Shown: in pieces, positions 1 to 25,836 of the stretch
How the letters are laid out: each line of letters starts with the position of its first letter
Position numbering within the stretch: the first letter of the stretch is position 1
From: a virus
Taxonomy: Duplodnaviria; Heunggongvirae; Uroviricota; Caudoviricetes
Direction: 5' to 3' (one strand)
DNA length: 25,836 nucleotides
IMG/VR virus record: IMGVR_UViG_2526164601_000026
The notes under the pieces: model-generated
What the model was told of the DNA's origin: nothing
Seen by the model: only the letters and a program-made list of their open reading frames with translations
Databases searched by the model: none
Made by a program: the position numbers and the translations under genes

Positions 1-43
1 AAAAATTTTTATGTTTTCAGTATAAAATTTCTGTTCCCTTATC

Positions 44-535
44 CTACATATTATCCTGACAGTGGGGATACATAGAAGCATAGGAAAAAAGTACTAGATC
101 TAGTTCAAACGTTTCTTTCATGCCATCCATGGTTATGGAGGTACTCAGTAACCCACGATGGGCCAGAGATTCTACTCCAGTCATTGGGTTATCAAGCTTA
201 TTCATTTGCCCCCATGTCATAACTGAACTGCCATGTTTTACAAAGTGCATCACCACTTCTTTTTCACTGTCAGTTAGGGAGTGATAAAGCGCTGATAGTC
301 GATTTTTTGCGGCTTCCTCCTCTTTGCGGGTAATAATTCGCTGATAGATTCCTCCGGTTATAACTTTTACCACTGGAAAAGTTATAACAAAGGAAAATAA
401 CGTTATCACATTATCGGAATATATTAGATAACAGGTCAGTCCAACTATCCCGGATAGACATATGGCAATATTGATGCTAAAGTCTTTCTCCGAATAAACG
501 CGGCCAAATAGTTTTTCGAGAACATCTTCTATCAA
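44..535 (-). CDS. Small inner-membrane protein, possibly SieB-family superinfection exclusion protein
   Basis: 163-aa ORF with two N-terminal hydrophobic helices (INIAICLSGIVGLTCYLIY; ITLFSFVITFPVVKVITGGIY) followed by a charged soluble domain. Size, topology and position at the early-left end of a lambdoid prophage fit SieB-like proteins. Family assignment is from memory, not a search. Confidence 0.45.
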   Translation of the reverse strand: MIEDVLEKLFGRVYSEKDFSINIAICLSGIVGLTCYLIYSDNVITLFSFVITFPVVKVITGGIYQRIITRKEEEAAKNRLSALYHSLTDSEKEVVMHFVKHGSSVMTWGQMNKLDNPMTGVESLAHRGLLSTSITMDGMKETFELDLVLFSYASMYPHCQDNM

Positions 536-841
536 AGTTATACTCCTTGTTGGGTACTAAAGACGCTTGAATATACAGCTAACATTACTTTACTAGGGAT
601 AATAATTGATTTTCTTACCGAACTATGGGTACTGAACGCTTTGGCATCTTTTATTACAGGTGGTTACTGCTGATGGCATAAGAGTATTATCAGTATTGGT
701 AGAAAAATAAAACAGAAATTTTCTGTAATACCCCATTTATCAAGACGCCTTTATATTTCTAACGTCTGTATCTGGCTAAGGGGCAGTCAGGTTTAGAACT
801 GTGCAATAGTTGCGTTTGTTCGAATCCGGCGCGGCCACTGT

Positions 842-3133
842 TCAGTACATTCCGTCCCAGTCCGGACGGTTGGTTTTTTTATGATGAAACCCGTTTACAG
901 GACGCCCTGTCGGGTGGTTATTGTCCTGTGGAAGCGTTAACAGGTTTATACCTGCTCTTTCTGCTCTCACTGATATCTGATTTTCCTCTTTTGTTTCAGG
1001 TAGTTCTGGTCTGTTCAGCGTGATATAGCGAATTCGTCGATCTTCCCGTGTGGTCGTTTTTAGCGTATTCACCGCTGTTTCCCACAAGGCACTTTCACGT
1101 GCGTTGATATCCGTGTCGTACTCTTCCAGCATTGCCATAGCCGCCTGACGTCCTGCAATGCGTTGCTGGAATGTATCCACGATCGTGTGCGGCTCTGTGC
1201 GAATTTTTCGTCTTTTTCTGGAGGGTTTTGCAGTCAGGACGCCAATGATGGCACTGACATTTTCCGGTGACGGTATTCGACGTTGAGTAGTACGGGGAAC
1301 AAGACGGCGGAGACGGTCCAGGCGTGGCGCATCCACGCTGATATACCTGTTTATAACCACGGGATCGCTGCTGCAGCTTTTCTCATCGTCAGGGATGAAG
1401 AATGATGCTGATGGTACGGTTTCTCCCCGGAAAATAGAAAAGAACTCGCCAGGATGAAGTTCAATCAACTCCTGAACATTTATCTTGCTTTCCATTAGGA
1501 TGCTGATTTGTGGGCTGTCAATCCATGATTCACCAAATATGCCGTCCTGACGCTGTAGGTTGTTCATTCTCGCCCTGGCTTCTTCACCGGCGGCGCTTTT
1601 CAGCGTTCTGGCTGTACTACCCTCGCTGACAATCCTGCCGGCAAATTTTGTCCCCGTGTTCTGCATCAGTGTTGCAGTATTCGTGGCTGTTGTCTGTCCT
1701 TCTATACGTTCCTGGTCCTGTGCCATCAAAATCAGAGCAAAATCCAGTGAACGCACCTGAGTGGCTTCCACAGCAATACGGTCCGTATAGTATGCCCCCA
1801 CTTCATCAAGGAAACACAGATAAGGGAAACGCCCCTTATATTTTTTGACTTCCAGTGCATCGGAATCAGTTCCTTCGAGGCGGTAGCCCAAATCACGGGC
1901 GAGAATCATACTTTTCTGGGTGATAAACATTCGTCCAAGAGCAGACGTTGTATGCGCTGATGTATCCAGAGCGGGGATCATTACCATCAGAATCCTGTCG
2001 CTGTGAATGCTGTCACGGATATCGATATCACCGGAATCTTCAGCAAAAATATCCCCGAATGCTTCCGTGAATGTGCTGAAAGTTTCAGAAAACTGCCCGG
2101 AGAGATAAGCATGTTGTTTTCTGGGTTCTTCCGTCCAGGCTGATGGTGTCCTGACCAGCGACAGGTCGAAACCGGGAACGTCCTGAAGGTAGTTACGTAA
2201 CGGTGCGATAGCTTCTTCCGGCCACTGATCATCGAGGCCACGACAGTAAAGTTTGGCCATCCCTTCGAGAGTCATATGTTCACGGAGCATCTGCAGCGAC
2301 ATTGTTTTGCCTTCGCGCACACACCAGAATTTAGTACCAAATACCAGTGCCTTATTCATGGCAATGGCCCGGGACTGCCACTCGCCCCCCTGGACGTTCT
2401 GGGGCAGCATTGACTGCATTGTCTCCGCTGTGAATGCCTCAGTGCTGTAACAGAAGGGATTCCAGGTATTTGACTGAGGACGCGTTTTTTCACCACTCAG
2501 AATGATTTCACTGCGGGATTTTCCTCCGTTCATGAAGTTAATGACTTCCACATCGTCTTCACGTCCAAAGCGTCTGGCCAGATACCAGATCGTTCTTGCC
2601 GTATCATTCTGTGCCTTGCCATCGACAAGGGTGAATCCTCTTGCCCAGCAAAGTGGGTTAATCGCCCAGGCAAAGATGGTTTCCGTTTTACCGCCACCGG
2701 TGGTGGCGAAAAACATTATATGGCGGGTCAGATCGTCCATACTCAGCCATAACTCCCTGCCAATATCCCTGACGCGTTGATAACCAACATAGAATATGCC
2801 GCTGGCCGGTGATTCCAGAATGACCTCATACTGGAACAGGGTTGGCCAGAAGCTGAAAAGACTTCTTTTAATCATTCTGTCCTGTGACGGGTCAGCACAT
2901 TCCAGCGTCATGGGCATACGAAGAGGGCAGCGCCATCGCTGCAGACTAAATACCAGCATCGTTATCAGTGTGAACAACAGACATGCCGGTAATGCAAGTG
3001 GCCAGATAAAACTGGCCACAAGACTTGCCACCAGGCAAAAGCCATAGATATTGAGACTCTGGAGTGCATTCCAGACAGGATTTCCCCAGGCTGTACGGTG
3101 TAAAAGCTCGGGGTTAACGCGATGTTCACTCAT
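842..3133 (-). CDS. Type IV coupling protein-like P-loop ATPase (VirD4/TraD/DotL-like; resembles TrbC of IncI1 plasmids)
   Basis: 763-aa ORF. Two N-terminal TM helices (FCLVASLVASFIWPLALPACLLFTLITMLVFSL), Walker A FFATTGGGKTE, Walker B-like LCFLDEVG. Start overlaps the stop of the upstream gene by 8 nt, indicating translational coupling. Third gene of a three-gene operon. Confidence 0.7.
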   Translation of the reverse strand: MSEHRVNPELLHRTAWGNPVWNALQSLNIYGFCLVASLVASFIWPLALPACLLFTLITMLVFSLQRWRCPLRMPMTLECADPSQDRMIKRSLFSFWPTLFQYEVILESPASGIFYVGYQRVRDIGRELWLSMDDLTRHIMFFATTGGGKTETIFAWAINPLCWARGFTLVDGKAQNDTARTIWYLARRFGREDDVEVINFMNGGKSRSEIILSGEKTRPQSNTWNPFCYSTEAFTAETMQSMLPQNVQGGEWQSRAIAMNKALVFGTKFWCVREGKTMSLQMLREHMTLEGMAKLYCRGLDDQWPEEAIAPLRNYLQDVPGFDLSLVRTPSAWTEEPRKQHAYLSGQFSETFSTFTEAFGDIFAEDSGDIDIRDSIHSDRILMVMIPALDTSAHTTSALGRMFITQKSMILARDLGYRLEGTDSDALEVKKYKGRFPYLCFLDEVGAYYTDRIAVEATQVRSLDFALILMAQDQERIEGQTTATNTATLMQNTGTKFAGRIVSEGSTARTLKSAAGEEARARMNNLQRQDGIFGESWIDSPQISILMESKINVQELIELHPGEFFSIFRGETVPSASFFIPDDEKSCSSDPVVINRYISVDAPRLDRLRRLVPRTTQRRIPSPENVSAIIGVLTAKPSRKRRKIRTEPHTIVDTFQQRIAGRQAAMAMLEEYDTDINARESALWETAVNTLKTTTREDRRIRYITLNRPELPETKEENQISVRAERAGINLLTLPQDNNHPTGRPVNGFHHKKTNRPDWDGMY

Positions 3134-4196
3134 GGCCAGACTCGCTGTCGGTGGTTTTCAGGAATAAATTAAGCGTGCCAGTTTCCTGCAGAATTCCAGT
3201 AGGCAGATGCCAGCCCGTGTCGGACAGCACCCATGGGGTACCGGCAAATCCGAACTTACGGAAGGCGACATTGTTAACATCAATCGCAGCTCTGGCTGCT
3301 TTCAGGCATGTTTCATCTGCAGGCGTTGTTTCTTCTGATGGCGTCATCATTCCGTTATCTGCGGAATACAGTCGGTGCCAGCTGGCAGCACGTTTCTGAG
3401 CATCTTTTTCACACAGCAGTGGTGCCACACGGTCGGTGGATTCCTCTCCACCAATAACTGAAACCGGGTAGATAACGACATTGAAGTCGCTGGCCAGGCG
3501 TTTTAAGGCCGGCTCCAGAAGTCTGCAGTTAGGACAGGCAGGATCGAGAAATGCGAACAGGGTTCGTTCATGACCGGATGACAGGTTGATGGTAAACATG
3601 CCCCGATCGGCGTTCCGCTTCAGAACAGTAGCCAGATTATGTCGCGCAGCTGCGGCTTCCGGATTTTTGCTTGTGATTGTTTTCTCCGGTACCTGGACGT
3701 CTTTTTTCGGGGGAACCGGGAGTTGAATGCCTTCATTTAATGGCACAGTGTGATTCAGGTGAGGGGGAAGCAGTCGTGGCTCACCTGCTGTCTGTACTGC
3801 TTCAGGCGTTGTATCATCCCAGAATACACGATCAACATAGCGGAACAGAGAGAAGCCAATCGTTGCCATTACGAACAGCACAACGCTGGCGATTATGCCA
3901 CGGAACAAAGGTGTTCTGCTGAAGCGGCGTTCCATCAGATATTCAAGGCGCAGGCAGGAATCAATAGCTGTAAGTATCTGGTCAGCGTTATGCTCCTGTT
4001 TATCAATCAGGACGGTTTCTCTGTTACGGGTGCCCATGGCGTCAAAGGCTATATGAATCAGTTGATTATTTCGTGTTACCAGCCCTGACAGGGCATCCCG
4101 TGGAAGGACGGCAATAATTTCTGTCCTGCCATCCGGCCAGATTGCCTGCACGGAAATATGTTTTGCAATGCGTGTTGCAAAGTACTCGATTGTCAT
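3126..4196 (-). CDS. Membrane-anchored thioredoxin-fold protein with CxxC motif (DsbA/DsbC-like; TrbB-like)
   Basis: 356-aa ORF. Single internal TM helix (LFRGIIASVVLFVMATIGFSLF) and C-terminal FLDPACPNC thiol-disulfide motif. A GGAG RBS lies in the 18-nt spacer after the upstream gene. Confidence 0.65.
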   Translation of the reverse strand: MTIEYFATRIAKHISVQAIWPDGRTEIIAVLPRDALSGLVTRNNQLIHIAFDAMGTRNRETVLIDKQEHNADQILTAIDSCLRLEYLMERRFSRTPLFRGIIASVVLFVMATIGFSLFRYVDRVFWDDTTPEAVQTAGEPRLLPPHLNHTVPLNEGIQLPVPPKKDVQVPEKTITSKNPEAAAARHNLATVLKRNADRGMFTINLSSGHERTLFAFLDPACPNCRLLEPALKRLASDFNVVIYPVSVIGGEESTDRVAPLLCEKDAQKRAASWHRLYSADNGMMTPSEETTPADETCLKAARAAIDVNNVAFRKFGFAGTPWVLSDTGWHLPTGILQETGTLNLFLKTTDSESGHE

Positions 4197-4214
4197 TTTC
4201 AGTTCTCCGGATAA

Positions 4215-5423
4215 TCAGAATTCGTTGTCTGTAGCAGGTGTGCGGGGCAGGATGTCGTCGGTGAGGGACCAGTTGGTCAGGATGCGGCGTTTCCGGTCGC
4301 GATCTGGTTGTGGTTCATCCCAGATAAGACCGAGACTGAGCATATCCCGCCGTAAGCCTTCCACCGCTTCATCAACACAGGGTTCAGGGCAGGGAAGACC
4401 AAAACGCATGGCTTCGGCCTCTGCACGTGCAACGGCCACCACGCCAGCGCCTTCAATAAATCCTTTCGTGGTATTGGCGCGGTGTAATGCATAAAACAGC
4501 GTCCTGTCCACGCCTTTCAGCCAAATCCAGTTGGGTGGCGTAAGCCGCAGGTCATGTGCATACAGCCAGACCAGCCCACTGCGGACGTAGCGATGTTGTT
4601 TCAGCCATTGCTGTGCTCCGTTGCTTTTAATCACTCTCTGGAAAGCTGATTTGGCCAGTGAATAAACAGGGGTACAGAATTTCCCACTGTCCCGTTTGCT
4701 TTTAATTCTGCATGAGAGGTTCAGTGTATCCATGAGCTTTAATGCTGCCTTACGATCATCCAGGAAATACTGAAGACCAAATATGGCAAAGAGCGCTTTT
4801 TCATGTGGTGCCATGTCTTTCCAGGACGTTAAAGGTTTACCCAACTGGGCCATGAAACATCGTCTTGCAGCTGCAACATCGAGCTGCATATTGGTGATGA
4901 GAGTATGCTGCTCGACAAATGCTTCCGGGGTGAGAGCAACCCGCCGTTCAGGTCGTTTGCCACCATGAAAGAGTTTTTCCGGATCACCATCTGCCAGTAC
5001 AGGGGCGATAGCAGGGGACAACGAAGCAAAGATGTGTGGCAGTCGGGTAATATCTACTGGTCTGCGGGTGAAACGACTTTGTCCCGGATGTTGATACCAC
5101 TCCCACAAACACCAGAGTGTCACAGGTAAGAGGTACATCCACAGAATACCTATGGTCTGCTCCATGACGTTAACCCACTGGCTATAGCTTATGTTGGCGG
5201 CGTTGTTACCGGTCATGGCAAGCAGGTTGTATCGTGGTGCTGCATAGTTATGAAATGGTCCCCAGTCAACCAGTCCCCATAAGGTATGAAGAATCAGGCA
5301 GCTGGCGTAAACCACTTCCGGCAAGAATAACCATATAACGAATAGCAGCAGGATAAGAAGGACACCAACAGCGCCCCATATCTGCATAGGATCTTCTGCG
5401 ACAGGCTGTCGATTGTAAGACAT
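4215..5423 (-). CDS. Inner-membrane protein (DotM/IcmP-like; TrbA-like), first gene of the coupling-module operon
   Basis: 402-aa ORF. N-terminal TM helices (GAVGVLLILLLFVIWLFLPEVVYASCLILHTLWGLV; IGILWMYLLPVTLWCLW) then a soluble domain. GGAG RBS 8 nt upstream of ATG. Family assignment is by architecture and gene order only. Confidence 0.5.
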   Translation of the reverse strand: MSYNRQPVAEDPMQIWGAVGVLLILLLFVIWLFLPEVVYASCLILHTLWGLVDWGPFHNYAAPRYNLLAMTGNNAANISYSQWVNVMEQTIGILWMYLLPVTLWCLWEWYQHPGQSRFTRRPVDITRLPHIFASLSPAIAPVLADGDPEKLFHGGKRPERRVALTPEAFVEQHTLITNMQLDVAAARRCFMAQLGKPLTSWKDMAPHEKALFAIFGLQYFLDDRKAALKLMDTLNLSCRIKSKRDSGKFCTPVYSLAKSAFQRVIKSNGAQQWLKQHRYVRSGLVWLYAHDLRLTPPNWIWLKGVDRTLFYALHRANTTKGFIEGAGVVAVARAEAEAMRFGLPCPEPCVDEAVEGLRRDMLSLGLIWDEPQPDRDRKRRILTNWSLTDDILPRTPATDNEF

Positions 5424-5583
5424 GACAAAGTCTCCATTTCTGGAATTTAAATCAAACGGAAAGGTTAAAAATTTATTTGCAGGCGATAAGAGCTAACCAG
5501 AGGAATTAGCCGTGCGATAAAAGGATTGTTGCAGATACGAAAGTCGTTAGAATAGCTGCGGGCGCTTGAGGCTGTATGCCGAA

Positions 5584-7366
5584 AGCGTTTTGTGGACGGT
5601 ATACAGCAGAAAGCCCCTGGAGATTTTTTTATCAATCAACCAAGGGCTCTACTGTAATGCCTAGACAACATTATAGTAGCCCGATAACCGCCGGAAGGCA
5701 ATGGAGGGGCTATGATGTGTTAACACCAAGCTGTAATGTCCCCTTTCGTAACCATTCTAAAATGTCCCCACGACAATTCTCTGGGGGAGTTTTTCTATGA
5801 TCAAAGAGACTGTTACGATGAGTCATAAGGAACTCCACCGACTTCAGATTATTCAGGAGTCAATTAATCGACATATTACTCAGGAACAAGCTGCGGCACG
5901 CATTGGCATTTCTATTCGGCAGGTTAAACGTCTGGTGCAACGGTATAGAAATGAAGGGCCTTCTGGTCTGGTTTCCCCCCGACGTGGAAAGCGTCCTAAT
6001 AATTCCTTTCTACTGATTCAGAGCAACAGTAATTTCACTCCTCAAAGGCCGTTACGCTGATTTTGGACCTACGTTTGCGTGCGAAAAATTGCGTGAGATA
6101 CACGGTTTATCTTTATCCGTTGAAACTCTCAGAAAGTGGATGATAGAAGAGGGGTTATGGCGTGAACGCCGTCGTAAAATTGCCCGTATATATCAACGCC
6201 GCATGCGACGACCATCTTACGGTGAACTGATCCAGATTGATGGCTCACCTCATGACTGGTTTGAAAATCGAGGCCCCAGATGTACACTGATCGTTTTCAT
6301 TGATGATGCCACCAGTGCGTTGATGGCGTTGCGTTTTGTGCCTGCTGAAACAACCCGGGCTTACATGGAAACCCTCCGGGGTTACCTTAATGATCATGGC
6401 GTACCGCTCGCTCTCTACTCTGATAGACACAGTATATTCAGGGTAAATAACCCAGAGCGGGAAGGTGAGCTGACCCAGTTCACTCGTGCGATAAAGACAC
6501 TGGGCATCGAGCCAATCCATGCCAACAGCCCGCAGGCAAAAGGGCGGTAGAGCGCGCCAATCAGACACTACAGGACAGGCTGGTCAAAGAAATGCGGCTT
6601 CAGAATATCAGTGATATTGAAACAGCAAATGCATGGTTGCCGACCTTTATTGAAGCCTATAACAACCGGTTCGCTACGTCGCCTCGTACTACTGATAATG
6701 CTCATCTTGATGTGCACCATTCTGAAGAGGAACTGGGTTATATCTTCAGCCTACAGGCGAAGCGCGTTCTGTCTAAAAATCTCACTTTCCAGTACAAAAG
6801 CAGTGCGTTTCAGGTACGCAGTGAGGGCCGGGGATATCGACTTAGGCATTCGGTTGTTACTGTATGCGAGAACTTTGACGGTGAAATTAACGTTCTGTAT
6901 GACGGGAAAGCGCTGGGCTGGGAAAAGTATGTTGATGGCCCGGAGCCTATACCACTGGATGATGAAAAGAGTGTCCATGAACGAGTGGATAATGCCCGTA
7001 TTGATTTACGCTCAAAATACTATGTTAAACCTAAAGCTGACCATCCCTGGCTTACGCGCCGAACGCAAAGTCATCAGCAAGTTAAGCCCCCGAAGTTACC
7101 TAAAAAGAAGCCTGATCCCGATAAAAAAGATTGAAACCAAGATCGATTCGGTTGAGTGCATATCCATTCATAGGGTAGATTCTTAAGTCGCGTTTCTGGT
7201 GTTCATTTTCGGGTGGTTTGTTACTTGTTTTACCGGGGATATGCCAGAAACGCGCTGAGTCAGTCTGGGCGGTGCGCGTAATGAGGCGTTATGGCAAATA
7301 GCCTATGCTAATGTCCGCTAAGAGCAAGAAGCGGAAGTTGGCAGTTTGTGGACTGTCCCCACAAAA
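5584..7366 (+). mobile_element. Degenerate insertion sequence (approximate boundaries)
   Basis: Encloses the frameshifted transposase. Imperfect inverted similarity between the left end (gttttgtggacgg, ~5584) and the reverse complement of the right end (ttttgtggggacag, ~7345-7366). Boundaries are uncertain and no target-site duplication was identified. Confidence 0.3.
5797..7134 (+). pseudogene. DDE (rve-type) transposase with N-terminal HTH, split into three frames by two frameshifts
   Basis: ORFs 5797-6060, 6089-6550 and 6592-7134 are consecutive pieces of one ~445-aa transposase (HTH ...IGISIRQVKRLVQRY...; integrase core ...LIQIDGS...IVFIDDATS...). Frame breaks near 6035-6060 (T run) and 6545-6552 (gggcggtag, G run). 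Family guess ISNCY/IS481-like, not verified. Confidence 0.65.
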
Positions 7367-7532
7367 GTGACTACAGAAATAGTTGCAATTCATAATTGAT
7401 CATGGGTTGTCAGTTAAACTCGTGGCGATTTAAATAGACTAATTGGGAGTGCGTCCATTACTTATATCTTGTAATGTTAACTATCAGAAATGATACAAAG
7501 ATAATATGTCTTTAAAGAAAAGGCTGATGGCG

Positions 7533-7555
7533 AAAAGTGGCCCGATGAGGGCCAC
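7533..7555 (-). terminator. Putative rho-independent terminator downstream of flxA
   Basis: Hairpin gtggccc-gatga-gggccac, followed on the minus strand by TTTTCGCC. Confidence 0.35.
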
Positions 7556-7565
7556 AATACGGCTG

Positions 7566-7901
7566 TCACTTAGACGTAAATATCAATGGTGCCAGCGGTA
7601 TTTGTATCGTCTTTTTCTCTTCTTTTTTATCAGGCTGAACTGTCGCGTCTTCATTCTTTTTCTCTGCCTGCTGCCTTAACAACTGCTCCAGTTGAGCCCA
7701 GAGGCTTTCAATTTGCTTCTGTACCAATGCAGCCATTTCTTTTTTCTGCTGTGTCGTCATCCCCTCTTCCGATGAGATTTTCCCAAGCTTTTCAGTCAGC
7801 ACCTGAATTTGTCTTGTGATTTTGGCTATTTCTGATGTTCCTTCCGGGGCGGAGTTGTTTGAAATAACGGTTGAGGTATTTCCCTGAATTGTGACAGACA
7901 T
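7566..7901 (-). CDS. flxA: FlxA-like protein (prophage gene of the flagellar regulon)
   Basis: 111-aa ORF (MSVTIQGNTSTVISNNSAPEGTSEIAKITRQ...) matching my recollection of Qin-prophage FlxA. AGGAG RBS 7 nt upstream of ATG. Sigma-28 promoter immediately upstream. Confidence 0.65.
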   Translation of the reverse strand: MSVTIQGNTSTVISNNSAPEGTSEIAKITRQIQVLTEKLGKISSEEGMTTQQKKEMAALVQKQIESLWAQLEQLLRQQAEKKNEDATVQPDKKEEKKTIQIPLAPLIFTSK

Positions 7902-7924
7902 AGATTTCTCCTTTTAAAAAAGCA

Positions 7925-7951
7925 CTATCGGCATGCACAAAAAAATCTTTA
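7925..7951 (-). promoter_or_regulatory. Sigma-28 (FliA)-type promoter for flxA
   Basis: Minus strand reads TAAAGATT-N11-GCCGATAG against consensus TAAAGTTT-N11-GCCGATAA. The -10 element ends about 24 nt upstream of the flxA ATG. Confidence 0.55.
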
Positions 7952-8397
7952 ATCGTATTTCTTGTGTCATTAATTGTTTGATGTTCAGATTGTTTTCCTC
8001 GCGGGCTGGCGCGCCTCAGAAAGTAAAGCTTGTTGACAGGGGTAAACGTTCGGCAATAATTTTCTGCCGCATGCGGGTGTTGCATAAAACGTGCTACGTT
8101 CCTTTATCGACAGGTCAGGTCACCGCTCACCCGCCGACGAGAAAGCAACACTGACATGCTAAAGCAAAAAATAGATGAATAAGTTGAGTTGTGCATATGT
8201 AGCCTGACCGTCACAAAGTATATGGTGTCTGTACCAGTAAGATGATGGCCGGACTCTTTAAAAACGAGCTGACCTGCACAATACAGGATTGGACTTAGCA
8301 ATGGCTGCTCCTGGCACAAAGCGGACAGTGATCACCGTTCTTACGACTACTTTCTGACTTCCTTCGTGACTTGCCCTAAGCATGTTGTAGTGCGATA

Positions 8398-8424
8398 CTT
8401 GTAATGACATTTGTAATTACAAGA
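8398..8424 (+). promoter_or_regulatory. relBE operator/promoter region
   Basis: gtaatgacatttgtaattacaagagg, with the palindrome ttgtaattacaa, directly upstream of the relB ATG; matches the known relO architecture. Confidence 0.45.
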
Positions 8425-8434
8425 GGTGTAAGAC

Positions 8435-8673
8435 ATGGGTAGCATTAACCTGCGTATTGACGATGAACTTAAAGCGCGTTCTTACGCCGCGCTTGAAAAA
8501 TGGGTGTAACTCCTTCTGAAGCGCTTCGTCTCATGCTCGAGTATATCGCTGACAATGAACGCTTGCCGTTCAAACAGACACTCCTGAGTGATGAAGATGC
8601 TGAACTTGTGGAGATAGTGAAAGAACGGCTTCGTAATCCTAAGCCAGTACGTGTGACGCTGGATGAACTCTGA
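8435..8673 (+). pseudogene. relB: RelB antitoxin, frameshifted as given (A5 run at 8496-8500)
   Basis: Translation MGSINLRIDDELKARSYAALEKWV then stop. The rest of RelB (GVTPSEALRLMLEYIADNERLPFKQTLLSDEDAELVEIVKERLRNPKPVRVTLDEL) continues in the +1 frame. One A appears to be missing relative to the K-12 gene as I recall it. Confidence 0.75.
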
Positions 8674-8961
8674 TGGCGTATTTTCTGGATTTTGACGAGC
8701 GGGCACTAAAGGAATGGCGAAAAGCTGGGCTCGACGGTACGTGAACAGTTGAAAAAGAAGCTGGTTGAAGTACTTGAGTCACCCCGGATTGAAGCAAACA
8801 AGCTCCGTGGTATGCCTGATTGTTACAAGATTAAGCTCCGGTCTTCAGGCTATCGCCTTGTATACCAGGTTATAGACGAGAAAGTTGTCGTTTTCGTGAT
8901 TTCTGTTGGGAAAAGAGAACGCTCGGAAGTATATAGCGAGGCGGTCAAACGCATTCTCTGA
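8673..8961 (+). pseudogene. relE: RelE mRNA-interferase toxin, frameshifted as given (A4 run at 8720-8723)
   Basis: ATG overlaps the relB stop (ATGA). MAYFLDFDERALKEWRK, then the frame is lost; the remainder (...KKKLVEVLESPRIEANKLRGMPDCYKIKLRSSGYRLVYQVIDEKVVVFVISVGKRERSEVYSEAVKRIL) is in another frame (ORF 8749-8961). Confidence 0.75.
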
Positions 8962-9032
8962 ACCAAAGCATGACATCTCTGTTTCGCACCGAAGGTGACA
9001 CTTCTGCTTTGCGTTGACAGGAGAAGCAGGCT

Positions 9033-9188
9033 ATGAAGCAGCAAAAGGCGATGTTAATCGCCCTGATCGTCATCTGTTTAACCGTCATAGTGACGGCACT
9101 GGTAACGAGGAAAGACCTCTGCGAGGTACGAATCCGAACCGGCCAGACGGAGGTCGCTGTCTTCACAGCTTACGAACCTGAGGAGTAA
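9033..9188 (+). CDS. hokD: Hok-family type I toxin (HokD/RelF-like)
   Basis: 51-aa ORF MKQQKAMLIALIVICLTVIVTALVTRKDLCEVRIRTGQTEVAVFTAYEPEE, with a single TM helix. Sits downstream of relBE as in the Qin prophage. Confidence 0.8.
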   Translation: MKQQKAMLIALIVICLTVIVTALVTRKDLCEVRIRTGQTEVAVFTAYEPEE

Positions 9189-9255
9189 GAGACCAGGCGG
9201 GGGAGAATCCCTCGCCACCTCTGATGTGTCAGGCATCCTCAACGCACCCGCACTT

Positions 9256-9282
9256 AACCCGCTTCGGCGGGTTTTGTTTTTT
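9256..9282 (+). terminator. Rho-independent terminator (3' end of hok transcript)
   Basis: aacccgc-ttcg-gcgggtt hairpin followed by TTGTTTTTT. Confidence 0.5.
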
Positions 9283-9354
9283 CCTAGCATTCTGGTTTAC
9301 AATTCGCACGCCAGCCTGAACAACTGGCACCTGCTGCGCCAGCAGAGACAACCG

Positions 9355-9633
9355 ATGGCGCACGATACCAAATTACACAATTCTGATGATTCTGCCGTCT
9401 TTGCCAGCAGGCACGGGCGGCGTTCCCGCACTTTCAAATCTGACTGGTTCCAGCATCCCCCATGCACTGAAGAACAGGCCGAGTGGCTAATTCAGTGCTA
9501 CCGCAGACACGGATACGAGATTAAGAAAGCCCTCAGCCTCGATTATCGTCACTGGATAATCTCCGTCAGGCTTCCTTACTCCGAGCGCCCACCGCGTCCG
9601 TCCCGCACATTCCAGCAACGCATCTGGAGGTAA
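9355..9633 (+). CDS. Rem-like small prophage protein
   Basis: In-frame ATG downstream of the hok terminator; MAHDTKLHNSDDSAVFASRHGRR.... The track ORF 9226-9633 would read through the terminator, so the shorter start is preferred. Position matches rem in Qin; function unknown. Confidence 0.4.
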   Translation: MAHDTKLHNSDDSAVFASRHGRRSRTFKSDWFQHPPCTEEQAEWLIQCYRRHGYEIKKALSLDYRHWIISVRLPYSERPPRPSRTFQQRIWR

Positions 9634-9634
9634 C

Positions 9635-10684
9635 GTGCGGGTATTACTTCGACCTGTTCTGGTACCGGAACTCGGGCTGGTGATCGTTAAGCCGGGCCGT
9701 GAATCCATGCCGGTATTCCACAATACCCGGGTACTGGTGGAGCCGGAACCGAAAAGCATGCGTAATCTGCCGTCCGGGGTTGTTCCTGCCGTTCACCAGC
9801 CGCTAGTGGAAGACAAAACATTGCTGCCGTTTTTCAGTAACGCACGGGTGATTCGTGCTGCTGGTGGTGCTGGTGCATTGTCTGACTGGCTGTTGCGCCA
9901 TATTAAATCCTGCCAGTGGCCACACGGCGATTATCATCACAGCGAAACCGTCATTCACCGTTATGGTACCGGCGCAATGGTGTTGTGCTGGCACTGCGAC
10001 AACCAGCTGCGTGACCAGACATCCGAATCACTCGAGCAACTTGCTCATCAAAACCTGTCAGCATGGATGATTGACGTCATCGGTCACGCAATAAGCGGTA
10101 CGCAGGAGCGTGAATTATCTCTGGCTGAATTATCCTGGTGGGCGGTCTGCAATCAGGTGGCGGACGCGCTTCCGGAGGCAGTATTACGTCGTTCTCTGGG
10201 GTTACGTGCGGAAAAAATCCGCCCCTTGTACCGCGAAAGCGACATCGTACCGGGAGAGCAGACCGCCATCAGCATACTGAAACAGCGCACAAAAAATCTT
10301 GCGCCGCTGCCTCACGCCCACCAGCAACAGAACCCACCACAGGAAAAGACGGTGGTCAGCATTGCCGTTGATCCTGAGCCTCCGGAATCTTTCATGAAAC
10401 GACCTAAACGTCGCCGCTGGGTTAACGAGAAATACACACGCTGGGTGAAGACACAGCCGTGTGCGTGTTGTGGTAAGCCAGCCGACGATCCCCATCACCT
10501 GATTGGTCATGGTCAGGGCGGAATGGGGACAAAATCTCACGATATTTTCACGCTACCGCTGTGTCGGGAGCATCACAACGAGCTTCATGCGGATCCGCTG
10601 GCGTTCGAAGAAAAGCATGGTTCTCAGGTTGATTTAATTTTTCGTTTTCTTGATCACGCCTTTGCAACTGGCGTGCTTGGGTAA
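9635..10684 (+). CDS. DUF968/YdfU-like protein with HNH-like Cys/His motif
   Basis: 349-aa ORF with C-terminal CACCGKPADDPHHLIGHG...CREHHNELH motif. Position between rem and rusA/Q as in Qin-type prophages. Confidence 0.6.
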   Translation: MRVLLRPVLVPELGLVIVKPGRESMPVFHNTRVLVEPEPKSMRNLPSGVVPAVHQPLVEDKTLLPFFSNARVIRAAGGAGALSDWLLRHIKSCQWPHGDYHHSETVIHRYGTGAMVLCWHCDNQLRDQTSESLEQLAHQNLSAWMIDVIGHAISGTQERELSLAELSWWAVCNQVADALPEAVLRRSLGLRAEKIRPLYRESDIVPGEQTAISILKQRTKNLAPLPHAHQQQNPPQEKTVVSIAVDPEPPESFMKRPKRRRWVNEKYTRWVKTQPCACCGKPADDPHHLIGHGQGGMGTKSHDIFTLPLCREHHNELHADPLAFEEKHGSQVDLIFRFLDHAFATGVLG

Positions 10685-10696
10685 AAGAGGTGACTG

Positions 10697-11053
10697 ATGC
10701 TCATAGATTTGGTTTTACCTTACCCGCCGACGGTGAACACTTACTGGCGACGCCGTGGCAGCACATATTTTATCTCGGAGGAGGGAAAGCGTTATCGCCG
10801 GGCTGTGGCGCTTATTGTTCGCCAGCAGCGGCTGAAATTAAGCCTGTCCGGAAGGCTGGCGATAAAGGTGATTGCAGAGCCACCGGATAAGCGTCGTCGC
10901 GACCTGGACAACATTCTGAAAGCACCGCTGGATGCGCTGACGCATGCGGGAGTGTTAATGGACGATGAGCAGTTTGATGAAATCAATATCGTTCGTGGTC
11001 AGCCAGTATCTGGTGGACGTCTGGGGGTGAAGATTTACCCCATAATGCATTAA
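10697..11053 (+). CDS. rusA: RusA-family Holliday junction resolvase
   Basis: 118-aa ORF containing the RusA-like core RRRDLDNILKAPLDALTHAGVLMDDEQ. AAGAGG RBS upstream. Confidence 0.75.
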   Translation: MLIDLVLPYPPTVNTYWRRRGSTYFISEEGKRYRRAVALIVRQQRLKLSLSGRLAIKVIAEPPDKRRRDLDNILKAPLDALTHAGVLMDDEQFDEINIVRGQPVSGGRLGVKIYPIMH

Positions 11054-11067
11054 GAGCAGGTCAAAAA

Positions 11068-11889
11068 ATGAAACTGGAAGATTTACCGAAATACTACTCC
11101 CCAAAATCCCCTGGCCTGACCGATGCATCGGCCTCAACGTCAAAAGATGCGCTGAGTATCACTGATGTGATGGCCGCGCAGGGCATGACACAGAATCGGG
11201 CTGAGATGGGTTTTTCTGCGTTCCTGGGGAAAATGGGCATCAGTATGAATGACAGGGCGCGGGCAACAGAATTACTGGCAGATTATGCACTCAGTCGGTG
11301 CGATCGTGTGGCGGCGTTGAGAAAACTTCCGGCAGAAATAAAACCGGTAGTGATGCGCATTATGGCTTCGTACGCTTTTGAGGATTATGCCCGCAGCGCA
11401 GCGAGTAAAAAGCAGTGCCCTTGTTGCTATGGGGAAAAATTTATTGAAAGCATAGTTTTTACAAACAAGGTCCAGTATCCGGATGGTAAGCCGCCGGTAT
11501 GGGCAAAGTGTACGAAAGGTGTGTATCCGTCTTACTGGGAAGAATGGAAAAAAGTCAGGGAGGTGGTAAAAGTTGCCTGTCCGGAGTGTGGCGGAAAGGG
11601 TGAGGTTTCCACCGCCTGTAAGGATTGCCGTGGGCGTGGTGTCGCCATTCATCGTGAAGAGTCGGTAAAACGTGGTATGCCTGTTATCAGAGACTGCCAG
11701 CGTTGTGGTGGTCGTGGCTATGAAAGACTACCATCAACGGAGGCATTTAATGCTATATGCGAGGTGACAAACCAGATAACACGCGCGTCATGGGAAAAAA
11801 CAGTTAAGAAATTTTATGATGCGCTGGTGACCCGGTTTGATATTGAAGAAGCATGGGCTGAGCGGCAGTTAAAAAAGGTAACTAGGTAA
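11068..11889 (+). CDS. Late-gene antiterminator Q-like protein
   Basis: 273-aa ORF with Cys-rich zinc-binding motifs (CPECGGKGEVSTACKDCRGRG; CQRCGGRG). Located immediately upstream of the PR'/tR'-like region and the tRNAs. Confidence 0.6.
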   Translation: MKLEDLPKYYSPKSPGLTDASASTSKDALSITDVMAAQGMTQNRAEMGFSAFLGKMGISMNDRARATELLADYALSRCDRVAALRKLPAEIKPVVMRIMASYAFEDYARSAASKKQCPCCYGEKFIESIVFTNKVQYPDGKPPVWAKCTKGVYPSYWEEWKKVREVVKVACPECGGKGEVSTACKDCRGRGVAIHREESVKRGMPVIRDCQRCGGRGYERLPSTEAFNAICEVTNQITRASWEKTVKKFYDALVTRFDIEEAWAERQLKKVTR

Positions 11890-11894
11890 CAAGG

Positions 11895-11922
11895 TTGATT
11901 TTTCCGGAATCTGTGGTAAATT
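11895..11922 (+). promoter_or_regulatory. Candidate late promoter PR' (sigma-70 type)
   Basis: TTGATT-16 nt-TAAATT just downstream of Q stop and about 50 nt upstream of a terminator. Confidence 0.35.
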
Positions 11923-11969
11923 CGTCATAACGATGGGCGTTTTATGCCTGACGTTAGAAGAGTTTCTAC

Positions 11970-11995
11970 AACCCGCCGCTGAGCGGGTTTTTTAT
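11970..11995 (+). terminator. tR'-like rho-independent terminator
   Basis: aacccgc-cgctga-gcgggtt hairpin followed by TTTTTTATT. Confidence 0.5.
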
Positions 11996-12032
11996 TGCGA
12001 AATTAATTACGGACCGTTATTATTCTGCTCCC

Positions 12033-12108
12033 GGCCCTTTAGCTCAGTGGTGAGAGCGAGCGACTCATAATCGCCAGGTCGCTGGTTCAAATCCAGCAAG
12101 GGCCACCA
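12033..12108 (+). tRNA. ileZ: tRNA with CAU anticodon, ileX/ileZ-like (tRNA-Ile2)
   Basis: 76-nt cloverleaf: acceptor GGCCCTT/AAGGGCC, D-arm GCTCAGTGGTGAGAGC, anticodon loop CTCATAA, T-arm GCTGGTTCAAATCCAGC, encoded CCA. Closer to ileX than to elongator Met. Confidence 0.85.
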
Positions 12109-12209
12109 TCACAAACCGCCATTAGCTTATCAGGAAGAGCAGACGACACGATAACAGGGTTGTTGGTGCGGGGGGCGGGTCCCCGATGGCGATCCATTAT
12201 CGGTATTCA

Positions 12210-12286
12210 GCGTTGTTAGCTCAGCCGGACAGAGCAATTGCCTTCTAAGCAATCGGTCACTGGTTCGAATCCAGTACAGCGCGCCA
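12210..12286 (+). tRNA. argO: tRNA-Arg (UCU anticodon)
   Basis: 77-nt cloverleaf: acceptor GCGTTGT/ACAGCGC, anticodon stem-loop ATTGC-CTTCTAA-GCAAT, T-arm ACTGGTTCGAATCCAGT, encoded CCA. Confidence 0.85.
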
Positions 12287-12396
12287 TATTCATTCTTCCA
12301 GATTCCTTCCGGCAGAGCCTTATACTGAAATATACCTGGCTCAGGATATTGTTGAAAATATTATATGTTTGTCAAAAATAAAAGTTCTGTTAAGTA

Positions 12397-12750
12397 TTGA
12401 TTGAATATTTGTTATACGGTCTAATGGTTTTTTCAGCATTAAATATTTATCATTCATATGGTGTGGGTAGAGTGAATATTGATGAGGCGTCGGGGTGTTT
12501 CATCCTTAGGCAGCGTATTGATATAGTCAATGCAGCACGAGCAAAGGCCTTCAGCCGTTTGACAGTTTTGTTCTGTACTCCTGATCGTCTTTCGGGAAGA
12601 GACGTTATTATTCTGAATAGTGATGCTATACAGAGGGTTTGCGATGAGTTCATGGTTGCTAATTCAGAATTATTTGCTCTTGTTCAGGAGTACAACAGAA
12701 TAGCCAGGACCTGTGGTATGGATGAACTTCGGATTACTCATCTGGGGTAG
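12397..12750 (+). CDS. Hypothetical protein (cargo gene downstream of phage tRNAs)
   Basis: 117-aa ORF starting at TTG; the first ATG is at 12424. No clear RBS and no family recognised. AT-rich context. Confidence 0.3.
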   Translation: MIEYLLYGLMVFSALNIYHSYGVGRVNIDEASGCFILRQRIDIVNAARAKAFSRLTVLFCTPDRLSGRDVIILNSDAIQRVCDEFMVANSELFALVQEYNRIARTCGMDELRITHLG

Positions 12751-13141
12751 ATACATATCTGGATTATCACCTGTTACGGTAAAAAGTGATTGCTTACTGT
12801 TTTTGTGAATGGCATTGCAGCAGCCGGATAATGTCAGTGCTGGCTGACGGTGTGCTGGTGGCGGGTGTGGTGGTTGTTGCTTTCCCGTTGCTGAAAAAGA
12901 AAACGCCAGACTGTTAGCCGGGTATCAGTTAGCGGGAGAAATTTTTAAATACTTCACAATTCAGGCGGTTGACTGTTGTCTGGTTTGCGGGGAGTTTGTT
13001 AAAAGAAACTGGCATGGTGAATCCCCCTGTGCGGAGGGGCAATCAGCGAGTAGGTATATGGGATAATCGCGGATTCAGGTGCTGGTACTGAATTCACCGG
13101 GAGGCACCCGGCACCATGCAATGGCACATAGCGCCACTCTC

Positions 13142-13178
13142 CAGCCCCTCTCCGGAGGGGCTGTTTATATTGATTTTG
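13142..13178 (+). terminator. Rho-independent terminator-like hairpin
   Basis: cagcccctc-tccg-gaggggctg GC-rich stem followed by TTTATATTGATTTTG. Confidence 0.4.
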
Positions 13179-13197
13179 TCAGATGTGAGTAAACTCC

Positions 13198-13533
13198 TTA
13201 TGGATTTTGTTGTTTTAGCCCATAAGGACATATTTGCAGAGTGCAACGGTTATTAAAGCATTCATTCAATACGTTATCTGTATTTGTAGGGCATTCCTGG
13301 CTGTTTTTGATTAAATTCCAGAATGTTTTATTGAATGGTACTATGTTGTAAATGGTTACAGGTAGCACTTTGTTATTGAGCATGATACCTGTGTGAGTCA
13401 GTGTAAATATACTTTCAGGAGGTAAGAAAGCATCCGATTGATACCAGATTATTAATTTTATTTTACTCCATATGACTGAAAAAGATATTCCGCATGATGG
13501 CTGGATAACTGTATCAATCACAATCCACTTCAT
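13198..13533 (-). CDS. Hypothetical Cys-containing protein (AT-rich cargo gene)
   Basis: 111-aa ORF with AAGGA RBS 7 nt upstream of ATG. Strongly AT-rich; no recognisable family. Confidence 0.45.
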
Positions 13534-13777
13534 TTACTTTCCTTGTTTATGCCTTGCTGGTGATGTTCTGAAAAGTATAAATGATATTTTTGAATTAAAC
13601 CATAGAGCAGAATTATTTTTCTGATGTTGTTTATTGTTTATTTAAATACAGGGTGGTTTATATCTCGTCTTGTAGTTTATCCATGCATATCTGCTTGATA
13701 ATCAGGTTTTTATTTAAGGTATGGTTTTGTGTTTTTTCTGTATTACATGTCAGGTATTTTAAAGAATTATTTTTCAG

Positions 13778-15685
13778 ATGGTGGAAAGAACCATGGCATT
13801 TAAACACTATGATGTTGTCAGGGCGGCGTCGCCATCAGATCTTGCGGAAAAGCTGACACATAAACTGAAAGAGGGCTGGCAGCCGTTTGGTAGTCCGGTG
13901 GCCATAACCCCTTATACTCTGATGCAGGCGATTACAGCAGAAGGTGATGTGGTGGTCAGTGGTGCAACTGAGCCGGATTGGTACTACGTCATCGTACTGG
14001 CCGGGCAGTCCAATGCCATGGCTTACGGTGAAGGGCTTCCGCTGCCGGATTCATACGATGCTCCGGATCCGCGCATTAAACAGCTGGCGCGCCGCAGTAC
14101 AGTGACGCCGGGTGGGGCTGCCTGCAGATATAACGATATTATTCCGGCCGACCACTGCCTGCATGATGTGCAGGATATGAGTACGCTGAATCATCCGAAG
14201 GCAGACCTGAGCAAAGGGCAGTACGGCTGTGTCGGCCAGGGCTTACATATTGCCAAACGTCTGCTGCCGTATATCCCCAAAAATGCCGGGATTCTTCTTG
14301 TTCCCTGCTCCCGTGGTGGTTCGGCATTCACCCAGGGCGCGGAGGGGACATTCAGTGCGGACACGGGGGCCAGCCAGGATTCGGCGCGCTGGGGTGTGGG
14401 TAAACCGTTATATCAGGACCTGATTGCGCGCACTAAAGCTGCATTACAGAAGAACCCGAAAAATGTGTTGCTGGCGGTGTGCTGGATGCAGGGAGAGTTT
14501 GACATGAGCGCCGCCACCTACGCACAGCAACCTGCGCTGTTTACAGCCATGCTGAAGCAGTTTCGTGCTGACCTCACTGTGTTTAACGCGCAGTGTCATG
14601 GTGGCAGTGCTGTAAATGTGCCGTGGATTTGTGGTGACACGACGTATTACTGGAAAAATACATACGCTACCCAGTACGACACCGTGTACGGCGGGTATAA
14701 AAACAGGGAGAGTGAGGGCGTTTATTTTGTGCCCTTCATGACAGACGGTAACGGCGTCAATACCGCCACTAACGCGCCGGCAGAAGATCCGGATATTCCG
14801 GCATCAGGATATTACGGTGCGGCATCGAGAACGAATGGAAACCAGGTATCATCAAACCGCCCGACACATTTCAGTTCATGGGCGCGCAGGAGCATTATTC
14901 CGGATCGTCTGGCAACCGCTATTCTGAACGCAGCCGGGCGCACCTCCGCCTTCATCAGTGGTAAGGCACCGGAAATCAAACCCTCGCCCGGCGGCAACAC
15001 GCCATCGGGTCCGTCTGCAGATACGTCCGTTCGCACAATCTCCCTGCTGCCGGCAGCCGGAGAGGCTGCTGCGCAGGGCTGGAGCATTAAGGATGGCGGA
15101 ATTCAGTTGTCAGATGGTGTATTTAAGATCACCAAGCAGAGCAATAAAACCTGGTCCCTGACGCATCCGGTGGATGACGCAATTACCCTGCTGACACAGG
15201 GCGGCAGACTGACCTGTAAGTTCCGCCTGTCAGGCGCACTGACCAACAATCAGTTCGGGCTGGGGATTTATCTGTATACGGATGCTCCCGTTCCTGATGG
15301 TGTGGCGATGACGGGTACCGGTAATCCGTTCCTGATGTCGTACTTCACTCAGACCACTGACGGCAGAGTGAATCTGATGCATCACAGGAAAGCCGGAAAC
15401 ACGAAGCTGGGGGAGTTCGGCGATTACGGTAACGACTGGCAGACGCTGGAGCTGGTGTTCACCGCCGGCAGTGCCACGGTTACTCCGAAACTGAATGGAG
15501 TGGCTGGCCCGGCATTCCAGGTTATAAAAGACAGTCTGACACTGGGACTGAATGCGCTGACGCTGACGGATGTTACAAAAAATGCAGCGTATGGCGTTGA
15601 GATAGAAAGTCTGGTGCTGGAGATAAATGCACCGGCAGCATATAAAAAAGAGCCAGCGACTGACCTGAAAGAAGACGCTGGCTAA
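13778..15685 (+). CDS. nanS-p: NanS-p-like prophage sialate O-acetylesterase (N-terminal DUF1737-like plus SASA esterase domain)
   Basis: 635-aa ORF. N-terminus MAFKHYDVVRAASPSDLAEKLTHKLKEGWQPFGSPVA; esterase motif region VIVLAGQSNAMAY. Occupies the position downstream of Q/tRNAs typical of Stx-phage nanS-p. Alternative start at 13793. Confidence 0.7.
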   Translation: MVERTMAFKHYDVVRAASPSDLAEKLTHKLKEGWQPFGSPVAITPYTLMQAITAEGDVVVSGATEPDWYYVIVLAGQSNAMAYGEGLPLPDSYDAPDPRIKQLARRSTVTPGGAACRYNDIIPADHCLHDVQDMSTLNHPKADLSKGQYGCVGQGLHIAKRLLPYIPKNAGILLVPCSRGGSAFTQGAEGTFSADTGASQDSARWGVGKPLYQDLIARTKAALQKNPKNVLLAVCWMQGEFDMSAATYAQQPALFTAMLKQFRADLTVFNAQCHGGSAVNVPWICGDTTYYWKNTYATQYDTVYGGYKNRESEGVYFVPFMTDGNGVNTATNAPAEDPDIPASGYYGAASRTNGNQVSSNRPTHFSSWARRSIIPDRLATAILNAAGRTSAFISGKAPEIKPSPGGNTPSGPSADTSVRTISLLPAAGEAAAQGWSIKDGGIQLSDGVFKITKQSNKTWSLTHPVDDAITLLTQGGRLTCKFRLSGALTNNQFGLGIYLYTDAPVPDGVAMTGTGNPFLMSYFTQTTDGRVNLMHHRKAGNTKLGEFGDYGNDWQTLELVFTAGSATVTPKLNGVAGPAFQVIKDSLTLGLNALTLTDVTKNAAYGVEIESLVLEINAPAAYKKEPATDLKEDAG

Positions 15686-15857
15686 AAGGCCTTATATGTT
15701 TGTAGATGATACTTATATTTGGCAGTACATTTTCTGACAGACAGTGACGGGTGTTGTCAAGATATTGTGTCATTTATAACCTGAATCAGGGGGGCCGGAA
15801 TGTTATCTGGCATTTTTAGCAGAGCCTGAATGCCATAATCACGGCTCCCGGAGTTGG

Positions 15858-15892
15858 CCGTCAGTGGGTGACACTGGCGGTTTTTTTGTTTT
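15858..15892 (+). terminator. Rho-independent terminator upstream of lysis cassette
   Basis: ccgtcagtg-ggtga-cactggcgg hairpin followed by TTTTTTTGTTTTT. Confidence 0.5.
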
Positions 15893-15937
15893 TCTTTACT
15901 TTCATTTTCTGTCGGCGGTGACGGAGACATACATCAG

Positions 15938-16144
15938 ATGGAAAAAATCACAACAGGTGTGTCATACACCACGTCAGCGGTGGGGACGGGATACTGGTTA
16001 CTGCAGCTGCTGGACAAAGTCTCTCCGTCCCAGTGGGTGGCAATAGGTGTGCTGGGAAGTCTGCTGTTTGGCCTGCTGACGTATCTGACTAACCTGTATT
16101 TCAAAATCAGAGAGGACCGTCGTAAGGTGGCGCGGGGAGAGTAG
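15938..16144 (+). CDS. S: Class II holin / pinholin (S21-like)
   Basis: 68-aa [71 protein letters not shown] with two TM helices. GGAG RBS 11 nt upstream. Confidence 0.85.
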
Positions 16145-16399
16145 TCGATGAATAAACAATACGAACTGGTTGTAAAATGAATATTTCTAACTGAAAAAAC
16201 GTTCCATGAGGTAAGAAAAGGTCACAGGCAATCAATAACAGGACGTGATGAAAGACCCTTGCATTTGTGCGCTTTCTCTTTAGATAGCAGCAGATACTGA
16301 AAATCTGAGTTGTCGGGGAGTCAGGGATACAGCTGTGCAAGAGTTGGTCATTGTGATTCCATTGAAATCCTGTATGCCATGAAGGGCAGGATTTTATGG

Positions 16400-16714
16400 C
16401 TACCTGAGCTTTGGTGATAGTAAGTTGAAAATTCGCATTTTTTGCTGACATGCGTAACGAGAATCCCATAAGCAGGGAGGACTTAATTCTTCATTAACCC
16501 ATGCGTTGATATTATGTTTCAGCCGTTGAAGCATCAGCGGTGTTAATGTTGTGGTAATAATATCCAGCGTTTTATGTGAGATCTTACCGTAAGGGTCTGC
16601 AAGAATGCTGCTTGTTGCTTCGTTATTATCTGCCATCAGAAGAAGTAACTCTGATTTAACGTTTTCTGTCATTAGTTGTAAAAATCTTCTGCGCAAACTT
16701 TCTTTACTGTTCAT
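16400..16714 (-). CDS. Hypothetical protein encoded antisense between holin and endolysin (possibly YdfR-like)
   Basis: 104-aa ORF in the 690-bp gap between S and R on the opposite strand. Weak RBS. Qin has a ~103-aa gene (ydfR) between its holin and endolysin, but homology is not verified. Confidence 0.3.
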   Translation of the reverse strand: MNSKESLRRRFLQLMTENVKSELLLLMADNNEATSSILADPYGKISHKTLDIITTTLTPLMLQRLKHNINAWVNEELSPPCLWDSRYACQQKMRIFNLLSPKLR

Positions 16715-16831
16715 TTATATGGCTTCATTTGTTGTAATCTGCTGCGTCTCAAGGGATATGTTTATGAGAGCGACCATGAGTGTTGGATTATATACCTAAC
16801 ATATCAAGGGATTAGAAATCGATAAATCCCC

Positions 16832-17365
16832 ATGCACGAAAAAATAAAATACGGCCTGTCGGCTGCCGTTCTGGCGCTGATTGGTGCAGGTGCTTCTGCG
16901 CCTGAAATCCTCGACCAGTTTCTGGATGAAAAGGAAGGTAACCACACCACGGCATACCGTGATGGTGCGGGGATCTGGACCATCTGCCGTGGTGCCATTC
17001 TGGTGGATGGTAAGCCTGTTATTCCTGGCATGAAGCTGTCAAAGGAAAAATGCGACCGGGTTAATGCCATCGAACGTGACAAGGCGCTGGCATGGGTGGA
17101 GAAAAACATCCGGGTGCCGCTGACCGAACCCCAGAAAGCGGGGATCGCGTCATTCTGTCCGTACAACATTGGCCCCGGTAAGTGCTTCCCGTCGACGTTT
17201 TATAAACGAATTAATGCAGGCGATCGAAAAGGTGCCTGTGAGGCGATTCGCTGGTGGATTAAGGACGGTGGCAGAGACTGCCGTATCCGTTCAAATAATT
17301 GCTACGGTCAGGTCTCACGGCGTGACCAGGAGAGCGCGCTGGCGTGCTGGGACATCGACAGATAG
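16832..17365 (+). CDS. R: SAR endolysin (phage lysozyme, GH24, R21-like)
   Basis: 177-aa ORF. N-terminal signal-anchor-release segment YGLSAAVLALIGAGASAPEIL, then lysozyme core (EGNHTTAYRDGAGIWTICRG...). Confidence 0.85.
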   Translation: MHEKIKYGLSAAVLALIGAGASAPEILDQFLDEKEGNHTTAYRDGAGIWTICRGAILVDGKPVIPGMKLSKEKCDRVNAIERDKALAWVEKNIRVPLTEPQKAGIASFCPYNIGPGKCFPSTFYKRINAGDRKGACEAIRWWIKDGGRDCRIRSNNCYGQVSRRDQESALACWDIDR

Positions 17366-17454
17366 CAGAATATTTTCCTGAAAAATGACGTTGGCCAACG
17401 CGGGTGGATAACACGAAATCCTGAAAACTGGTAAAACCTAAGTGAATAAAAGTA

Positions 17455-17495
17455 AAAACCCCGTTTGTTGGCAGCAAGCGGGGTTTTGTGTTTTC
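17455..17495 (+). terminator. Terminator-like extended hairpin between endolysin and Rz
   Basis: aaaaccccg...cggggtttt stem with inner ttg-gcag-caa helix, followed by GTGTTTTCT. Confidence 0.35.
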
Positions 17496-17700
17496 TGACC
17501 TTGAGCAAGGCAAGGGAGAAATTATGGGTAGGGAGGTACTTTCCCTGTGAGGAAGTATAAAAGATTCTTTCTGAGGTTGTCCATTATGAAAGGCATTGAA
17601 GTGGAGACGCCAGCCAGGCTGGATTTAACAAGAGCGGCAGCTTTTGCCATTCGTATTGTGGCCATTGCTGTTCTGGTCTGGGCAATCCGTTGGTGGTGAT

Positions 17701-18168
17701 ATGAACCGTGTTCTGTGCGTGGTTATCATTGTCCTGCTGGTGGCCTGTGGTGCGCTTAGTCTGGGGCTGAATCATTACCGTGATCACGCCATCATCTACA
17801 AAGAGCAGCGCGATAAAAAAGCCAGTGAGCTGGAGCTGGCGAACGCGACAATTACTGATATGCAGATACGCCAGCGTGATGTCGCTGCACTTGATGCCAG
17901 ATACTCGAGGGAATTAGCCGATGCGAGAGCTGAAAATGAAACTCTGCGTGCTGATGTTGCCGCTGGTCGTAAGCGCCTGCGGATCAACGCCACCTGCTCC
18001 GGTACCGTGCGTGAAGCCACCGGCACCTCCGGCGTGGATAATGCAACCGGCCCCCGACTGGCAGACACCGCTGAACGGGATTATTTCATCCTCAGAGAAC
18101 GGCTGATGGCAATGCAGAAGCAACTGGAAGGAGCACAGGAATATATCCGTACCCAGTGTATACCGTGA
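17701..18168 (+). CDS. Rz: Rz i-spanin
   Basis: Start MNRVLCVVIIVLLVACGALSLGLNHY (N-terminal TM) chosen over the upstream track start at 17644; coiled-coil-rich periplasmic domain. Embedded Rz1 in the +1 frame. Confidence 0.75.
   Translation: MNRVLCVVIIVLLVACGALSLGLNHYRDHAIIYKEQRDKKASELELANATITDMQIRQRDVAALDARYSRELADARAENETLRADVAAGRKRLRINATCSGTVREATGTSGVDNATGPRLADTAERDYFILRERLMAMQKQLEGAQEYIRTQCIP
17936..18106 (+). CDS. Rz1: Rz1 o-spanin lipoprotein (embedded in Rz)
   Basis: MKLCVLMLPLVVSAC lipobox followed by a proline-rich mature peptide; entirely within Rz in another frame. Confidence 0.65.
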   Translation: MKLCVLMLPLVVSACGSTPPAPVPCVKPPAPPAWIMQPAPDWQTPLNGIISSSENG

Positions 18169-18633
18169 TATTTTGTTATGAAGGTGTTACTGGTAACGTT
18201 AAGGTAATTTAACAAAGAGTCAGTTCCGGACTTTATAGTGTGCTCAGTTCATGGCCAAAAACGATTTCTGTGATAAATATTTTGAATATTATTTACAGGT
18301 AAATGGAGTGGGGCACATGGATAGAAATATTACAATAGAGAATGAAGTATATGCCCGTATTGTATGGGCAGAGAAGGCAAAAACACGGTAATTCCGTGTG
18401 TTGCCATGATACCTGATTGGCAGAATAGTTGTTTGGTTTTGAGTATATAGTCAGCGTTTTTTGTTCAGTAATTGCTCCCTCAAAAAATAATAAAACAAGG
18501 TGATTATTTTTGTTTATTATTTAGTTTTTTTTGTGTGTTGTTTTATTGTTTTTGCGTGGTTTGTTTTTTATTGTTATTTCATTAAGGGAAGGTAAATTCA
18601 GGATGGCAGTCTGTAGATAATCGGAGGTCACTT

Positions 18634-18948
18634 ATGCTACATGATCACGTGGCAGAATGTCTGGAGAAAAAAGGACTGTACCGGAGAGCAGCTGAACGAT
18701 GGGCAAAAGTGATGGTACAGCTAAGTGATGACCAGAAAAGAAAAGTGGCGGCACAGAAACGAGCAGAGTGTTTGCGTAAGGCGCGCCGGACTCCGGTTTC
18801 ACCGGTGAACCTGACCGAAATAAAACAAGCGGTCAACAGACTACATTCTGAGTTGGGAATGGGATTTGAAGAGCGGCGGGTATTCCGACGATATAAAGGG
18901 ACAGGAGAACAGAATACGTCCGGAAACGCGCGGTCAAAAAAATGCTAA
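18634..18948 (+). CDS. PerC/Pch-family transcriptional regulator-like protein
   Basis: 104-aa ORF MLHDHVAECLEKKGLYRRAAERWAKVM..., resembling the PerC-family N-terminal motif. Preceded by a ~200-bp AT/T-tract-rich region (18420-18620). Family call from memory. Confidence 0.55.
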   Translation: MLHDHVAECLEKKGLYRRAAERWAKVMVQLSDDQKRKVAAQKRAECLRKARRTPVSPVNLTEIKQAVNRLHSELGMGFEERRVFRRYKGTGEQNTSGNARSKKC

Positions 18949-18984
18949 AAAATATCTGAGAGAGTTATTGCCTGTTACCATAAG

Positions 18985-19011
18985 AAAAAGCGACTTTAGT
19001 GGTCGCTTTTT
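18985..19011. terminator. Bidirectional rho-independent terminator
   Basis: AAAAA-gcgac-tttagtg-gtcgc-TTTTT, between the convergent PerC-like gene (+) and the RHH gene (-). Confidence 0.5.
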
Positions 19012-19029
19012 GTGTCATATATAAGTCGT

Positions 19030-19254
19030 TTAAGTAAACCTGTCTGAACAGGTGCTCTGGTCGTGTTTGTCTTTGTTGGGTACAAATTGAGAATATTTTT
19101 CATTAATTAATCTTCTTCTGCAGGCTTCAATAACCCACGCTGAAAAATTACCTGAACCTTTCAGGTCAAGAGCGATGTTAATTTGTTCAATTATCTGGTT
19201 TGGAAATCGGATGTTGCGGGTTGTTGTTCTGCGGGTTCTGTTCTTTGATGACAT
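19030..19254 (-). CDS. Ribbon-helix-helix (Arc/CopG-like) DNA-binding protein
   Basis: 74-aa ORF with TRNIRFPNQIIEQINIALDLKGSGNFSAWVIEACRRRL, a typical RHH beta-strand/helix pattern. Confidence 0.5.
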   Translation of the reverse strand: MSSKNRTRRTTTRNIRFPNQIIEQINIALDLKGSGNFSAWVIEACRRRLINEKYSQFVPNKDKHDQSTCSDRFT

Positions 19255-19450
19255 AATGTTGCCCCGTATTCAGTGTTGCTGATTTGTATTATCTGAAGTT
19301 GCTTTTACGCTAATTTGATGCAGATCAATTAATACGATACCTGCGTAATAATTGATTATTTCTCGTGGTTTGATGGCGTACACACATGTCGTGATAAACC
19401 TCATGTAGATGATAATTATTATCATTTTCGTGGGTCCTTTCCGGCGATCC

Positions 19451-19473
19451 GACAGGTTACGGGGCGGCGACCT
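19451..19473. other. cos: Phage cos site (cosN cohesive-end sequence GGGCGGCGACCT at 19462-19473), lambda-type
   Basis: ...cgtgggtcctttccggcgatccgacaggttacg|GGGCGGCGACCTCGCGGGTTTTCGCTATTTATGA matches the joined lambda right and left ends as I recall them, about 215 nt upstream of Nu1. Confidence 0.8.
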
Positions 19474-19688
19474 CGCGGGTTTTCGCTATTTATGAGATTT
19501 TTTGAGGGGGAGTTGTTGTTTAATTGTTTGGTATATCTAATTGATAAGTAAGGTGAAAATAAAATAAATACAACAACCTTACGATGTGTTTTGATGTCGT
19601 CAATGCGAAAAATGTCAATGATATCAAATGGTTTTGTAAAAACACATGGTTGTTGTATCGCTTTTTATCGATGGCTTATGGAGAGGAG

Positions 19689-20195
19689 ATGGCCTTTTTA
19701 TTGAATAAAAGTGATATGGCCTCCTCCATCGGTATATCTGTTCAGGCATTTGATAAATGGGGCGTTCCTCCTGTTGAGCGTCGGGGGAGGGAAGTTTTTT
19801 ATGACGTTAAAACTGTACTGGAGATAGATCGCGAGCGGCGACAACACAATCAGAGAATACCTGATGACGAGGGCGATCTGGAGGAAAGGCTGCTTCGGGC
19901 CAGAGCTGAACTGACAGAAGAACAGGCCGTAGCTCAAAAACTTAAAAATCAGGTAACCGAAGGTAAGCTTATTGACACCGGATTCTGTATTTTTGCCCTC
20001 AGTAAGCTGGCAATGGTGTTATCCAGTACGCTTGATTCCATCCCTTTATCCATGCAGCGACAGTTTCCTGATTTAACACCGCGCCATCTTGACCATCTGA
20101 AAACCCTTATTGCTAAGGGGGCAAATCAGTGTGCGCGGGCAGGGGATAAATTACCGGATTTACTTGATGAATATATCAGAGCAACAACTGAATAA
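19689..20195 (+). CDS. nu1: Terminase small subunit (lambda Nu1-like)
   Basis: Aligns with lambda Nu1 (ours DTGFCIFALSKLAMVLSSTLDSIPLSMQRQFPDLTPRHLDHLK versus lambda ETAFCTFVLSRIAGEIASILDGLPLSVQRRFPELENRHVDFLK). GGAG RBS. Alternative start at 19671. 3' end overlaps terA by 29 nt, as in lambda. Confidence 0.8.
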   Translation: MAFLLNKSDMASSIGISVQAFDKWGVPPVERRGREVFYDVKTVLEIDRERRQHNQRIPDDEGDLEERLLRARAELTEEQAVAQKLKNQVTEGKLIDTGFCIFALSKLAMVLSSTLDSIPLSMQRQFPDLTPRHLDHLKTLIAKGANQCARAGDKLPDLLDEYIRATTE

Positions 20196-22094
20196 TATGA
20201 TGAGCGCTGTCACAACTGCATTACAGCCCCTGATAAGGGCATTGCCGGTGACGCCAGTTGAATGGGCTGATCAAAATTATTATCTGCCTAAAGAATCTTC
20301 ATATGGTGAGGGAGAATGGAAAAACGCTGCCATTCCAGATCGCCATCATGAACAGCATGGGGAATGATCAGATCCGCACTGTTAATCTGATTAAATCTGC
20401 CCGTGTTGGCTATACAAAGATGTTGCTGGGGGTGGTCGGGTATTTTATTGAGCATAAATCCCGAAACAGTCTGCTTTTTCAGCCCACGGATTCTGCCGCT
20501 GAAGATTTTATGAAGTCTCACGTGGAGGCGACGATTCGGAACGTGCCATGCCTGAAAGACCTTTCCCCATGGCTGGGTCGTAAACATCGTGACAATACTC
20601 TCACGCTGAAACGCTTTTCATCGGGCGTCGGTTTCTGGTGCCTGGGCGGTGCTGCCGCCAAAAACTACCGTGAAAAATCCGTGGACGTGGTCTGCTATGA
20701 CGAACTTTCCTCGTTCGAGCCGGATGTCGAAAAAGAGGGCTCGCCAACCCTGCTGGGGGATAAGCGTATTGAGGGGTCGGTGTGGCCAAAATCCATTCGC
20801 GGCTCGACGCCTAAAATCAAAGGCACCTGCCAGATCGAAAAAGCCGCTAACGAGTCGGCGCATTTTATGCGTTTTTATGTGCCCTGCCCGCACTGTGGGG
20901 AGGAGCAGTATCTGAAATTTGGCGATGAGTCCACGCCTTTTGGGCTTAAATGGGAGAAGGACAGCCCTGAAAGTGTTTTCTACCTCTGTGAACATCATGG
21001 CTGCGTGATCCATCAGTCTGAACTGGACCAGAGCAACGGGCGGTGGATCTGTGAAAACACGGGCATGTGGACCCGTGACGGTCTGACGTTTTTCAGCGCC
21101 CGGGGTGATGAAATTCCGCCGCCGCGCTCCATCACGTTCCATATCTGGACGGCGTACAGTCCGTTCACCACCTGGGTACAGATTGTCTATGACTGGCTGG
21201 ATGCACTGAAAGATCCCAACGGCCTGAAAACCTTTGTGAACACCACGCTGGGCGAGACCTGGGAAGAGGCCGTGGGCGAAAAACTCGATCACCAGGTACT
21301 GATGGATAAGGTGGTGCGTTACACGGCGGCGGTGCCTGCCCGGGTGGTTTATCTGACGGCGGGCATTGACTCGCAGCGAAACCGTTTTGAGATGTATGTC
21401 TGGGGATGGGCTCCGGGAGAGGAAGCCTTTCTGGTGGATAAAATCATCATTATGGGGCGTCCTGATGAGGAAGAGACGCTGTTACGTGTGGATGCGGCGA
21501 TCAACAAAAAATACCGCCATGCGGATGGCACCGAAATGACTATTTCCCGTGTCTGCTGGGACACCGGGGGGCTCGATGGTGAAATTGTTTATCAGAGATC
21601 AAAAAACACGGTGTTTCCGGGTGCTGCCGGTAAAAGGCGCGTCTGTCTATGGCAAGCCGGTGATCACCATGCCGAAAACCCGCAATCAGCGGGGCGTGTA
21701 TCTGTGTGAAGTGGGAACGGACACCGCAAAAGAAATTCTCTATGCCCGTATGAAAGCCGATCCCTCGCCTGCGGATGAAGCCACGTCGTATGCCATCCGT
21801 TTTCCTGATGATCCGGAGATTTTTTCGCAGACAGAGGCGCAGCAACTGGTGGCGGAAGAGCTGGTGGAGAAGTGGGAAAAAGGAAAGATGCGTCTGCTGT
21901 GGGATAACAAAAAGCGGCGTAACGAAGCGCTGGACTGCCTGGTGTATGCCTACGCGGCATTACGTGTGTCCGTGCAACGCTGGCAGCTTGATCTGGCTGT
22001 ACTGGCAAAATCCCGGGAAGAAGAGACGACCCGGCCAACCCTGAAAGAACTGGCAGCGAAGCTGTCCGGAGGAGTGAATGGTTACAGTCGCTGA
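20167..22094 (+). pseudogene. A: Terminase large subunit (lambda gpA-like), interrupted by two +1 frameshifts as given
   Basis: Three consecutive frame pieces (20167-20367, ~20320-21709, ~21600-22094) together align with lambda gpA end to end. Frame breaks lie in A runs at 20320-20324 and 21601-21606. Confidence 0.85.
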
Positions 22095-22284
22095 ACTGCA
22101 GGCGCTGCGTCAGGCGCGCCTTGATTTATTAACCGGTAAACGGGTGGTGTCTGTCCAGAAAGATGGACGAAGAATTGAATATACGGCGGCCTCTCTGGAT
22201 GATCTTAACCGGGCGATCAATGATGCGGAGTCAGTGCTGGGGACAACAAGCCGCCGCCGTCGTCCGCTGGGAGTGAGGTTATGA
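22078..22284 (+). CDS. W: Head-tail joining protein (lambda gpW-like)
   Basis: 68 aa, ...LLTGKRVVSVQKDGRRIEYTAASLDDL... versus lambda W ...[27 protein letters not shown].... Confidence 0.75.
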   Translation: MVTVAELQALRQARLDLLTGKRVVSVQKDGRRIEYTAASLDDLNRAINDAESVLGTTSRRRRPLGVRL

Positions 22285-23873
22285 AACGAACGCCTGTCCT
22301 GATTGATGTGAACGGTGTTCCGCTTCGGGAGAGCCTCAGCTACAACGGGGGCGGTGCAGGATTTGGCGGGCAAATGGCGGAGTGGTTGCCACCGGCGCAG
22401 AGTGCCGATGCGGCCCTGTTGCCCGCGTTGCGTCTGGGCAATGCCCGTGCAGATGATCTGGTGCGCAATAACGGGATAGCGGCCAATGCGGTGGCACTGC
22501 ATAAGGATCATATTGTCGGGCATATGTTTCTGATCAGCTACCGTCCGAACTGGCGCTGGCTGGGGATGCGGGAGACTGCAGCAAAAAGTTTTGTCGATGA
22601 GGTGGAGGCGGCCTGGTCGGAATACGCCGAAGGGATGTCTGGCGAGATCGACGTGGAAGGGAAACGCACGTTTACGGAATTTATCCGTGAAGGTGTGGGC
22701 GTTCATGCGTTTAACGGCGAAATCTTTGTGCAGCCGGTCTGGGATACGGAGAGCACGCAACTGTTTCGTACGCGTTTTAAAGCCGTGAGTCCGAAACGGG
22801 TGGACACGCCAGGACACGGTATGGGGAACCGTTTTCTGCGGGCCGGGGTGGAGGTCGATCGATATGGCCGTGCCGTTGCGTACCATATCTGTGAGGATGA
22901 TTTTCCGTTCTCTGGTAGTGGACGATGGGAACGGATCCCGCGTGAACTACCCACCGGGCGTCCGGCCATGCTGCATATTTTCGAGCCGGTGGAGGACGGG
23001 CAGACCCGTGGGGCTAATCAGTTTTACAGCGTCATGGAACGGCTGAAGATGCTGGATTCCCTGCAGGCAACACAGCTTCAGTCGGCCATTGTGAAAGCCA
23101 TGTATGCAGCGACGATTGAAAGTGAACTTGATACCGAAAAGGCCTTTGAATATATCGCCGGTGCGCCGCAGGGGCAGAAGGATAATCCGCTTATTAATAT
23201 TCTGGATAAGTTCTCCACCTGGTATGACACGAATAACGTGACGCTGGGCGGTGTCAAAATTCCGCACCTTTTCCCCGGTGATGATCTGAAACTGCAGACT
23301 GCGCAGGATTCAGACAATGGATTTTCGGCGCTTGAACAGGCGCTGCTGCGGTATATCGCCGCCGGTCTTGGCGTTTCCTACGAACAGTTGTCCCGGGATT
23401 ACTCGAAGGTCAGTTATTCAAGTGCCCGCGCCTCCGCCAATGAGTCGTGGCGCTATTTTATGGGACGACGAAAATTTATTGCGTCCCGGCTGGCCACGCA
23501 GATGTTTTCCTGCTGGCTGGAAGAGGCACTTCTTCGGGGGATTATTCGTCCGCCACGGGCGCGTTTTGATTTTTATCAGGCGCGATCAGCCTGGTCACGG
23601 GCTGAGTGGATTGGAGCCGGAAGAATGGCCATTGACGGGCTCAAGGAAGTCCAGGAATCAGTGATGCGCATTGAGGCCGGACTGAGCACGTATGAGAAAG
23701 AGCTGGCGCTGATGGGCGAGGATTATCAGGACATTTTCCGCCAGCAGGTCAGGGAATCTGCAGAGCGACAAAAAGCCGGACTCTCACGTCCGGTGTGGAT
23801 AGCGCAGGCGTATGAGCAGCAGATAGCGGAGAGTCGCAGGCCGGAAGAGGAGACAACACCACGTGAGACGTAA
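22281..23873 (+). CDS. B: Portal protein (lambda gpB-like)
   Basis: 530-aa ORF, ATGA overlap with W. Size and position match lambda gpB (533 aa). Confidence 0.85.
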   Translation: MKRTPVLIDVNGVPLRESLSYNGGGAGFGGQMAEWLPPAQSADAALLPALRLGNARADDLVRNNGIAANAVALHKDHIVGHMFLISYRPNWRWLGMRETAAKSFVDEVEAAWSEYAEGMSGEIDVEGKRTFTEFIREGVGVHAFNGEIFVQPVWDTESTQLFRTRFKAVSPKRVDTPGHGMGNRFLRAGVEVDRYGRAVAYHICEDDFPFSGSGRWERIPRELPTGRPAMLHIFEPVEDGQTRGANQFYSVMERLKMLDSLQATQLQSAIVKAMYAATIESELDTEKAFEYIAGAPQGQKDNPLINILDKFSTWYDTNNVTLGGVKIPHLFPGDDLKLQTAQDSDNGFSALEQALLRYIAAGLGVSYEQLSRDYSKVSYSSARASANESWRYFMGRRKFIASRLATQMFSCWLEEALLRGIIRPPRARFDFYQARSAWSRAEWIGAGRMAIDGLKEVQESVMRIEAGLSTYEKELALMGEDYQDIFRQQVRESAERQKAGLSRPVWIAQAYEQQIAESRRPEEETTPRET

Positions 23874-25368
23874 TCTTTCACACATTATTGCCGCAGCATT
23901 CAATGAACCGCTGCTTCTGGAGCCCGCCTATGCGCGGGTTTTCTTTTGCGCGCTCGGGCGCGAGATGGGGGCATCAAGTCTTTCGGTACCACAACAGCAG
24001 GTACAGTTTGATGCTCCCGGAATGCTGGCTGAAACGGACGAGTACATGGCCGGAGGTAAACGACCGGCCCGTGTTTACCGGGTGGTGAACGGTATTGCTG
24101 TACTGCCGGTGACCGGCACGCTGGTGCACCGGCTGGGGGGTATGCGGCCATTTTCCGGAATGACAGGCTATGACGGCATTGTCGCCTGTCTTCAGCAGGC
24201 AATGGCGGATAGCCAGGTGCGGGGCGTACTGCTGGACATTGACAGTCCGGGCGGGCAGGCCGCCGGCGCGTTTGACTGCGCTGACATGATTTACCGCCTC
24301 CGTCAGCAGAAGCCGGTCTGGGCACTGTGCAATGACACGGCCTGCTCTGCAGCCATGCTGCTGGCGTCGGCCTGCTCCCGACGGCTGGTTACCCAGACAT
24401 CCCGTATCGGCTCCATTGGCGTGATGATGAGCCATGTCAGCTATGCCGGTCATCTGGCGCAGGCCGGTGTTGATATCACGCTGATTTACTCAGGGGCGCA
24501 CAAGGTGGATGGCAATCAGTTTGAAGCGTTGCCGGCAGAGGTTCGCCAGGACATGCAACAGCGCATTGATGCGGCGCGCCGGATGTTTGCTGAAAAAGTA
24601 GCGATGTATACCGGTCTGTCTGTTGATGCTGTCACGGGAACAGAGGCCGCCGTTTTTGAAGGTCAGTCCGGCATTGAGGCCGGGCTGGCGGATGAATTAA
24701 TCAATGCGTCGGATGCCATCAGTGTGATGGCCACGGCGCTGAACAGTAATGTCAGAGGAGGCACTATGCCGCAATTAACTGCAACGGAAGCCGCCGCGCA
24801 GGAGAACCAGCGAGTGATGGGGATCCTGACATGCCAGGAAGCGAAAGGACGTGAACAGCTTGCCACGATGCTGGCAGGACAACAGGGCATGAGCGTTGAA
24901 CAGGCCCGGGCGATTCTGGCCGCGGCGGCACCACAGCAGCCGGTGGCATCCGCGCAGAGTGAAGCCGATCGCATTATGGCGTGTGAAGAAGCGAAAGGTC
25001 GTGAACAACTGGCGGCAACGCTGGCGGCGATGCCGGAGATGACGGTGGAAAAAGCCCGCCCGATCCTGGCTGCTTCACCGCAGGCGGATGCCGGACCCTC
25101 ACTCCGTGATCAGATCATGGCACTGGATGAGGCAAAAGGGGCTGAGGCGCAGGCTGAACAGCTGGCTGCCTGCCCGGGAATGACTGTGGAGAGCGCCCGG
25201 GCTGTGCTGGCTGCGGGATCAGGTAAGGCAGAACCGGTCTCTGCATCCACAACCGCCATGTTTGAACGCATCATGGCGAACCATTCACCGGCAGCGGTAC
25301 AGGGTGGCGTGCCACAGACGTCAGCAGACGGTGATGCGGACGTGAAAATGCTCATGGCCATGCCATGA
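23863..25368 (+). CDS. C: Head maturation protease / scaffold (lambda gpC-Nu3-like, S49 peptidase family)
   Basis: 501 aa starting at GTG and overlapping the portal stop. AFNEPLLLEPAYARVFFCAL and ...RRLVTQTSRIGSIGVMMSH... align with lambda gpC. The C-terminal region carries three copies of a repeat present once in lambda. Confidence 0.8.
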   Translation: MRRNLSHIIAAAFNEPLLLEPAYARVFFCALGREMGASSLSVPQQQVQFDAPGMLAETDEYMAGGKRPARVYRVVNGIAVLPVTGTLVHRLGGMRPFSGMTGYDGIVACLQQAMADSQVRGVLLDIDSPGGQAAGAFDCADMIYRLRQQKPVWALCNDTACSAAMLLASACSRRLVTQTSRIGSIGVMMSHVSYAGHLAQAGVDITLIYSGAHKVDGNQFEALPAEVRQDMQQRIDAARRMFAEKVAMYTGLSVDAVTGTEAAVFEGQSGIEAGLADELINASDAISVMATALNSNVRGGTMPQLTATEAAAQENQRVMGILTCQEAKGREQLATMLAGQQGMSVEQARAILAAAAPQQPVASAQSEADRIMACEEAKGREQLAATLAAMPEMTVEKARPILAASPQADAGPSLRDQIMALDEAKGAEAQAEQLAACPGMTVESARAVLAAGSGKAEPVSASTTAMFERIMANHSPAAVQGGVPQTSADGDADVKMLMAMP

Positions 25369-25404
25369 AGCCAGTGCTGACCATCAACAGGAGGTTTTTA
25401 CAAT

Positions 25405-25752
25405 ATGGTGACGAAAACTATCACTGAACAGCGTGCGGAAGTACGTATTTTTGCCGGTAATGATCCGGCTCATACCGCCACAGGCAGCAGCGGGATTTCC
25501 TCGGCAACACCGGCACTGACGCCCCTGATGCTGGATGAGGCCACCGGGAAACTGGTGGTCTGGGACGGACAGAAAGCCGGTAGTGCGGTTGGCATACTGG
25601 TACTGCCGCTTGAAGGCACAGAGACGGCGCTGACCTATTACAAGTCGGGGACCTTTGCGACGGAGGCAATCCGCTGGCCTGAAAGTGTGGATGAACACAA
25701 AAAGGCCAACGCCTTTGCCGGCAGTGCCCTGAGTCACGCGGCGCTGCCGTAA
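25405..25752 (+). CDS. D: Head decoration protein (lambda gpD-like)
   Basis: 115 aa, NDPAHTATGSSGISSATPALTPLMLDEATGKLVVWDG versus lambda D [37 protein letters not shown]. GGAGG RBS. Confidence 0.85.
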   Translation: MVTKTITEQRAEVRIFAGNDPAHTATGSSGISSATPALTPLMLDEATGKLVVWDGQKAGSAVGILVLPLEGTETALTYYKSGTFATEAIRWPESVDEHKKANAFAGSALSHAALP

Positions 25753-25809
25753 CACGTTATCAGGCCACCGCGGTGGCCTGACTGATTTCTGAATGAAAGG
25801 AACTGATTT

Positions 25810-25836
25810 ATGGGATTGTTTACGACCCGCCAGTTA
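25810..25836 (+). CDS. E: Major capsid protein (lambda gpE-like), 5' end only (truncated by window)
   Basis: AAGGAA RBS then ATG GGA TTG TTT ACG ACC CGC CAG TTA (MGLFTTRQL), compare lambda E MSMYTTAQL. Confidence 0.5.

What the first reader, a model, noticed from the sequence alone, without database searches (positions are those of the whole stretch)
44..535. SieB-like membrane protein adjacent to the coupling module
A 163-aa two-TM protein with a charged cytoplasmic tail sits 306 bp downstream of the coupling-ATPase operon, on the same strand. If it is a superinfection exclusion factor, the four genes 44-5423 may form a single exclusion/defence island at the prophage early-left end.
Basis: inference. 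Interest (0 to 1): 0.4.

Follow-up and report, generated by a model that had tools for sequence, protein, structure and literature searches.

The report
SieB-like cargo gene on IncI plasmid
A small membrane protein distantly related to the phage exclusion protein SieB sits on a phage-derived cassette inserted between two transfer genes of an IncI conjugative plasmid; it is a probable but untested anti-phage gene, and the genes beside it are ordinary conjugation genes, not a prophage defence island.

Summary
The ORF at 44-535 (minus strand, 163 aa, TTG start, good Shine-Dalgarno) is a real gene under purifying selection (dN/dS 0.16-0.31). It has two transmembrane helices followed by a confidently predicted cytoplasmic winged-helix domain.

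The setting is not a prophage. The window is the transfer region of an IncI-type conjugative plasmid (pDEC9B-1, 100% identity). Genes 842-5423 are trbC/trbB/trbA, the DotL/DotM-like coupling complex that IncI1 plasmids need for transfer.

The ORF lies on a roughly 0.9-kb AT-rich insertion in the nikB/trbC terminator, flanked by a 21-bp direct repeat. About 1,340 IncI plasmids lack it.

"SieB-like" holds as remote homology only:
- The protein itself is below the Pfam SieB threshold (15.3 bits against 26).
- A 36%-identical relative passes it (33.6 bits).
- 33 of 88 family members give sub-threshold SieB hits.
- The profile-profile score against lambda SieB (37.0) exceeds all 200 shuffles (maximum 23.5).

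Homologues occupy moron or defence-hotspot slots in lambdoid and P2-like phages. In 55 other IncI plasmids the same nikB-trbC slot holds a DUF2971 gene that matches the defence candidate PDC-S31.

The most likely function is SieB-type abortive exclusion of phages. This is inferred, not shown. It is a new member of a known kind, of modest interest.

The parts
44..535 (-). Coding sequence of a 163-aa SieB-superfamily inner-membrane protein. Layout: N-terminal amphipathic helix (2-15), TM1 (19-39), TM2 plus basic linker (42-85), acidic winged-helix domain (~86-146).
543..548 (-). Shine-Dalgarno AAGGAG, 7 nt upstream of the TTG start.
   Evidence: Read from the sequence. AAGGA is conserved in all 8 aligned cassettes.
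536..776 (-). Conserved ~240-nt leader that travels with the gene. It is probably a promoter plus a long 5' UTR; its function is unknown.
   Evidence: Conserved at DNA level in 8 loci from unrelated contexts, with conservation starting abruptly at window ~778. No Rfam family. No excess folding stability, z +0.30. Leader mini-ORFs are not conserved.
750..778 (-). Candidate sigma-70 promoter of the cassette: TAGCCA (778-773), 17 nt, TATAAA (755-750). Prediction only.
   Evidence: Read. It sits exactly where cross-locus conservation begins. The promoter scan did not list it because its -10 hexamer lacks the final T.
1..821 (.). AT-rich inserted segment: 884 bp in all, running 62 bp beyond the left end of the window. 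It is absent from canonical IncI1 plasmids. Its core (window ~13-776) is a phage-type moron cassette.
   Evidence: R64 has nikB and trbC 36 bp apart. Megablast of 1-900 matches ~1,436 plasmids only from 822 onward. GC is 36-42% against 47-57% in the flanks. The segment is 79.3% identical over 782 nt to a P2-like prophage locus, L017.
822..842 (.). Right-hand copy of a 21-bp direct repeat, GAATCCGGCGCGGCCACTGTT, that flanks the insertion. It is half of the nikB/trbC bidirectional terminator hairpin and overlaps the trbC stop codon by one base. The other copy, with the intact hairpin and T-run, lies 63-83 bp left of window position 1.
   Evidence: the repeat finder family D2, two copies at 100% identity, 905 bp apart. 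Sequences. The intact minus-strand terminator is at pDEC9B-1 locus L003 19931-19907.
842..5423 (-). Neighbours, not part of the element: trbC (842-3133), trbB (3126-4196) and trbA (4215-5423), the IncI T4BSS coupling-complex and transfer genes. The insertion now separates their original terminator from trbC, so read-through into the ORF is possible.
   Evidence: NCBIfam TrbC_conju 1043 bits. TrbA hits Pfam DotM_C at E 1.6e-49. TrbB has only weak thioredoxin-like Pfam hits and is named from the record annotations. Required for transfer (PMC4288162). No minus-strand terminator predicted between 536 and 841.

Best explanation
The ORF encodes a diverged member of the SieB superfamily. It is an inner-membrane helical hairpin with a short conserved N-terminal helix and a cytoplasmic, acidic winged-helix domain.

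The gene belongs to a ~0.78-kb self-contained cassette (leader plus gene). Elsewhere this cassette occupies 'moron' or defence-hotspot slots in temperate phages. Here it was captured once by an IncI-type conjugative plasmid, in the terminator between the convergent nikB and trbC genes.

Proposed function, by analogy and not shown: the protein acts alone as an abortive-infection or exclusion factor, as P22 and lambda SieB do. The cytoplasmic winged-helix domain would sense a phage product, more likely a protein than DNA because the domain is acidic. The membrane hairpin and N-terminal helix would then shut down the cell envelope and energy supply, so macromolecular synthesis stops before progeny are made. 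That would protect the plasmid's host population.

The gene probably has its own weak promoter and a poor start codon (TTG or GTG). Because it now lies between trbC and the trbC terminator, it is probably also transcribed by read-through from trbABC.
For: Shown:
- Real, constrained gene.
- Plasmid context and insertion anatomy.
- The exact protein occurs in 404 blocks of draft assemblies. All 24 contigs read have the same trbC-ORF-nikB arrangement.

SieB kinship:
- Recurrent PF14163 hits, 9/14 and 33/88 members.
- Bridging relatives above the Pfam cut-off.
- hhalign E 3.2e-5 against the lambda SieB family and 1.8e-4 against P22 SieB.
- 0 of 200 shuffles reached the score.
- Shared order of N-terminal GRV(Y/F)S motif, two TM helices, basic linker and 'LTxxE' winged helix.
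- Fold match to the P22 protein.

Phage and defence association:
- End of lambdoid prophages after the tail-fibre assembly gene.
- Phage Ayreon, between stf and int.
- P2-like phages, between V and S and between G and FI. The latter is the Z/fun locus, a recognised P2 defence hotspot (PMC13586616).
- Raoultella/Klebsiella islands, next to DUF2971/PDC-S31, Gabija-like and NERD-helicase genes.
- In 55 other plasmids the same nikB-trbC slot carries a DUF2971/PDC-S31 gene.
- IncI plasmids are known carriers of phage-inhibition genes ibfA and pifA (PMC8004404).

The SieB phenotype used for the analogy is described in PMC10883804.
Against: - No functional data exist for any member of this subfamily; every source calls it hypothetical.
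- There is no PADLOC hit.
- The window protein itself fails the Pfam SieB cut-off. hhalign probability is only 73%. Direct HMM scores to lambda and P22 SieB are low, 17 bits or less.
- The SieB mechanism is itself unknown, so 'works like SieB' has little mechanistic content.
- The gene is not at the sieB position beside N/24 in the PL region, and no Esc-like internal start or sas-like antisense RNA was identified.
- Guilt by association at moron slots does not separate defence from other lysogenic-conversion functions.
- The promoter and read-through are predictions from sequence only.
Confidence: 0.6

Rival explanations
1. It is a phage moron with a function other than defence. For example, a membrane-tethered winged-helix protein might sequester or regulate a host or phage factor (lysogenic conversion, envelope stress, regulation of the carrier element) without excluding phages.
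For: The C-terminal domain has a winged-helix fold like the MarR/ArsR/TubR regulators. The gene has a long conserved leader that suggests regulation. There is no PADLOC hit. Moron slots also carry non-defence cargo (established knowledge).
Against: The winged helix is acidic in 98% of 88 members, mean net charge -3.9, which is atypical for DNA-binding regulators. The only recurrent family signal is SieB. Neighbours in islands and slot-mates are defence candidates.
Confidence: 0.22
2. It is an accessory of the IncI conjugation machinery, co-transcribed with trbABC. It might be an adaptor of the TrbC/TrbA coupling complex, or an entry- or surface-exclusion factor against related plasmids.
For: It is on the same strand as trbC and lies between trbC and the original trbC terminator, so read-through is likely. 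It is an inner-membrane protein, as T4CP partners are.
Against: It is absent from about 1,340 IncI plasmids with an intact nikB-trbC junction, which include transfer-proficient plasmids such as R64 and pESBL. Homologues sit in phages and chromosomal islands with no conjugation genes. The plasmid already has excA. The cassette brings its own leader from phage contexts.
Confidence: 0.06
3. One reading: genes 44-5423 form a single four-gene exclusion/defence island at the early-left end of a prophage.
For: The genes share a strand and are close together. TrbC gives a PADLOC mad8 domain-level hit, E 2e-16. The window also holds Qin-prophage-like genes (ydfW, flxA, ydfV, relBE, hok), which may give a prophage impression.
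Against: The window is 100% identical to plasmid pDEC9B-1, inside the IncI transfer region between nikAB and the excA/traY genes. trbABC are conserved conjugation genes required for transfer. The ORF is a separate insertion with different GC content, its own leader and flanking repeats.
Confidence: 0.02
4. It is a hitch-hiking or decaying remnant with no current function on the plasmid.
For: It has a poor TTG start codon. The window copy has a 10-nt deletion in a leader stem that the other seven cassettes keep. It represents a single insertion event.
Against: The ORF is intact and full length relative to all homologues. The identical protein is maintained in 404 blocks of assemblies. dN/dS is 0.16-0.31. 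Most homologues also use weak GTG starts, so a weak start is a family trait.
Confidence: 0.1

Closest known systems
SieB of phages P22 and lambda (Pfam PF14163, 'Super-infection exclusion protein B')
   Same: Similar size: 163 aa against 183-192 aa. Same order of parts: conserved N-terminal segment (LFGRVYSEKDF here, ILGRVFSNEPL in lambda), hydrophobic membrane segments (two clear helices here, less clear-cut by hydropathy in lambda and P22 SieB), basic linker, then a domain opening with 'SLT-x-x-E' and a '(S/E)L-x-x-(R/K/L)G-(L/I/V)-(L/I)' helix. Significant profile-profile similarity. Relatives pass the Pfam cut-off. Carried by temperate phages as a single gene.
   Different: Sequence identity is about 20%. 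The window protein is below the Pfam threshold. The loop between the TM helices is ~3-5 residues here and ~15-20 in lambda and P22 SieB. The gene is not located beside N/24 in the PL region, but in late-region or att-proximal moron slots, in islands and, here, in a plasmid transfer region. No Esc-like internal start or sas antisense RNA is evident. No phenotype is known.
Single-gene membrane morons and P2 hotspot genes at the same phage positions (HK97 gp15; P2 Z/fun, tin, old)
   Same: The positions match: downstream of tail-fibre genes in lambdoid phages, and between G and FI in P2-like phages. All are AT-rich self-contained cassettes. Z/fun is cited as a P2 defence locus in PMC13586616. HK97 gp15 is cited as a superinfection-exclusion moron in the reference list seen.
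   Different: No sequence relationship was found or tested beyond position. HK97 gp15 blocks DNA entry, whereas SieB-type proteins abort infection after entry (own knowledge, and PMC10883804 for SieB).
Phage-inhibition genes of IncI1 plasmids (ibfA, pifA)
   Same: These are plasmid-borne single genes that inhibit phages and change phage type (PMC8004404). They are a precedent for anti-phage cargo on this plasmid family.
   Different: They lie in the leading/accessory region near repZ-rfsF, not in the transfer region, and they are unrelated proteins. No similarity was observed.
DUF2971 / PADLOC PDC-S31 cargo gene in the nikB-trbC slot of other IncI-gamma/K1 plasmids
   Same: It occupies the same intergenic slot between the nikB and trbC stop codons. 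It is an AT-rich single gene with its own terminator and is present in 55 conjugative plasmids. A DUF2971/PDC-S31 gene is the immediate neighbour of the SieB-like gene in Raoultella/Klebsiella islands.
   Different: It is an unrelated soluble protein on the opposite strand (co-directional with nikB). It replaces the terminator hairpin rather than duplicating part of it.
ExcA/ExcB surface exclusion of IncI1 plasmids
   Same: It is a plasmid-encoded exclusion function with a membrane protein in the same transfer region (excA is at window ~10860-11474).
   Different: It acts against incoming related plasmids, not phages. No similarity was found. ExcA is present as well, so the ORF is not a replacement.

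Membership tests
SieB (Pfam PF14163) | Score at or above the curated Pfam gathering threshold (26 bits) | tested here: not met
   The window protein scores 15.3 bits, E 0.016, residues 47-108 against profile positions 43-99 of 147. None of the 14 close homologues reaches the threshold; the best E is 1.4e-4.
SieB (Pfam PF14163) | Homology to accepted members, by transitive or profile-profile comparison | tested here: met
   P0048 (36% identical, BLASTP E 3e-23) scores 33.6 bits on PF14163, and P0039 scores 26.3 bits. 33 of 88 family members hit SieB at E<=0.01, while no other family recurs in more than 2. hhalign against the lambda SieB family gives score 37.0, E 3.2e-5, probability 73%. 200 column shuffles gave mean 13-14 and maximum 23.5.
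SieB (P22/lambda) | Architecture: N-terminal membrane-spanning helices followed by a cytoplasmic C-terminal domain | tested here: met
   Two hydropathy peaks. AlphaFold2 model at pLDDT 94.5 shows a TM hairpin plus winged helix. The alignment to lambda and P22 SieB runs through the linker and the C-terminal domain. The best query-normalised TM-score among the 50 BFVD matches listed (0.44) is to a 195-aa P22 N-operon protein. sieB is the only ORF of at least 150 aa in that region of P22.
SieB (P22/lambda) | Genomic position: own promoter, opposite strand, between N/24 and ral in the PL region of a lambdoid prophage | tested here: not met
   Here the gene is in a plasmid transfer region. Homologues lie at the late-operon end, the att side, or P2 hotspots.
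SieB (P22) | Self-immunity: an in-frame internal start producing Esc, regulated by the sas antisense RNA | tested here: inconclusive
   P22 esc starts at codon 25 of sieB. By inspection, the window ORF has no ATG, GTG or TTG in frame between codons 2 and 42; the first is GTG at codon 43. No Rfam match. Absence of such a device cannot be proved from sequence.
SieB (P22/lambda) | Phenotype: aborts lytic growth of superinfecting phages, with macromolecular synthesis stopping in mid-cycle | not testable with these tools
   The phenotype is described in PMC10883804. No experimental data were found for this subfamily.
Known anti-phage defence systems (PADLOC-DB 2.0.0) | Match to any catalogued defence protein model | tested here: not met
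   No families at E<=1 for the ORF.
IncI trbABC transfer operon / T4BSS coupling complex | Conserved presence with trbABC across IncI plasmids | tested here: not met
   Only 1 of ~1,440 PLSDB records that match the trbC end carries the ORF. 1,342 of 1,602 records have an uninterrupted nikB-trbC junction.
Winged-helix DNA-binding regulators (MarR/ArsR/TubR-like) | Winged-helix fold together with a basic DNA-binding surface | tested here: inconclusive

The most novel reading that the evidence does not exclude
Two linked ideas remain possible.

(1) The terminator between the convergent nikB and trbC genes may be a dedicated single-gene cargo slot of the IncI plasmid backbone, repeatedly filled with anti-phage genes taken from phage hotspots. 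It holds the SieB-like gene here and DUF2971/PDC-S31 in 55 other plasmids.

(2) Placing the SieB-like gene between trbC and its terminator may couple its expression to derepression of transfer. Donor cells that display IncI pili, and are therefore exposed to pilus-specific and other phages, would then be pre-armed with an abortive-infection sensor. That sensor would be a membrane-tethered acidic winged helix that recognises a phage protein.
Probability: 0.12. Interest if true: 0.6.

Novelty: new member of a known kind. Interest (0 to 1): 0.3.

Why it matters
If the exclusion function is confirmed, three things follow.
- SieB-type abortive infection would extend to an uncharacterised, Pfam-invisible branch of at least 136 cluster representatives.
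- A confident structural template would exist for a 50-year-old system whose mechanism is still unknown: a two-TM hairpin plus an acidic winged helix.
- It would document a phage-to-conjugative-plasmid transfer of a defence cassette into a previously unremarked slot inside the IncI transfer region. IncI plasmids are major vehicles of ESBL and virulence genes in E. coli and Salmonella, and phage resistance they confer affects phage typing and phage therapy.

If it is not confirmed, this is simply a rare hypothetical cargo gene.

Tried and rejected
- Prophage context: rejected. The window is 100% identical to an IncI plasmid transfer region.
- trbABC as defence genes: rejected, on family assignments and TnSeq essentiality for transfer. 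The PADLOC mad8 hit of TrbC is a generic TraD/VirD4-type ATPase similarity.
- PHROGs, NCBIfam and PADLOC scans of the ORF gave nothing meaningful.
- Structured RNA or riboswitch in the conserved leader: no support. There is no Rfam hit. The window leader folds no better than shuffles, z +0.30. The RNAalifold consensus is weak, with a positive covariation term.
- Conserved leader peptide: frames and stops are not conserved.
- Looking for the donor of the non-cassette flanks: exact-pattern scans of genome contigs and metagenome contigs found nothing.
- The search for related loci on genome contigs with alignment A1 returned no confirmed locus.
- The third word-indexed protein search, with alignment A2, added no new relatives and none with PF14163.
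- The afdb50 fold library was unavailable.
- Direct HMM searches between the family and lambda or P22 SieB gave only low scores, so the homology claim rests on bridging members, profile-profile comparison and fold.
- Transposon-type insertion: no transposase and no terminal inverted repeats of an IS. The 24-nt imperfect inverted repeat at window 24-47 / 699-722 was judged probably chance in AT-rich DNA.
- My first run of the hhalign shuffle control timed out with no output. It was repeated in parallel with 200 shuffles.

Full report
**1. The observation**

The ORF listing finds the ORF at 44..535 on the minus strand: 163 aa with a TTG start. An AAGGAG Shine-Dalgarno lies 7 nt upstream. RefSeq annotates the same CDS as a hypothetical protein.

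The gene is real:
- 18 close homologues (58-99% identity) exist in Enterobacterales.
- A profile of 14 of them finds 136 cluster representatives at E<=1e-3, 79 of them at E<=1e-10, in 1.84 billion proteins.
- Nei-Gojobori dN/dS against four homologues is 0.16-0.31.
- Hydropathy gives two TM peaks at residues 20-38 and 43-61.

**2. Where it is**

The window is not a prophage. Positions 1-830 are 100% identical to two E. coli plasmids, pDEC9B-1 (NZ_CP074761.1) and NZ_CP074821.1, and to nothing else in 5,426 complete E. coli genomes.

The annotated neighbourhood is the IncI transfer region: psiB, ardA, nikA and nikB to the left; trbC, trbB, trbA, hok/pnd, excA and traY to traR to the right.

The 763-, 356- and 402-aa proteins are TrbC, TrbB and TrbA:
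- TrbC scores 1043 bits on NCBIfam TrbC_conju, cut-off 800.
- TrbB has only weak thioredoxin-like Pfam hits and is named from the record annotations.
- TrbA hits Pfam DotM_C at E 1.6e-49.

These are the DotL/DotM-type coupling proteins of the IncI type IVB conjugation system. TnSeq on an IncI1 plasmid classed all three as required for transfer (PMC4288162).

**3. The ORF is a later insertion**

In R64, nikB (+) and trbC (-) converge with 36 bp between them. That gap is a GC-rich hairpin serving as a bidirectional terminator.

Megablast of window 1-900 against 72,556 plasmids hits 1,437 records, but all except one (CP057591.1, IncI-gamma/K1) match only from position 822 onward.

In pDEC9B-1, 884 bp of 36-42% GC DNA (flanks 47-57%) lie inside this terminator. 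They are flanked by a perfect 21-bp direct repeat, GAATCCGGCGCGGCCACTGTT, which is the right arm of the hairpin plus 6 nt.

This has a consequence for transcription. On the minus strand, trbC is now followed by only half a hairpin. The intact hairpin with its T-run lies downstream of the ORF. No minus-strand terminator is predicted between trbC and the ORF. Read-through from trbABC into the ORF is therefore plausible (inference).

The exact protein is indexed in 404 blocks of public assemblies. All 24 contigs read show the same trbC-ORF-nikB arrangement. This points to one insertion event that spread with a plasmid lineage.

**4. The cassette comes from the phage world**

The segment at window ~13-776 is 79.3% identical over 782 nt to a locus in a P2-like prophage, where it sits between baseplate gene V and tail gene S.

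Other homologues lie in these places:
- Between tail-fibre assembly gene G and sheath gene FI in two IMG/VR P2-like contigs. This is the Z/fun locus, named as a P2 defence locus in PMC13586616.
- At the end of lambdoid prophages next to prfC, after the tail-fibre assembly gene, in 39 of 5,426 E. coli genomes.
- Between stf and int in the isolated temperate phage Ayreon. This is the only hit among 50,697 phage records.
- Next to a lambda-type integrase (L028).
- In Raoultella/Klebsiella islands, beside a DUF2971 gene matching PADLOC candidate PDC-S31 (E 2e-36), Gabija-like genes and a NERD/helicase giant.
- Alone in a Sodalis chromosome.

About 240 nt upstream of the start codon travel with the gene in 8 loci. 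Conservation begins abruptly at a candidate promoter: TAGCCA, 17 nt, TATAAA (window 778-750).

**5. What the protein is**

With the 88-member alignment, AlphaFold2 gives pLDDT 94.5. The model has these parts:
- helix 2-15;
- TM helix 19-39;
- a long helix 42-85, which is TM2 plus a basic linker;
- a helix-strand-helix-helix-hairpin domain at 89-146.

The domain is acidic: net -4 here, and at most 0 in 98% of 88 members. The linker is basic. This fits a cytoplasmic location, and argues for protein binding rather than DNA binding (inference).

Residues conserved in at least 80% of members are Y14/E16/D18, Y36/D41, F53, E91/F98/G102, S123/L124/R127 and L145.

**6. Is it SieB-like?**

Directly, the answer is no: PF14163 scores 15.3 bits against a cut-off of 26. 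Several other lines point to distant homology:
- SieB is the only recurrent family among relatives, in 9 of 14 and 33 of 88 members.
- P0048 is 36% identical to the window protein (BLASTP E 3e-23), scores 33.6 bits, and carries PF14163 in the precomputed tables. P0039 scores 26.3 bits.
- hhalign of the family against 13 lambda-type SieB proteins gives score 37.0, E 3.2e-5, probability 73%, over 121 columns from the N-terminal motif to the winged helix.
- 100 global and 100 local column shuffles of the SieB alignment gave means of 13-14 and a maximum of 23.5.
- P22 SieB alone aligns over the C-terminal domain at E 1.8e-4.
- In BFVD, the highest query-normalised TM-score among the 50 matches listed (0.44, probability 0.99) is to a 195-aa P22 'N operon' protein. 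The only ORF of at least 150 aa in that part of P22 is sieB.

I conclude that this is a diverged branch of the SieB superfamily that the Pfam model does not capture.

**7. Function**

P22 SieB stops macromolecular synthesis midway through the lytic cycle of superinfecting P22-like phages (PMC10883804). Its mechanism is unknown. By homology and genomic association, the best reading is a single-gene abortive-infection or exclusion factor carried as plasmid cargo.

IncI plasmids already have a record of such genes, namely ibfA and pifA (PMC8004404). P2 hotspot genes are reported to exchange with plasmids (PMC13586616).

The steps from sensing to membrane shutdown are inferred, not shown. There is no PADLOC match and no experiment for any member.

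**8. A by-product: the slot**

Of 1,602 plasmids matching the R64 nikB-trbC junction, 1,342 have it intact. In 55 conjugative plasmids the intergenic hairpin is replaced by a ~1-kb AT-rich segment. That segment encodes a DUF2971 protein matching PADLOC PDC-S31 at E 8e-12. The same protein family neighbours the SieB-like gene in Raoultella islands. The nikB-trbC terminator therefore looks like a small recurrent cargo slot for defence-type genes. I did not make a full census.

**9. Verdict**

- 'SieB-like' is supported as remote homology.
- 'Prophage early-left end' and 'four-gene island' are rejected.
- Novelty: a new, uncharacterised member of a known kind, in an unusual place.
- Interest is modest (0.3). 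It would be higher if the slot and read-through ideas were confirmed.

Noticed in passing
L039 3119-3937 (CP093082.1); L040 (NZ_CP098198.1); same slot as window 1-841: In 55 conjugative IncI-gamma/K1-type plasmids, the nikB-trbC intergenic hairpin is replaced by a ~1-kb AT-rich segment. It encodes a DUF2971 protein that matches PADLOC defence candidate PDC-S31 (E 8e-12). 1,342 of 1,602 plasmids have the junction intact. The slot may be a recurrent cargo site for defence-type genes.
   Followed up: partly
window ~5813-9184: Between trbA and the pnd/hok region lie a truncated, frameshifted IS1202-like ISEsa1 transposase and a block of Qin-cryptic-prophage-type genes (ydfW, flxA-like, ydfV, relB, relE, hok). 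These are absent from R64 at this place, and probably explain why the window looked like a prophage.
   Followed up: no
window 536-776 (minus strand); alignment A6: The ~240-nt leader upstream of the gene is conserved in 8 unrelated loci, without an Rfam match, excess folding energy or a conserved mini-ORF. A GC(A/G)TCTT motif occurs after the putative -10 hexamer and again just before the Shine-Dalgarno, where RNAalifold pairs it with AAGGAG. The window copy has a 10-nt deletion in a 13-bp stem that the other seven keep.
   Followed up: partly
window 822-842 and 63-83 bp left of window position 1 (L003 19917-19937): The insertion is flanked by a perfect 21-bp direct repeat made of half the terminator hairpin. 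This is too long for a usual target-site duplication, and no transposase or integrase is associated. The insertion mechanism is unexplained.
   Followed up: partly
window 842-3133 (TrbC): TrbC matches the PADLOC model mad8 (MADS system) at E 2e-16 over residues 125-535. I read this as a shared TraD/VirD4-type ATPase domain rather than evidence of defence.
   Followed up: no
L011-L015 (Raoultella/Klebsiella loci), around 6000-16500: The chromosomal homologue sits in a variable island. The island holds DUF2971/PDC-S31, an unannotated 267-aa protein, YfbU-like genes, an AAA_15 plus UvrD-helicase pair (Gabija-like) and a protein of at least 1,650 aa with NERD, kinase and helicase domains.
   Followed up: no
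L024 6850-8877 (minus strand): In one P2-like IMG/VR contig, the Z/fun-position slot holds the SieB-like gene together with a 675-aa NERD-domain protein that has no PADLOC match.
   Followed up: no
window ~10553-10762: pDEC9B-1 annotates a 210-bp hha (haemolysin expression modulator) gene on the minus strand next to excA. R64 annotates a 210-bp 'HEAT repeat' ORF on the other strand at the corresponding place. This may be an annotation conflict or a real difference.
   Followed up: no
tool behaviour: the search for related loci on genome contigs with alignment A1 confirmed no locus, although homologues exist in NCBI genomes of Sodalis, Edwardsiella, Cronobacter, Raoultella and Pantoea. These may not be the species-representative genomes.
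   Followed up: no

Follow-up and report, generated by a model that had tools for sequence, protein, structure and literature searches.

An IncI1 plasmid segment joined through a relBE-carrying transposon to the late half of a lambdoid prophage

The viral DNA analysed here (25,836 nucleotides, in the following called the window) is a composite of three parts: a segment of an IncI1 plasmid leads into a 3.3 kb transposon, and the transposon leads into the late half of a lambdoid prophage (Table 1). Of this composition we are highly confident: positions 1–9023 are 99.8% identical to the IncI1 plasmid pDEC9B-1, and positions 9019–25836 are 99.7% identical to the B1_2 prophage and 99.3% identical to the DEC9B prophage. 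The stretch 1–11889 is covered base for base by annotated relatives which have no immunity or replication genes there. The window lacks these genes because the sequence changes the replicon at the transposon and not because the phage lineage has lost them; this side of the junction does not include the prophage's early arm.

Table 1. Parts of the window and the features identified in them
Feature	Position	Strand	Basis or remark
IncI1 plasmid DNA	1–5717		weakly SieB-like ORF, trbC, trbB, trbA, pnd/sok leader
163-residue membrane-protein ORF of IncI1 plasmids, weakly SieB-like	44–535	-	SieB PF14163, sub-threshold
trbC, IncI1 conjugal transfer gene	842–3133	-	NCBIfam TrbC_conju NF041447
trbB, IncI1 thioredoxin-like transfer protein	3126–4196	-	RefSeq annotation in pDEC9B-1
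trbA, IncI1 DotM-like transfer protein	4215–5423	-	Pfam DotM_C, E=1.6e-49
pnd (hok/sok-family) leader, severed from toxin ORF	5560–5717	+	Rfam sok RF01794
ISEsa1-like (IS1202-family) transposon	5718–9019	+	with flxA, ydfV, relBE
IRL	5718–5743		TGT terminus
transposase pseudogene	5797–7134		three frames
flxA	7566–7901	-	
ydfV	8104–8410	-	frameshifted
relB	8435–8673		frameshift at 8495
relE	8673–8961		frameshift at 8720
IRR	8994–9019		ACA terminus
hokD and Q-to-head half of lambdoid prophage	9020–25836		Q, lysis, cos, terminase, head
hokD toxin ORF without own leader; prophage sequence begins here	9033–9188	+	Pfam HOK_GEF, E=1.2e-23
92-residue phage ORF, not Rem	9355–9633	+	phrog_1212, E=1.6e-35
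ydfU-like DUF968 gene	9635–10684	+	Pfam DUF968, E=6.4e-76
rusA, Holliday-junction resolvase	10697–11053	+	Pfam RusA, E=1.8e-17
late antiterminator Q	11068–11889	+	Pfam Antiterm PF03589, E=6.3e-55
two phage tRNA genes, CAT anticodon and Arg-TCT	12033–12286	+	ARAGORN, Rfam
lambda-type cosN 12-mer	19462–19473	+	single exact match to GGGCGGCGACCT
terminase genes, terS (Nu1-type) intact, terL (gpA-type) split	19716–22094	+	Pfam Phage_Nu1, GpA_ATPase, split GpA_nuclease
portal, S49 prohead protease, head decoration protein D, all intact	22281–25752	+	Pfam

An earlier note on this DNA had pointed out that repressor, Cro-like and replication genes are missing in front of Q, and on this point we agree. 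When 20 early-region proteins from two intact relatives (L002, L003) were compared with the window by tblastn, nothing better than E=0.009 was obtained, and this sole match is a trivial 14-residue overlap at the transposon junction. From position 1 to Q there is no cI/Cro-like, replication, integrase or excisionase gene: the repressor and Cro of the two relatives have no tblastn match in the window, the DNA to the left of hokD being all plasmid or transposon, the replication genes (O/P-like, DUF977) have none beyond the 14-residue overlap, and tblastn found no int/xis homologues in the window, beyond whose limits the att sites would be located. The interval 536–7565, which had been taken to extend up to Q, stops where flxA ends (7566), and Q lies further to the right. 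Loss of the repressor in this phage lineage was considered and rejected, as full-length Qin-type and tRNA-Ser prophages whose right-hand genes are those of the window keep repressor, cro, ydaT and replication genes upstream of this block.

The left 5.7 kb does not belong to a phage; it comes from the transfer region of an IncI1 conjugative plasmid, from the part next to nikB. Hundreds of plasmids match the segment 1–5717 at 99.7–99.8% identity, and 822–5717 is 99.7% identical to ordinary IncI1 plasmids without the transposon. The supposed coupling module turned out to be trbC-trbB-trbA, that is, the trbA-trbB-trbC operon of the R64/ColIb type: trbC passes the equivalog cut-off of its family (1043 bits vs 800), a gene identical to trbB is annotated in pDEC9B-1 (the thioredoxin/TraF matches of trbB are weak), and 45,546 blocks of the contig collection contain the exact TrbA protein. 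A transposon-bearing relative is typed IncI-gamma/K1, MOBP, MPF_I. The sok model matches at its full length (1–157, 133.7 bits) and the match stops exactly at the junction 5717, the point at which ordinary IncI1 plasmids go on into pndA. The left arm looks like a functional transfer region.

The first open reading frame had been taken for sieB and thus for the early-left gene of a lambdoid phage, an assignment that we cannot follow. Its single Pfam match (SieB PF14163, E=0.016) reaches 15.3 bits vs a cut-off of 26, it has no NCBIfam and no PHROG match, and its place is between nikB and trbC, both in pDEC9B-1 and in each of the 24 contigs that were read for the protein and that represent at least six distinct neighbourhoods. 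The nikAB relaxase genes, oriT and an IncI replicon would lie outside the window: in pDEC9B-1 the nikB relaxase gene ends 100 bp to the left of the base matching window position 1. By synteny, the end of nikB would be expected 100 bp beyond the left edge of the window and a cI/cro switch just outside this edge is unlikely, which supports a plasmid junction and not a defective Qin-like prophage.

The earlier note had drawn a single lambdoid map from sieB to Q on a degenerate, Qin-like backbone. According to this reading the window is one contiguous defective prophage with a decayed early region and with sieB as the marker of its early-left operon, being either non-inducible or controlled by a repressor just outside. 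The order IS remnant, flxA, relB, relE, hokD, DUF968/ydfU, rusA and Q is indeed as had been described, and more than 1,100 complete E. coli chromosomes carry the Qin-type order flxA/relBE-hokD/ydfU/Q without interruption; rem, however, has to be removed from the list. The 92-residue ORF matches phrog_1212, the enclosing ORF of 135 codons (9226–9633) has no Pfam match and hence no Rem domain, and Rem has no tblastn match anywhere in the window. In addition, K-12-like Qin remnants without replication genes exist (L012, L016, L019), and the sub-threshold SieB match may be counted in favour of this reading. Nevertheless, we consider a single defective prophage extremely improbable in view of the plasmid-level identity of positions 1–5717 with its equivalog-level trbC, of a SieB-like ORF found only beside nikB/trbC on plasmid contigs, and of the lack of any PHROG match for trbC, trbA and this ORF. 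Moreover, even degraded Qin remnants keep a DicA-like repressor to the left of the block.

The region 5718–9019 is a discrete mobile unit, an ISEsa1-like transporter IS of the IS1202 family. Its inverted repeats (TGTTAAC...GTTGACA) match at 19 of 26 positions, which is the best pairing in the element, the runner-up reaching 15 of 26. The three transposase pieces score 54, 223 and 81 bits against NCBIfam ISNCY_2 (cut-off 250); the transposase is intact with 446 residues in five other sequences (L008, L010, L022, L023, L051) and is annotated as ISEsa1-family in relatives. In the window copy relB, relE, ydfV and the transposase gene are all frameshifted. Compared with pDEC9B-1, one base is missing from an A-run of relB and one extra base is present in relE, and the C-terminal part of relE still matches Pfam ParE_toxin. 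These two frameshifts are probably sequencing errors, and the gene-disrupting indels across the window in general look like such errors. Between 5747 and 5796, thus 30–80 bp into the element from the left junction, there is a cluster of untidy differences from pDEC9B-1.

The match to the B1_2 and DEC9B prophages starts at 9019–9020. Upstream of hokD no sok match was obtained with Rfam; the sok leader of pnd and the Hok ORF of hokD belong to different loci and lie 3.3 kb apart. From here on the window carries Q, the lysis cassette, cos, the Nu1/gpA terminase and the lambda-type portal and head genes, and the description of the late region as lambda-like is borne out by cosN, Nu1-type terS, gpA-type terL, lambda-type portal, S49 protease and D protein. 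The cosN sequence GGGCGGCGACCT occurs once as an exact match (0.08 expected by chance), Phage_portal_2 was matched with E=4e-101, and Peptidase_S49 and HDPD were matched as well. Homopolymer frameshifts, which had also been noticed before, affect terL, in which a comparison with B1_2 shows three one-base indels (20320, 21600 and 21613). A/T runs are the site of at least two of the three, and these indels too are probably sequencing errors. The tRNA with the CAT anticodon is annotated as Ile in relatives (RefSeq, L002). In the intact relatives at tRNA-Ser (B1_2, DEC9B), hokD is unoccupied and is preceded by a full early arm.

The hok-targeting, relBE-carrying transposon is the most interesting by-product of the analysis. 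Normally it is inserted at the Shine-Dalgarno/ATG of a hok-family toxin gene, and matching duplications of 15–16 bp border the element at five different hok sites. IncI1 plasmids have copies in their pnd locus and chromosomal prophages have copies at hokD, and both sites exist in filled and empty versions. The element measures 2.6–6.1 kb and has relBE in every copy. We are confident that relBE is its constant cargo and the hok Shine-Dalgarno/ATG its target, and with the same confidence we suggest that the insertions occur mostly in one orientation, on plasmids and prophages across the Enterobacteriaceae. If so, the classical relBE (relBEF) locus of E. coli K-12 would be transposon cargo. No paper describing such a transposon was found. 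The wider proposal, that an active IS1202-family transporter IS with constant relBE cargo and hok start-codon targeting has formed a cointegrate at hokD in the window, is rather doubtful in its entirety. Speculatively, a TnsB-like transposase without a TnsA partner would transpose replicatively and weld an IncI1 plasmid into a prophage at hokD as a cointegrate.

In the window the flanks of the transposon are mismatched, pnd type on the left and hokD type on the right, with no shared target duplication. The join therefore has the form of a fusion of replicons. Apart from the window, this combination was found only in the IMG/VR contig L005; 5,426 complete E. coli genomes and 72,556 plasmid records were searched and contained no case of it. 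That the join is a real molecule, arisen as a cointegrate or by recombination, appears about as probable as not. Two routes may be envisaged. Replicative transposition could carry a plasmid-borne copy into a tRNA-Ser-type prophage with an empty hokD site and leave a cointegrate behind, or RecA could recombine the plasmid copy with a copy in a prophage. Either route would insert the whole plasmid of ∼100–160 kb between the replication genes of the prophage and hokD/Q; Q and the late genes would then be uncoupled from the early promoters, and the prophage with the inserted plasmid would be too large to package.

The competing explanation is that an assembler crossed from an IncI1 plasmid with the transposon in pnd via the 3.3 kb repeat and a short shared hokD segment into a prophage, in which case the missing immunity module would be a contig artefact and plasmid and prophages would be normal and separate. 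A near-exact repeat of this size between replicons is the classic setting for a misjoin. DEC9B holds a plasmid copy, a chromosomal copy and an empty-site prophage, all three separate, and its plasmid and chromosome copies of the transposon are indistinguishable in mismatches per 500 bp. The hybrid is missing from all finished genomes and plasmids, and L005 could be explained by a one-hop misassembly, its phage flank being the ordinary occupied Qin-type site present in 102 complete genomes. In addition, deviations from the references are concentrated within the repeat and close to its left boundary. On the other hand, the right flank of the window has no mismatch over 482 bp to the prophage type with an empty hokD site, whereas a comparison with the occupied Qin-type flank of DEC9B gives 9 mismatches in 275 positions and an indel. 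In prophages with this flank hokD is empty (B1_2, DEC9B and all 10 places sampled), and no complete genome links the transposon to the phage flank of the window, the best match being 97.4%. A misjoin would therefore need two repeat hops, the second right at the repeat edge; for a real event one transposition into the preferred target of the element would suffice. Furthermore, one-base indels cluster in the near-identical repeats of DEC9B (transposon, 20–22 kb) and are absent from unique DNA, which suggests a long-read assembly polished with short reads, and long reads would span and normally resolve a 3.3 kb repeat. Taking both sides together, we regard an assembly chimera as a serious possibility that falls somewhat short of being probable.

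If the fusion is real, it might have been followed by a deletion which left an IncI1 plasmid carrying the segment from hokD to the head genes, perhaps to the tail genes, as cargo; the result would be a defective prophage on a plasmid, transferable by conjugation. Similar late regions (93–95% identity) are present on several large records filed as plasmids, and the left arm looks capable of transfer. This outcome is improbable, as IncI1 trbA is joined to this phage DNA in no PLSDB plasmid and the window ends within the head genes, before any return to the plasmid backbone.

The plasmids with the transposon in pnd are the IncI1 plasmids pDEC9B-1 (NZ_CP074761.1), NZ_CP074821.1 and NZ_CP039299.1 and the Salmonella plasmid pSA20064858.1 (NZ_CP030003.1). 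At the identity given above for 1–9023, their arrangement is the same as in the window all the way from the nikB-proximal ORF via trbCBA and the pnd leader to the right end of the transposon. After the element, however, the plasmids continue with a 16 bp duplication, pndA and the IncI1 backbone, and the window with hokD and phage late genes. The tRNA-Ser prophages of B1_2 (NZ_CP074764.1) and DEC9B (NZ_CP074760.1) have in common with the window hokD, the 92-residue ORF, ydfU, rusA, Q, the tRNAs, esterase, lysis genes, cos, terminase, portal, S49 protease and D. In contrast to the window, their hokD is unoccupied, their terL is intact, and they possess an early arm with int, DUF4224, exo, ydfD, dicB, a LexA-family repressor, cro, ydaT, replication genes and SMODS/SLATT. 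The cryptic prophage Qin of E. coli K-12 and full-length prophages at the Qin site (GB089, strain 400660) show the same order as the window, namely transposase remnant (intK/ydfW), flxA, ydfV, relB, relE, hokD, ydfU and Q, at 96–98% identity, with the same transposon at the same nucleotide of hokD. Unlike the window, the Qin-type prophages have a DicA/DicC-type switch to the left, rem, and different lysis and head modules, and the full-length ones also keep replication genes.

Members of the IS1202 family encode a transposase (∼446 residues) that combines an N-terminal HTH with a DDE core; they have TGT/ACA termini and imperfect inverted repeats of 24–27 bp, and in the ISTde1 subgroup duplications of 15–17 bp. 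Passenger genes occur in some members and target specificity in some, and targeting has been reported only for the subgroup with 5 bp duplications, at dif/Xer sites (PMC10132070; 10.1101/2022.12.17.520857). The element described here shares with the family the TGT/ACA ends, the imperfect inverted repeats and, in copies elsewhere, ISTde1-like duplications of 15–16 bp; where the gene is intact, the transposase would be of the family type as well. The element differs from ISEsa1, which ISfinder lists with 1609 bp and no detectable duplication, by its size of 2.6–6.1 kb, by relBE and by its insertion at hok start codons.

Finally, the join resembles Hfr-type integration, in which a conjugative plasmid (F) fuses via shared copies of IS2, IS3 or gamma-delta. 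As in Hfr formation, a mobile element present on both replicons would serve to fuse a conjugative plasmid with its partner, either through recombination or through a cointegrate. Unlike in Hfr formation, the partner site belongs to a prophage, an IS1202-family transporter IS is the shared element, and the join is a putative one.

As assembled, the window is the junction of a plasmid and a prophage at a hok-targeting transposon. When positions 1-12000 were compared by megablast with 5,426 complete E. coli genomes, no record reached 80% query coverage and the matches fell into two classes, IncI1 plasmids versus chromosomal Qin-type prophages. Positions 822-5717 are 99.7% identical to hundreds of IncI1 plasmids, and positions 1-9023 are 99.8% identical to one other plasmid and to pDEC9B-1 (NZ_CP074761.1), an IncI1 plasmid of E. 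coli DEC9B with the transposon in its pnd locus. The Qin-type prophages align from 5690 or 5718 up to 11999 at 97-98%. Positions 9019-25836 are 99.7% and 99.3% identical to the intact tRNA-Ser prophages of the E. coli strains B1_2 (NZ_CP074764.1) and DEC9B (NZ_CP074760.1), respectively. We conclude that the left arm belongs to the IncI1 transfer region, the middle to the ISEsa1 group of IS1202-family elements and the right arm to a common lambdoid prophage family of E. coli.

According to the annotation of pDEC9B-1 the left arm carries a hypothetical ORF that closely follows the nikB relaxase gene, and then trbC, trbB, trbA and the pnd locus. The trbC product reaches 1043 bits on the NCBIfam equivalog TrbC_conju (cut-off 800), a family scan detects a DotM_C domain in trbA, and the full-length match to the Rfam sok model ends exactly at the last base before the transposon. 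What the earlier note took for a coupling module is IncI1 trbCBA. The ORF which it named sieB adjoins nikB and trbC in 24 of 24 contigs read (six distinct neighbourhoods shown) and matches SieB only below threshold (E=0.016, 15 bits versus a cut-off of 26).

The same note had read the window as one probably defective Qin-like prophage devoid of an immunity or replication module. Its observations largely stand: immunity, replication and integration genes are missing from the window, where a tblastn search with 20 early-region proteins of two intact relatives yielded no meaningful match, and the late region is as described, with cosN, with Nu1-type terS, portal, S49 protease and D intact and with terL split by three one-base indels. 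Two further details need correction, as Q is at 11068-11889 and not at 7565, and rem, which had been listed, is absent from the window. The interpretation largely falls. In the intact relatives of the right arm, hokD is preceded by a full early arm made up of int, a DUF4224 gene, exo, ydfD, dicB, a LexA-family repressor gene, cro, ydaT, two replication genes and a SMODS/SLATT pair, and full-length Qin-site prophages carry an equivalent set. As intact relatives keep this arm and plasmid DNA stands in its place here, its absence marks a breakpoint and is not a property of the phage backbone. Thus, the missing immunity module is a replicon boundary and not a new kind of prophage. As a finding on defective prophages this is ordinary and of little significance; the part of note is the transposon.

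Positions of the features in the window and in the fetched comparison loci (L numbers)
Feature	Position or site	Remarks
Plasmid arm	1-5717	hypothetical ORF to pnd locus
sok (Rfam)	5560-5717	full length
Transposon	5718-9019	ISEsa1-like
Further transposon copies	L001, L003, L004, L007-L010, L021-L023, L027-L042, L051	
Direct repeat GGAGAAGCAGGCTAT	hokD	chromosomal prophages
Direct repeat TGGAGGGGCTATGATG	pndA	IncI1 plasmids
Direct repeat GGAGAAGAAGGCCAT(G)	hok	Enterobacter IncF plasmids
Untidy differences	5747-5796	just inside the left junction
Indel patch	5747-9019	11 indels
Indel patch	15642-15792	2 small indels and the 150 bp deletion
Indel patch	20320-21613	3 indels, in terL
Q	11068-11889	
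tRNA, Met (CAT) by ARAGORN	12033-12108	
STnc100 sRNA	12983-13172	
Esterase gene	13778-15685	DUF1737/SASA/DUF6645, nanS-p-like
Substitution cluster in esterase gene	14258-14311	
150 bp deletion	15705	just downstream of esterase gene
cosN	19462-19473	
Defence-like cargo upstream of empty hokD	L002 13028-14454; L006 13014-14454; L052-L061	

The prophage arm has some further features. The phage tRNA gene called as tRNA-Met corresponds in B1_2 and DEC9B to a gene given as tRNA-Ile in RefSeq, of the Ile2 type with lysidine modification. Located downstream of Q and paired with a tRNA-Arg(TCT), it is typical of the rare-codon tRNAs that phages carry. Between the phage tRNA genes and an iraM-like gene lies a full-length Rfam match to STnc100 (132 bits). 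Compared with B1_2 and DEC9B, the esterase gene has 17 substitutions within 54 bp and is followed by the deletion; these differences reflect either recombination between paralogous copies of the prophage or a mixed consensus. Where hokD is unoccupied, prophages hold variable defence-like cargo just upstream of it (SMODS nucleotidyltransferase with SLATT, PP2C phosphatase with a protein kinase, M78 peptidase with an HTH protein, or a Beta_protein-family gene), an indication that the interval from the replication genes to hokD is a hot spot for cargo.

The transposon is a discrete block with the termini TGT...ACA. Within the block the reverse complement of its left 26 bases matches best at the extreme right end (19/26), the next best match being 15/26. 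The ISEsa1-family transposase is broken into three frames in the window and is intact, with 446 residues, in several plasmids; the passenger genes are flxA, ydfV, relB and relE. Depending on the cargo the element measures 2.6-6.1 kb (variants of 2575, 3302, 4487 and 6093 bp), and all variants have relBE beside the right end and the same IRR. We considered that a 1.6 kb ISEsa1 might have mobilised neighbouring DNA from a surrogate end. However, an internal repeat resembling the right end is lacking (best internal match 15/26) and the size variants all end with relBE and the same IRR, so the whole 3.3 kb block is the unit. The flxA-ydfV-relBE block of Qin is a bounded transporter IS of the IS1202 family. 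In the K-12-like Qin remnants (L012, L016 and L019) the left end and the N-terminal part of the transposase are deleted up to a DicA-like repressor gene, and this deletion may have kept the mobile nature of the relBE block from being recognised in them.

The flanks of the transposon in the window are of pnd type on the left and of hokD type on the right. Among 31 fetched loci with junction or empty-site sequences this combination occurs only in the window and in the IMG/VR contig L005 (IMGVR_UViG_2534681836_000019; 39,148 bp), where IncI1 trbA and the pnd leader are followed by the transposon and then by hokD and a Qin-type prophage. L005 is thus a hybrid of the same kind, a catalogued virus genome that includes about 5 kb of conjugative-plasmid DNA. 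A query of 7.3 kb, built such that coverage above 80% required a hybrid, retrieved none from finished E. coli genomes or PLSDB. Likewise, a window-specific 58-mer had no match in viral, metagenome and genome collections, the 37-mer of the plasmid/transposon junction none in metagenomes, and two window-specific products no exact-protein match. When TrbA, the SieB-like ORF and the transposase fragment of 180 residues were looked up as exact proteins, only ordinary Qin-type prophages or ordinary IncI1 plasmids were retrieved and no further hybrid.

The absence of the hybrid from finished genomes and plasmids would be expected if plasmid and prophage had been misjoined during assembly, for which we see a substantial though minor probability. 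The transposon is a near-exact 3.3 kb repeat common to plasmid and chromosome in DEC9B, a strain which keeps the plasmid copy, the chromosomal copy and the empty-site prophage apart; in L005 the plasmid is joined to an ordinary Qin-type flank found as a chromosomal locus in 102 complete genomes; and untidy differences cluster just inside the left junction. The right flank of the window argues against a misjoin. Over 482 bp it is free of mismatches to a prophage type in which hokD is unoccupied, as seen in B1_2, DEC9B and 10 of 10 sampled neighbourhoods, and no finished genome joins the element to this flank (best match 97.4%, in two pieces). A misjoin therefore needs two repeat hops, the second one exactly at the edge of the element, whereas a single transposition into the preferred target of the element would give the junction directly. 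Mapping a crossover by variants inside the transposon failed because the plasmid and chromosomal copies are too alike.

The indels bear on the same question. Compared with the closest references, small indels occur in three patches only, and the other roughly 20 kb has none; most are of one base and many fall within short runs of a base. A twelfth call in the transposon, at 9019, is the junction itself. The excess of 12 indels over 4 substitutions in otherwise near-identical DNA and their confinement to segments repeated in DEC9B, i.e., the transposon and the segment at 20-22 kb, point to sequencing or polishing error and not to real pseudogenisation. It looks as if repeat regions were left uncorrected by short-read polishing, and terL, relB, relE, ydfV and the transposase gene probably owe their frameshifts to sequence errors and not to decay. 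One-base indels are absent from the 5.7 kb of plasmid DNA and from unique phage DNA. Long-read assemblies that were polished with short reads show this pattern, and they would normally span a 3.3 kb repeat, which again speaks against a misjoin. On balance we give a real fusion about an even chance; the small remaining share falls to a plasmid which has retained a captured phage segment.

Two routes could have led to a real fusion, namely replicative transposition that left a cointegrate, or recombination of the copy of the element on the plasmid with one in the prophage. In Tn7, TnsB acting without TnsA gives rise to cointegrates. The IS1202-family transposase has been modelled on TnsB of Tn7, and the members studied in Acinetobacter do not encode any of the other Tn7 transposition proteins (PMC10132070). 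The IS1202-family transposase may form cointegrates. In a real fusion a plasmid of roughly 100-160 kb would split the prophage between the replication genes and hokD/Q and would put Q and the late genes out of reach of the early promoters and of early transcription. As the distance from cos to cos would then exceed the head capacity, viable particles would not be expected. A conjugative IncI1 plasmid would thus be fused into a prophage via a shared transposon, disabling the prophage and placing phage late genes and cos beside a conjugative transfer system, which bears on cargo exchange between plasmids and phages and on Hfr-like mobilisation. Should the junction be an artefact, it would serve as a warning that chimeras of plasmid and phage can pass for odd phages in virus-prediction pipelines and window scans, and one such IMG/VR contig exists.

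Whether or not the junction is real, the element explains why hokD lacks a leader of its own and is co-transcribed with relBE, and it identifies relBE and flxA as mobile cargo. Matching direct repeats of 15-16 bp flank the complete copies, each of which sits at the start codon of a hok-family gene. Insertions at the Shine-Dalgarno/ATG region are found in hokD, in pndA and in IncF hok loci of Enterobacter, Kluyvera, Klebsiella, Citrobacter and Shigella, and both the pnd site and the hokD site also exist unoccupied. Among 16 species-representative genomes with an exact copy of the 26-base left end, the left flank is readable in 15 and is a hok-family start region in 12, and in 6 of these 12 a full Rfam sok match ends at most one base from the element. 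The 28 bases at 5690-5717, which chromosomes share, might be taken for a long target duplication; alignment shows only the homology of the pnd and hokD leaders.

Our literature search (ISEsa1; hokD/relB/IS1202; flxA/relE/hok/transposase) found no description of the element. ISEsa1 is listed with 1609 bp and without detectable target duplication (PMC10132070), and target specificity in the family is given only for the subgroup with 5 bp duplications, at Xer sites (preprint 10.1101/2022.12.17.520857). In contrast, the element described here is 2.6-6.1 kb long, generates duplications of 15-16 bp and targets hok start sites, and thus gives a target duplication and a target specificity to an IS group listed as having neither.

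Follow-up and report, generated by a model that had tools for sequence, protein, structure and literature searches.

The three minus-strand genes at 842–5423 are, judged by their sequence, the canonical trbABC conjugation operon of an IncI1 (R64-type) plasmid, an operon that is already known. The window, that is, the whole 25,836-bp stretch of DNA analysed here, is the complete draft contig AIGO01000012.1 of E. coli DEC9E (O26:H11). We consider it very likely (a probability of roughly 90%) that the window holds the IncI1 trbABC operon on a contig that stops before nikB, and that the assembler probably left the plasmid along a path through a shared transposon. The operon looks stranded in a prophage because this short draft contig crosses a transposon that is common to the plasmid and to chromosomal prophages. 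A textbook conjugation operon has thus acquired odd surroundings.

The trbABC operon and its protein families

All three open reading frames are intact. The gene trbA (4215–5423, minus strand, 402 aa) encodes a membrane protein of the DotM/IcmP kind that partners the coupling protein, trbB (3126–4196, minus strand, 356 aa) a membrane-anchored accessory protein with a CxxC motif and a putative thioredoxin fold, and trbC (842–3133, minus strand, 763 aa) a DotL/IcmO-type type IV coupling protein ATPase. The spacer between trbA and trbB is 18 nt long (ttatccggagaactgaaa) and contains GGAG, and trbB and trbC overlap by 8 nt (ATGAGTGA). TrbA has a hydrophobic segment at residues 11–48. TrbB has one at residues 95–121 and carries CPNC at residue 221. 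In TrbC, an N-terminal hydrophobic segment (residues 26–66) is followed by the Walker A motif GGGKT at residue 146 and the Walker B motif FLDEVG at residue 441. The gene sizes, strand, coupling signals and motifs that an earlier, sequence-only reading of this DNA had reported were all found again.

TrbC passed the curated NCBIfam equivalog model NF041447 (TrbC_conju) with 1043.2 bits (cut-off 800). Residues 110–613 aligned with IcmO (DotL) in PDB 6sz9_A with E=2.4e-61. The protein shows the pattern of a type IV coupling protein, with an N-terminal membrane anchor and a P-loop NTPase carrying Walker A and B motifs. Two Pfam models stayed below their cut-offs, TraG-D_C with 18.7 bits (cut-off 22) and TrwB_AAD_bind with 13 bits (cut-off 20.5); TrbC falls into the divergent DotL branch, for which these models have poor coverage. 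TrbA matched the Pfam family PF23127 DotM_C (1.6e-49, 168.9 bits, cut-off 27) and the IcmP (DotM) chains in the PDB, both with its C-terminal domain (E=2e-8) and over nearly its full length (E=3e-7). Because it reached 75 bits with the NCBIfam equivalog DotM_IcmP_IVB, which has a cut-off of 230, TrbA counts as a relative rather than an equivalog. The matches of TrbB were weak, to Thioredoxin_2 (21.7 bits, cut-off 27), TraF and DsbG among families, and to ScsC, DsbP and DsbC-type structures in the PDB (E of about 0.015–0.02). A near-identical copy of trbB is annotated as IncI1-type TrbB in pDEC9B-1 (NZ_CP074761.1), a finished IncI1-type plasmid of 161 kb from E. coli DEC9B, a sister strain to DEC9E. 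The profile and structure matches bear out the suggestion that the trio is IncI1 trbA-trbB-trbC and that TrbA and TrbC are related to DotM and DotL.

The trbABC operon of the IncI1 plasmid R64 is credited to Furuya and Komano (1996) in PMC10286972, and according to the latter conjugation requires trbA and trbC, while loss of trbB lowers transfer. From homology and this published genetics, TrbC would be a DotL-type coupling ATPase that takes over the NikB-nicked, relaxase-bound strand and delivers it to the type IVB Tra secretion machine, with TrbA as its DotM-like membrane partner. TrbB, anchored in the membrane, may act as a thiol-disulfide (CxxC) accessory protein and make transfer more efficient.

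IncI1 relatives and the ends of the plasmid segment

In a PLSDB search, window positions 822–5700 were 99.7% identical to IncI1 plasmids. At least 80% of this query was covered by 1,422 plasmids, and the identity was at least 99% in 934. Nearly all matching PLSDB plasmids (1,888 of 1,958) are typed as conjugative. Finished E. coli genomes contained 1,789 matching places, 1,756 of them on plasmids; IncI1 transfer regions also occur in chromosomes, at 33 of these places and at our locus L010. In the searched collection, 45,546 indexed blocks contain the exact TrbA protein. When ten contigs with this protein were sampled, all ten had the full arrangement of traU-W-X-Y/excA/pnd, trbABC and nikBA. 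In the ten sampled contigs the operon thus lay within complete transfer regions, an outcome that the sequence-only reading had itself named as a refutation, and the headline of that reading, a stranded coupling module inside a prophage early region, finds no support.

The plasmid pDEC9B-1 differs from the window by two substitutions in the trb operon and by three over positions 1–9023. In it, nikA-nikB directly adjoin trbC, excA-traY...traL lie beyond trbA, and the Tra type IVB machinery is present. By analogy with this sister strain, DEC9E itself probably carries nikAB and the tra genes as well. Because a few real sites differ, the DEC9E plasmid is not the same molecule as pDEC9B-1. IncI1 plasmids of 153–163 kb have been reported in related ST29 strains (PMC5592225), and the relatives suggest that the host plasmid in the DEC9E lineage would be the approximately 160-kb IncI1 plasmid of O26:H11 ST29 strains.

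At the left end of the window, plasmid sequence reaches the first base. That no relaxase or other T4SS gene accompanies the operon is literally true within the 25,836 bp. To call the operon stranded, as had been proposed, is nevertheless misleading: the contig is complete as deposited and ends approximately 100 bp short of the position of nikB in pDEC9B-1. An accessory cassette of 884 bp is inserted in the intergenic terminator between nikB and trbC, and its right-hand 821 bp make up positions 1–821 (minus strand). The cassette is foreign to canonical IncI1 plasmids, which match only from window position 822 on, and in pDEC9B-1 it is flanked by a 20–21-bp direct repeat, GAATCCGGCGCGGCCACTGTT. 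It contains an open reading frame of 163 aa with two TM segments (44–535), and a homologue in phage Ayreon is 57.5% identical. We rejected a SieB identity for this protein (Pfam match with E=0.016, below the cut-off; no match in PADLOC or PHROGs).

Upstream of trbA, positions 5560–5717 (plus strand) comprise the leader of pnd, a member of the hok family, together with its antisense (sok-type) part. This stretch matched Rfam RF01794 (sok) with 133.7 bits (gathering score 59), and the match stops precisely at 5717. Where the pnd leader of the window stops, canonical IncI1 sequence runs on into pndA (ATGCCACAG...). A transposon splits the leader from the toxin ORF.

The transposon and the join to phage DNA

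The transposon (5718–9019, plus strand) is a 3.3-kb transporter IS of the IS1202 family (ISEsa1-like) with inverted and direct repeats. It carries a broken transposase, ‘ydfW’, flxA, ydfV and relB-relE. Its terminal inverted repeats are TGTTAACACC... and TGTCAACGCA...; they agree at 19 of 26 positions and both begin with TGT, and they may also be written as TGTTAACACC... and ...GCGTTGACA. The direct repeat on either side of the element reads TGGAGGGGCTATGATG in pDEC9B-1 (16–17 bp) and GGAGAAGCAGGCTAT in chromosomes (15–16 bp). An intact transposase of 446 aa, with HTH_28/32 and rve_3 domains, is present at our locus L028. The IS1202 family is characterized by inverted repeats that start with TGT, a long target duplication (15–17 bp) and a transposase with HTH and DDE (rve) domains (bioRxiv 10.1101/2022.12.17.520857). 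The element shows these traits, with the transposase domains seen at L028. A second inverted repeat approximately 1.6 kb into the element was sought and none was found, and the element was therefore not read as a plain IS followed by unrelated DNA.

In the plasmid the element sits at the start of pndA, and in chromosomal Qin-like prophages at the start of hokD. Altogether, a relBE-carrying element of this family is inserted at the start codons of at least five different toxin genes of the hok family. Such targeting would account for the origin of the E. coli relBE-hokD operon and would be the second case of site-specific targeting in the IS1202 family. A relBE-carrying IS1202-family element at hok-family start codons makes this junction of separate interest.

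Positions 9020–25836 (plus strand) are the late region of a lambdoid prophage. The genes are hokD, DUF968, RusA, Q, two tRNAs, IraM, an esterase and lysis genes, followed by the terminase, portal, S49 protease and head decoration genes. The identity of this part is 99.7% with the B1_2 chromosome and 99.3% with that of DEC9B. At 3.19 Mb, the DEC9B chromosome has a prophage with no transposon upstream of hokD, and positions 9019–12000 are 100% identical to it, whereas the DNA to the right of the element is only 93.6–96.5% identical to the DEC9B prophage that bears the element. The 25,836-bp window has no repressor, integrase, replication or other early or immunity genes. The operon had been placed inside a prophage early region, where immunity genes would be expected; we rejected this setting, as the phage DNA is late DNA and lies the length of the 3.3-kb transposon away from trbA.

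The two flanks of the transposon do not match. The left flank is of the pnd (plasmid) type and the right flank is of the hokD (chromosomal) type, whereas in finished copies of the element the direct repeats on the two sides agree. The element in the window also has 12 private 1-bp indels, and there are none in 1–5717 or in 9019–15640. The frameshifts are single-base indels, mostly in homopolymers. Intact trb genes had been contrasted with six frameshifted genes elsewhere in the window. With the 12 private indels confined to the 3.3-kb repeat this contrast loses its meaning, and the frameshifts look like draft-sequence error in repeats rather than a sign that the trb genes were selectively kept. 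A search of finished E. coli records (20,395) and PLSDB plasmids (72,556) did not return the whole arrangement (at least 80% of the window), and a 44-mer spanning the junction of trbA and the transposon had no match in species-representative genomes.

Because the flanks are of different types and the 12 indels occur only in the element, the join is a chimera made in assembly or, at most, the product of recombination. The plasmid segment meets phage DNA only through the relBE-carrying transposon, which suggests an assembler path through the repeat. A chimera is the most likely origin of the join in DEC9E, with the sister strain DEC9B as our guide. True homologous recombination across the repeat is less likely, and we regard it as a doubtful though serious alternative. 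The contig would then be correct, and an IncI1 plasmid would have recombined with a lambdoid prophage by way of the shared transposon, giving either an integrated plasmid (Hfr-like) or a plasmid–prophage cointegrate. A crossover within the 3.3-kb repeat would leave the same mismatched flanks. The plasmid copy of the element in DEC9B and its chromosomal counterpart show 100% identity over 3.3 kb, which makes them well suited to homologous recombination, and the chromosomal IncI1 transfer regions described above are a precedent. However, the DNA on the right is of the DEC9B type without the element, and in a genome like that of DEC9B a simple crossover between plasmid and chromosome would have given the other hokD type. 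Within the contig, moreover, the element alone is poorly resolved, and the arrangement occurs in no finished genome or plasmid searched. If recombination did take place, oriT-nikAB-trbABC would be physically linked to the phage late region, and trbABC would still be an ordinary part of a complete transfer region beyond the left end, not a co-opted module. The proposal of an inert remnant of plasmid integration came closer to the truth than the other earlier hypotheses: the plasmid origin stands, but an intact plasmid and a chimeric contig are favoured over a remnant.

Two further hypotheses give the operon a function in the phage, and we consider both highly improbable. In one, it would be a prophage module co-opted for superinfection exclusion or for defence against phages or plasmids. 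TrbC does have a weak PADLOC match to mad8 (E=2e-16), and trbC is adjoined by the small two-TM ORF with its sub-threshold SieB match. The mad8 match amounts to 58 bits beside the 1043 bits of the TrbC equivalog match, and a defence identity of TrbC was rejected on this ground. TrbA and TrbB had no match in PADLOC, and none of the three proteins had one in PHROGs. Hundreds of IncI1 plasmids have a working conjugation operon with 99.7% DNA identity to the one here, whose prophage setting is not established. In the other hypothesis, a resident conjugative T4SS would recruit the prophage or its DNA through trbABC. What speaks for it is the physical adjacency in AIGO01000012.1, but this adjacency hangs on the route that a draft assembly took through a repeat. 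A coupling protein moves only DNA that carries the cognate oriT and relaxase in cis. In the relatives, both lie on the plasmid side, to the left of the window, and not in the phage. We retain the reading as an IncI1 operon on a draft contig that crosses a repeat. Before a module in a draft contig is called stranded, it should be compared with finished relatives and its repeat boundaries should be inspected.

Comparison with known systems

The structural counterpart of TrbC and TrbA is the type IVB coupling complex of the Legionella Dot/Icm system (PDB 6sz9, 7ovb and 6exa-e), in which TrbC corresponds to DotL (IcmO) and TrbA to DotM (IcmP). TrbC and TrbA are distant homologues of these proteins and serve DNA conjugation instead of effector secretion.

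The element resembles the ISTde1/ISEsa1-like ISs of the IS1202 family in its HTH and rve_3 transposase, the TGT starts of its inverted repeats and its 15–17-bp direct repeats. It differs from ISEsa1 itself (1,609 bp in ISfinder, no target duplication detected) by the presence of relBE and variable cargo, for a total of 2.6–6.1 kb.

The window and pDEC9B-1 share the 884-bp cassette, the transposon insertion and the left transposon junction. Past the transposon, pDEC9B-1 continues with pndA, hha, excA and traY, and the window instead with hokD and phage late genes. Compared with R64-type IncI1 plasmids, trbABC has the same genes in the same order, with the same sizes (402/356/763 aa) and coupling signals and with the pnd leader upstream of trbA. 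The differences are the 884-bp cassette between trbC and nikB and the 3.3-kb relBE transposon at the start of pndA, and both leave the three genes untouched.

The trbABC operon and its probable role in transfer

The operon consists of three minus-strand ORFs: trbA (4215–5423, 402 aa), trbB (3126–4196, 356 aa) and trbC (842–3133, 763 aa). An 18-nt spacer containing GGAG (ttatccggagaactgaaa) lies between the stop of the 402-aa ORF and the ATG of the 356-aa ORF, and the latter overlaps the 763-aa ORF by 8 nt (ATGAGTGA). Hydropathy placed N-terminal hydrophobic segments at residues 11–48 of TrbA, 95–121 of TrbB and 26–66 of TrbC. TrbB carries CPNC at residue 221, and TrbC carries GGGKT at residue 146 and FLDEVG at 441. 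Coordinates, sequence and hydropathy bear out the anatomy described in the sequence-only reading, including the three ORFs, spacer, overlap, Walker motifs and CxxC.

TrbC passes the NCBIfam equivalog TrbC_conju (1043 bits; cut-off 800) and aligns with the solved Legionella DotL/IcmO structure (E=2.4e-61). TrbA contains the DotM C-terminal domain (1.6e-49) and also aligns with DotM/IcmP structures. The profile matches of TrbB to thioredoxin, TraF and DsbG were all sub-threshold, and its structure matches to ScsC, DsbP and DsbC-type proteins were weak. The profile and structure searches that the sequence-only reading had proposed identify TrbC as DotL-type and TrbA as DotM-like, with weak or sub-threshold thioredoxin-type matches for TrbB. 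The DNA from 822 to 5700 shares 99.7% identity with many IncI1 plasmids. It matches 1,958 PLSDB records (934 at ≥99%; 1,888 typed as conjugative), and 1,756 of the 1,789 matching places in finished E. coli genomes are on plasmids. The sequence-only reading had pointed to a likeness to IncI1 trbABC; from the TrbC_conju, DotM/DotL and DNA matches, the trio is that operon itself, ordinary and already known. In the assembly collection, the exact TrbA protein turns up in 45,546 blocks. On the question whether the trio recurs in isolation, all ten sampled exact-TrbA contigs carry the full order traU-traW-traX-traY-excA...pndA / trbA-trbB-trbC / nikB-nikA.

Genetics of R64 and pMS7163B showed that conjugation needs trbA (with trbC) and that loss of trbB lowers it (PMC10286972). 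From homology and this literature, NikA and NikB would nick the plasmid at oriT. TrbC would act as a hexameric P-loop ATPase of the DotL type, with its N-terminal helices as anchor, and would link the relaxase–DNA complex with the Tra type IVB channel; the DotM-like TrbA is its probable membrane partner. TrbB, with a one-helix anchor and a CxxC motif in a putative thioredoxin-like domain, probably aids disulfide formation or isomerisation of transfer proteins, a role that would fit its non-essential but stimulatory part in transfer.

The defence reading and the neighbouring cassette

It had been proposed that the trio acts in defence, or lets the prophage be recruited by a type IV secretion system. 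PADLOC gave no family match for TrbA or TrbB, and PHROGs gave none for any of the three proteins. TrbC gave a weak match to PADLOC mad8 of the MADS defence system (58 bits, E=2e-16, residues 125–535), far below its TrbC_conju score, and was rejected as a defence protein. The mad8 match suggests shared P-loop ancestry of the MADS component and DotL-type coupling proteins. The neighbouring gene described as SieB-like (44–535, minus strand, 163 aa, two-TM) matches SieB at a sub-threshold E=0.016 and has no PADLOC or PHROGs match. It lies within an 884-bp low-GC cassette (window 1–821; 22109–22992 in L001, the stored locus of pDEC9B-1) that is inserted in the nikB/trbC intergenic terminator and flanked by a 20–21-bp direct repeat (GAATCCGGCGCGGCCACTGTT). 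The ORF is rare, occurring in two PLSDB plasmids; a homologue in phage Ayreon (57.5% identical) sits between side tail fibre and integrase genes. Neither proposal draws support from the PADLOC, PHROGs, neighbour or cassette data.

The contig and the plasmid–prophage join

AIGO01000012.1 (assembly GCA_000249975.2), from the draft genome of E. coli DEC9E, O26:H11 ST29 (PMC5592225), is 25,836 bp long and agrees fully with the window over its stored part; the window is therefore a complete short draft contig. Positions 1–9023 are present, with 3 substitutions and 14 single-base indels, on pDEC9B-1, a 161-kb plasmid in the finished genome of the sister strain DEC9B. There, nikB ends approximately 100 bp left of window position 1, and trbA is followed by pndA, hha, excA, traY...traN and then further T4SS genes. 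Other ST29 O26:H11 strains carry IncI1 plasmids of 153–163 kb (PMC5592225).

Positions 9019–25836 match chromosomal lambdoid prophage late regions (99.7% identical to strain B1_2, 99.3% to the DEC9B chromosome) and encode hokD, DUF968, RusA, Q, two tRNAs, lysis genes, terminase, portal and protease. The window contains no repressor, integrase or replication genes, so the description of a prophage early region was wrong. The two tRNA genes, downstream of Q, have anticodon CAT (annotated tRNA-Ile in relatives) and TCT (tRNA-Arg); the same stretch (12033–12286, 12983–13172) gives a full-length match to the sRNA family STnc100.

The plasmid and phage parts are separated by a 3,302-bp element (5718–9019) carrying an ISEsa1-family transposase (broken here), flxA, ydfV and relB-relE. 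It has pnd-type sequence on its left and hokD-type sequence on its right, which implies that a crossover, whether real or computational, took place within it. The plasmid and chromosomal DEC9B copies are 100% identical across the whole element, which is thus an exact 3.3-kb repeat. For 3 kb to the right of it, the window shares 100% identity with the DEC9B prophage at 3.19 Mb, whose hokD lacks an upstream element of this kind; identity to the element-carrying prophage is only 93.6–96.5%. The window's element copy has 12 single-base indels, mostly in homopolymers, that occur in none of six other copies compared; no such indels occur in the 5.7 kb leftward (1–5717) or the next 6.6 kb rightward (9019–15640). 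A search of 20,395 finished E. coli records and 72,556 plasmids found no instance of the whole arrangement. Judged from these sequences, two well-resolved segments were probably joined through a badly resolved repeat, giving a chimeric contig (about 65%). True recombination in DEC9E would produce the same mismatched flanks and is the less likely origin of the join. Under chimera and recombination alike, plasmid DNA begins at the contig's very first base. The locus is therefore the margin of a plasmid that continues past the window, an outcome that the sequence-only reading had itself named as refuting its proposal; the stranded look is a product of the contig.

The frameshifts affect transposase, ydfV, relB and relE in the element; in the late region they hit the large terminase and a few further sites. 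The single-base indels, mostly in homopolymers, cluster in repeated DNA (5747–8720, 15642–15792 and 20320–21613), with the 12 private indels in the element and others in the terminase genes. They are most likely draft-sequence errors in repeated DNA, and frameshifts in this draft may be sequencing or assembly errors (PMC5592225). The contrast drawn between intact trb genes and six frameshifted ones is no evidence of selective preservation in a decaying prophage.

The relBE-carrying element at hok-family genes

The terminal inverted repeats of the element (TGTTAACACCAAGCTGTAATGTCCCC and TGTCAACGCAAAGCAGAAGTGTCACC) are imperfect, matching at 19 of 26 positions, and both start with TGT. The pDEC9B-1 copy is flanked by a 16–17-bp direct repeat (TGGAGGGGCTATGATG) from the pndA start region, and copies in chromosomal Qin-like prophages by GGAGAAGCAGGCTAT from the hokD start region. 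These features fit the IS1202 family, which has TGT ends and, in one subgroup, 15–17-bp duplications (bioRxiv 10.1101/2022.12.17.520857). An Rfam sok match (5560–5717) ends exactly at the insertion point. In pDEC9B-1 (L001, 31189 onward) and two other finished IncI1 plasmids, the element interrupts the pnd post-segregational killing locus, leaving the leader/antisense part beside trbA (window 5560–5717) and the pndA toxin ORF directly downstream of relE.

Besides the window copy (5718–9019), we located copies at L001 27889–31189, at 9028–12328 of a further genome locus (L023), and in other genome loci (L013–L019, L026–L041). The exact left end occurs in 16 species-representative Enterobacteriaceae genomes. 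In 12–13 of 15 readable loci, the sequence flanking it on the outside is the ribosome-binding or start region of a hok-family gene. Seven of these loci, and the window, have a gathering-level sok match that runs exactly up to the element. The complete copies, each with direct repeats of its own, are 2.6, 4.5 and 6.1 kb (two loci) long. Cargo was examined in the 6.1-kb copy, where relBE again adjoins the right end. The ORFs just outside the right end (the left in one inverted case) encode five different Hok-type toxins. The element is a relBE-carrying, ISEsa1-like transporter IS of 2.6–6.1 kb with TGT-starting inverted repeats and 15–17-bp target duplications. It occupies the RBS or start codon in no fewer than five different genes for hok-family toxins: hokD, IncI1 pndA and three others.

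Integration of relBE into hokD has been remarked on earlier (PMC6379469); the literature searched contained no account of a transporter IS that carries relBE and targets hok genes. Insertion at the hokD start would account for the relBE-hokD (relBEF) operon and for the lack of a hokD leader in K-12. The position of pndA directly behind relE in pDEC9B-1 mirrors this relBE-hokD arrangement. ISEsa1 is listed in ISfinder at 1,609 bp with no target duplication detected, whereas the element described here has target duplications of 15–17 bp.

Follow-up and report, generated by a model that had tools for sequence, protein, structure and literature searches.

Frameshift clusters in a plasmid-prophage contig of Escherichia coli DEC9E are probably draft-assembly errors and not gene loss

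The window analysed here, a stretch of 25,836 nucleotides catalogued as DNA of a Caudoviricetes virus, contains broken genes for a toxin-antitoxin pair (relBE), for the large subunit of the terminase (terL) and for a transposase, which raises the question whether these genes have decayed in the organism or were broken in the course of sequencing. The window was identified (exact-protein look-up; 100% identity across 17.9 kb) as a complete draft contig, AIGO01000012.1 of assembly GCA_000249975.2, released in 2012 for E. coli O26:H11 strain DEC9E; the AIGO accession corresponds to the DEC9E draft of Hazen (2012). We consider it probable, at roughly 0.85, that the frameshifts in relBE, the terminase gene, the transposase gene and the others are consensus errors of this draft assembly and not mutations, and therefore the broken genes are almost certainly no evidence of gene loss. 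The original prediction had left the choice between artefact and pseudogenes open, with the homopolymer pattern as its main argument. The evidence strongly favours artefact: the divergence consists of indels only, the changes are missing from hundreds to more than a thousand other genomes, the draft of a sister strain contains the same kind of error when set against its own finished genome, and the open reading frames are restored by single-base repair. The inventory behind the prediction, however, had gaps, and some of its positions and directions were in error.

A comparison with reference sequences revealed a total of 19 indels in the window, all of a single base, where six frameshifts had been counted. 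Frameshifts are indeed present, but flxA and ydfV are affected as well and an esterase gene has lost its stop codon. For the 3.3-kb mobile element at 5718-9019 (+ strand), which carries tnp, ydfW, flxA, ydfV and relBE, the comparison involved four independent references, namely three IncI plasmids and K-12. The expected changes in relB (8435-8673, + strand; A5 at 8496-8500 versus A6) and relE (8673-8961, + strand; A4 at 8720-8723 versus A3) were both recovered against these references. The same holds for the G run of the transposase gene (ISEsa1 family; 5797-7134, + strand), where GGG is shortened to GG at 6545-6547. The first transposase break had been placed in a T run near 6050, yet the T4 at 6052-6055 is the same in all references and the actual deletions lie at 6007-6009 (T4 to T3) and at 6016 (AA to A). 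On the opposite strand, flxA (7566-7901, - strand) has T5 at 7612-7616 versus T6 in the references, which changes the C-terminus (111 versus 110 residues), and ydfV (8104-8410, - strand) is split by a change from T to TT at 8289-8290. Further downstream, the gene of a SASA/DUF6645 esterase (13778-15685, + strand) has lost its stop codon via AA to A at 15642, together with A7 to A6 at 15643-15648. Within terL (20167-22094, + strand) the extra A at 20320-20324 (A5 versus A4 in the references) was as predicted, whereas the supposed extra A at 21601-21606 is in fact a missing one (A6 versus A7). Moreover, a third indel, a deletion 7 bp downstream of this missing A, was overlooked (T3 at 21614-21616 versus T4). 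Seven indels are non-coding (5747, 5749, 5771, 5789, 5796, 7344 and 15792). Those at 7344 and 15792 correspond to an intergenic T3 at 7345-7347 (+ strand) that is T4 in all references and to an intergenic G6 at 15789-15794 (+ strand) that reads GGGGAGG in the references.

Undoing the indels restored every protein. The repaired transposase comprises 446 residues and the repaired esterase has the reference length of 621, whereas the repaired TerL (642 residues) differs from the references at one position. FlxA, YdfV (101 residues), RelB (79 residues) and RelE (95 residues) became identical to their counterparts in K-12 and pDEC9B-1; unrepaired, the relB and relE frames extend for 24 and 23 residues, respectively, from their native starts. 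The assignment of RelB as an RHH antitoxin (PF04221) and of RelE as a ParE/RelE toxin (PF05016) was taken from precomputed Pfam hits on identical neighbours. Exact-protein look-ups of the N-terminal fragments of the transposase (87 residues) and TerL (66 residues) gave no match, which is uninformative since the gene caller used for the source also left both fragments uncalled. Likewise, the 57-residue C-terminal fragment of RelB is on record in 200 blocks, but it is non-specific, as any upstream disruption gives such a fragment.

The distribution of the indels over the contig is far from even. As many as 13 of the 19 fall inside the element (P ~3e-8), despite a homopolymer density that is equal between the contig segments, and the 5.7 kb of IncI1 plasmid backbone contains no indels relative to pDEC9B-1. 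Not all breaks lie in homopolymer runs, as had been claimed, but the association with such runs does exceed chance: 13 of the 19 indels lengthen or shorten a run, and 10 of these 13 occurred in reference runs of at least 3 bases, which make up 18% of the window (P ~6e-6). The others are five insertions located one position past a homopolymer and, at 15792, an A that is missing between two runs of G. The five insertions (C5747, T5749, C5771, G5789 and T5796; 5747-5796, + strand) lie directly upstream of the ATG of tnp and each copies the base of the homopolymer before it (C4, T3, C4, G5 and T5, respectively). Four of the five show the exact pattern of a run, one base and the repeated base, for which the chance expectation is ~3e-8. 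Such repetition of the preceding homopolymer base is a signature of flow-based sequencing. The whole pattern resembles the homopolymer and phasing errors of platforms like 454 and Ion Torrent: under- and over-calls at mononucleotide runs, extra bases that copy the prior homopolymer, the lack of accompanying substitutions, reading frames that are recovered by single-base repair, and a deterioration in repeats and thinly covered junctions. The missing A between the G runs at 15792 fits this picture less well, as do the two changes at 2-base runs.

A survey of complete E. coli records (~670 to 1,270 per site) showed how rarely the same states occur elsewhere. The A5 of terL at 20320-20324 was found in 0 of 1,160 records, either of the downstream terL deletions in 0 of 674, any of the eight indels of 5720-6580 in 0 of 802, and the A4 of relE in 0 of 1,268. 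Likewise, none of the lesions is shared by the plasmid and chromosomal copies of DEC9B (which belongs to the same ST29 clonal complex), by B1_2 or by 7_33_46A, in all of which the run lengths agree with the references. A few sites do recur. The A5 of relB is present in 1 of 1,268 complete records (CP100895), in two Logan contigs, in one ENA metagenome contig and in one NCBI draft, the T5 of flxA in 126 blocks of the collection, complete genomes included, and the state at 15792 in 2 of 699 other records. These three variants could be real alleles since they recur in other assemblies, and a mixture of mostly artefacts with a few true DEC9E alleles (relB A5, flxA T5 and the G6 at 15789-15794) would be in line with this recurrence and with the fact that the two Logan contigs with relB A5 have an intact relE and no other extra indels. 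We nevertheless hold such a mixture to be unlikely. Recurrent sequencing error would produce the same states at A6 and T6 runs just as readily, and several of the other assemblies are visibly indel-rich. Moreover, the 2012 draft of DEC9B, generated in the same project, can be set against the DEC9B genome that was finished from long reads and Illumina data as CP074760 and CP074761. Over 11.4 kb the two differ at 6 homopolymer indels and 4 substitutions, and the identical change from T6 to T5 in flxA is among the differences, being present in the draft yet absent from the finished genome, which demonstrates a recurrent miscall for that site.

The segment that holds most of the indels is not prophage DNA as such. 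At its ends, 5718-5743 and 8994-9019 form inverted repeats that agree at 19 of 26 positions in a direct comparison (a generic inverted-repeat scan did not rank them). The inverted repeats, the target-site duplication and the single transposase frame of 446 residues, seen in the references and again after repair of the window, place the unit in the ISEsa1 family of the IS1202 family, where the name ISEsa1 derives from the PGAP annotation of the transposase. Matching duplications of 15-17 bp were found at four independent sites in other genomes, and in the DEC9 lineage the element is repeated, with two copies or more. relBE belongs to an ISEsa1-family element. ISEsa1 itself has been listed as 1,609 bp, with a target-site duplication undetected (Harmer and Hall 2023, PMC10132070). 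The unit described here resembles it in the PGAP-annotated ISEsa1-family transposase and in the imperfect terminal inverted repeats of ~26 bp, but it measures 3.3 kb, contains flxA, ydfV and relBE, and is flanked by 15-17 bp duplications. The order flxA, ydfV, relB, relE, hokD and the nearly identical relE-hokD junction are shared with the Qin locus of K-12. However, the K-12 copy is 5'-truncated, whereas the window has the full-length element with a transposase gene of intact length and a left inverted repeat. Moreover, its left flank is IncI1 plasmid DNA, and downstream lies another lambdoid phage with complete late genes.

The region had been taken for a prophage. Positions 1-5717 (- strand) are, however, IncI1 plasmid backbone, with intact trbC (842-3133), trbB (3126-4196) and trbA (4215-5423), and differ from pDEC9B-1 by two substitutions. 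In an earlier study the DEC9E draft yielded no large plasmid (PMC5592225); AIGO01000012.1 nonetheless holds these 5.7 kb of IncI1 transfer genes. Immediately left of the element lies a target-site duplication of the plasmid type, TGGAGGGGCTATGATG (5702-5717, + strand), which is not matched by the right flank. That flank is of the chromosomal type, GGAGAAGCAGGCTAT (the Qin-type duplication), and is followed by hokD (9033-9188), so that the lambdoid prophage part begins in this segment (9020-9188, + strand). All other element copies for which both flanks were read (20 of 20) have matching duplications of 15-17 bp, and the window alone combines a left flank of the plasmid type with a right flank of the chromosomal type. 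The relE-hokD junction at 9019-9023 was considered as the chimeric point and rejected, as both K-12 and the DEC9B prophage at potC continue through it without a break; it is a natural end of the element, and the mismatch lies between the element's two flanks.

The position of the element, exactly between plasmid and prophage flanks and with mismatched duplications, is what a chimeric contig from a bridged or collapsed multi-copy repeat would look like. In the sister strain DEC9B the element indeed occurs in identical copies on plasmid and chromosome. Real homologous recombination between such copies, i.e. plasmid integration, would yield the same sequence. A search inside the element for a crossover point, by way of SNPs between plasmid and chromosomal copy in DEC9B, found no such SNPs, the copies being identical in substitutions. 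A real hybrid junction in DEC9E, in which an IncI1 plasmid and a lambdoid prophage recombined via two identical element copies and some of the indels (relB A5, flxA T5) are true alleles, is in our view rather improbable. If true, either the plasmid would have integrated in an Hfr-like manner or it would have captured late genes of the prophage. Much more likely true is that the 3.3-kb relBE element is itself mobile, with the translation start region of hok-family toxin genes as its insertion site. The expectation that the late region is probably functional if the frameshifts are artefacts does not follow: plasmid and prophage are joined via a repeat with mismatched duplications and the contig ends within the head genes, and therefore an intact prophage is not demonstrated.

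Genuine pseudogenisation, by which slipped-strand mutations would have inactivated relB, relE, the transposase gene, flxA, ydfV and terL in DEC9E, is very improbable. In its favour, replication slippage too affects mononucleotide runs, which is where most changes lie, other assemblies contain relB A5 and flxA T5, and cryptic prophages and IS copies do decay. Natural decay, however, consists mostly of substitutions, larger deletions and IS insertions, and this spectrum is not what the element displays: it has 13 private indels and 0 private substitutions relative to the three IncI plasmids and K-12. Over the 9 kb that can be compared with pDEC9B-1 the contig shows 14 indel columns and 3 substitutions, where the column at 9019 marks the boundary of the plasmid divergence and is no indel. 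Where near-identical references are available, an artefact is expected to show more indels than substitutions, as is the case here. In addition, slippage would have to account for five insertions within 50 bp that all copy the upstream homopolymer base, and for changes in terL, relE and tnp that none of the ~670 to 1,270 other complete E. coli records per site shares. Differences of this kind also separate the sister draft of DEC9B from its own finished genome, and the indels in question sit in a repeat of a contig whose flanks do not match.

Many IS transposases (as in the IS1 and IS3 families) use programmed -1 frameshifting at A-rich slippery runs, and an IS2 in the neighbouring DEC9B locus is so annotated, but that the split frames of the transposase gene or terL are functional as they stand through programmed ribosomal frameshifting was rejected as practically out of the question, given that the transposase is one uninterrupted frame of 446 residues in pSA20064858.1 and pDEC9B-1, that TerL is a single frame of 642 residues in all references, that no conserved two-frame layout exists in relatives, that the breaks are private to AIGO01000012.1, and that the transposase would need three separate shifts.

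How the proposed assembly errors could have arisen may be outlined as follows. Flow-based sequencing on a 454-type platform, which we presume for the DEC drafts from the error signature, would produce under- and over-calls of homopolymers as well as spurious bases that repeat the prior homopolymer one flow cycle later. In the DEC9 lineage an IncI1 plasmid and a prophage carry identical copies of the element. Short reads are unable to span a repeat such as the 3.3-kb element, and the assembler may have bridged it with few and poor reads, thereby joining the left flank of the plasmid to the right flank of the prophage. The error rate of the element, which is ten times that of the remainder of the contig, could be ascribed to this bridging. 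The remaining indels are located in prophage late-gene sequence, which is likewise multi-copy in such genomes.

Drafts of the 2012 age can carry clusters of single-base errors in repeats that give the false impression of lost toxin-antitoxin, packaging and transposase genes, and can also fuse plasmid with chromosome. For DEC9E it is unsafe to draw conclusions on prophage function, the status of RelBE or plasmid content from AIGO01000012.1. With respect to the family, the relBE, flxA and ydfV genes known from the Qin prophage of K-12 travel within a 3.3-kb element of the IS1202 family that has clear inverted repeats and target-site duplications.

When the window is aligned with its closest relatives, 19 single-base indels prove to be private to it. 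Positions 5650-9400 were compared with the IncI plasmids pDEC9B-1, a pig E. coli plasmid and Salmonella pSA20064858.1 (where the transposase is annotated as intact) and with the Qin prophage of K-12; the prophage part was compared with the prophages of strains B1_2 and DEC9B. Within 5718-9019 there are five insertions (+C 5747, +T 5749, +C 5771, +G 5789 and +T 5796), three deletions in the transposase gene (T4 to T3 at 6007-6009, AA to A at 6016 and GGG to GG at about 6545), an intergenic T4 to T3 (7345-7347), and one change each in flxA (T6 to T5, 7612-7616), ydfV (T to TT, 8289-8290), relB (A6 to A5, 8496-8500) and relE (A3 to A4, 8720-8723). The prophage part shows AA to A at 15642, through which the esterase gene (13778-15685) loses its stop codon and is extended by 14 codons, an adjoining A7 to A6 (15643-15648), GGGGAGG to GGGGGG at 15789-15794 (the 15792 variant) and three changes in terL: A4 to A5 at 20320-20324, A7 to A6 at 21601-21606 and T4 to T3 at 21614-21616. 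The original prediction had counted six frameshifts. The alignments bear out those in relB and relE, the first in terL and the second in the transposase gene. The 'extra A' of the second terL run is in fact a missing one, the T run near 6050 does not differ from the references, and the third terL indel, the changes in flxA, ydfV and the esterase stop codon and seven indels in non-coding sequence had been overlooked.

Judged from these comparisons, the frameshifts are very probably artefacts (a probability of roughly 0.85). Inside 5718-9019 the differences private to the window are 13 indels, without a single substitution; the sole substitution relative to pDEC9B-1, at 6155, is common to other copies. 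Of the 13 indels that alter the length of a run, ten affect runs that have at least three bases in the references; such runs make up 18% of the window (P ~6e-6). Moreover, in all five insertions the added base is that of a homopolymer shortly before it (CCCC TTT [C] G [T]; CCCC A [C]; GGGGG A [G]; TTTTT C [T], with the inserted base in brackets). If the flows followed the 454 order T-A-C-G, every extra base would coincide with a flow of that nucleotide that should have stayed empty between the two true neighbours; lagging templates late in a pyrosequencing read produce such extra bases. The indels are also strongly clustered: 5718-9019 holds 13 of them (P ~3e-8 under a uniform rate), the 16.8 kb of the prophage part the other six and the 5.7 kb of plasmid backbone none. 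Homopolymer density is equal among the three segments.

The states of the window are nearly missing from complete E. coli genomes. No record carries the terL A5 (1,160 records that contain the site), the downstream terL deletions at 21601-21616 (674 records), the eight indels in 5720-6580 (802 records) or the relE A4 (1,268 records), and relB A5 occurs in one of 1,268; one of the two changes at the esterase end was seen in one of 1,992 records. A control is provided by the same sequencing project: when its 2012 draft of DEC9B (AIGL01000009.1) is set against the finished chromosome of that strain, six homopolymer indels and four substitutions appear over 11.4 kb. The four substitutions fall in the ISEsa1-family element and in IS2, both of which are repeats. 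The draft contains exactly the T6 to T5 change of the window in flxA, where finished DEC9B equals K-12, which shows that this state arises as a miscall at that site. Undoing the indels yields RelB (79 aa), RelE (95 aa), FlxA (110 aa) and YdfV (101 aa) identical to those of K-12 and pDEC9B-1, a transposase of 446 aa, an esterase of reference length and a TerL of 642 aa that is one residue off the references. This residue, I469L, results from a private substitution at 21572 (C; A in the references) directly after a G6 run, and may be a further consensus error.

Three of the window states recur elsewhere, so a few of the 19 indels could be real among a majority of artefacts, which we regard as unlikely. 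Outside the window, relB A5 is found in CP100895, two Logan contigs, one ENA metagenome contig and one NCBI draft, flxA T5 in 126 blocks of the collection and the 15792 variant in two of 699 records; against this stands the miscalled flxA T5 of the DEC9B draft. In clean-looking assemblies (the Logan contigs from ERR2235216 and ERR4623180, and CP100895.1) the relB A5 allele adjoins an intact relE, and a 57-aa C-terminal RelB fragment starting at Met22 may still be made where this allele occurs. Genuine pseudogenisation throughout is highly improbable in view of the indel-only divergence, the rarity of the indels in other genomes and the DEC9B control. Programmed frameshifting was excluded because the genes are single open reading frames in all relatives.

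The window itself is a composite. In BLAST searches of complete E. coli genomes, 1-9023 (trbC, trbB and trbA, followed by the ISEsa1-family transposase gene, ydfW, flxA, ydfV, relB and relE) is 99.8% identical to the IncI1 plasmid pDEC9B-1, and 9019-25836 (hokD, a DUF968 gene, rusA, Q, two tRNA genes, the esterase gene, holin, lysozyme, terS, terL, portal and S49 protease) shares 99.6-99.8% identity with a chromosomal lambdoid prophage of the O26 strains B1_2 and DEC9B. No single record in either collection searched spans the whole window. An exact-protein look-up with its flxA product led to contig AIGO01000012.1 of GCA_000249975.2, which at 25,836 bases is exactly as long as the window and shows 100% identity across the 17.9 kb compared; the window is thus one complete draft contig. 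AIGO00000000 is the draft of E. coli DEC9E (O26:H11, ST29, Mexico 1986) by Hazen et al. 2012 (PMC5592225, Table 1). Some features of the prophage part deserve mention. The tRNA genes lie at 12033-12108 and 12210-12286; one has a CAT anticodon (Met according to ARAGORN, Ile according to PGAP in relatives) and the other encodes tRNA-Arg (TCT). At 14258-14311 the esterase gene has 16 substitutions in 54 bp relative to both close references, flanked by nearly identical sequence, which looks like a short recombination or gene-conversion tract. At 15706-15720 the window lacks some 139 bp of B1_2 and DEC9B (12701-12840 in reference record L001), at a place bounded by short direct repeats that resemble each other (GATACTTAT...TTTTCTGACAGACAG); a natural deletion or an assembly collapse may be the cause.

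At the junction, IncI1 transfer genes (1-5717) are joined via the element to a chromosomal-type lambdoid prophage (9020-25836). Only in the window are the flanks of the element mismatched, with the plasmid duplication on the left (TGGAGGGGCTATGATG) and the chromosomal duplication on the right (GGAGAAGCAGGCTAT). Finished DEC9B has two copies of the element, one carried by pDEC9B-1 and one by a prophage at potC, with zero substitutions between them. The right flank of the window matches not this potC prophage but another DEC9B prophage, in which the target site is empty. Thus, the contig traverses a chain of repeats and is more likely a chimeric assembly than a genuine recombinant. That the errors are gathered in a repeat, within a contig whose flanks are of different origin, is a further line of evidence for artefact. 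Homopolymer errors and repeat-induced chimeras are well known in drafts of the 454 era, and the frameshifts are therefore best not taken as a real biological feature. The original prediction was right to entertain a sequencing artefact, but its corollary that the prophage late region would then probably be functional is unsupported, as the contig is a plasmid/prophage hybrid that ends within the head genes.

The segment at 5718-9019 forms a discrete mobile element of the ISEsa1 family (IS1202 family). It is bounded by inverted repeats of 26 bp (19 of 26 positions matching by direct comparison) and carries tnp, ydfW, flxA, ydfV and relBE. The relBE genes, frameshifted as written, are part of this element and not of the prophage proper. 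The relBE locus of K-12 Qin is a 5'-truncated copy. Target-site duplications of 15-17 bp match in all 20 other copies with both flanks read, and four independent insertion sites were found: upstream of hokD in Qin-like prophages, upstream of a pnd-type hok gene in IncI plasmids and at two chromosomal sites in AP024281.1. The first two lie in the Shine-Dalgarno/start-codon region of the toxin gene, which suggests a target preference for hok start regions; the duplication (window 5702-5717 and 9020-9034) rebuilds the start region of the hok gene. The family name ISEsa1 derives from the PGAP annotation of the transposase. PGAP labels the enzyme 'incomplete, missing C-terminus' in pDEC9B-1 (L002, 23813-24862) and in the pig plasmid (L003, 7980-9029) and calls ydfW separately. 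The label is an annotation quirk: the pDEC9B-1 reading frame has 446 uninterrupted codons and the pig plasmid copy has no indel relative to it. For ISEsa1 itself the literature gives a length of 1,609 bp and records no target-site duplication (PMC10132070). In contrast, relBE, flxA and ydfV are carried here by a 3.3-kb unit whose duplications are clear at four sites, including two hok-family start regions, a by-product of modest interest.

What the first reader, a model, noticed from the sequence alone, without database searches (positions are those of the whole stretch)
8398..9290. relBE-hokD toxin-antitoxin cluster with both relB and relE disrupted but hokD intact
The relO-like operator and the overlapping relB/relE arrangement (ATGA) are preserved, but both genes carry single-base homopolymer indels that truncate them after 24 and 23 codons. 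hokD is intact with its terminator, though I could not identify a convincing antisense Sok promoter by eye. If the indels are real, inactivation of toxin and antitoxin together suggests selection against RelE activity.
Basis: partly seen in the sequence, partly recalled or inferred. Interest (0 to 1): 0.4.

Follow-up and report, generated by a model that had tools for sequence, protein, structure and literature searches.

The report
Probable sequencing frameshifts in relBE-hokD
The two frameshifts that break the relB antitoxin and relE toxin genes are in the sequence, but they belong to a tight cluster of single-base errors confined to a repeated mobile element, so this is most likely an ordinary relB-relE-hokD locus that was assembled imperfectly.

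Summary
relB has an A6->A5 deletion (after 8495), relE an A3->A4 insertion (8720), and hokD with its terminator is intact. Reverting the two bases gives relBE DNA 527/527 identical to E. coli K-12.

The frameshifts are not special to relBE. They are 2 of 14 single-base indels found only in this window, and all 14 lie inside one 3.3-kb ISEsa1-family transposon (5718-9018: transposase, flxA, ydfV, relB, relE). That stretch has 1 substitution. There are no indels in 5.7 kb to the left or 6.6 kb to the right (P ~ 3e-10). The transposase, flxA, ydfV and, further away, the phage large terminase are broken in the same way. Five of the indels are non-homopolymer insertions within 50 bp.

The transposon's two flanks do not match. 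The left flank is the pnd leader of an IncI1 plasmid; the right flank is prophage hokD. This copy therefore sits at a repeat-mediated join between two replicons. The best reading is uncorrected consensus error in a multi-copy repeat (about 0.8), not selection against RelE.

No Sok is found next to hokD because the transposon separated the sok/mok leader from the hok ORF. A Sok-family match lies at 5560-5717.

Side finding: these relBE-carrying transposons insert at hok start codons in several genera.

The parts
5560..5717 (+). hok/sok-type leader (pnd of the IncI1 plasmid) with the Sok-family element, ending exactly at the transposon's left end
   Evidence: Rfam RF01794 sok, 133.7 bits, full model 1-157. 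The same match is present in pDEC9B-1. The flank ...ATGGAGGGGCTATGATG| abuts the element.
5718..9018 (+). ISEsa1-family (IS1202 family) transposon copy carrying transposase, flxA, ydfV, relB and relE. Its ends are TGTTAACACC... and ...CTTTGCGTTGAC. All 14 window-private indels of the left half of the window lie inside it.
   Evidence: The same unit is flanked by 16-17-bp target duplications in pDEC9B-1, in two sites of AP024281 and in Qin-type prophages. Terminal inverted repeats match 19/26. Indel list.
5797..7186 (+). transposase gene (466 aa when intact), split here into several ORFs by single-base indels at 6009, 6015 and 6545
   Evidence: ORFs. Intact 466-aa gene in L007. PGAP name 'IS1202-like element ISEsa1 family transposase'. 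Indels.
7566..7901 (-). flxA, with its C-terminus altered by a T6->T5 deletion at 7611
   Evidence: The same T5 variant occurs in other assemblies that have intact relBE.
8104..8410 (-). ydfV, frameshifted by an inserted T at 8289 (split into 50-aa and 71-aa ORFs)
   Evidence: 0 of 25 comparator loci share the insertion.
8398..8434 (+). relBE promoter/operator (relO) region with TTGTAAT repeats and Shine-Dalgarno sequence
   Evidence: Identical to K-12 across 8380-8434 (A1). The function is taken from the literature on K-12 relBE; it was not tested here.
8435..8673 (+). relB (79 codons when intact). The A6->A5 deletion after 8495 gives a 24-aa product. The native Met23 codon at 8500 opens a 57-aa ORF covering the rest of RelB.
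8673..8961 (+). relE (95 codons when intact). The A3->A4 insertion at 8720 gives a 23-aa product. The remaining 70 codons are open only from a TTG at 8749.
   Evidence: The allele is absent from every other sequence examined.
9019..9032 (+). right-hand copy of the target duplication, which supplies the Shine-Dalgarno sequence (AGGAG) and the start of hokD
   Evidence: The uninterrupted hokD locus of strain B1_2 is shown.
9033..9188 (+). hokD (relF), intact, 51 aa
   Evidence: 156/156 nt identical to K-12 hokD. Annotated hokD in the references. Pfam HOK_GEF on the identical product.
9256..9283 (+). intrinsic terminator-like hairpin and T-run downstream of hokD

Best explanation
The locus is the ordinary relB-relE-hokD (relBEF) operon. 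In its intact form, RelB represses the operon at relO and neutralises the ribosome-dependent mRNA endonuclease RelE, and hokD is co-transcribed downstream without its own Sok control. Here the operon sits at the right end of a 3.3-kb ISEsa1-family transposon inserted at the translation start of a hok-family gene. The two frameshifts are most likely not biological. They are uncorrected single-base consensus errors of the assembly in a multi-copy element. The likely route is a long-read or otherwise indel-prone consensus that could not be polished inside a repeat; this route is inferred. This copy also forms the join between IncI1-plasmid sequence and prophage sequence. Shown here: the indels, their confinement to the transposon, their absence elsewhere, and the mismatched flanks. 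Inferred: that they are errors and how they arose, because no reads were available.
For: (1) Against the nearest relative of window 1-9023 (plasmid pDEC9B-1, 99.8%), the window has 3 substitutions. It also has 14 single-base indels between 5747 and 8720, all inside the transposon. There are none in 1-5717. There are also none in 9019-15640 against three prophage references. P(all 14 in the element) = 3.5e-10; Fisher test against the rest of the window 2e-9 to 5e-9.
(2) Inside the element the indel:substitution ratio is 14:1. Real decay on that scale would be expected to bring many substitutions.
(3) For 12 of the 14 indels, none of 17-28 comparator loci (plasmids, K-12, Shigella, Logan and ENA contigs) shares the window's state.
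(4) Every gene in the element is hit, namely the transposase, flxA, ydfV, relB and relE, as are non-coding stretches. Further window-private homopolymer indels break the large terminase (20320, 21606, 21613).
(5) Five of the indels are non-homopolymer insertions within 50 bp at the element's left end (A2). That pattern fits a poor local consensus, not mutation.
(6) Apart from the two bases, relBE is 527/527 identical to K-12.
(7) The element's flanks do not form a target duplication: pnd-type on the left, hokD-type on the right. The genome must therefore hold, or have held, at least two copies of the element, which is the situation in which repeats escape polishing or get joined wrongly. No complete genome or plasmid has this join.
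(8) The individual homopolymer variants recur independently in other public assemblies. flxA T5 occurs with intact relBE. relB A5 or A8 occurs with intact relE, often in visibly indel-rich contigs.
Against: No reads were available, so the error status is inferred. The relB A5 allele is not unique. The 57-aa RelB fragment is on 146 contigs. These include two otherwise clean Logan contigs (L014, L016) and one complete genome, ET846, where relB is annotated as frameshifted with relE intact. The relB deletion alone could therefore be a genuine slippage allele. I could not show that indel-bearing prophage segments are more repeated than indel-free ones (both have 4 places in DEC9B). The source assembly and its sequencing technology were not identified.
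Confidence: 0.8

Rival explanations
1. The indels are real and recent. This transposon copy is a decaying, non-functional copy in which relB, relE, the transposase, flxA and ydfV have all been frameshifted by replication slippage, for example in a mutator background. hokD would remain and be transcribed from a derepressed relBE promoter.
For: Most of the deletions sit in homopolymers. The relB A-run varies in length in other genomes: A5 and A8 occur, including ET846 and both copies in AP024281. Frameshifted relB with intact relE evidently exists in public genomes.
Against: 14 indels against 1 substitution in 3.3 kb, with 0 indels in 12.3 kb of flanks, does not match any mutational spectrum I know of; a mutator would also hit the flanks. 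Five non-homopolymer insertions lie within 50 bp. 12 of the 14 are seen in no other sequence. The relE A4 allele is absent from 5,426 complete E. coli genomes and from three large contig collections.
Confidence: 0.12
2. One reading: toxin and antitoxin were inactivated together because RelE activity was selected against. For instance, relB was lost first and relE loss was then selected.
For: Losing relB first would make loss of relE advantageous, and relB-frameshift alleles exist elsewhere.
Against: In those other genomes relE stays intact. That may be because the 57-aa ORF from Met23 keeps the RelE-binding C-terminus (inference). So relB frameshifts evidently do not force relE loss. In this window the neighbouring unrelated genes carry the same kind of lesion, so nothing singles out relBE. 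There is no substitution signal of relaxed or positive selection.
Confidence: 0.05
3. The plasmid-transposon-prophage arrangement is genuine, either a cointegrate or an integrated IncI1 plasmid. It would have formed by recombination between two transposon copies, or by replicative transposition into the hokD hot spot. Only the small indels would be artefacts.
For: The left flank is pnd-type and the right flank hokD-type. Both halves are near-identical to replicons of one strain background: pDEC9B-1 at 99.8% and the DEC9B chromosome at 100% over 9400-10850. Chromosomally integrated IncI1 sequence exists elsewhere (L120).
Against: No complete genome or plasmid in the collections shows the join. 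A 3.3-kb repeat shared by a plasmid and a prophage is a classic cause of chimeric contigs, and the error cluster sits exactly on that repeat.
Confidence: 0.35

Closest known systems
E. coli K-12 relBEF operon (relB-relE-hokD/relF) of the Qin prophage
   Same: The promoter/operator, the ATGA overlap, the relE-hokD spacer and hokD are identical. relBE is 527/527 identical once the two bases are reverted. Co-transcription of relBE with relF/hokD is documented for K-12 (PMC3598666; PMC5120126).
   Different: As written, both relB and relE are frameshifted. The context upstream of the transposon is an IncI1 plasmid (trbABC and the pnd leader), not Qin. K-12 keeps only the right part of the transposon (ydfX'/ydfW onward).
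[quoted passage not shown]
   Same: The Hok-family ORF and its terminator are present. A Sok-family element is present in the window at 5560-5717. In the uninterrupted prophage locus (strain B1_2), the sok match runs up to the hokD start codon.
   Different: The sok/mok leader and the hok ORF are separated by 3.3 kb of transposon and come from different hok homologues (pnd and hokD). hokD is therefore not under cis Sok control. This agrees with the literature statement that relBE integrated into the ancestral hokD locus (PMC6379469, citing Ramisetty and Santhosh 2016).
ISEsa1 / IS1202-family insertion sequences
   Same: The transposase is named by PGAP as ISEsa1 family. The first ~1.6 kb is shared with elements in many enterobacteria. 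The 16-17-bp target duplications are typical of the long-TSD subgroup of the family (PMC10132070).
   Different: ISfinder's ISEsa1 is listed as 1609 bp with no detectable TSD (PMC10132070). The unit bounded by inverted repeats and duplications here is 3.3-4.6 kb, carries cargo, and ends with relBE.
Residual indel errors in repeats of polished long-read or hybrid assemblies
   Same: Single-base indels, mostly in homopolymers, are confined to a multi-copy element, with clean unique flanks and almost no substitutions.
   Different: The technology and reads of the source assembly are unknown. Five of the indels are not in homopolymers. This comparison rests on general knowledge of assembly artefacts, not on a test.

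Membership tests
RelBE type II toxin-antitoxin (E. coli relBE) | Intact antitoxin ORF (RelB, 79 aa, ribbon-helix-helix N-terminus plus RelE-binding C-terminus) | tested here: not met
   As written, the ORF stops after 24 codons. Adding one A restores 79 aa identical to K-12 RelB.
RelBE type II toxin-antitoxin (E. coli relBE) | Intact toxin ORF (RelE, 95 aa) | tested here: not met
   As written, the ORF stops after 23 codons. Removing one A restores 95 aa identical to K-12 RelE.
RelBE type II toxin-antitoxin (E. coli relBE) | Bicistronic antitoxin-toxin order with overlapping stop/start, and the relO promoter/operator upstream | tested here: met
   The ATGA overlap is at 8670-8673. Positions 8380-8434 are identical to K-12.
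RelBE type II toxin-antitoxin (E. coli relBE) | Toxicity of RelE and its neutralisation and autoregulation by RelB | not testable with these tools
   Requires cloning and expression.
[quoted passage not shown] | Hok-family toxin ORF of about 50 aa | tested here: met
   hokD at 9033-9188 is identical to K-12. Pfam HOK_GEF is recorded for the identical product.
[quoted passage not shown] | Cis-encoded Sok antisense RNA and mok leader directly upstream of and overlapping the hok start | tested here: not met
   There is no Rfam sok match and no promoter-like site in 8300-9400. The only sok match is at 5560-5717, separated from hokD by the transposon.
[quoted passage not shown] | 3' fold-back (fbi) element and terminator on the hok mRNA | tested here: inconclusive
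   A terminator-like hairpin is found at 9256-9283. The fold-back pairing with a 5' partner was not examined.
IS1202-family (ISEsa1-like) transposon | Family transposase gene next to one end | tested here: met
   Homologous to the 466-aa gene of L007, which PGAP names ISEsa1 family. In the window it is broken by indels.
IS1202-family (ISEsa1-like) transposon | Terminal inverted repeats | tested here: met
   TGTTAACACCAAGCTG... and the reverse complement of the right end TGTCAACGCAAAGCAG... match at 19 of 26 positions.
IS1202-family (ISEsa1-like) transposon | Direct target-site duplication flanking the copy | tested here: not met
   Other copies have perfect 16-17-bp duplications (pDEC9B-1, AP024281 twice, 97-3250). 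In the window the left flank is ATGGAGGGGCTATGATG and the right flank AGGAGAAGCAGGCTATG, so this is a hybrid copy.

The most novel reading that the evidence does not exclude
The novel reading is independent of the two frameshifts. relBE appears to be the conserved right-end cargo of a family of ISEsa1-type transposons of 3.3-4.6 kb with variable middle cargo. These transposons insert preferentially, to within about 4 nt, at the Shine-Dalgarno/start codon of hok-family toxin genes in plasmids and prophages of several enterobacterial genera. Each insertion cuts hok off from its Sok/mok control and places it behind the RelB-regulated promoter. That would explain the origin of the classical relBEF operon and why hokD lacks Sok. 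It would also mean that ISfinder's 1609-bp ISEsa1, listed with no target duplication, is an under-delimited element. The window's copy, with a pnd-type left flank and a hokD-type right flank, would then mark a transposon-mediated link between an IncI1 plasmid and a lambdoid prophage.
Probability: 0.55. Interest if true: 0.5.

Novelty: already known. Interest (0 to 1): 0.2.

Why it matters
As a claim about toxin-antitoxin biology, joint loss of RelB and RelE under selection, it matters little, because the evidence points to sequence error. It matters in practice. Pseudogene calls inside repeated mobile elements of otherwise clean assemblies should not be read as biology without read support. 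The same homopolymer variants (relB A5/A8, flxA T5) recur across public assemblies and have entered protein databases as truncated 'RelB' entries. The surrounding structure is the more useful result. It shows concretely why hokD has no Sok next to it, and it places relBE on a mobile element that repeatedly lands on hok start codons.

Tried and rejected
1. Finding the source contig, to learn its technology or see the same indels elsewhere. Exact 29-mer scans for the relE A4 allele in viral, genome and metagenome contigs all returned 0. The 50-aa YdfV fragment is not on record. The 70-aa RelE fragment is on 3 short ENA contigs, and in the one case I could read (L017) a transposase gene lies between relB and the relE fragment, so the cause is different. 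The 180-aa transposase-region ORF and TrbA are too common to be diagnostic.
2. Testing whether indel-bearing prophage segments are more repeated than indel-free ones. The terminase segment (with indels) and the DUF968 segment (without) both have 4 places in the DEC9B chromosome. This was inconclusive at megablast resolution.
3. No promoter-like site and no Rfam hit were found. The stretch is the transposon's right end.
4. Considered that the window is a known phage-plasmid or cointegrate. No record in PLSDB, the phage collection or the complete E. coli genomes spans the join.
5. Considered that the 3.3-kb unit is a 1.6-kb IS that mobilised flanking DNA through a surrogate end. No internal right-end-like repeat lies near 1.6 kb, and the same relBE-proximal end is kept in variants with different cargo. 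So the distal end looks like the true end.

Full report
**1. The observation**

- relB starts at 8435. The A6 run of the references is A5 in the window, and the frame ends at 8509 after 24 codons.
- relE starts at 8673 in the ATGA overlap. CGAAAGC has become CGAAAAGC (extra A at 8720), and the frame ends at 8744 after 23 codons.
- hokD (9033-9188) is 156/156 identical to K-12 hokD. A hairpin plus T-run lies at 9256-9283.
- The promoter/operator stretch 8380-8434 is identical to K-12.
- Reverting the two bases yields relBE DNA 527/527 identical to K-12.

**2. The frameshifts are not specific to relBE**

Window 1-9023 is 99.8% identical to the IncI1 plasmid pDEC9B-1. The base-by-base comparison shows 3 substitutions. 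It also shows 14 single-base indels between 5747 and 8720, and none in 1-5717.

Window 9019-25836 is a lambdoid prophage late region. It is 99.3-99.7% identical to prophages of strains B1_2, DEC9B and AUSMDU00014361. There is no indel in 9019-15640 against any of the three.

Comparison with 17-28 further loci (K-12, other E. coli, Shigella, plasmids, Logan/ENA/JGI contigs) shows:
- 12 of the 14 indels occur in no other sequence;
- the flxA T6->T5 change occurs in 8 loci;
- the relB A5 change occurs in 4 loci.

The indels break the transposase (6009, 6015, 6545), change the flxA C-terminus (7611), break ydfV (8289), relB (8495) and relE (8720), and also hit non-coding sequence (5747-5796, 7344).

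Five of them are non-homopolymer insertions within 50 bp at 5747-5796 (A2).

The probability that all 14 fall in this 3.3-kb stretch of the 15.6 kb compared is 3.5e-10. Against the rest of the window, Fisher's test gives 2e-9 to 5e-9.

More window-private homopolymer indels sit in the large terminase gene (20320, 21606, 21613) and near 15642-15792.

**3. What the 3.3-kb stretch is**

It is a transposon. Its ends, TGTTAACACC... (5718) and ...CTTTGCGTTGAC (9018), are imperfect inverted repeats matching at 19 of 26 positions.

In other records the same unit is flanked by direct duplications of 16-17 bp:
- ATGGAGGGGCTATGATG in pDEC9B-1 and a second IncI1 plasmid;
- ACTGTAAAGCCAGCAAC and AGCCTCGTTTCATCGCC at two chromosomal sites of AP024281;
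- AAGGAGAAGCAGGCTAT in Qin-type prophages, perfect in strain 97-3250.

Its transposase is named by PGAP as 'IS1202-like element ISEsa1 family'. The passenger genes are flxA, ydfV, relB and relE. K-12's ydfX'/ydfW are the remnant of the transposase end.

**4. Why hokD has no Sok beside it**

Rfam's sok model matches the window at 5560-5717 with 133.7 bits over the full model, ending exactly at the transposon's left end. Nothing matches near hokD.

In strain B1_2, whose prophage lacks the transposon, the sok match runs straight into the hokD start codon. The insertion therefore duplicated the Shine-Dalgarno sequence and part of the start codon. It left the sok/mok leader on the left and the hok ORF on the right, directly behind relBE.

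This agrees with the documented co-transcription of relBE with relF/hokD (PMC3598666; PMC5120126). It also agrees with the statement that relBE integrated into an ancestral hokD locus (PMC6379469). No promoter-like site is found there.

**5. The copy in the window is a hybrid**

Its left flank is the pnd-type duplication of the plasmid. Its right flank is the hokD-type duplication of the prophage. Diagnostic substitutions show the element is pDEC9B-1-like at least up to about 8317.

No complete E. coli genome, PLSDB plasmid or phage record contains this join. Two origins are possible:
- a real plasmid-prophage recombinant or cointegrate mediated by two copies of the transposon;
- a chimeric contig joined through the shared 3.3-kb repeat.

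Both require at least two copies of the element in the genome.

**6. Best explanation**

The facts to account for are:
- a cluster of single-base indels confined exactly to a multi-copy element;
- clean unique flanks;
- a 14:1 indel:substitution ratio;
- lesions in every gene and in non-coding DNA of the element;
- a burst of five insertions in 50 bp;
- no other sequence sharing 12 of the 14.

Together these are the signature of an uncorrected consensus in a repeat, not of mutation or selection. I put this at about 0.8. The underlying locus is then a normal relBEF operon.

The main caveat concerns relB. The 57-aa RelB fragment produced by A5 or A8 alleles is on 146 contigs. It occurs in two otherwise clean Logan contigs (L014, L016). 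It also occurs in the complete genome ET846, where relB is annotated as frameshifted and relE is intact. So the A-run is either a real slippage hot spot or a recurrent error site, and the relB deletion taken alone could be genuine.

The relE insertion is different. It was found nowhere else: not in 5,426 complete E. coli genomes, not in viral, genome or metagenome contigs, and not in any fetched locus.

**7. The selection hypothesis**

In genomes where relB is frameshifted, relE remains intact. Loss of full-length RelB therefore does not visibly force loss of RelE. One possible reason is that the ORF from the native Met23 keeps the RelE-binding C-terminus; this is inference and was not tested. 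In this window unrelated neighbours carry the same lesions. Nothing supports targeted selection against RelE.

**8. Side finding**

A search with the intact transposase in one-genome-per-species contigs shows the first ~1.6 kb of the unit in many enterobacterial genera. That length corresponds to ISfinder's ISEsa1, which is listed as 1609 bp with no detectable TSD (PMC10132070).

Where the right side is within reach, the unit continues through variable cargo to the same relBE module and the same right end:
- flxA-ydfV in the 3.3-kb form;
- a cytochrome-b561-like gene plus a cation-efflux gene in a 4.6-kb form (Kluyvera L045), which has a 16/17 duplication at a non-hok site;
- transporter and LysR genes in Kluyvera L054, which has a 14-bp duplication at a hok homologue.

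Most left flanks are hok leaders ending at the Shine-Dalgarno/start codon of different hok homologues: AAGGAGAAGAAGGCCAT, AAGGAGAAGAAGCCATG, AGGAGAAGTACGCTATG, AAGGAGGGAAGGCTATG, AGGAGATGTTAGCCATG, pnd and hokD. Rfam sok matches end exactly at the element's left end in five of these loci. This suggests a strong target preference for hok translation starts.

I did not find this described in the papers I could search. The library is incomplete, and ISfinder and TnCentral could not be consulted.

**9. Verdict**

- The biological interpretation is not supported.
- The distinguishing feature is most probably an assembly artefact in an already known operon.
- Interest in the finding as stated is low.
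- The transposon context is the part worth a follow-up.

Noticed in passing
window 5718-9018; also L005 11718-15017, L007 7204-10518, L008 7204-10518, L045 3927-8525, L054 3927-8412: relBE is the conserved right-end cargo of ISEsa1-family transposons of 3.3-4.6 kb with variable middle cargo. The units are bounded by 19/26 inverted repeats and 16-17-bp target duplications. ISfinder lists ISEsa1 as 1609 bp with no TSD (PMC10132070).
   Followed up: partly
left flanks of L035, L036, L039, L042, L044, L046, L051, L054 (position ~3926); window 5701-5717 and 9019-9035: These transposons sit at the Shine-Dalgarno/start codon of at least seven different hok-family genes in several genera. Rfam sok matches end exactly at the element's left end in five of these loci. 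This looks like a target-site preference that uncouples hok from Sok and places it behind relBE.
   Followed up: partly
window 1-5717 versus 9019-25836: The window joins IncI1 plasmid sequence (trbC, trbB, trbA and the pnd leader; 99.8% to pDEC9B-1) to a lambdoid prophage late region (DUF968 gene, rusA, Q antiterminator gene, tRNAs, lysis genes, terminase, portal; 99.3-99.7% to prophages of DEC9B and B1_2). The join runs through the transposon, whose target duplications do not match. It is either a cointegrate or integrated plasmid, or a chimeric contig.
   Followed up: partly
window 20168-22094 (indels at 20320, 21606, 21613): The phage large terminase gene is split into 483-aa and 181-aa ORFs by three window-private homopolymer indels. 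All three closest prophages have an intact 642-aa gene.
   Followed up: partly
window 15642-15792: Relative to three prophage references, the window has an A-run two bases shorter at 15642 and a 1-base deletion at 15792. It also lacks about 139 bp at 15706-15720, where the alignment breaks into two overlapping pieces. This may be a repeat-length difference or another assembly defect.
   Followed up: no
relB A-run: L007-L010 (A8), L012-L014, L016 and L034 (A5): The A6 run of relB is length-variable in public assemblies. The resulting 57-aa 'RelB' starting at Met23 is recorded on 146 contigs, always with intact relE where checked. Either this is a real slippage hot spot giving an N-terminally truncated antitoxin, or it is a recurrent sequencing error that has entered protein databases.
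   Followed up: partly
window 12983-13172, 12033-12105, 12210-12283: There is an Rfam STnc100 sRNA match (132 bits), and two tRNA genes lie downstream of the Q antiterminator gene. In B1_2 these are annotated tRNA-Ile and tRNA-Arg. This is as in related STEC/EPEC prophages.
   Followed up: no
L007 and L008 (AP024281.1, 3305437-3325610 and 3501104-3521277): Two copies of the 3.3-kb relBE transposon lie at unrelated chromosomal sites, each with a perfect 17-bp duplication. Both carry the relB A8 frameshift with intact relE. This suggests recent transposition of a copy that already lacked full-length RelB.
   Followed up: no

Follow-up and report, generated by a model that had tools for sequence, protein, structure and literature searches.

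The AT-rich insert at positions 12287–13777 of the window, a 25,836-nucleotide stretch of DNA from a tailed virus (Caudoviricetes; IMG/VR record IMGVR_UViG_2526164601_000026), lies in the Shiga toxin (Stx) slot of an E. coli prophage and is the already described iraL locus. The genes and elements of the insert and of the frame around it are as follows:

11068–11889, + strand: late antiterminator Q (Pfam PF03589 Antiterm, E 6.3e-55), a 273-aa protein that includes a DnaJ-type zinc-finger region
11895–11997, + strand: putative late promoter PR' (read from the sequence) and terminator tR' (terminator scan)
12033–12108, + strand: phage tRNA with anticodon CAT (Met by ARAGORN; tRNA-Ile, lysidine type, by PGAP for the identical gene)
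12210–12286, + strand: phage tRNA-Arg (TCT)
12424–12750 (ATG 12424, 108 aa) or from GTG 12472 (92 aa), + strand: small gene of phrog_2873, conserved as judged from homologues
12786–12917, + strand: DUF3927 small hydrophobic peptide, 43 aa, with one predicted membrane-spanning stretch (Pfam, phrog, PGAP)
12983–13172, + strand: prophage sRNA STnc100 including its intrinsic terminator (Rfam RF02076, terminator scan)
13198–13533, − strand: iraL (CFT073 c1429, formerly ycgW), a 111-aa RssB anti-adaptor (CFT073 identity, NCBIfam, PDB match)
13534–13610, − strand: iraL 5'UTR and sigma-70 promoter (alignment to the CFT073 5' RACE sequence)
13793–15685, + strand: nanS-p-type SASA carbohydrate esterase with DUF1737, SASA and DUF6645 (Pfam, PGAP start)

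The sequence features that an earlier note had described here are all present at or near the positions it gave, with starts and identities corrected in part. The cargo slot is framed on the left by Q and on the right by the SASA esterase, with the lysis genes downstream. Q is labelled 'antitermination protein' by PGAP in the 99.5%-identical L001, and the ATG at 13793, as called by PGAP, is the more likely start of the esterase. The putative PR' is composed of TTGATT at 11895–11900 and TGgTAAATT ending at 11922; it scores 8/12, which is below the scan threshold, and its position after Q suggests the assignment, while tR' is a terminator-like hairpin at 11970–11989 followed by a T-run. The promoter scan of the locus gave 7 sites against 5.1 ± 2.4 expected, and no extra promoters are claimed. 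Stx-converting phages of the H-19B and 933W type have the same frame, consisting of Q, PR'/tR', tRNAs, cargo, nanS-p and holin/lysis genes. From position 13793 onward, the nanS-p/holin flank is 96–97% identical to Stx1a phages, and in H-19B stx1A/B lie at the equivalent position, downstream of Q and ending about 500 bp upstream of the same nanS-p junction. The insert thus occupies a slot between Q/tRNAs and nanS-p/lysis whose frame is homologous to that of Stx phages, as the earlier note had claimed. Unlike these phages, the window carries no stx; in place of a toxin operon driven by the late promoter, its main cargo is a gene on the opposite strand with a separate promoter. No stxA or stxB is found within 12287–13777, where every ORF and element is otherwise accounted for, and the PGAP annotation of an identical genome has no toxin gene there.

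The GC content of 12287–13777 is 0.390, compared with 0.495 for the whole window, 0.491 for Q and 0.550 for nanS-p, and it ranks third lowest among 487 equal-sized windows, confirming that the composition differs from the flanks. The low GC is patchy: the spacer (0.30), iraL (0.34) and the region upstream of iraL (0.29) are AT-rich, but STnc100 (0.55) and DUF3927 (0.51) are not. Composition and the comparison with Stx-phage flanks agree with the view that a separately acquired AT-rich moron cassette sits in the Q/tRNA-to-nanS-p slot.

Window positions 11991–14019 share 97.3% identity over 2 kb with the potB prophage in the uropathogenic E. coli strain CFT073, and the order Q, tRNAs, DUF3927, IraM-family gene and DUF1737 is common to both. 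It is therefore very probable that the insert is the iraL moron cassette of the CFT073 potB-type lambdoid prophage, placed between Q/PR'-tR'/tRNAs and nanS-p/lysis. The CFT073 iraL locus shares with the window the neighbours Q, tRNAs, small ORF, DUF3927, STnc100 and a nanS-p remnant; the two differ in that CFT073 carries an IS200 and an additional, third tRNA on the upstream side and its nanS-p is truncated, whereas in the window there are two tRNAs and nanS-p is intact. The 111-aa protein is identical to CFT073 C_RS06710 (= c1429 = iraL) at 109/111 residues (98%), the two substitutions, I64V and N110S from window to CFT073, being conservative. It belongs to the IraM/IraL/RssC anti-adaptor family: NCBIfam NF007393 (IraM; cutoff 121 bits) matches residues 1–110 of 111 at 161.8 bits (E 5.4e-48), and residues 1–78, the PmrD-like N-terminal beta-barrel, can be aligned over their full extent with PDB 8twd chain A (IraM) at E 7e-32 by sequence only. 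The gene is thus the published iraL, and of the two genes that had been taken to be of unknown function, only the + strand ORF still fits that label.

CFT073 IraL has been characterised experimentally by Hryckowian et al. (2014, mBio, PMC4045071) as an RssB anti-adaptor that keeps RpoS stable during exponential growth. Its contact with RssB is limited to the N-terminal domain and its activity falls in log phase; IraM, by contrast, touches both RssB domains and works under Mg2+ starvation (PMC4045071). The same paper defines iraL by at least 95% identity over 100% of the CFT073 CDS without overlap with iraM matches, and by at least 96% identity for the promoter (PMC4045071). In the window, the CDS is 98.8% identical at the nucleotide level with 336/336 nt covered, default blastn yields no alignment with K-12 iraM, and identity in the promoter region is 97.7% over 130 nt. 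By its 98% identity to the CFT073 protein, the window IraL would likewise bind the RssB N-terminal domain and stabilise RpoS against ClpXP. The K-12 paralogue IraM (b1160, beside prophage e14) is a full-length homologue with 63% identity that shares four conserved C-terminal cysteines with IraL and matches the same NCBIfam model. It is a Mg2+-starvation/PhoP-induced RssB anti-adaptor whose structure has been solved with RssB (PDB 8twd, PMC10844676). K-12 iraM resembles the window gene in the coding part only; the sequences upstream cannot be aligned, so regulation differs, and PhoP-type regulation in common with K-12 iraM was rejected for that reason. Expression of iraL is reported to rise when fur is mutated and upon a temperature shift to 37 °C.

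The published CFT073 5' RACE sequence, ACATCACCAGCAAGGCATAAACAAGGAAACCA, matches the minus strand of the window except for 2 nt. The start site equivalent to the published one is at 13566, with the −10 element TATACT at 13579–13574, and the SD AAGGA stands upstream of the iraL ATG at 13533. The earlier note had the insert driven by the Q-dependent late promoter, which does not hold for iraL: this gene runs on the other strand, and a sigma-70 promoter of its own has been mapped.

The hydrophobic peptide read earlier as a 28-aa ORF is indeed present, but that ORF is only the C-terminal part of a 43-aa DUF3927 peptide starting at GTG 12786. Pfam PF13064 (cutoff 25 bits) matches the 43-aa ORF at 95.6 bits (E 1.7e-27), phrog_1470 'TciB-like' matches at E 7.8e-13, and PGAP annotates the peptide as WP_000562553.1, which is identical in CFT073; its GRAVY is 0.95. 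Similarly, the GC-rich terminator hairpin placed at 13142–13178 is real, with a terminator-like stem at 13142–13163 followed by a T-run, but it belongs to the 3' end of STnc100. This sRNA matches Rfam RF02076 over model positions 1–206 of 206 with 132.4 bits (gathering score 47), and the promoter scan of the locus gave no convincing promoter of its own. In EDL933, 11 transcribed STnc100 copies have been reported, one of them validated by Northern blot (PMC5331693), and one copy is described 75 nt downstream of stx2. The copies of Stx phages and EHEC prophages occupy the same late-region site near Q and esterase genes, and the window copy is a full-length match with terminator; however, it is only about 79–88% identical to the Stx-phage copies. 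Its relative PasD is, like STnc100, a prophage-encoded sRNA of pathogenic E. coli and Salmonella. STnc100 repeatedly follows the small phrog_2873 gene.

Both long ORFs of the insert, 12397–12750 (+) and 13198–13533 (−), were found again. The first had been given as a 117-aa protein; the gene stands but the length does not, since the conserved core starts from GTG 12472 (92 aa), with ATG 12424 (108 aa) as the alternative. Conservation of the core sets in at 12475 (NIDE...). Upstream of GTG 12472 stands an SD-like GGTGTGGG, and ATG 12424 has no strong SD. The protein matches phrog_2873 (annotated function unknown) at E 3.8e-70, and weak links to phrog_4827 were also seen. The AlphaFold2 model (pLDDT 90, from 8 sequences only) predicts a coiled-coil hairpin made of a helix, a beta-hairpin and a second helix. 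The sequence shows no evident signal peptide or transmembrane segment and is only modestly hydrophobic; the protein is probably cytoplasmic. No match was obtained in Pfam, NCBIfam, PADLOC or the PDB (the last by single sequence and by profile), and the best sub-threshold matches were RHIM (E 0.09) and an NtrC-family chain (E 1.5). Foldseek of the model against the PDB and BFVD returned generic helical hairpins only; the fold matches to EmrA, prefoldin beta, HR1 and BAR segments were rejected as uninformative (E ≥ 0.1). In the CFT073 temperature-shift table, the small ORF has no locus tag.

Three other readings of these data have to be weighed. Relative to CFT073, the iraL promoter has a 1-nt deletion between −35 and −10 and a G-to-A change at −1, and GT replaces CC in the stretch from the SD to the ATG; these differences could alter iraL expression. 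Together with a GC of 0.29 upstream of iraL, a value typical of H-NS-bound DNA, they would suit an iraL copy that is a silent passenger, its promoter weakened by the spacer deletion or repressed as AT-rich foreign DNA, and contributing nothing to RpoS control, in a host that may have other anti-adaptors. This is considered unlikely, because the CDS is intact apart from the two conservative substitutions, the −10 element, start site and SD core are all kept, and identical iraL copies are retained in many genomes; we infer from these features that the present copy is active. The + strand ORF at 12397–12750, for its part, might be a chance reading frame in AT-rich DNA and no gene. PGAP leaves it unannotated even in identical genomes, in mEp460_ev081 RAST placed its ORF on the antisense strand, the ATG at 12424 is without a strong SD, and no Pfam or NCBIfam family covers it. 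Against this, dN/dS is 0.26 at a dS of 1.18 relative to a divergent clade that is 56–60% identical, with third-position changes in excess (43 vs 25/23). Homologues of 91–95 aa extend over 32–63% identity, those at the lower end (32–44%) included, and the one in Citrobacter braakii (one Citrobacter locus, from a single-sequence scan) occupies the same slot. Many residues are invariant in the closer homologues, and R22, V31, P36, N63, Y73 and N74 across the distant set. The phrog_2873 match, the SD-like motif ahead of GTG 12472 and the confident AlphaFold2 model from so few sequences also speak for a gene. A chance ORF is thus very unlikely, and these comparisons indicate that the small ORF is a conserved small gene under purifying selection.

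It could further be supposed that the two convergent genes are a functional pair, such as a toxin–antitoxin, abortive-infection or other defence module, in keeping with the "novel toxin, effector or defence cargo" of the earlier note. They are adjacent AT-rich genes in a moron slot known for toxins and defence genes. The pair also recurs at the same site in other prophages, a point that had been raised for checking, with at least 80% of the cassette present in 863 of 5,426 complete E. coli genomes. However, PADLOC gave no match at E ≤ 0.01 for any of the three proteins, for which reason the toxin/defence reading of the cassette was rejected, and the 111-aa gene encodes the characterised IraL, with a defined and different function. 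Moreover, DUF3927 and STnc100 lie between the two genes, and the genes are found separately: mEp460_ev081 has the small ORF, DUF3927 and STnc100 without iraL, vB_EcoS-640R1 has DUF3927, STnc100 and iraL without the small ORF, and three further phages likewise have iraL without it. Divergent and Citrobacter homologues of the small ORF adjoin other cargo, namely AraC-like, TolA-like and TerB-like genes. Neither a model match nor inheritance as a unit, by which a defence or toxin–antitoxin system would be recognised, was found, and a functional pair is extremely improbable. It can be seen from the above that iraL and the small ORF are not an obligate pair and that the cassette genes assort independently among phages; in the same 5,426 genomes, iraL occurs in 1,441 (about 27%) and the small ORF in 1,184.

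The iraL moron cassette would accordingly be viewed as four separable modules: iraL, STnc100, DUF3927 and the small phrog_2873 gene. The identity of each, their synteny and their conservation are established by the present analysis, while IraL biochemistry and STnc100 transcription are taken from the literature; a mechanism is established for iraL alone among the four. In the lysogen, iraL would be transcribed from its own sigma-70 promoter on the strand opposite the late operon. By homology with the CFT073 protein, IraL would bind the N-terminal receiver domain of RssB, so that RssB could not deliver sigma-S (RpoS) to ClpXP; with this delivery blocked, RpoS would accumulate already in exponential phase, and the general stress response of the lysogen would be raised. 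STnc100 is a prophage sRNA that occurs in multiple copies and ends in a terminator of its own, and DUF3927 is a 43-aa membrane peptide. The small phrog_2873 gene has late-operon orientation and most likely owes its expression to the late transcript. On induction, Q-antiterminated late transcription would be expected to pass the STnc100 terminator and run antisense across iraL.

As a discovery, the cassette has little weight. The iraL locus, its main gene, its promoter and its RpoS effect were published in 2014, the sRNA and the peptide are catalogued families, and only the small ORF stands apart from this. What the analysis brings out is that in a large share of E. coli the Shiga-toxin slot is occupied by the gene for an RpoS-stabilising anti-adaptor, that iraL is usually annotated 'IraM', which blurs two differently regulated paralogues, and that the RefSeq pipeline misses a conserved small gene beside it. 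Because the cassette is modular, each module can be studied singly. For the small gene, a speculative reading, thought improbable, makes it the founding example of a family of about 92-aa coiled-coil proteins that is specific to the tRNA-to-lysis moron slot of enterobacterial lambdoid prophages, goes without PGAP annotation in at least 1,184 complete E. coli genomes and has a host-directed function; if so, it might be expressed late and target a host regulator, as an inhibitor or by mimicking an adaptor, or it might work together with the STnc100 sRNA next to it. In terms of strains, iraL is reported to be rarer in EHEC/STEC than in commensals (PMC4045071); nonetheless, the closest matches to the full cassette include STEC/EPEC-like strains such as DEC9B.

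At 0.390, the GC content of the segment 12287–13777, hereafter the cargo, is lower than that of the window (0.495) and of the genes to either side (Q, left, 0.491; esterase, right, 0.550), and it ranks third lowest among 487 windows of the same size; the unusual AT-rich segment seen in the earlier note is thus real. Its composition is patchy, with values of 0.30 in the spacer after the tRNAs, 0.34 in the minus-strand gene and 0.29 upstream of that gene, and 0.51–0.55 in the middle (12786–13172). The features of the slot are as follows.

11068–11889, + strand: antiterminator Q (Pfam Antiterm, E 6e-55)
11970–11989, + strand: terminator-like hairpin with a T-run at the tR' position (terminator scan)
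12033–12108, + strand: tRNA with anticodon CAT (ARAGORN, Met; PGAP on the identical gene, tRNA-Ile)
12210–12286, + strand: tRNA-Arg (TCT)
12397–12750, + strand: small ORF (phrog_2873, E 3.8e-70)
12786–12917, + strand: DUF3927 protein, 43 aa, start GTG 12786 (Pfam E 1.7e-27; phrog_1470, 'TciB-like')
12983–13172, + strand: STnc100 sRNA (Rfam, full-length match, 132 bits, gathering score 47)
12999–13127, − strand: truncated 'hypothetical protein' pseudogene of PGAP (42-aa ORF), antisense to STnc100
13198–13533, − strand: 111-aa protein gene, assigned below to iraL
Right of the cargo: nanS-p-type esterase (DUF1737/SASA/DUF6645), then holin and lysozyme (Pfam, PGAP)

Q, the tRNA pair and the nanS-p-type esterase are all found at the expected places, so that the frame first proposed was right. 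According to PGAP, the CAT-anticodon tRNA is a lysidine-modified, ileZ-like tRNA-Ile of the type usual in Stx-type phages. From 13793 onward, the esterase and holin share 96–97% identity with Stx1a-converting phages, and in phage H-19B Q is followed by stx1A and stx1B and, some 500 bp further on, by sequence matching the right flank of the window up to the S holin. By this flank identity and gene order, the cargo is placed in the slot equivalent to the stx slot of Stx phages, which bears out the positional reasoning of the earlier note.

The main gene, on the minus strand, had been taken for a convergent gene of unknown function, but it is identified by its sequence as iraL, which encodes an RssB anti-adaptor stabilising RpoS described in uropathogenic E. 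coli CFT073 (Hryckowian et al. 2014, PMC4045071). The 111-aa protein passes the NCBIfam IraM model (161.8 bits, cutoff 121), its residues 1–78 align to the crystallised IraM fragment (PDB 8twd, E 7e-32), and its full-length identity to K-12 IraM is 63%. Since nucleotide similarity to K-12 iraM is limited to the coding region, the paralogue IraL of CFT073 was considered, and 109 of the 111 residues are identical to it. Nucleotide identity to CFT073 is 98.8% across the entire CDS and 97.7% in the 130 nt upstream, both above the values that the describing paper requires before a gene is called iraL (at least 95% for the complete CDS, at least 96% for the promoter); the CFT073 gene C_RS06710, or c1429, goes by the name iraL in a 2025 paper and in the supplement to it. 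The 5' RACE sequence published for the CFT073 iraL mRNA aligns with the minus strand of the window, placing the start site at 13566, the −10 element TATACT at 13579–13574 and a leader of 33 nt. The surroundings agree as well: window 11991–14019 is 97.3% identical overall to the CFT073 potB prophage, which shares the order Q, tRNAs, DUF3927, IraM-family gene and DUF1737 and whose DUF3927 protein has the same accession, whereas its DUF1737 gene is a remnant followed by the holin. On this similarity, no known system is closer than the CFT073 iraL locus, of which the window carries a near-identical copy.

It has been reported that a fur mutant contains more IraL, that iraL mRNA increases after a shift to 37 °C, and that the paralogue IraM blocks the sigma-S-binding face of RssB (IraM–RssB structure, PMC10844676). 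With an intact gene and no loss of the −10 element, the start site or the core of the SD, the copy in the window should act like CFT073 iraL. Compared with CFT073, the promoter region (13534–13600, − strand) has a 1-nt deletion in the −35/−10 spacer, a G-to-A change at position −1 and a CC-to-GT change between the SD and the ATG; these three differences could alter expression. The cargo had also been thought to be driven by the Q-dependent late promoter, but iraL is oriented against the late operon and so would lack PR'/Q drive. When the prophage is induced, Q-modified polymerase is expected to pass the STnc100 terminator, and late transcription would then run antisense across iraL.

The elements between the small ORF and iraL are likewise of known families. 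The 28-aa hydrophobic peptide of the earlier note exists as an ORF, not as a complete peptide, being the C-terminal part of the 43-aa DUF3927 protein; the GC-rich terminator hairpin at 13142–13178 is also present, not as a standalone element but as the 3' end of the STnc100 match. STnc100, which is related to PasD, is transcribed in EHEC, where there are 11 copies, one of them Northern-confirmed (PMC5331693). In Stx2 phages, a copy lies 75 nt downstream of stx2, and our sequence search matched the STnc100 of the window to Stx2a and Stx2c phages; pairing of STnc100 with stxB has been proposed as a prediction only. PGAP places the antisense pseudogene in 2013C-4991 as well as in CFT073; it overlies a non-coding RNA and is probably an artefact of annotation. 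The cargo contains no new kind of element, and the locus is already known; the suggestion of a novel toxin, effector or defence cargo is wrong for iraL and unsupported for the remaining elements.

For the small ORF, a predicted coiled-coil gene, a second clade of homologues exists at 56–60% identity, as do distant relatives of 91–95 aa at 32–44%. A comparison of the window's clade with the second gives a dN/dS of 0.26 at a dS of 1.18, indicating purifying selection, with 43 differences at third, 25 at first and 23 at second codon positions; by this pattern of conservation, the small ORF is judged to be a real gene. What had been called a 117-aa protein is kept as a conserved gene with a revised length, probably 92 aa and possibly 108 aa; the shorter form is favoured because the conserved core starts at NIDE directly after GTG 12472, which is preceded by an SD-like GGTGTGGG stretch, while ATG 12424 has no SD before it. 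The AlphaFold2 model (alignment of 8 sequences) has a pLDDT of 90 and consists of long helices at 2–33 and 49–80 with a short beta-hairpin between them. Searches of Pfam, NCBIfam, PADLOC and PDB profiles were empty, and Foldseek against PDB and BFVD returned generic helical hairpins only (E ≥ 0.1); the HMM and structure searches proposed for both proteins gave an IraM-family match for one and no informative match for the other. In public sources, the product of the small ORF is just a 'hypothetical protein', and a PGAP call over the ORF is absent from every genome listed; in mEp460_ev081, the only one of 50,697 phage records to carry it, RAST called an antisense ORF instead. A noteworthy host-directed function seems quite improbable. 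It was also observed that the ORF is conserved at the same place in at least 1,184 complete E. coli genomes with no RefSeq (PGAP) feature over it, so that it is systematically absent from RefSeq proteomes. The Citrobacter braakii homologue (38% identity) lies between phage tRNAs and holin/endolysin genes, adjoining a TerB-like gene, and the divergent E. coli clade lies upstream of a DUF1737 gene beside AraC-like and TolA-like cargo, then STnc100; from these locations, the family belongs to the tRNA-to-lysis slot.

Recurrence at the same site in other prophages was confirmed: at least 80% of the cassette is present in 863 of 5,426 complete E. coli genomes, and all 1,491 bases occur at 100% identity in 9 of them; PGAP calls at matching genomes are 'anti-adapter protein IraM' and 'DUF3927 family protein'. 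The two genes do not form a pair, since iraL occurs in 1,441 and the small ORF in 1,184 of the 5,426 genomes and each is found without the other: phage mEp460_ev081 has the small ORF, DUF3927 and STnc100, then a TolA-like gene where iraL would be, and vB_EcoS-640R1 and 3 related records have DUF3927, STnc100 and iraL but lack the small ORF. By these arrangements, the cassette is a mosaic of separable modules. A contig of E. coli GCA_045757245.1 (1–6508) carries alternative cargo in the same mosaic slot, in the order tRNAs, TolA-like gene, STnc100 copy 1, AraC-family regulator, IS3-family insertion abutting the divergent-clade version of the small ORF, STnc100 copy 2 and DUF1737/nanS-p.

The window itself is composite. 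Bases 1–9023 match the IncI1-type plasmid pDEC9B-1 at 99.8% identity and carry trbC/B/A, hok/sok, an ISEsa1 remnant and then ydfW-flxA-ydfV-relBE-hok; 9019–25836 is a chromosomal-type lambdoid prophage. Qin-like chromosomal prophages carry 5690–12500 contiguously, so the plasmid-specific part is just about 1–5690. Either an IncI1 plasmid and a prophage are truly fused in a cointegrate, or the assembly joined them across a repeat of about 3.3 kb that both share; no complete replicon of the collections searched has the entire join. The sok antitoxin RNA at 5560–5717 (+) is a full-length Rfam RF01794 match (133.7 bits) in a plasmid-type hok/sok module, and a second hok-family gene lies near 9032–9184, at the plasmid/prophage switch point. 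The nearly identical prophage of E. coli 2013C-4991, the closest relative on a chromosome, has at its positions 5397–6837 and 8632–9743 two things that the window lacks: an early-region pair of SMODS nucleotidyltransferase and SLATT genes, which is CBASS-like, and, after hokD, the remnant of an IS421. In this relative, which is 99.6% identical, a PerC-family transcriptional regulator is annotated just past the lysis genes, at 19501–19815, and its counterpart in the window would lie at about 18635–18949 (+).

Follow-up and report, generated by a model that had tools for sequence, protein, structure and literature searches.

Lambdoid phages are known to carry morons that are oriented against the late operon, such as the bor gene, located downstream of Rz in phage lambda, and the porin gene lc/nmpC, located between Q and S in PA-2 and DLP12. 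Both bor and lc are expressed in lysogens. Closer to the lysis genes, the Stx2-converting phage 86 and the Stx2a phage 12E129 contain an antisense gene, orf6 (BAF34038.1 and BCI98957.1, respectively; family phrog_1853), that is inserted between the holin gene S and the lysozyme gene R, with its start facing R, and is accompanied by an intact convergent gene, orf5, and by an upstream hairpin. In Qin, the ydfR gene is found between essQ and rrrQ. Here we analyze the holin-endolysin interval of a Shiga-toxin-type E. coli prophage, a Caudoviricetes genome from IMG/VR (record IMGVR_UViG_2526164601_000026; the whole stretch of 25,836 nucleotides is referred to below as the window). This interval is the same class II holin-lysozyme slot as that of the Qin ydfR gene, and it contains a homolog of the phage 86 and 12E129 genes and of phrog_1853 (about 53% identity by tblastn, same length) in the same position and orientation. 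Unlike phage 86 and 12E129, the window has only a relic of orf5 and, in place of the hairpin, a block with a TATAAT box. The features of the region are listed in Table 1.

The preliminary description pointed to a separation of the holin and endolysin genes by an insert with a 104-aa ORF on the minus strand. This arrangement is borne out, with 687 bp (16145-16831) between the holin end at 16144 and the lysozyme start at 16832. The accompanying assumption that the two genes are normally adjacent is too simple for this phage group: ydfR, orf5, or orf5 together with orf6 is frequently found in the slot between S and R, and in other cases orf6 alone, so that orf6 is optional between conserved genes. 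The base composition of the insert also deviates from its surroundings: the GC content is 0.36-0.44 across 16100-16800, as compared with 0.51-0.56 in the flanking esterase, holin, and lysozyme genes. The last 36 bp before the lysozyme gene (about 16794-16829) are common to ydfR-type cassettes.

Table 1. Features of the lysis region and the holin-endolysin insert (positions in the window).
Feature	Position	Strand	Remarks
nanS-p-type SASA esterase gene	13778-15685		upstream of the holin gene
Class II (phage 21 S-type) holin, 68 aa	15938-16144	+	PF04971, E = 1.3e-32; PGAP name "class II holin family protein"; left border of the insert
Open frame, 120 aa	16107-16469	-	judged not a gene
Start relic of a YdfR(DUF1327)-orf5 fusion	16148-16180	+	MNKQYELVVK followed by TGA
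orf5 C-terminal fragment	16230-16393 (approx.)	+	found by tblastn; decayed, frame-shifted, two in-frame stops
orf6-family gene, 104 aa	16400-16714	-	phrog_1853; copy in Sakai is ECs_1097 of prophage Sp4; WP_000138558.1 is the 90-aa PGAP call
Divergent intergenic region, 117 bp	16715-16831	-	orf6 5' region and the plus-strand stretch just upstream of the lysozyme start
SAR-type phage lysozyme (endolysin), 177 aa	16832-17365	+	PF00959, E = 7.7e-24; PGAP name "lysozyme"; right border of the insert
Rz with embedded Rz1 frame	17644-18168

The holin gene of the window lacks the upstream in-frame Met codon of its relatives, for instance that of locus L003 (L and P numbers denote the loci and proteins compared in this study), as positions 15929-15940 read ATA CAT CAG ATG; hence this copy may fail to yield the longer, antiholin-type form of S21-like genes. 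The 278-bp gap between the lysozyme and Rz genes (17366-17643), a slot that holds an antirepressor gene (ant) in other Stx-type phages, contains a strong terminator-like hairpin with a T-run on the plus strand (17455-17487) and, just past it, a small 37-aa ORF that is annotated in relatives. Rz is directly followed by a low-GC block comprising a PerC-family (pch-like) regulator gene (18634-18948, plus strand) and a YlcI/YnfO-family gene on the opposite strand (19030-19254, minus); these are further moron-like genes of the late region. Just upstream of the nanS-p-type esterase gene, Rfam recognizes an STnc100 sRNA (132 bits; 12983-13172, plus strand), which is itself preceded by two tRNA genes (12033-12105 and 12210-12283); these lie in the interval from Q to S, which is the stx site in Stx phages. 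In the early region of the prophage, a match to the Rfam sok antitoxin RNA (RF01794, 133.7 bits; 5560-5717, plus strand) indicates a hok/sok-type type I toxin-antitoxin locus, and hokD is annotated in the corresponding region of a closely related strain.

The 104-aa ORF is a genuine conserved gene. A homology search, as proposed in the preliminary description, identified phrog_1853, with a profile match over the full length (residues 1-102, E = 3.5e-47), and homologs in Stx2 phages and prophages. Homologs at 50-80% identity have the same place and orientation by the lysis genes in L002, L003, phage 86, and 12E129, while the whole range of homologs extends from 21% to 80% identity. The preliminary description named lack of conservation among related prophages, combined with lack of a minus-strand transcript, as a refutation; conservation is observed, and the Nei-Gojobori dN/dS ratios for four homologs are 0.15-0.32. 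The PGAP model WP_000138558.1, a minus-strand hypothetical protein, begins at an internal Met and comprises 90 aa. The N-terminal 14 residues that it omits are kept in diverged homologs, which makes the 104-aa start at 16714 likely; the start of the RefSeq model is probably misplaced by 14 codons in the downstream direction.

As far as seen here, the orf6 family is very small and is found almost only in E. coli sequences and E. coli-type prophages. A profile search of 1.84 billion representative proteins produced only 21 matches, including relatives of roughly 105 aa, and a search of the phage collection with the Orf6 protein retrieved only four records. The DNA of the insert had no match in the phage collection, and scanning 185,579 GTDB species-representative genomes for class A and class B patterns revealed no relatives of orf6. 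All members of the orf6 cluster are annotated as hypothetical and have no other name. The protein has no match in Pfam, NCBIfam, or PADLOC, and no literature was found on ECs1097, on WP_000138558, or on an antisense gene by the O157 holin.

Within E. coli, the 687-bp insert (at least 80% covered) is present in 626 of 5426 complete genomes, mostly those of STEC, and 622 records contain it at 99% identity or higher. The carriers include O157:H7 EDL933 and strains of serogroups O26, O45, O103, O111, O121, and O145. Matches to the holin and lysozyme genes on either side were obtained in 3825 genomes, 626 of which contain the insert.

The puzzling 255 bp that follow the holin gene (16145-16399) are accounted for by a decayed YdfR-orf5 gene with a large internal deletion, judging from the remaining similarities. 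All 10 residues encoded by the 33 nt from 16148 are identical to the N-terminus of the 287-aa DUF1327-orf5 protein P0105 from L016, and the same truncated 10-codon start is common to the orphan variants L072, L073, and L075. The translation of 16230-16352, which reads NQ, a stop, QDVMKDPCICALSL, a second stop, and IAADTENLSCRGVRDTAVQELVI, is 39% identical to residues 146-186 of orf5, through the two stops; this tblastn match is weak (E = 2e-6 against a 276-nt database), and its position and orientation are as in the intact loci. Finally, MKGRI at 16379-16393 resembles the C-terminal end of orf5, (Y)LKGRI.

Intact orf5 genes (phrog_1085, 189-268 aa, plus strand) lie between the holin gene and orf6 in phage 86, 12E129, L003, L009, L010, and L019-21, where orf5 and orf6 are convergent and either overlap at their 3' ends by at most 21 nt or are a few nucleotides apart. 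The orf5 protein of phage 86 combines a YdfR/DUF1327 N-terminus with the orf5 C-domain, an architecture that recurs in many proteins of 287-296 aa annotated as YdfR family. The N-terminal modules of orf5 are freely swapped (YdfR/DUF1327, coiled-coil, and others), for instance in L101 of IMG/VR (4328-5341), and the C-terminal part of about 100 aa is conserved, with the motifs IGRCMGxLQxAAEIE, DNPPFK, and PGxxYLKGRI. Except for DUF1327 on the N-terminus of phage 86 orf5, no PADLOC, Pfam, or NCBIfam match was obtained for orf5, and its AlphaFold2 model has a pLDDT of 48, too low for fold searches. [quoted passage not shown] Literature searches on DUF1327, on ydfR with holin, and on phage 86 with holin returned nothing on orf6, and for ydfR only the RNase E interaction (PMC13232886).

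A correspondence of the antisense ORF to ydfR of Qin, as considered in the preliminary description, holds for the slot, where ydfR is also found on the plus strand in L004, but not for the identity of the gene. Whereas ydfR has the orientation of the lysis genes (plus strand) and is transcribed together with them, orf6 is on the minus strand and has no DUF1327 (PF07041) match; only the plus-strand 10-codon relic of the window resembles a YdfR-type start. On the other hand, orf6 is the usual convergent neighbor of YdfR-orf5 fusion genes. The second antisense ORF of the preliminary description (16107-16469) is indeed open, but we do not regard it as a gene. It covers the holin 3' end and the pseudogene relic of the opposite strand, matches no Pfam, PHROG, or NCBIfam family, and is left unannotated by PGAP. 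In diverged copies of the insert, the frame has an in-frame stop (L075) or differences that are mostly non-synonymous (L072 and L073).

The region upstream of orf6 contains a perfect minus-strand -10 box TATAAT (16792-16787), 73 nt upstream of the orf6 ATG. The surrounding block GGTATATAATCC is kept upstream of orf6 in six of seven class A loci and is present also in L027, where the neighbor is a different holin, so it travels with orf6. The -35 box is weak (TTCTAA, with 19-nt spacing), and a strict promoter consensus scan reported no site in 16715-16831. Downstream of orf6, no convincing terminator was found: the hairpin after the stop is no better than shuffled sequence (z-score -0.74), and the next minus-strand terminator-like site is located near the holin start (15970-15956). 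In the class B relatives (phage 86, 12E129, L009, L012, and L015), the TATAAT block is absent and a conserved hairpin CAGCCCGCCAGTGG...CACTGGCGTTT is found instead. The latter (CAGCCCGCCAGTGG-N4-6-CACTGGCGTTT) precedes the gene by about 60 nt and is on the same strand as orf6, for instance at about 3905-3935 in L006, and also in L007, L009, L012, and L015. It travels with orf6 whether the neighbor is R, a holin, or an HNH gene, and it looks like a terminator or attenuator ahead of orf6. An inverted repeat in the 5' untranslated region, TCTCA-N13-TGAGA (about 16772-16748), is kept in five of seven loci with no compensatory change, and we make no claim for it. Rfam identified no RNA family in 15600-17700, apart from one sub-threshold chance match.

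We suggest, with moderate confidence, that the insert is the remnant of a convergent orf5/orf6 cassette, in which orf5 has become a relic and orf6 persists as an independently transcribed and probably lysogen-expressed moron. The cassette sits in the variable holin-endolysin slot, or just upstream of the holin gene, in lambdoid E. coli phages; in the window, the plus-strand late gene orf5 has become a pseudogene relic, and orf6 has remained intact and under purifying selection. The gene would use its own promoter in the divergent region, with the -10 box described above, and be transcribed against the Q-dependent late operon. As its transcription opposes the late operon, orf6 may be expected to be active in the lysogen and to be silenced in lytic growth by head-on late transcription, and this mode of expression would class it as a moron with bor and the lc/nmpC porin gene. 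The role of the protein we would guess to lie outside the lysis machinery, in protein-protein contacts that benefit the lysogen or prophage, for example, in exclusion of or immunity against related phages.

The moron was one of the options in the preliminary description, and it agrees with the optional presence of orf6, its lower GC content and opposite strand, the TATAAT block that travels with it, and its intactness in degraded prophages and after the loss of its neighbor. As to the transcription signals, the conserved TATAAT block stands against a weak -35 box, a silent promoter scan, the lack of a convincing terminator, and the absence of the block from the class B relatives.

Comparison of the loci shows that orf6 is kept intact on its own and apparently has no need of orf5. 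An intact orf6 next to an orf5 relic or without orf5 is found in the window-type loci, L024/25, L026, and L027/28. L024-L026 are prophage remnants with no lysis genes nearby, and in L027/28 orf6 is just upstream of an antisense porin gene of the same orientation, between Q and a holin_8/holin_3_7/GH108 cassette. The orphan variants L072, L073, and L075 contain exactly the same orf5 relic as the window, so the orphan state predates their divergence. In these variants the relic has diverged by 5.9-7.8% and orf6 by 2.2-3.5%, that is, the relic drifts two to three times faster. The orphan orf6 has 2-4 non-synonymous versus 5-7 synonymous differences (pN/pS 0.11-0.15; one-sided binomial p 0.003-0.006), a result that is supportive rather than conclusive, given only 7-11 substitutions in three related sequences.

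A different role for Orf6 could be derived from the pairing of orf6 with orf5, which is also part of the evidence for the cassette. In a census of 102 IMG/VR loci with orf6, all 48 window-type loci are without orf5, whereas in loci of other types that extend beyond the orf6 3' end, about 52 in number, orf6 is immediately followed by a convergent orf5, mostly of full length and cut only at contig ends; the exception is L076, a truncated contig of the L002 type with no orf5. Outside the window type, the 3' ends of the two genes overlap by at most 33 nt or are separated by less than 35 nt. The distant orf6 relatives P0019 (L015), P0023 (L012-14), and P0032 (L011) are convergent with a protein of about 185 aa, the C-terminal 100 or so residues of which are homologous to the orf5 C-domain. 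These pairs are located upstream of the holin gene, and the holins belong to other families. The pairing is thereby kept down to about 21-36% identity to the window orf6. Further, orf6 is 100% identical between some loci in which the YdfR part of orf5 is only 61-64% identical, indicating that recombination breaks fall inside orf5 while the C-domain and orf6 stay linked.

Orf6 could accordingly be pictured as a partner-specific antidote or modulator that binds and neutralizes the C-domain of the late protein Orf5. Expressed in the lysogen, it would guard against leaky Orf5, and in lytic growth late transcription would silence orf6 by convergent interference; the orphan of the window would, in the manner of orphan immunity genes, act in trans on Orf5 from other lambdoid phages, whether co-resident or incoming. 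We consider this unlikely, even though several observations agree with it: the tail-to-tail arrangement of orf6 and the orf5 C-domain in nearly all loci of other types, its survival in diverged relatives and across different lysis cassettes, the position of the breakpoints inside orf5, and the net charge of the Orf6 family, which is not conserved (pI 9.3, 6.2, and 4.6) and fits protein binding better than nucleic-acid binding. The linkage, however, is expected to be tight anyway when 3' ends overlap, and orf5 is common without orf6, for instance in L016-18, where it ends 36 nt before the lysozyme gene. Among genomes, 1528 have a DNA match to orf5, as compared with 626 for the window-type orf6, 95 for the phage 86-type orf6, and roughly 770 for orf6 of any type. 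Conversely, in several typical O157:H7 genomes among the matches listed only the orf6 part of the query matched, so that they appear to carry an orphan orf6 without any orf5, and the purifying selection on orf6 persists without orf5 in cis. Finally, neither protein matches profiles of toxins, antitoxins, or defence systems.

A type II toxin-antitoxin system or a known anti-phage defence was also considered for the pair and rejected: the genes are convergent and not co-transcribed, PADLOC, Pfam, and NCBIfam recognized no toxin, antitoxin, or defence domains in them, and loci with orf5 only are common. Nevertheless, the near-constant pairing of orf6 with the orf5 C-domain and the location by the lysis genes could reflect a functional link rather than mere linkage. 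In its most far-reaching form, which we offer as a speculation with a low chance of being correct, the orf5 C-domain and orf6 would constitute an undescribed two-component lambdoid module, composed of a late effector and a lysogen-expressed helical partner, joined at their 3' ends so that late transcription flips the balance, and the orphan orf6 of STEC would be a trans-acting immunity or exclusion factor against phages with orf5. If it existed, such a module would have kept its association with lysis cassettes, comprising at least four holin types, even where identity to the window orf6 drops to about 21-36%.

The structure of Orf6 is relevant to the other option of the preliminary description, a regulator of lysis, for which we found no direct support. 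AlphaFold2 gives a confident five-helix bundle (pLDDT 87.4, pTM 0.78), so Orf6 is predicted to be a soluble all-alpha protein; fold searches with this model yielded no informative structural match and no functional clue. Neither a transmembrane segment nor a signal peptide is evident in the sequence or in the all-helical model, and profile and structure searches revealed nothing that resembles a holin, antiholin, spanin, or known lysis regulator. On these grounds, Orf6 was not assigned to the holin-, antiholin-, or spanin-type lysis proteins, for which transmembrane segments, lipoprotein signals, or lysis-family matches would be expected. The sole hint of a role in lysis is that the family is found in or beside the lysis cassette wherever lysis genes are present. 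Orf6 acting on the pinholin or the SAR endolysin, or the minus-strand transcript acting as an antisense RNA or roadblock, would then tune the expression of holin and endolysin and the timing of lysis. The geometry would suit such a function, as the orf6 start faces the start of a lysis gene, that of lysozyme in the window and that of the holin in L011, L013, L015, and L027 (in L012 an HNH gene intervenes), the cases spanning four different holin families, and as a transcript without a terminator directly after orf6 could run antisense through the holin gene toward the site at 15970-15956. We nonetheless regard regulation of lysis as quite improbable, given the features of the protein, the intact orf6 in the remnants L024-L026 with no lysis genes nearby, the many related cassettes that function without orf6, and the purifying selection at the protein level, which implies that more than an RNA effect is kept.

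We consider it highly unlikely that orf6 is a non-functional leftover, carried along by a recent deletion that recombination distributed over STEC prophages and not decayed so far. In favor of this, all of the insert, together with the dead orf5 relic, shows 99% identity or more in 622 records, which makes conservation within this type little informative, and in the L002 lineage, also without orf5, orf6 has lost its stop, is called a pseudogene by PGAP, and has frameshifted C-termini (P0004, P0006, P0011, and P0012), but the prevalence of synonymous differences and the slower drift of orf6 relative to the relic in L072, L073, and L075, and the intact ORF in at least four further contexts without orf5, argue against it.

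Common and already annotated as hypothetical, orf6 is an ordinary accessory gene of prophages, of a kind that is well known, and we see no sign of a novel mechanism or system. The gene was already known as a hypothetical protein, a PHROG family, and orf6 of phage 86, and morons of the lambdoid late region are well known; in the literature searched, we found no description of the orf5 relic, the corrected orf6 start, the convergent pairing of the orf5 C-domain with orf6 across cassettes, or the selection on the orphan gene. The relevance of orf6 comes from its distribution and neighborhood: it is present in about 12% of complete E. coli genomes, among them O157:H7 EDL933 and Sakai as well as the major non-O157 STEC serogroups, and in this late region the nanS-p esterase gene precedes the holin gene and a pch-type virulence regulator gene follows Rz. 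If made in the lysogen, a factor encoded at this place could affect prophage induction, the competition between the many co-resident lambdoid prophages, or lysis and thereby toxin release.

Among the described systems, bor and lc differ from orf6 in their products, as they encode envelope proteins with signal sequences, whereas Orf6 is predicted to be a soluble helical bundle, and in that they are known to be expressed in lysogens, which for orf6 we infer. The three genes also have features in common: like orf6, bor and lc/nmpC are optional, are located in the late or lysis region opposite to the late operon, have a lower GC content, and possess their own upstream block. The annotation of phage 86 shows bor beside Rz in antisense orientation, and in L027/28 orf6 adjoins an antisense porin gene similar to lc/nmpC.

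What the first reader, a model, noticed from the sequence alone, without database searches (positions are those of the whole stretch)
18420..18948. PerC/Pch-like regulator moron between Rz and cos, with an AT-tract-rich upstream region
A 104-aa PerC-family-like protein is encoded between the lysis cassette and cos, preceded by ~200 bp of T/A tracts typical of curved, H-NS-bound promoters, and followed by a bidirectional terminator. PerC homologues (Pch) in EHEC prophages activate the LEE master regulator ler. If this is one, the prophage carries a virulence-regulatory cargo gene.
Basis: partly seen in the sequence, partly recalled or inferred. Interest (0 to 1): 0.5.

Follow-up and report, generated by a model that had tools for sequence, protein, structure and literature searches.

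The report
Known EHEC virulence regulator gene pch

Summary
Confirmed, and already known. ORF 18634-18948 (+) encodes 104 aa. It matches Pfam PerC (PF06069) end to end (E 3.8e-44, 149 bits) and is 104/104 identical to PchA (ECs_1091) of E. coli O157:H7 Sakai. It is 99% and 98% identical to PchB and PchC. About 890 bp of surrounding DNA, including the AT-rich upstream stretch, differs from the Sakai pchA locus at 3 positions. The gene sits where pchB and pchC sit in Sakai: Rz/Rz1, then pch, then ylcI/ynfO (-), then cos, then Nu1. The same coding sequence is present in 673 of 5,426 complete E. coli genomes, with a median of 3 copies each.

The upstream 200 bp is the most A/T-run-dense stretch of the window (74.5% AT, 50% T). 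An exploratory curvature model and a phasing test do not mark it as curved. H-NS binding there remains untested. Published work attributes pchA control to LrhA, Lrp/butyrate, NtrC and the sRNA DicF. The A5-GCGAC-7 nt-GTCGC-T5 hairpin at 18985-19011 is a plausible two-way terminator.

Published mechanism: Pch binds the LEE1 (ler) promoter and displaces H-NS/StpA.

One side observation: the first 9 kb of the window is IncI1 plasmid backbone, so this copy may be plasmid-borne, or the contig may be chimeric.

The parts
18634..18948 (+). pch coding sequence (group-1 Pch, PchA allele), 104 aa, PerC family
   Evidence: ORF list. PF06069 PerC positions 1-89 of 90, E 3.8e-44. 104/104 identical to Sakai PchA ECs_1091. 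99% and 98% identical to PchB and PchC. RefSeq WP_001303878.1; UniRef name 'PchABC family transcriptional regulator'.
18623..18627 (+). Shine-Dalgarno GGAGG, 6 nt before the ATG
   Evidence: Read directly from the sequence. Conserved in all three Sakai paralogue loci.
18392..18633 (+). AT-rich, T-run-rich upstream region (core 18440-18600). It holds the pch promoter and/or leader; the transcription start was not mapped here.
   Evidence: GC 26-31%. Highest A/T-run density in the window. One mismatch to the Sakai pchA upstream region. It is the most divergent segment among the pchA, pchB and pchC loci. Only a weak promoter-like site at 18401-18429 (9 of 12 matches), and the region holds no more promoter-like sites than its shuffles.
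18731..18738 (+). ACCAGAAA, perfect complement of the 5' end (UUUCUGGU) of the sRNA DicF. It overlaps a candidate anti-SD segment at 18718-18734.
   Evidence: Duplex calculation using the Sakai Sp11 DicF copy (Rfam RF00039, 75 bits). Reviews report that DicF pairs in the pchA coding sequence at an anti-SD element. The exact published site could not be read, so the assignment is inferred.
18985..19011 (.). Bidirectional intrinsic-terminator-like hairpin A5-GCGAC-TTTAGTG-GTCGC-T5, between the convergent genes pch and ylcI/ynfO
   Evidence: Folds on both strands. 100% conserved at the Sakai pchA, pchB and pchC loci.
18251..18391 (+). 46-aa ORF inherited together with pch. Unannotated in RefSeq. 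Function unknown; may not be a real gene.
   Evidence: Full-length match to phrog_2157, E 2.7e-37. No Pfam or NCBIfam match. Open in all Sakai paralogue loci, but the pchC copy differs mostly by amino-acid-changing substitutions.
18383..18399 (.). Hairpin ACACGGAATTACCGTGT. It resembles a terminator only on the minus strand (followed by TTTTTGCC).
   Evidence: Terminator scan.
17701..18168 (+). Rz spanin (context), with Rz1 embedded at 17921-18106
   Evidence: PF03245, E 1.2e-48. RefSeq annotates an Rz1 lipoprotein at the equivalent position.
19030..19254 (-). YlcI/YnfO-family (DUF3950) gene, convergent with pch (context)
   Evidence: PF13132, E 1.3e-17. NF041551. WP_001300236.1.
19462..19473 (.). 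cosN-like GGGCGGCGACCT (context; right-hand boundary of the cargo slot)
   Evidence: Read from the sequence. Window 19120-19300 matches lambda 48169-48349 at 89.5%. The region around cos is the most curved stretch of the window in the wedge model.
19716..20195 (+). Terminase small subunit Nu1 (context)
   Evidence: PF07471, E 8.9e-21. Coordinates transferred from the B1_2 annotation.

Best explanation
This is a copy of the group-1 pch gene (the PchA allele) of attaching-and-effacing E. coli. It is carried as non-phage cargo (a 'moron') in the Rz-to-cos slot of a lambdoid (Qin-like) prophage segment.

How it works, taken from published work on the identical protein. [quoted passage not shown] It binds the LEE1 promoter and the 5' part of ler, reduces and remodels the H-NS/StpA/Hha nucleoprotein complex there, and so de-silences ler. 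Ler then switches on the rest of the LEE type III secretion island and many non-LEE effector genes. Activation by Pch disappears when hns and stpA are deleted, so Pch acts as an anti-silencer rather than a classical activator.

How it is expressed. Part is shown in the literature and part is inferred by sequence identity.
- Its own AT-rich upstream region receives host signals (LrhA, Lrp plus butyrate, NtrC/nitrogen).
- Translation is gated by an mRNA self-structure that hides the ribosome-binding site. The sRNA DicF opens this structure under low oxygen.
- Because the gene lies inside the late operon, between the lysis and head genes, it is probably also read through from the Q-antiterminated late promoter when the prophage is induced. 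This step is inferred from gene order; the supporting report is that group-1 pch expression rises in the SOS response.

The A5-stem-T5 hairpin ends the moron transcript and the convergent ylcI/ynfO transcript.

Whether Pch has its LEE target in this particular host cannot be told from the window.
For: Shown here:
- PerC-family match, full length, 149 bits.
- 104/104 identity to Sakai PchA.
- 99% DNA identity over about 890 bp, including the upstream region and the terminator.
- Same slot and gene order as Sakai pchB (Sp11) and pchC (Sp14).
- 47% identity to E2348/69 PerC, which lies next to perB on pMAR2.
- The coding sequence is present at 99% identity or more in 673 of 5,426 complete genomes, median 3 copies. 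ler is present in 697 of 5,426.
- Listed carriers include O157:H7, O145, O103 and O111 strains.
- Compositional break: 26% GC upstream against about 50% in the flanks.
- Hairpin terminator.
- DicF seed complement at 18731-18738.

From papers:
- Pch activates LEE1 only when H-NS/StpA repress it, and it reduces H-NS occupancy (PMC4764244).
- pchABC are required for full LEE expression and adherence; pchD and pchE are not (PMC6265319, PMC4456613).
- Control by LrhA, Lrp/butyrate and NtrC (PMC4456613, PMC7279287, PMC13012123).
- DicF and the anti-SD mechanism (PMC7769764, PMC7873438).
- Group-1 pch expression is enhanced by the SOS response (PMC6265319).
Against: Nothing contradicts the identification.

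Limits:
- No experiment was or can be done here.
- The host of this window is unknown, so the presence of LEE is not shown.
- The pch-ler co-occurrence rests on similar marginal counts, not on a cross-tabulation.
- The transcription start site was not located, and the promoter scan found no more sites than in shuffles.
- The primary DicF paper and the LrhA paper could not be read.
- The single-sequence AlphaFold model was poor (pLDDT 51) and no solved homologue exists, so the DNA-binding mode remains structurally undefined.
Confidence: 0.95

Rival explanations
1. The gene is a PerC-family paralogue that does not activate LEE, like PchD or PchE. Its main job would lie elsewhere, for example repression of csgD/curli or of flagella.
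For: Five pch homologues exist in O157:H7, and groups 2 and 3 have little effect on LEE. Group-1 genes also modestly repress csgD when over-expressed (PMC6265319).
Against: The protein is 100% identical to PchA and 98-99% identical to PchB and PchC, the three group-1 homologues reported to be needed for full LEE expression. Its length (104 aa) and its Rz-cos location also match group 1.
Confidence: 0.02
2. The gene is intact, but in this host or replicon it has no LEE to act on (a LEE-negative strain, or a plasmid in transit). Any effect would then come from general interference with H-NS at other AT-rich loci.
For: The window does not show the host genome. Its first 9 kb is IncI1 plasmid backbone. 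Pch binds many chromosomal sites, including in K-12 backbone regions (PMC4764244 introduction).
Against: The marginal counts of pch (673 genomes) and ler (697 genomes) among 5,426 genomes are nearly equal. The best DNA matches are to EHEC and atypical-EPEC-type strains.
Confidence: 0.1
3. The T-run-rich upstream region is an intrinsically curved, H-NS-silenced promoter. H-NS would then be the main control of pch.
For: AT content of 72-75%. TpA-step density at the 92nd-96th percentile of the window. The composition is that of horizontally acquired DNA, which H-NS typically coats (PMC4764244 introduction).
Against: Wedge-model curvature is unremarkable (18th-35th percentile), while the same model does flag cos. 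There is no 10-11.5 bp phasing of A/T runs (122 of 500 shuffles reach it). There is no TCGATAAATT-like site within 2 mismatches. No H-NS data for the pch promoter were found in the papers or supplements searched. The published regulators are LrhA, Lrp, NtrC and DicF.
Confidence: 0.3
4. The ORF is not independently expressed cargo. It is simply part of the phage late operon, with no promoter of its own.
For: It has the same orientation as the lysis and head genes. No convincing sigma-70 promoter was found by scanning. Group-1 pch expression rises with SOS induction.
Against: Reporter constructs using the 'native promoter PpchA' respond to butyrate in E. coli Nissle, outside any prophage (PMC7279287). 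Regulation by LrhA and Lrp is reported without prophage induction. There is a sharp compositional break and a dedicated terminator.
Confidence: 0.05

Closest known systems
PchA / PchB / PchC (group-1 Pch) of EHEC O157:H7 Sakai (ECs_1091, ECs_2182, ECs_2737)
   Same: 100%, 99% and 98% protein identity, all 104 aa. Same slot between Rz/Rz1 and cos/Nu1 of lambdoid prophages. Same terminator. Upstream region of the pchA type, with 1 mismatch.
   Different: In Sakai the pchA locus (prophage Sp4) is inverted and cut off from cos by IS629 and ISEc8. Here the gene keeps the intact pch-ylcI-cos-Nu1 order seen at pchB and pchC. So this is a PchA-allele protein and promoter in a pchB/pchC-like context. 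The prophage segment abuts IncI1 plasmid DNA.
PerC of typical EPEC (perABC operon, pEAF plasmid pMAR2 of E2348/69)
   Same: Same Pfam family. 47% identity and 70% similarity over 87 residues. Both are reported to activate the LEE1 promoter.
   Different: PerC is 89 aa, lacks the C-terminal tail of about 15 residues, and is the third gene of a plasmid operon next to perB. EPEC LEE expression depends on it only under particular conditions, whereas EHEC LEE expression requires pch.
PchD / PchE (group 2 and 3 PerC homologues of O157:H7)
   Same: PerC family, carried on prophages or prophage-like elements.
   Different: They differ in size and sequence group and have little effect on LEE. PchE represses csgD, curli and flagella (PMC7369912). 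They were not compared by sequence here.
Ler (H-NS paralogue encoded in LEE1)
   Same: Works in a similar way: a horizontally acquired anti-silencer that relieves H-NS repression of virulence genes.
   Different: A different protein family. Ler shares the H-NS DNA-binding domain, while Pch has no recognised DNA-binding domain. Pch acts upstream of Ler, and also together with it.
Cargo in the Rz-cos slot of lambdoid phages (e.g. bor of lambda)
   Same: Same genomic slot, immediately downstream of Rz/Rz1 and upstream of cos. Lysogen-expressed accessory gene. That bor occupies this slot in lambda is from my own knowledge; the J02459 record read here does not annotate it.
   Different: An unrelated gene product: bor is a serum-resistance lipoprotein encoded on the opposite strand. 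Homology to lambda resumes only at window 19120.

Membership tests
PerC family (Pfam PF06069) | Sequence matches the family HMM above the curated gathering score, over the whole domain | tested here: met
   149.3 bits against a cut-off of 22.6. E 3.8e-44. Profile positions 1-89 of 90.
PerC family (Pfam PF06069) | Recognisable homology to the founding member, EPEC PerC | tested here: met
   47% identity over 87 aa, E 1e-27, to the pMAR2 (E2348/69) PerC encoded next to perB.
Group-1 Pch (PchA/B/C) of EHEC | 104-aa protein nearly identical to Sakai PchA, PchB and PchC | tested here: met
   100%, 99% and 98% identity. The only variable positions are residues 6 and 58.
Group-1 Pch (PchA/B/C) of EHEC | Encoded on a lambdoid prophage between the lysis cassette and cos/terminase | tested here: met
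   Order lysozyme, Rz/Rz1, pch, ylcI, cos, Nu1, terminase. This is the same order as Sakai Sp11 and Sp14.
Group-1 Pch (PchA/B/C) of EHEC | Activates LEE1/ler transcription and is needed for full LEE expression and adherence | not testable with these tools
   Reported for the identical protein in Sakai (PMC4764244, PMC4456613, PMC6265319). Not measurable here.
Group-1 Pch (PchA/B/C) of EHEC | Host genome carries LEE (ler) | tested here: inconclusive
   The window does not include the host genome. Among complete genomes, pch is in 673 and ler in 697 of 5,426. The tools gave no per-genome cross-tabulation.
Phage moron (independently expressed cargo gene) | Absent from the same slot in related phages, with a compositional break | tested here: met
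   No match to lambda between Rz and window 19120. GC drops to 26% upstream of the gene. Almost absent from 50,697 deposited phage genomes.
Phage moron (independently expressed cargo gene) | Own terminator | tested here: met
   A5-GCGAC-7 nt-GTCGC-T5 hairpin at 18985-19011. It folds on both strands and is conserved in all paralogue loci. Its function was not assayed.
Phage moron (independently expressed cargo gene) | Own promoter | tested here: inconclusive
   Only one weak sigma-70-like site (18401-18429, 9 of 12 matches), and no excess of sites over shuffles. The literature uses a functional 'PpchA', but the transcription start could not be retrieved.
Curved, H-NS-bound promoter region | High AT content and many TpA steps | tested here: met
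   72-75% AT. TpA density at the 92nd-96th percentile.
Curved, H-NS-bound promoter region | Intrinsic curvature, i.e. helically phased A-tracts | tested here: not met
   The wedge model places the region at the 18th-35th percentile. No 10-11.5 bp periodicity (122 of 500 shuffles reach it).
Curved, H-NS-bound promoter region | H-NS occupancy or silencing | not testable with these tools
   No high-affinity motif within 2 mismatches. No published H-NS data for this promoter were found.

The most novel reading that the evidence does not exclude
This pch copy may sit on a Qin-like prophage segment of at least 20 kb that is physically joined, next to a partial ISEsa1, to IncI1 conjugative-plasmid backbone (trbC-trbB-trbA and the pnd/sok locus). 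The phage's large terminase gene is broken by three frameshifts. If the junction is real rather than an assembly chimera, the LEE master activator here would travel by conjugation rather than by transduction. It would also arrive together with its own host-signal-responsive promoter.
Probability: 0.3. Interest if true: 0.35.

Novelty: already known. Interest (0 to 1): 0.1.

Why it matters
It shows that the sequence comes from, or has exchanged DNA with, an attaching-and-effacing E. coli lineage (EHEC or atypical EPEC). The element carries a functional-looking copy of the regulator that sits at the top of the LEE virulence cascade. pch copy number and promoter type (pchA-like versus pchB-like) are reported to influence how strongly, and in response to which gut signals, LEE is expressed. 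For genome annotation, the gene should be labelled pchA-type PchABC rather than 'PerC-like'. No new biology follows from the gene itself. The only point that might add something is its possible linkage to a conjugative plasmid.

Tried and rejected
- Reading the primary papers. Melson and Kendall 2019 (PMC6628830) and Porter 2005 (PMC543544) are not held. The exact DicF/anti-SD site and any mapped start site therefore come only from reviews and from my own duplex calculation.
- H-NS binding data. I searched the text and supplements of PMC4764244 and ran three further literature searches. Nothing was found for the pch promoter.
- Single-sequence AlphaFold. Mean pLDDT was 51, giving four helices plus a disordered tail. 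That is too poor for a fold search. There is no PDB homologue. I ran no further search on a gene already identified by identity.
- Whole-DicF duplex energy. It is inflated because intramolecular structure is ignored, and 1.7% of shuffles do as well. Only the 8-nt seed match is reported.
- MFE fold of 18590-18760. It gives a weak SD pairing and a z-score of -1.15, which is not decisive for the anti-SD model.
- Direct repeats in the upstream region. None were found. Only low-complexity A-rich/T-rich inverted matches appeared, and I treat these as compositional.
- NCBIfam. It has no model for the protein.
- DicF next to dicB in Sakai Sp14. Not found at the gathering threshold. The Sp11 copy was used instead.
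- The window junction. No complete genome or PLSDB plasmid holds the window's 9-kb/17-kb junction.

Full report
**Observation**

The window holds an ATG-initiated ORF of 104 codons at 18634-18948 on the + strand. It is preceded by GGAGG at 18623-18627.

- Upstream lie a phage lysozyme (16832-17365, PF00959) and Rz (17701-18168, PF03245, E 1.2e-48), with Rz1 embedded at 17921-18106.
- Downstream lies a convergent YlcI/YnfO (DUF3950) gene at 19030-19254 (-).
- Next comes the lambda-type cohesive-end sequence GGGCGGCGACCT at 19462-19473.
- Then come Nu1 (PF07471) and the large terminase subunit.

The position 'between Rz and cos' is therefore correct.

**Upstream composition**

The 240 bp before the ATG are 68% AT. 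The core 18440-18600 is 74.5% AT and 50% T, with nine A or T runs of 4-8 nt. Windows of 200 bp starting at 18371-18431 contain 48-53 nt in such runs, against a window-wide mean of 11.2 (sd 8.0). This is the highest value in the 25.8 kb.

**Terminator**

Thirty-seven nt after the stop codon lies AAAAA-GCGAC-TTTAGTG-GTCGC-TTTTT (18985-19011). It folds as a hairpin on either strand and lies between the two convergent 3' ends. All parts of the observation are confirmed.

**Identity**

- The protein matches Pfam PerC (PF06069) over profile positions 1-89 of 90. The score is 149.3 bits (cut-off 22.6) and the E-value is 3.8e-44.
- An exact-sequence look-up finds it in public collections as 'PerC family transcriptional regulator' and 'PchABC family transcriptional regulator'. 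In RefSeq it is WP_001303878.1.
- I fetched the three annotated pch loci of E. coli O157:H7 Sakai. The window protein is 104/104 identical to PchA (ECs_1091), 99% identical to PchB and 98% identical to PchC. The only variable residues are 6 (V/L) and 58 (V/M).
- At the DNA level, window 18170-19060 differs from the Sakai pchA locus at three positions, one of them in the AT-rich region.
- Alignment with the pchB and pchC loci shows the same module in the same slot: Rz, then a 46-codon ORF, then the AT-rich region, pch, the terminator, ylcI and cos.
- In that alignment the coding sequence and terminator are almost invariant. The AT-rich upstream stretch is the most divergent part, especially at pchB. 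This fits the reported differential regulation of pchA and pchB by LrhA.
- Against the founding family member, PerC of EPEC E2348/69 (pMAR2, next to perB), identity is 47% over 87 residues.

**Distribution**

- The 315-bp coding sequence occurs in 673 of 5,426 complete E. coli genomes. Identity is 99% or more in 687 of the 688 matching records. The median is 3 copies per genome and the maximum 5. Fifteen copies are on plasmids.
- Listed carriers include O157:H7 (including EDL933), O145, O103 and O111, plus animal isolates.
- ler, taken from the Sakai LEE, occurs in 697 of 5,426 genomes.
- The near-equal marginal counts are compatible with tight co-occurrence, but I could not cross-tabulate them.
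- Among 50,697 deposited phage genomes the gene is essentially absent. There is one fragment from an EDL933-derived record and three distant PerC-like hits. The gene therefore lives in resident prophages rather than in phages that have been isolated.

**Mechanism (from the literature; applies by sequence identity)**

- pchA, pchB and pchC are needed for full LEE expression and adherence. pchD and pchE are not.
- Fukui et al. [quoted passage not shown]
- They also show that Pch lowers H-NS occupancy over LEE and effector loci, alters the H-NS-DNA complex at the 5' part of ler, and excludes H-NS from LEE1 DNA in vitro. Pch is thus an anti-silencer.
- Transcription of pchA responds to LrhA, to Lrp with butyrate, and to NtrC/nitrogen status.
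- Translation is blocked by an SD:anti-SD fold within the mRNA and released by the sRNA DicF at low oxygen.
- Group-1 pch expression rises in the SOS response. This is expected from the gene's position inside the late transcription unit, but the link to late-promoter read-through is my inference.

**Consistency check on the DicF site**

The 5' end of DicF (Sakai Sp11 copy, Rfam 75 bits) is perfectly complementary to 18731-18738. This overlaps a segment (18718-18734) that can pair with the SD/start region. A second candidate anti-SD, CUCCG, lies at 18788-18799. I could not read the primary paper, so which site is the published one remains open.

**What is not supported**

- A wedge-model trajectory places the region at only the 18th-35th percentile of curvature among 160-bp windows.
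- The same model picks out the region around cos (19361-19560) as the most curved stretch of the window. Lambda cos is, to my knowledge, a known bent region, so this serves as a sanity check.
- The A/T runs show no 10-11.5 bp periodicity (122 of 500 shuffles reach the observed power).
- There is no match within two mismatches to the H-NS high-affinity motif TCGATAAATT. TpA-step density is nevertheless high, at the 92nd-96th percentile.
- No H-NS data for the pch promoter turned up.

H-NS binding is compositionally plausible but untested, and intrinsic curvature is not indicated. The transcription start is also unresolved. The scan found one weak site at 18401-18429 and no excess of sites over shuffles.

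**Structure**

There is no solved homologue. A single-sequence AlphaFold model is unreliable (pLDDT 51). It suggests four helices (residues 3-13, 16-27, 32-52, 60-74) and a disordered basic tail. I did not pursue this further.

**Context noticed in passing**

- Window 1-9023 is 99.8% identical to IncI1 plasmid pDEC9B-1. It holds trbC, trbB, trbA, a sok-like RNA at 5560-5717, a partial ISEsa1, and ydfW-flxA-ydfV-relB-relE.
- Window 9019-25836 is 99.7% identical to a chromosomal lambdoid prophage of strain B1_2.
- No complete genome or PLSDB plasmid holds both parts contiguously.
- The order relB-relE-hokD across the join does occur in chromosomal prophages of 46 genomes, but only at 95.7-98% identity. 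That it is the native Qin order is from my own knowledge of K-12.
- The window is therefore either a real plasmid-borne prophage segment or a chimeric contig.
- Plasmid-borne pch has precedent: a plasmid carrying etp type II secretion genes has holin-Rz1-pch flanked by IS elements.
- The large terminase gene is split into three ORFs by single-base homopolymer indels relative to B1_2. This is either decay or sequencing error.

**Verdict**

The finding is real and correctly interpreted in its main point. It concerns one of the best-known prophage cargo genes of EHEC. Novelty: already known. Interest: low.

Noticed in passing
window 1-9023 (junctions near 5717-5813 and 9019-9023): The first 9 kb is IncI1 conjugative-plasmid DNA: trbC, trbB, trbA, a pnd/sok-like RNA, then a partial ISEsa1 and ydfW-flxA-ydfV-relBE. 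It is 99.8% identical to plasmid pDEC9B-1. The rest of the window is 99.7% identical to a chromosomal lambdoid prophage. No complete genome or plasmid in the collections holds both parts together, so this is either a plasmid-prophage fusion or a chimeric contig.
   Followed up: partly
window 20110-22094: The large terminase subunit is split into three ORFs (20110-20367, 20258-21709, 21549-22094). The cause is three single-base homopolymer indels relative to the intact 1929-bp gene of strain B1_2 (+A at 20320, -A at 21607, -T at 21614). This is either prophage decay or homopolymer sequencing errors.
   Followed up: partly
window 18251-18399: A 46-codon ORF between Rz and pch, unannotated in RefSeq, matches phrog_2157 full length (E 2.7e-37). 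It is inherited with pch at all three Sakai loci. It ends in the hairpin ACACGGAATTACCGTGT, which looks like a terminator only on the minus strand. The pchC-locus copy differs mostly by amino-acid-changing substitutions, so coding status is doubtful.
   Followed up: partly
window 13450-13800: A second strongly AT-rich island (about 72-74% AT in 200-bp windows; the most AT-rich stretch of the window). In strain B1_2 the equivalent position holds an IraM-like anti-adapter gene on the minus strand, between the Q/tRNA region and the large esterase gene.
   Followed up: no
window 12033-13172 and 5560-5717: Rfam hits: two tRNAs (12033-12105 and 12210-12283; annotated Ile and Arg in B1_2) and the sRNA family STnc100 (12983-13172, 132 bits) downstream of the Q antiterminator. 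A sok antitoxin RNA lies at 5560-5717 in the plasmid part.
   Followed up: no
window 19361-19560: In the exploratory wedge model, the region around cos is the most curved 160-bp stretch of the whole window (end-to-end/contour ratio 0.67, against a mean of 0.95).
   Followed up: no
L010 (NZ_CP027549.1) 17438-20315: A conjugative IncFIB plasmid carrying etp type II secretion genes holds a prophage fragment (holin, YdfR, Rz1, pch with a 100% identical protein) flanked by IS3 and IS110 elements. In all, 15 pch copies in complete E. coli genomes are on plasmids.
   Followed up: partly
pch coding sequence across collections: pch is in 12% of complete E. coli genomes (median 3 copies) but in essentially none of 50,697 deposited phage genomes. 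Its carrier prophages seem rarely to be isolated as free phage.
   Followed up: no
window 18470-18600, compared with L003 and L004: Among the pchA, pchB and pchC loci, the coding sequence and terminator are almost invariant. The AT-rich upstream stretch is the most divergent segment, especially at pchB.
   Followed up: no
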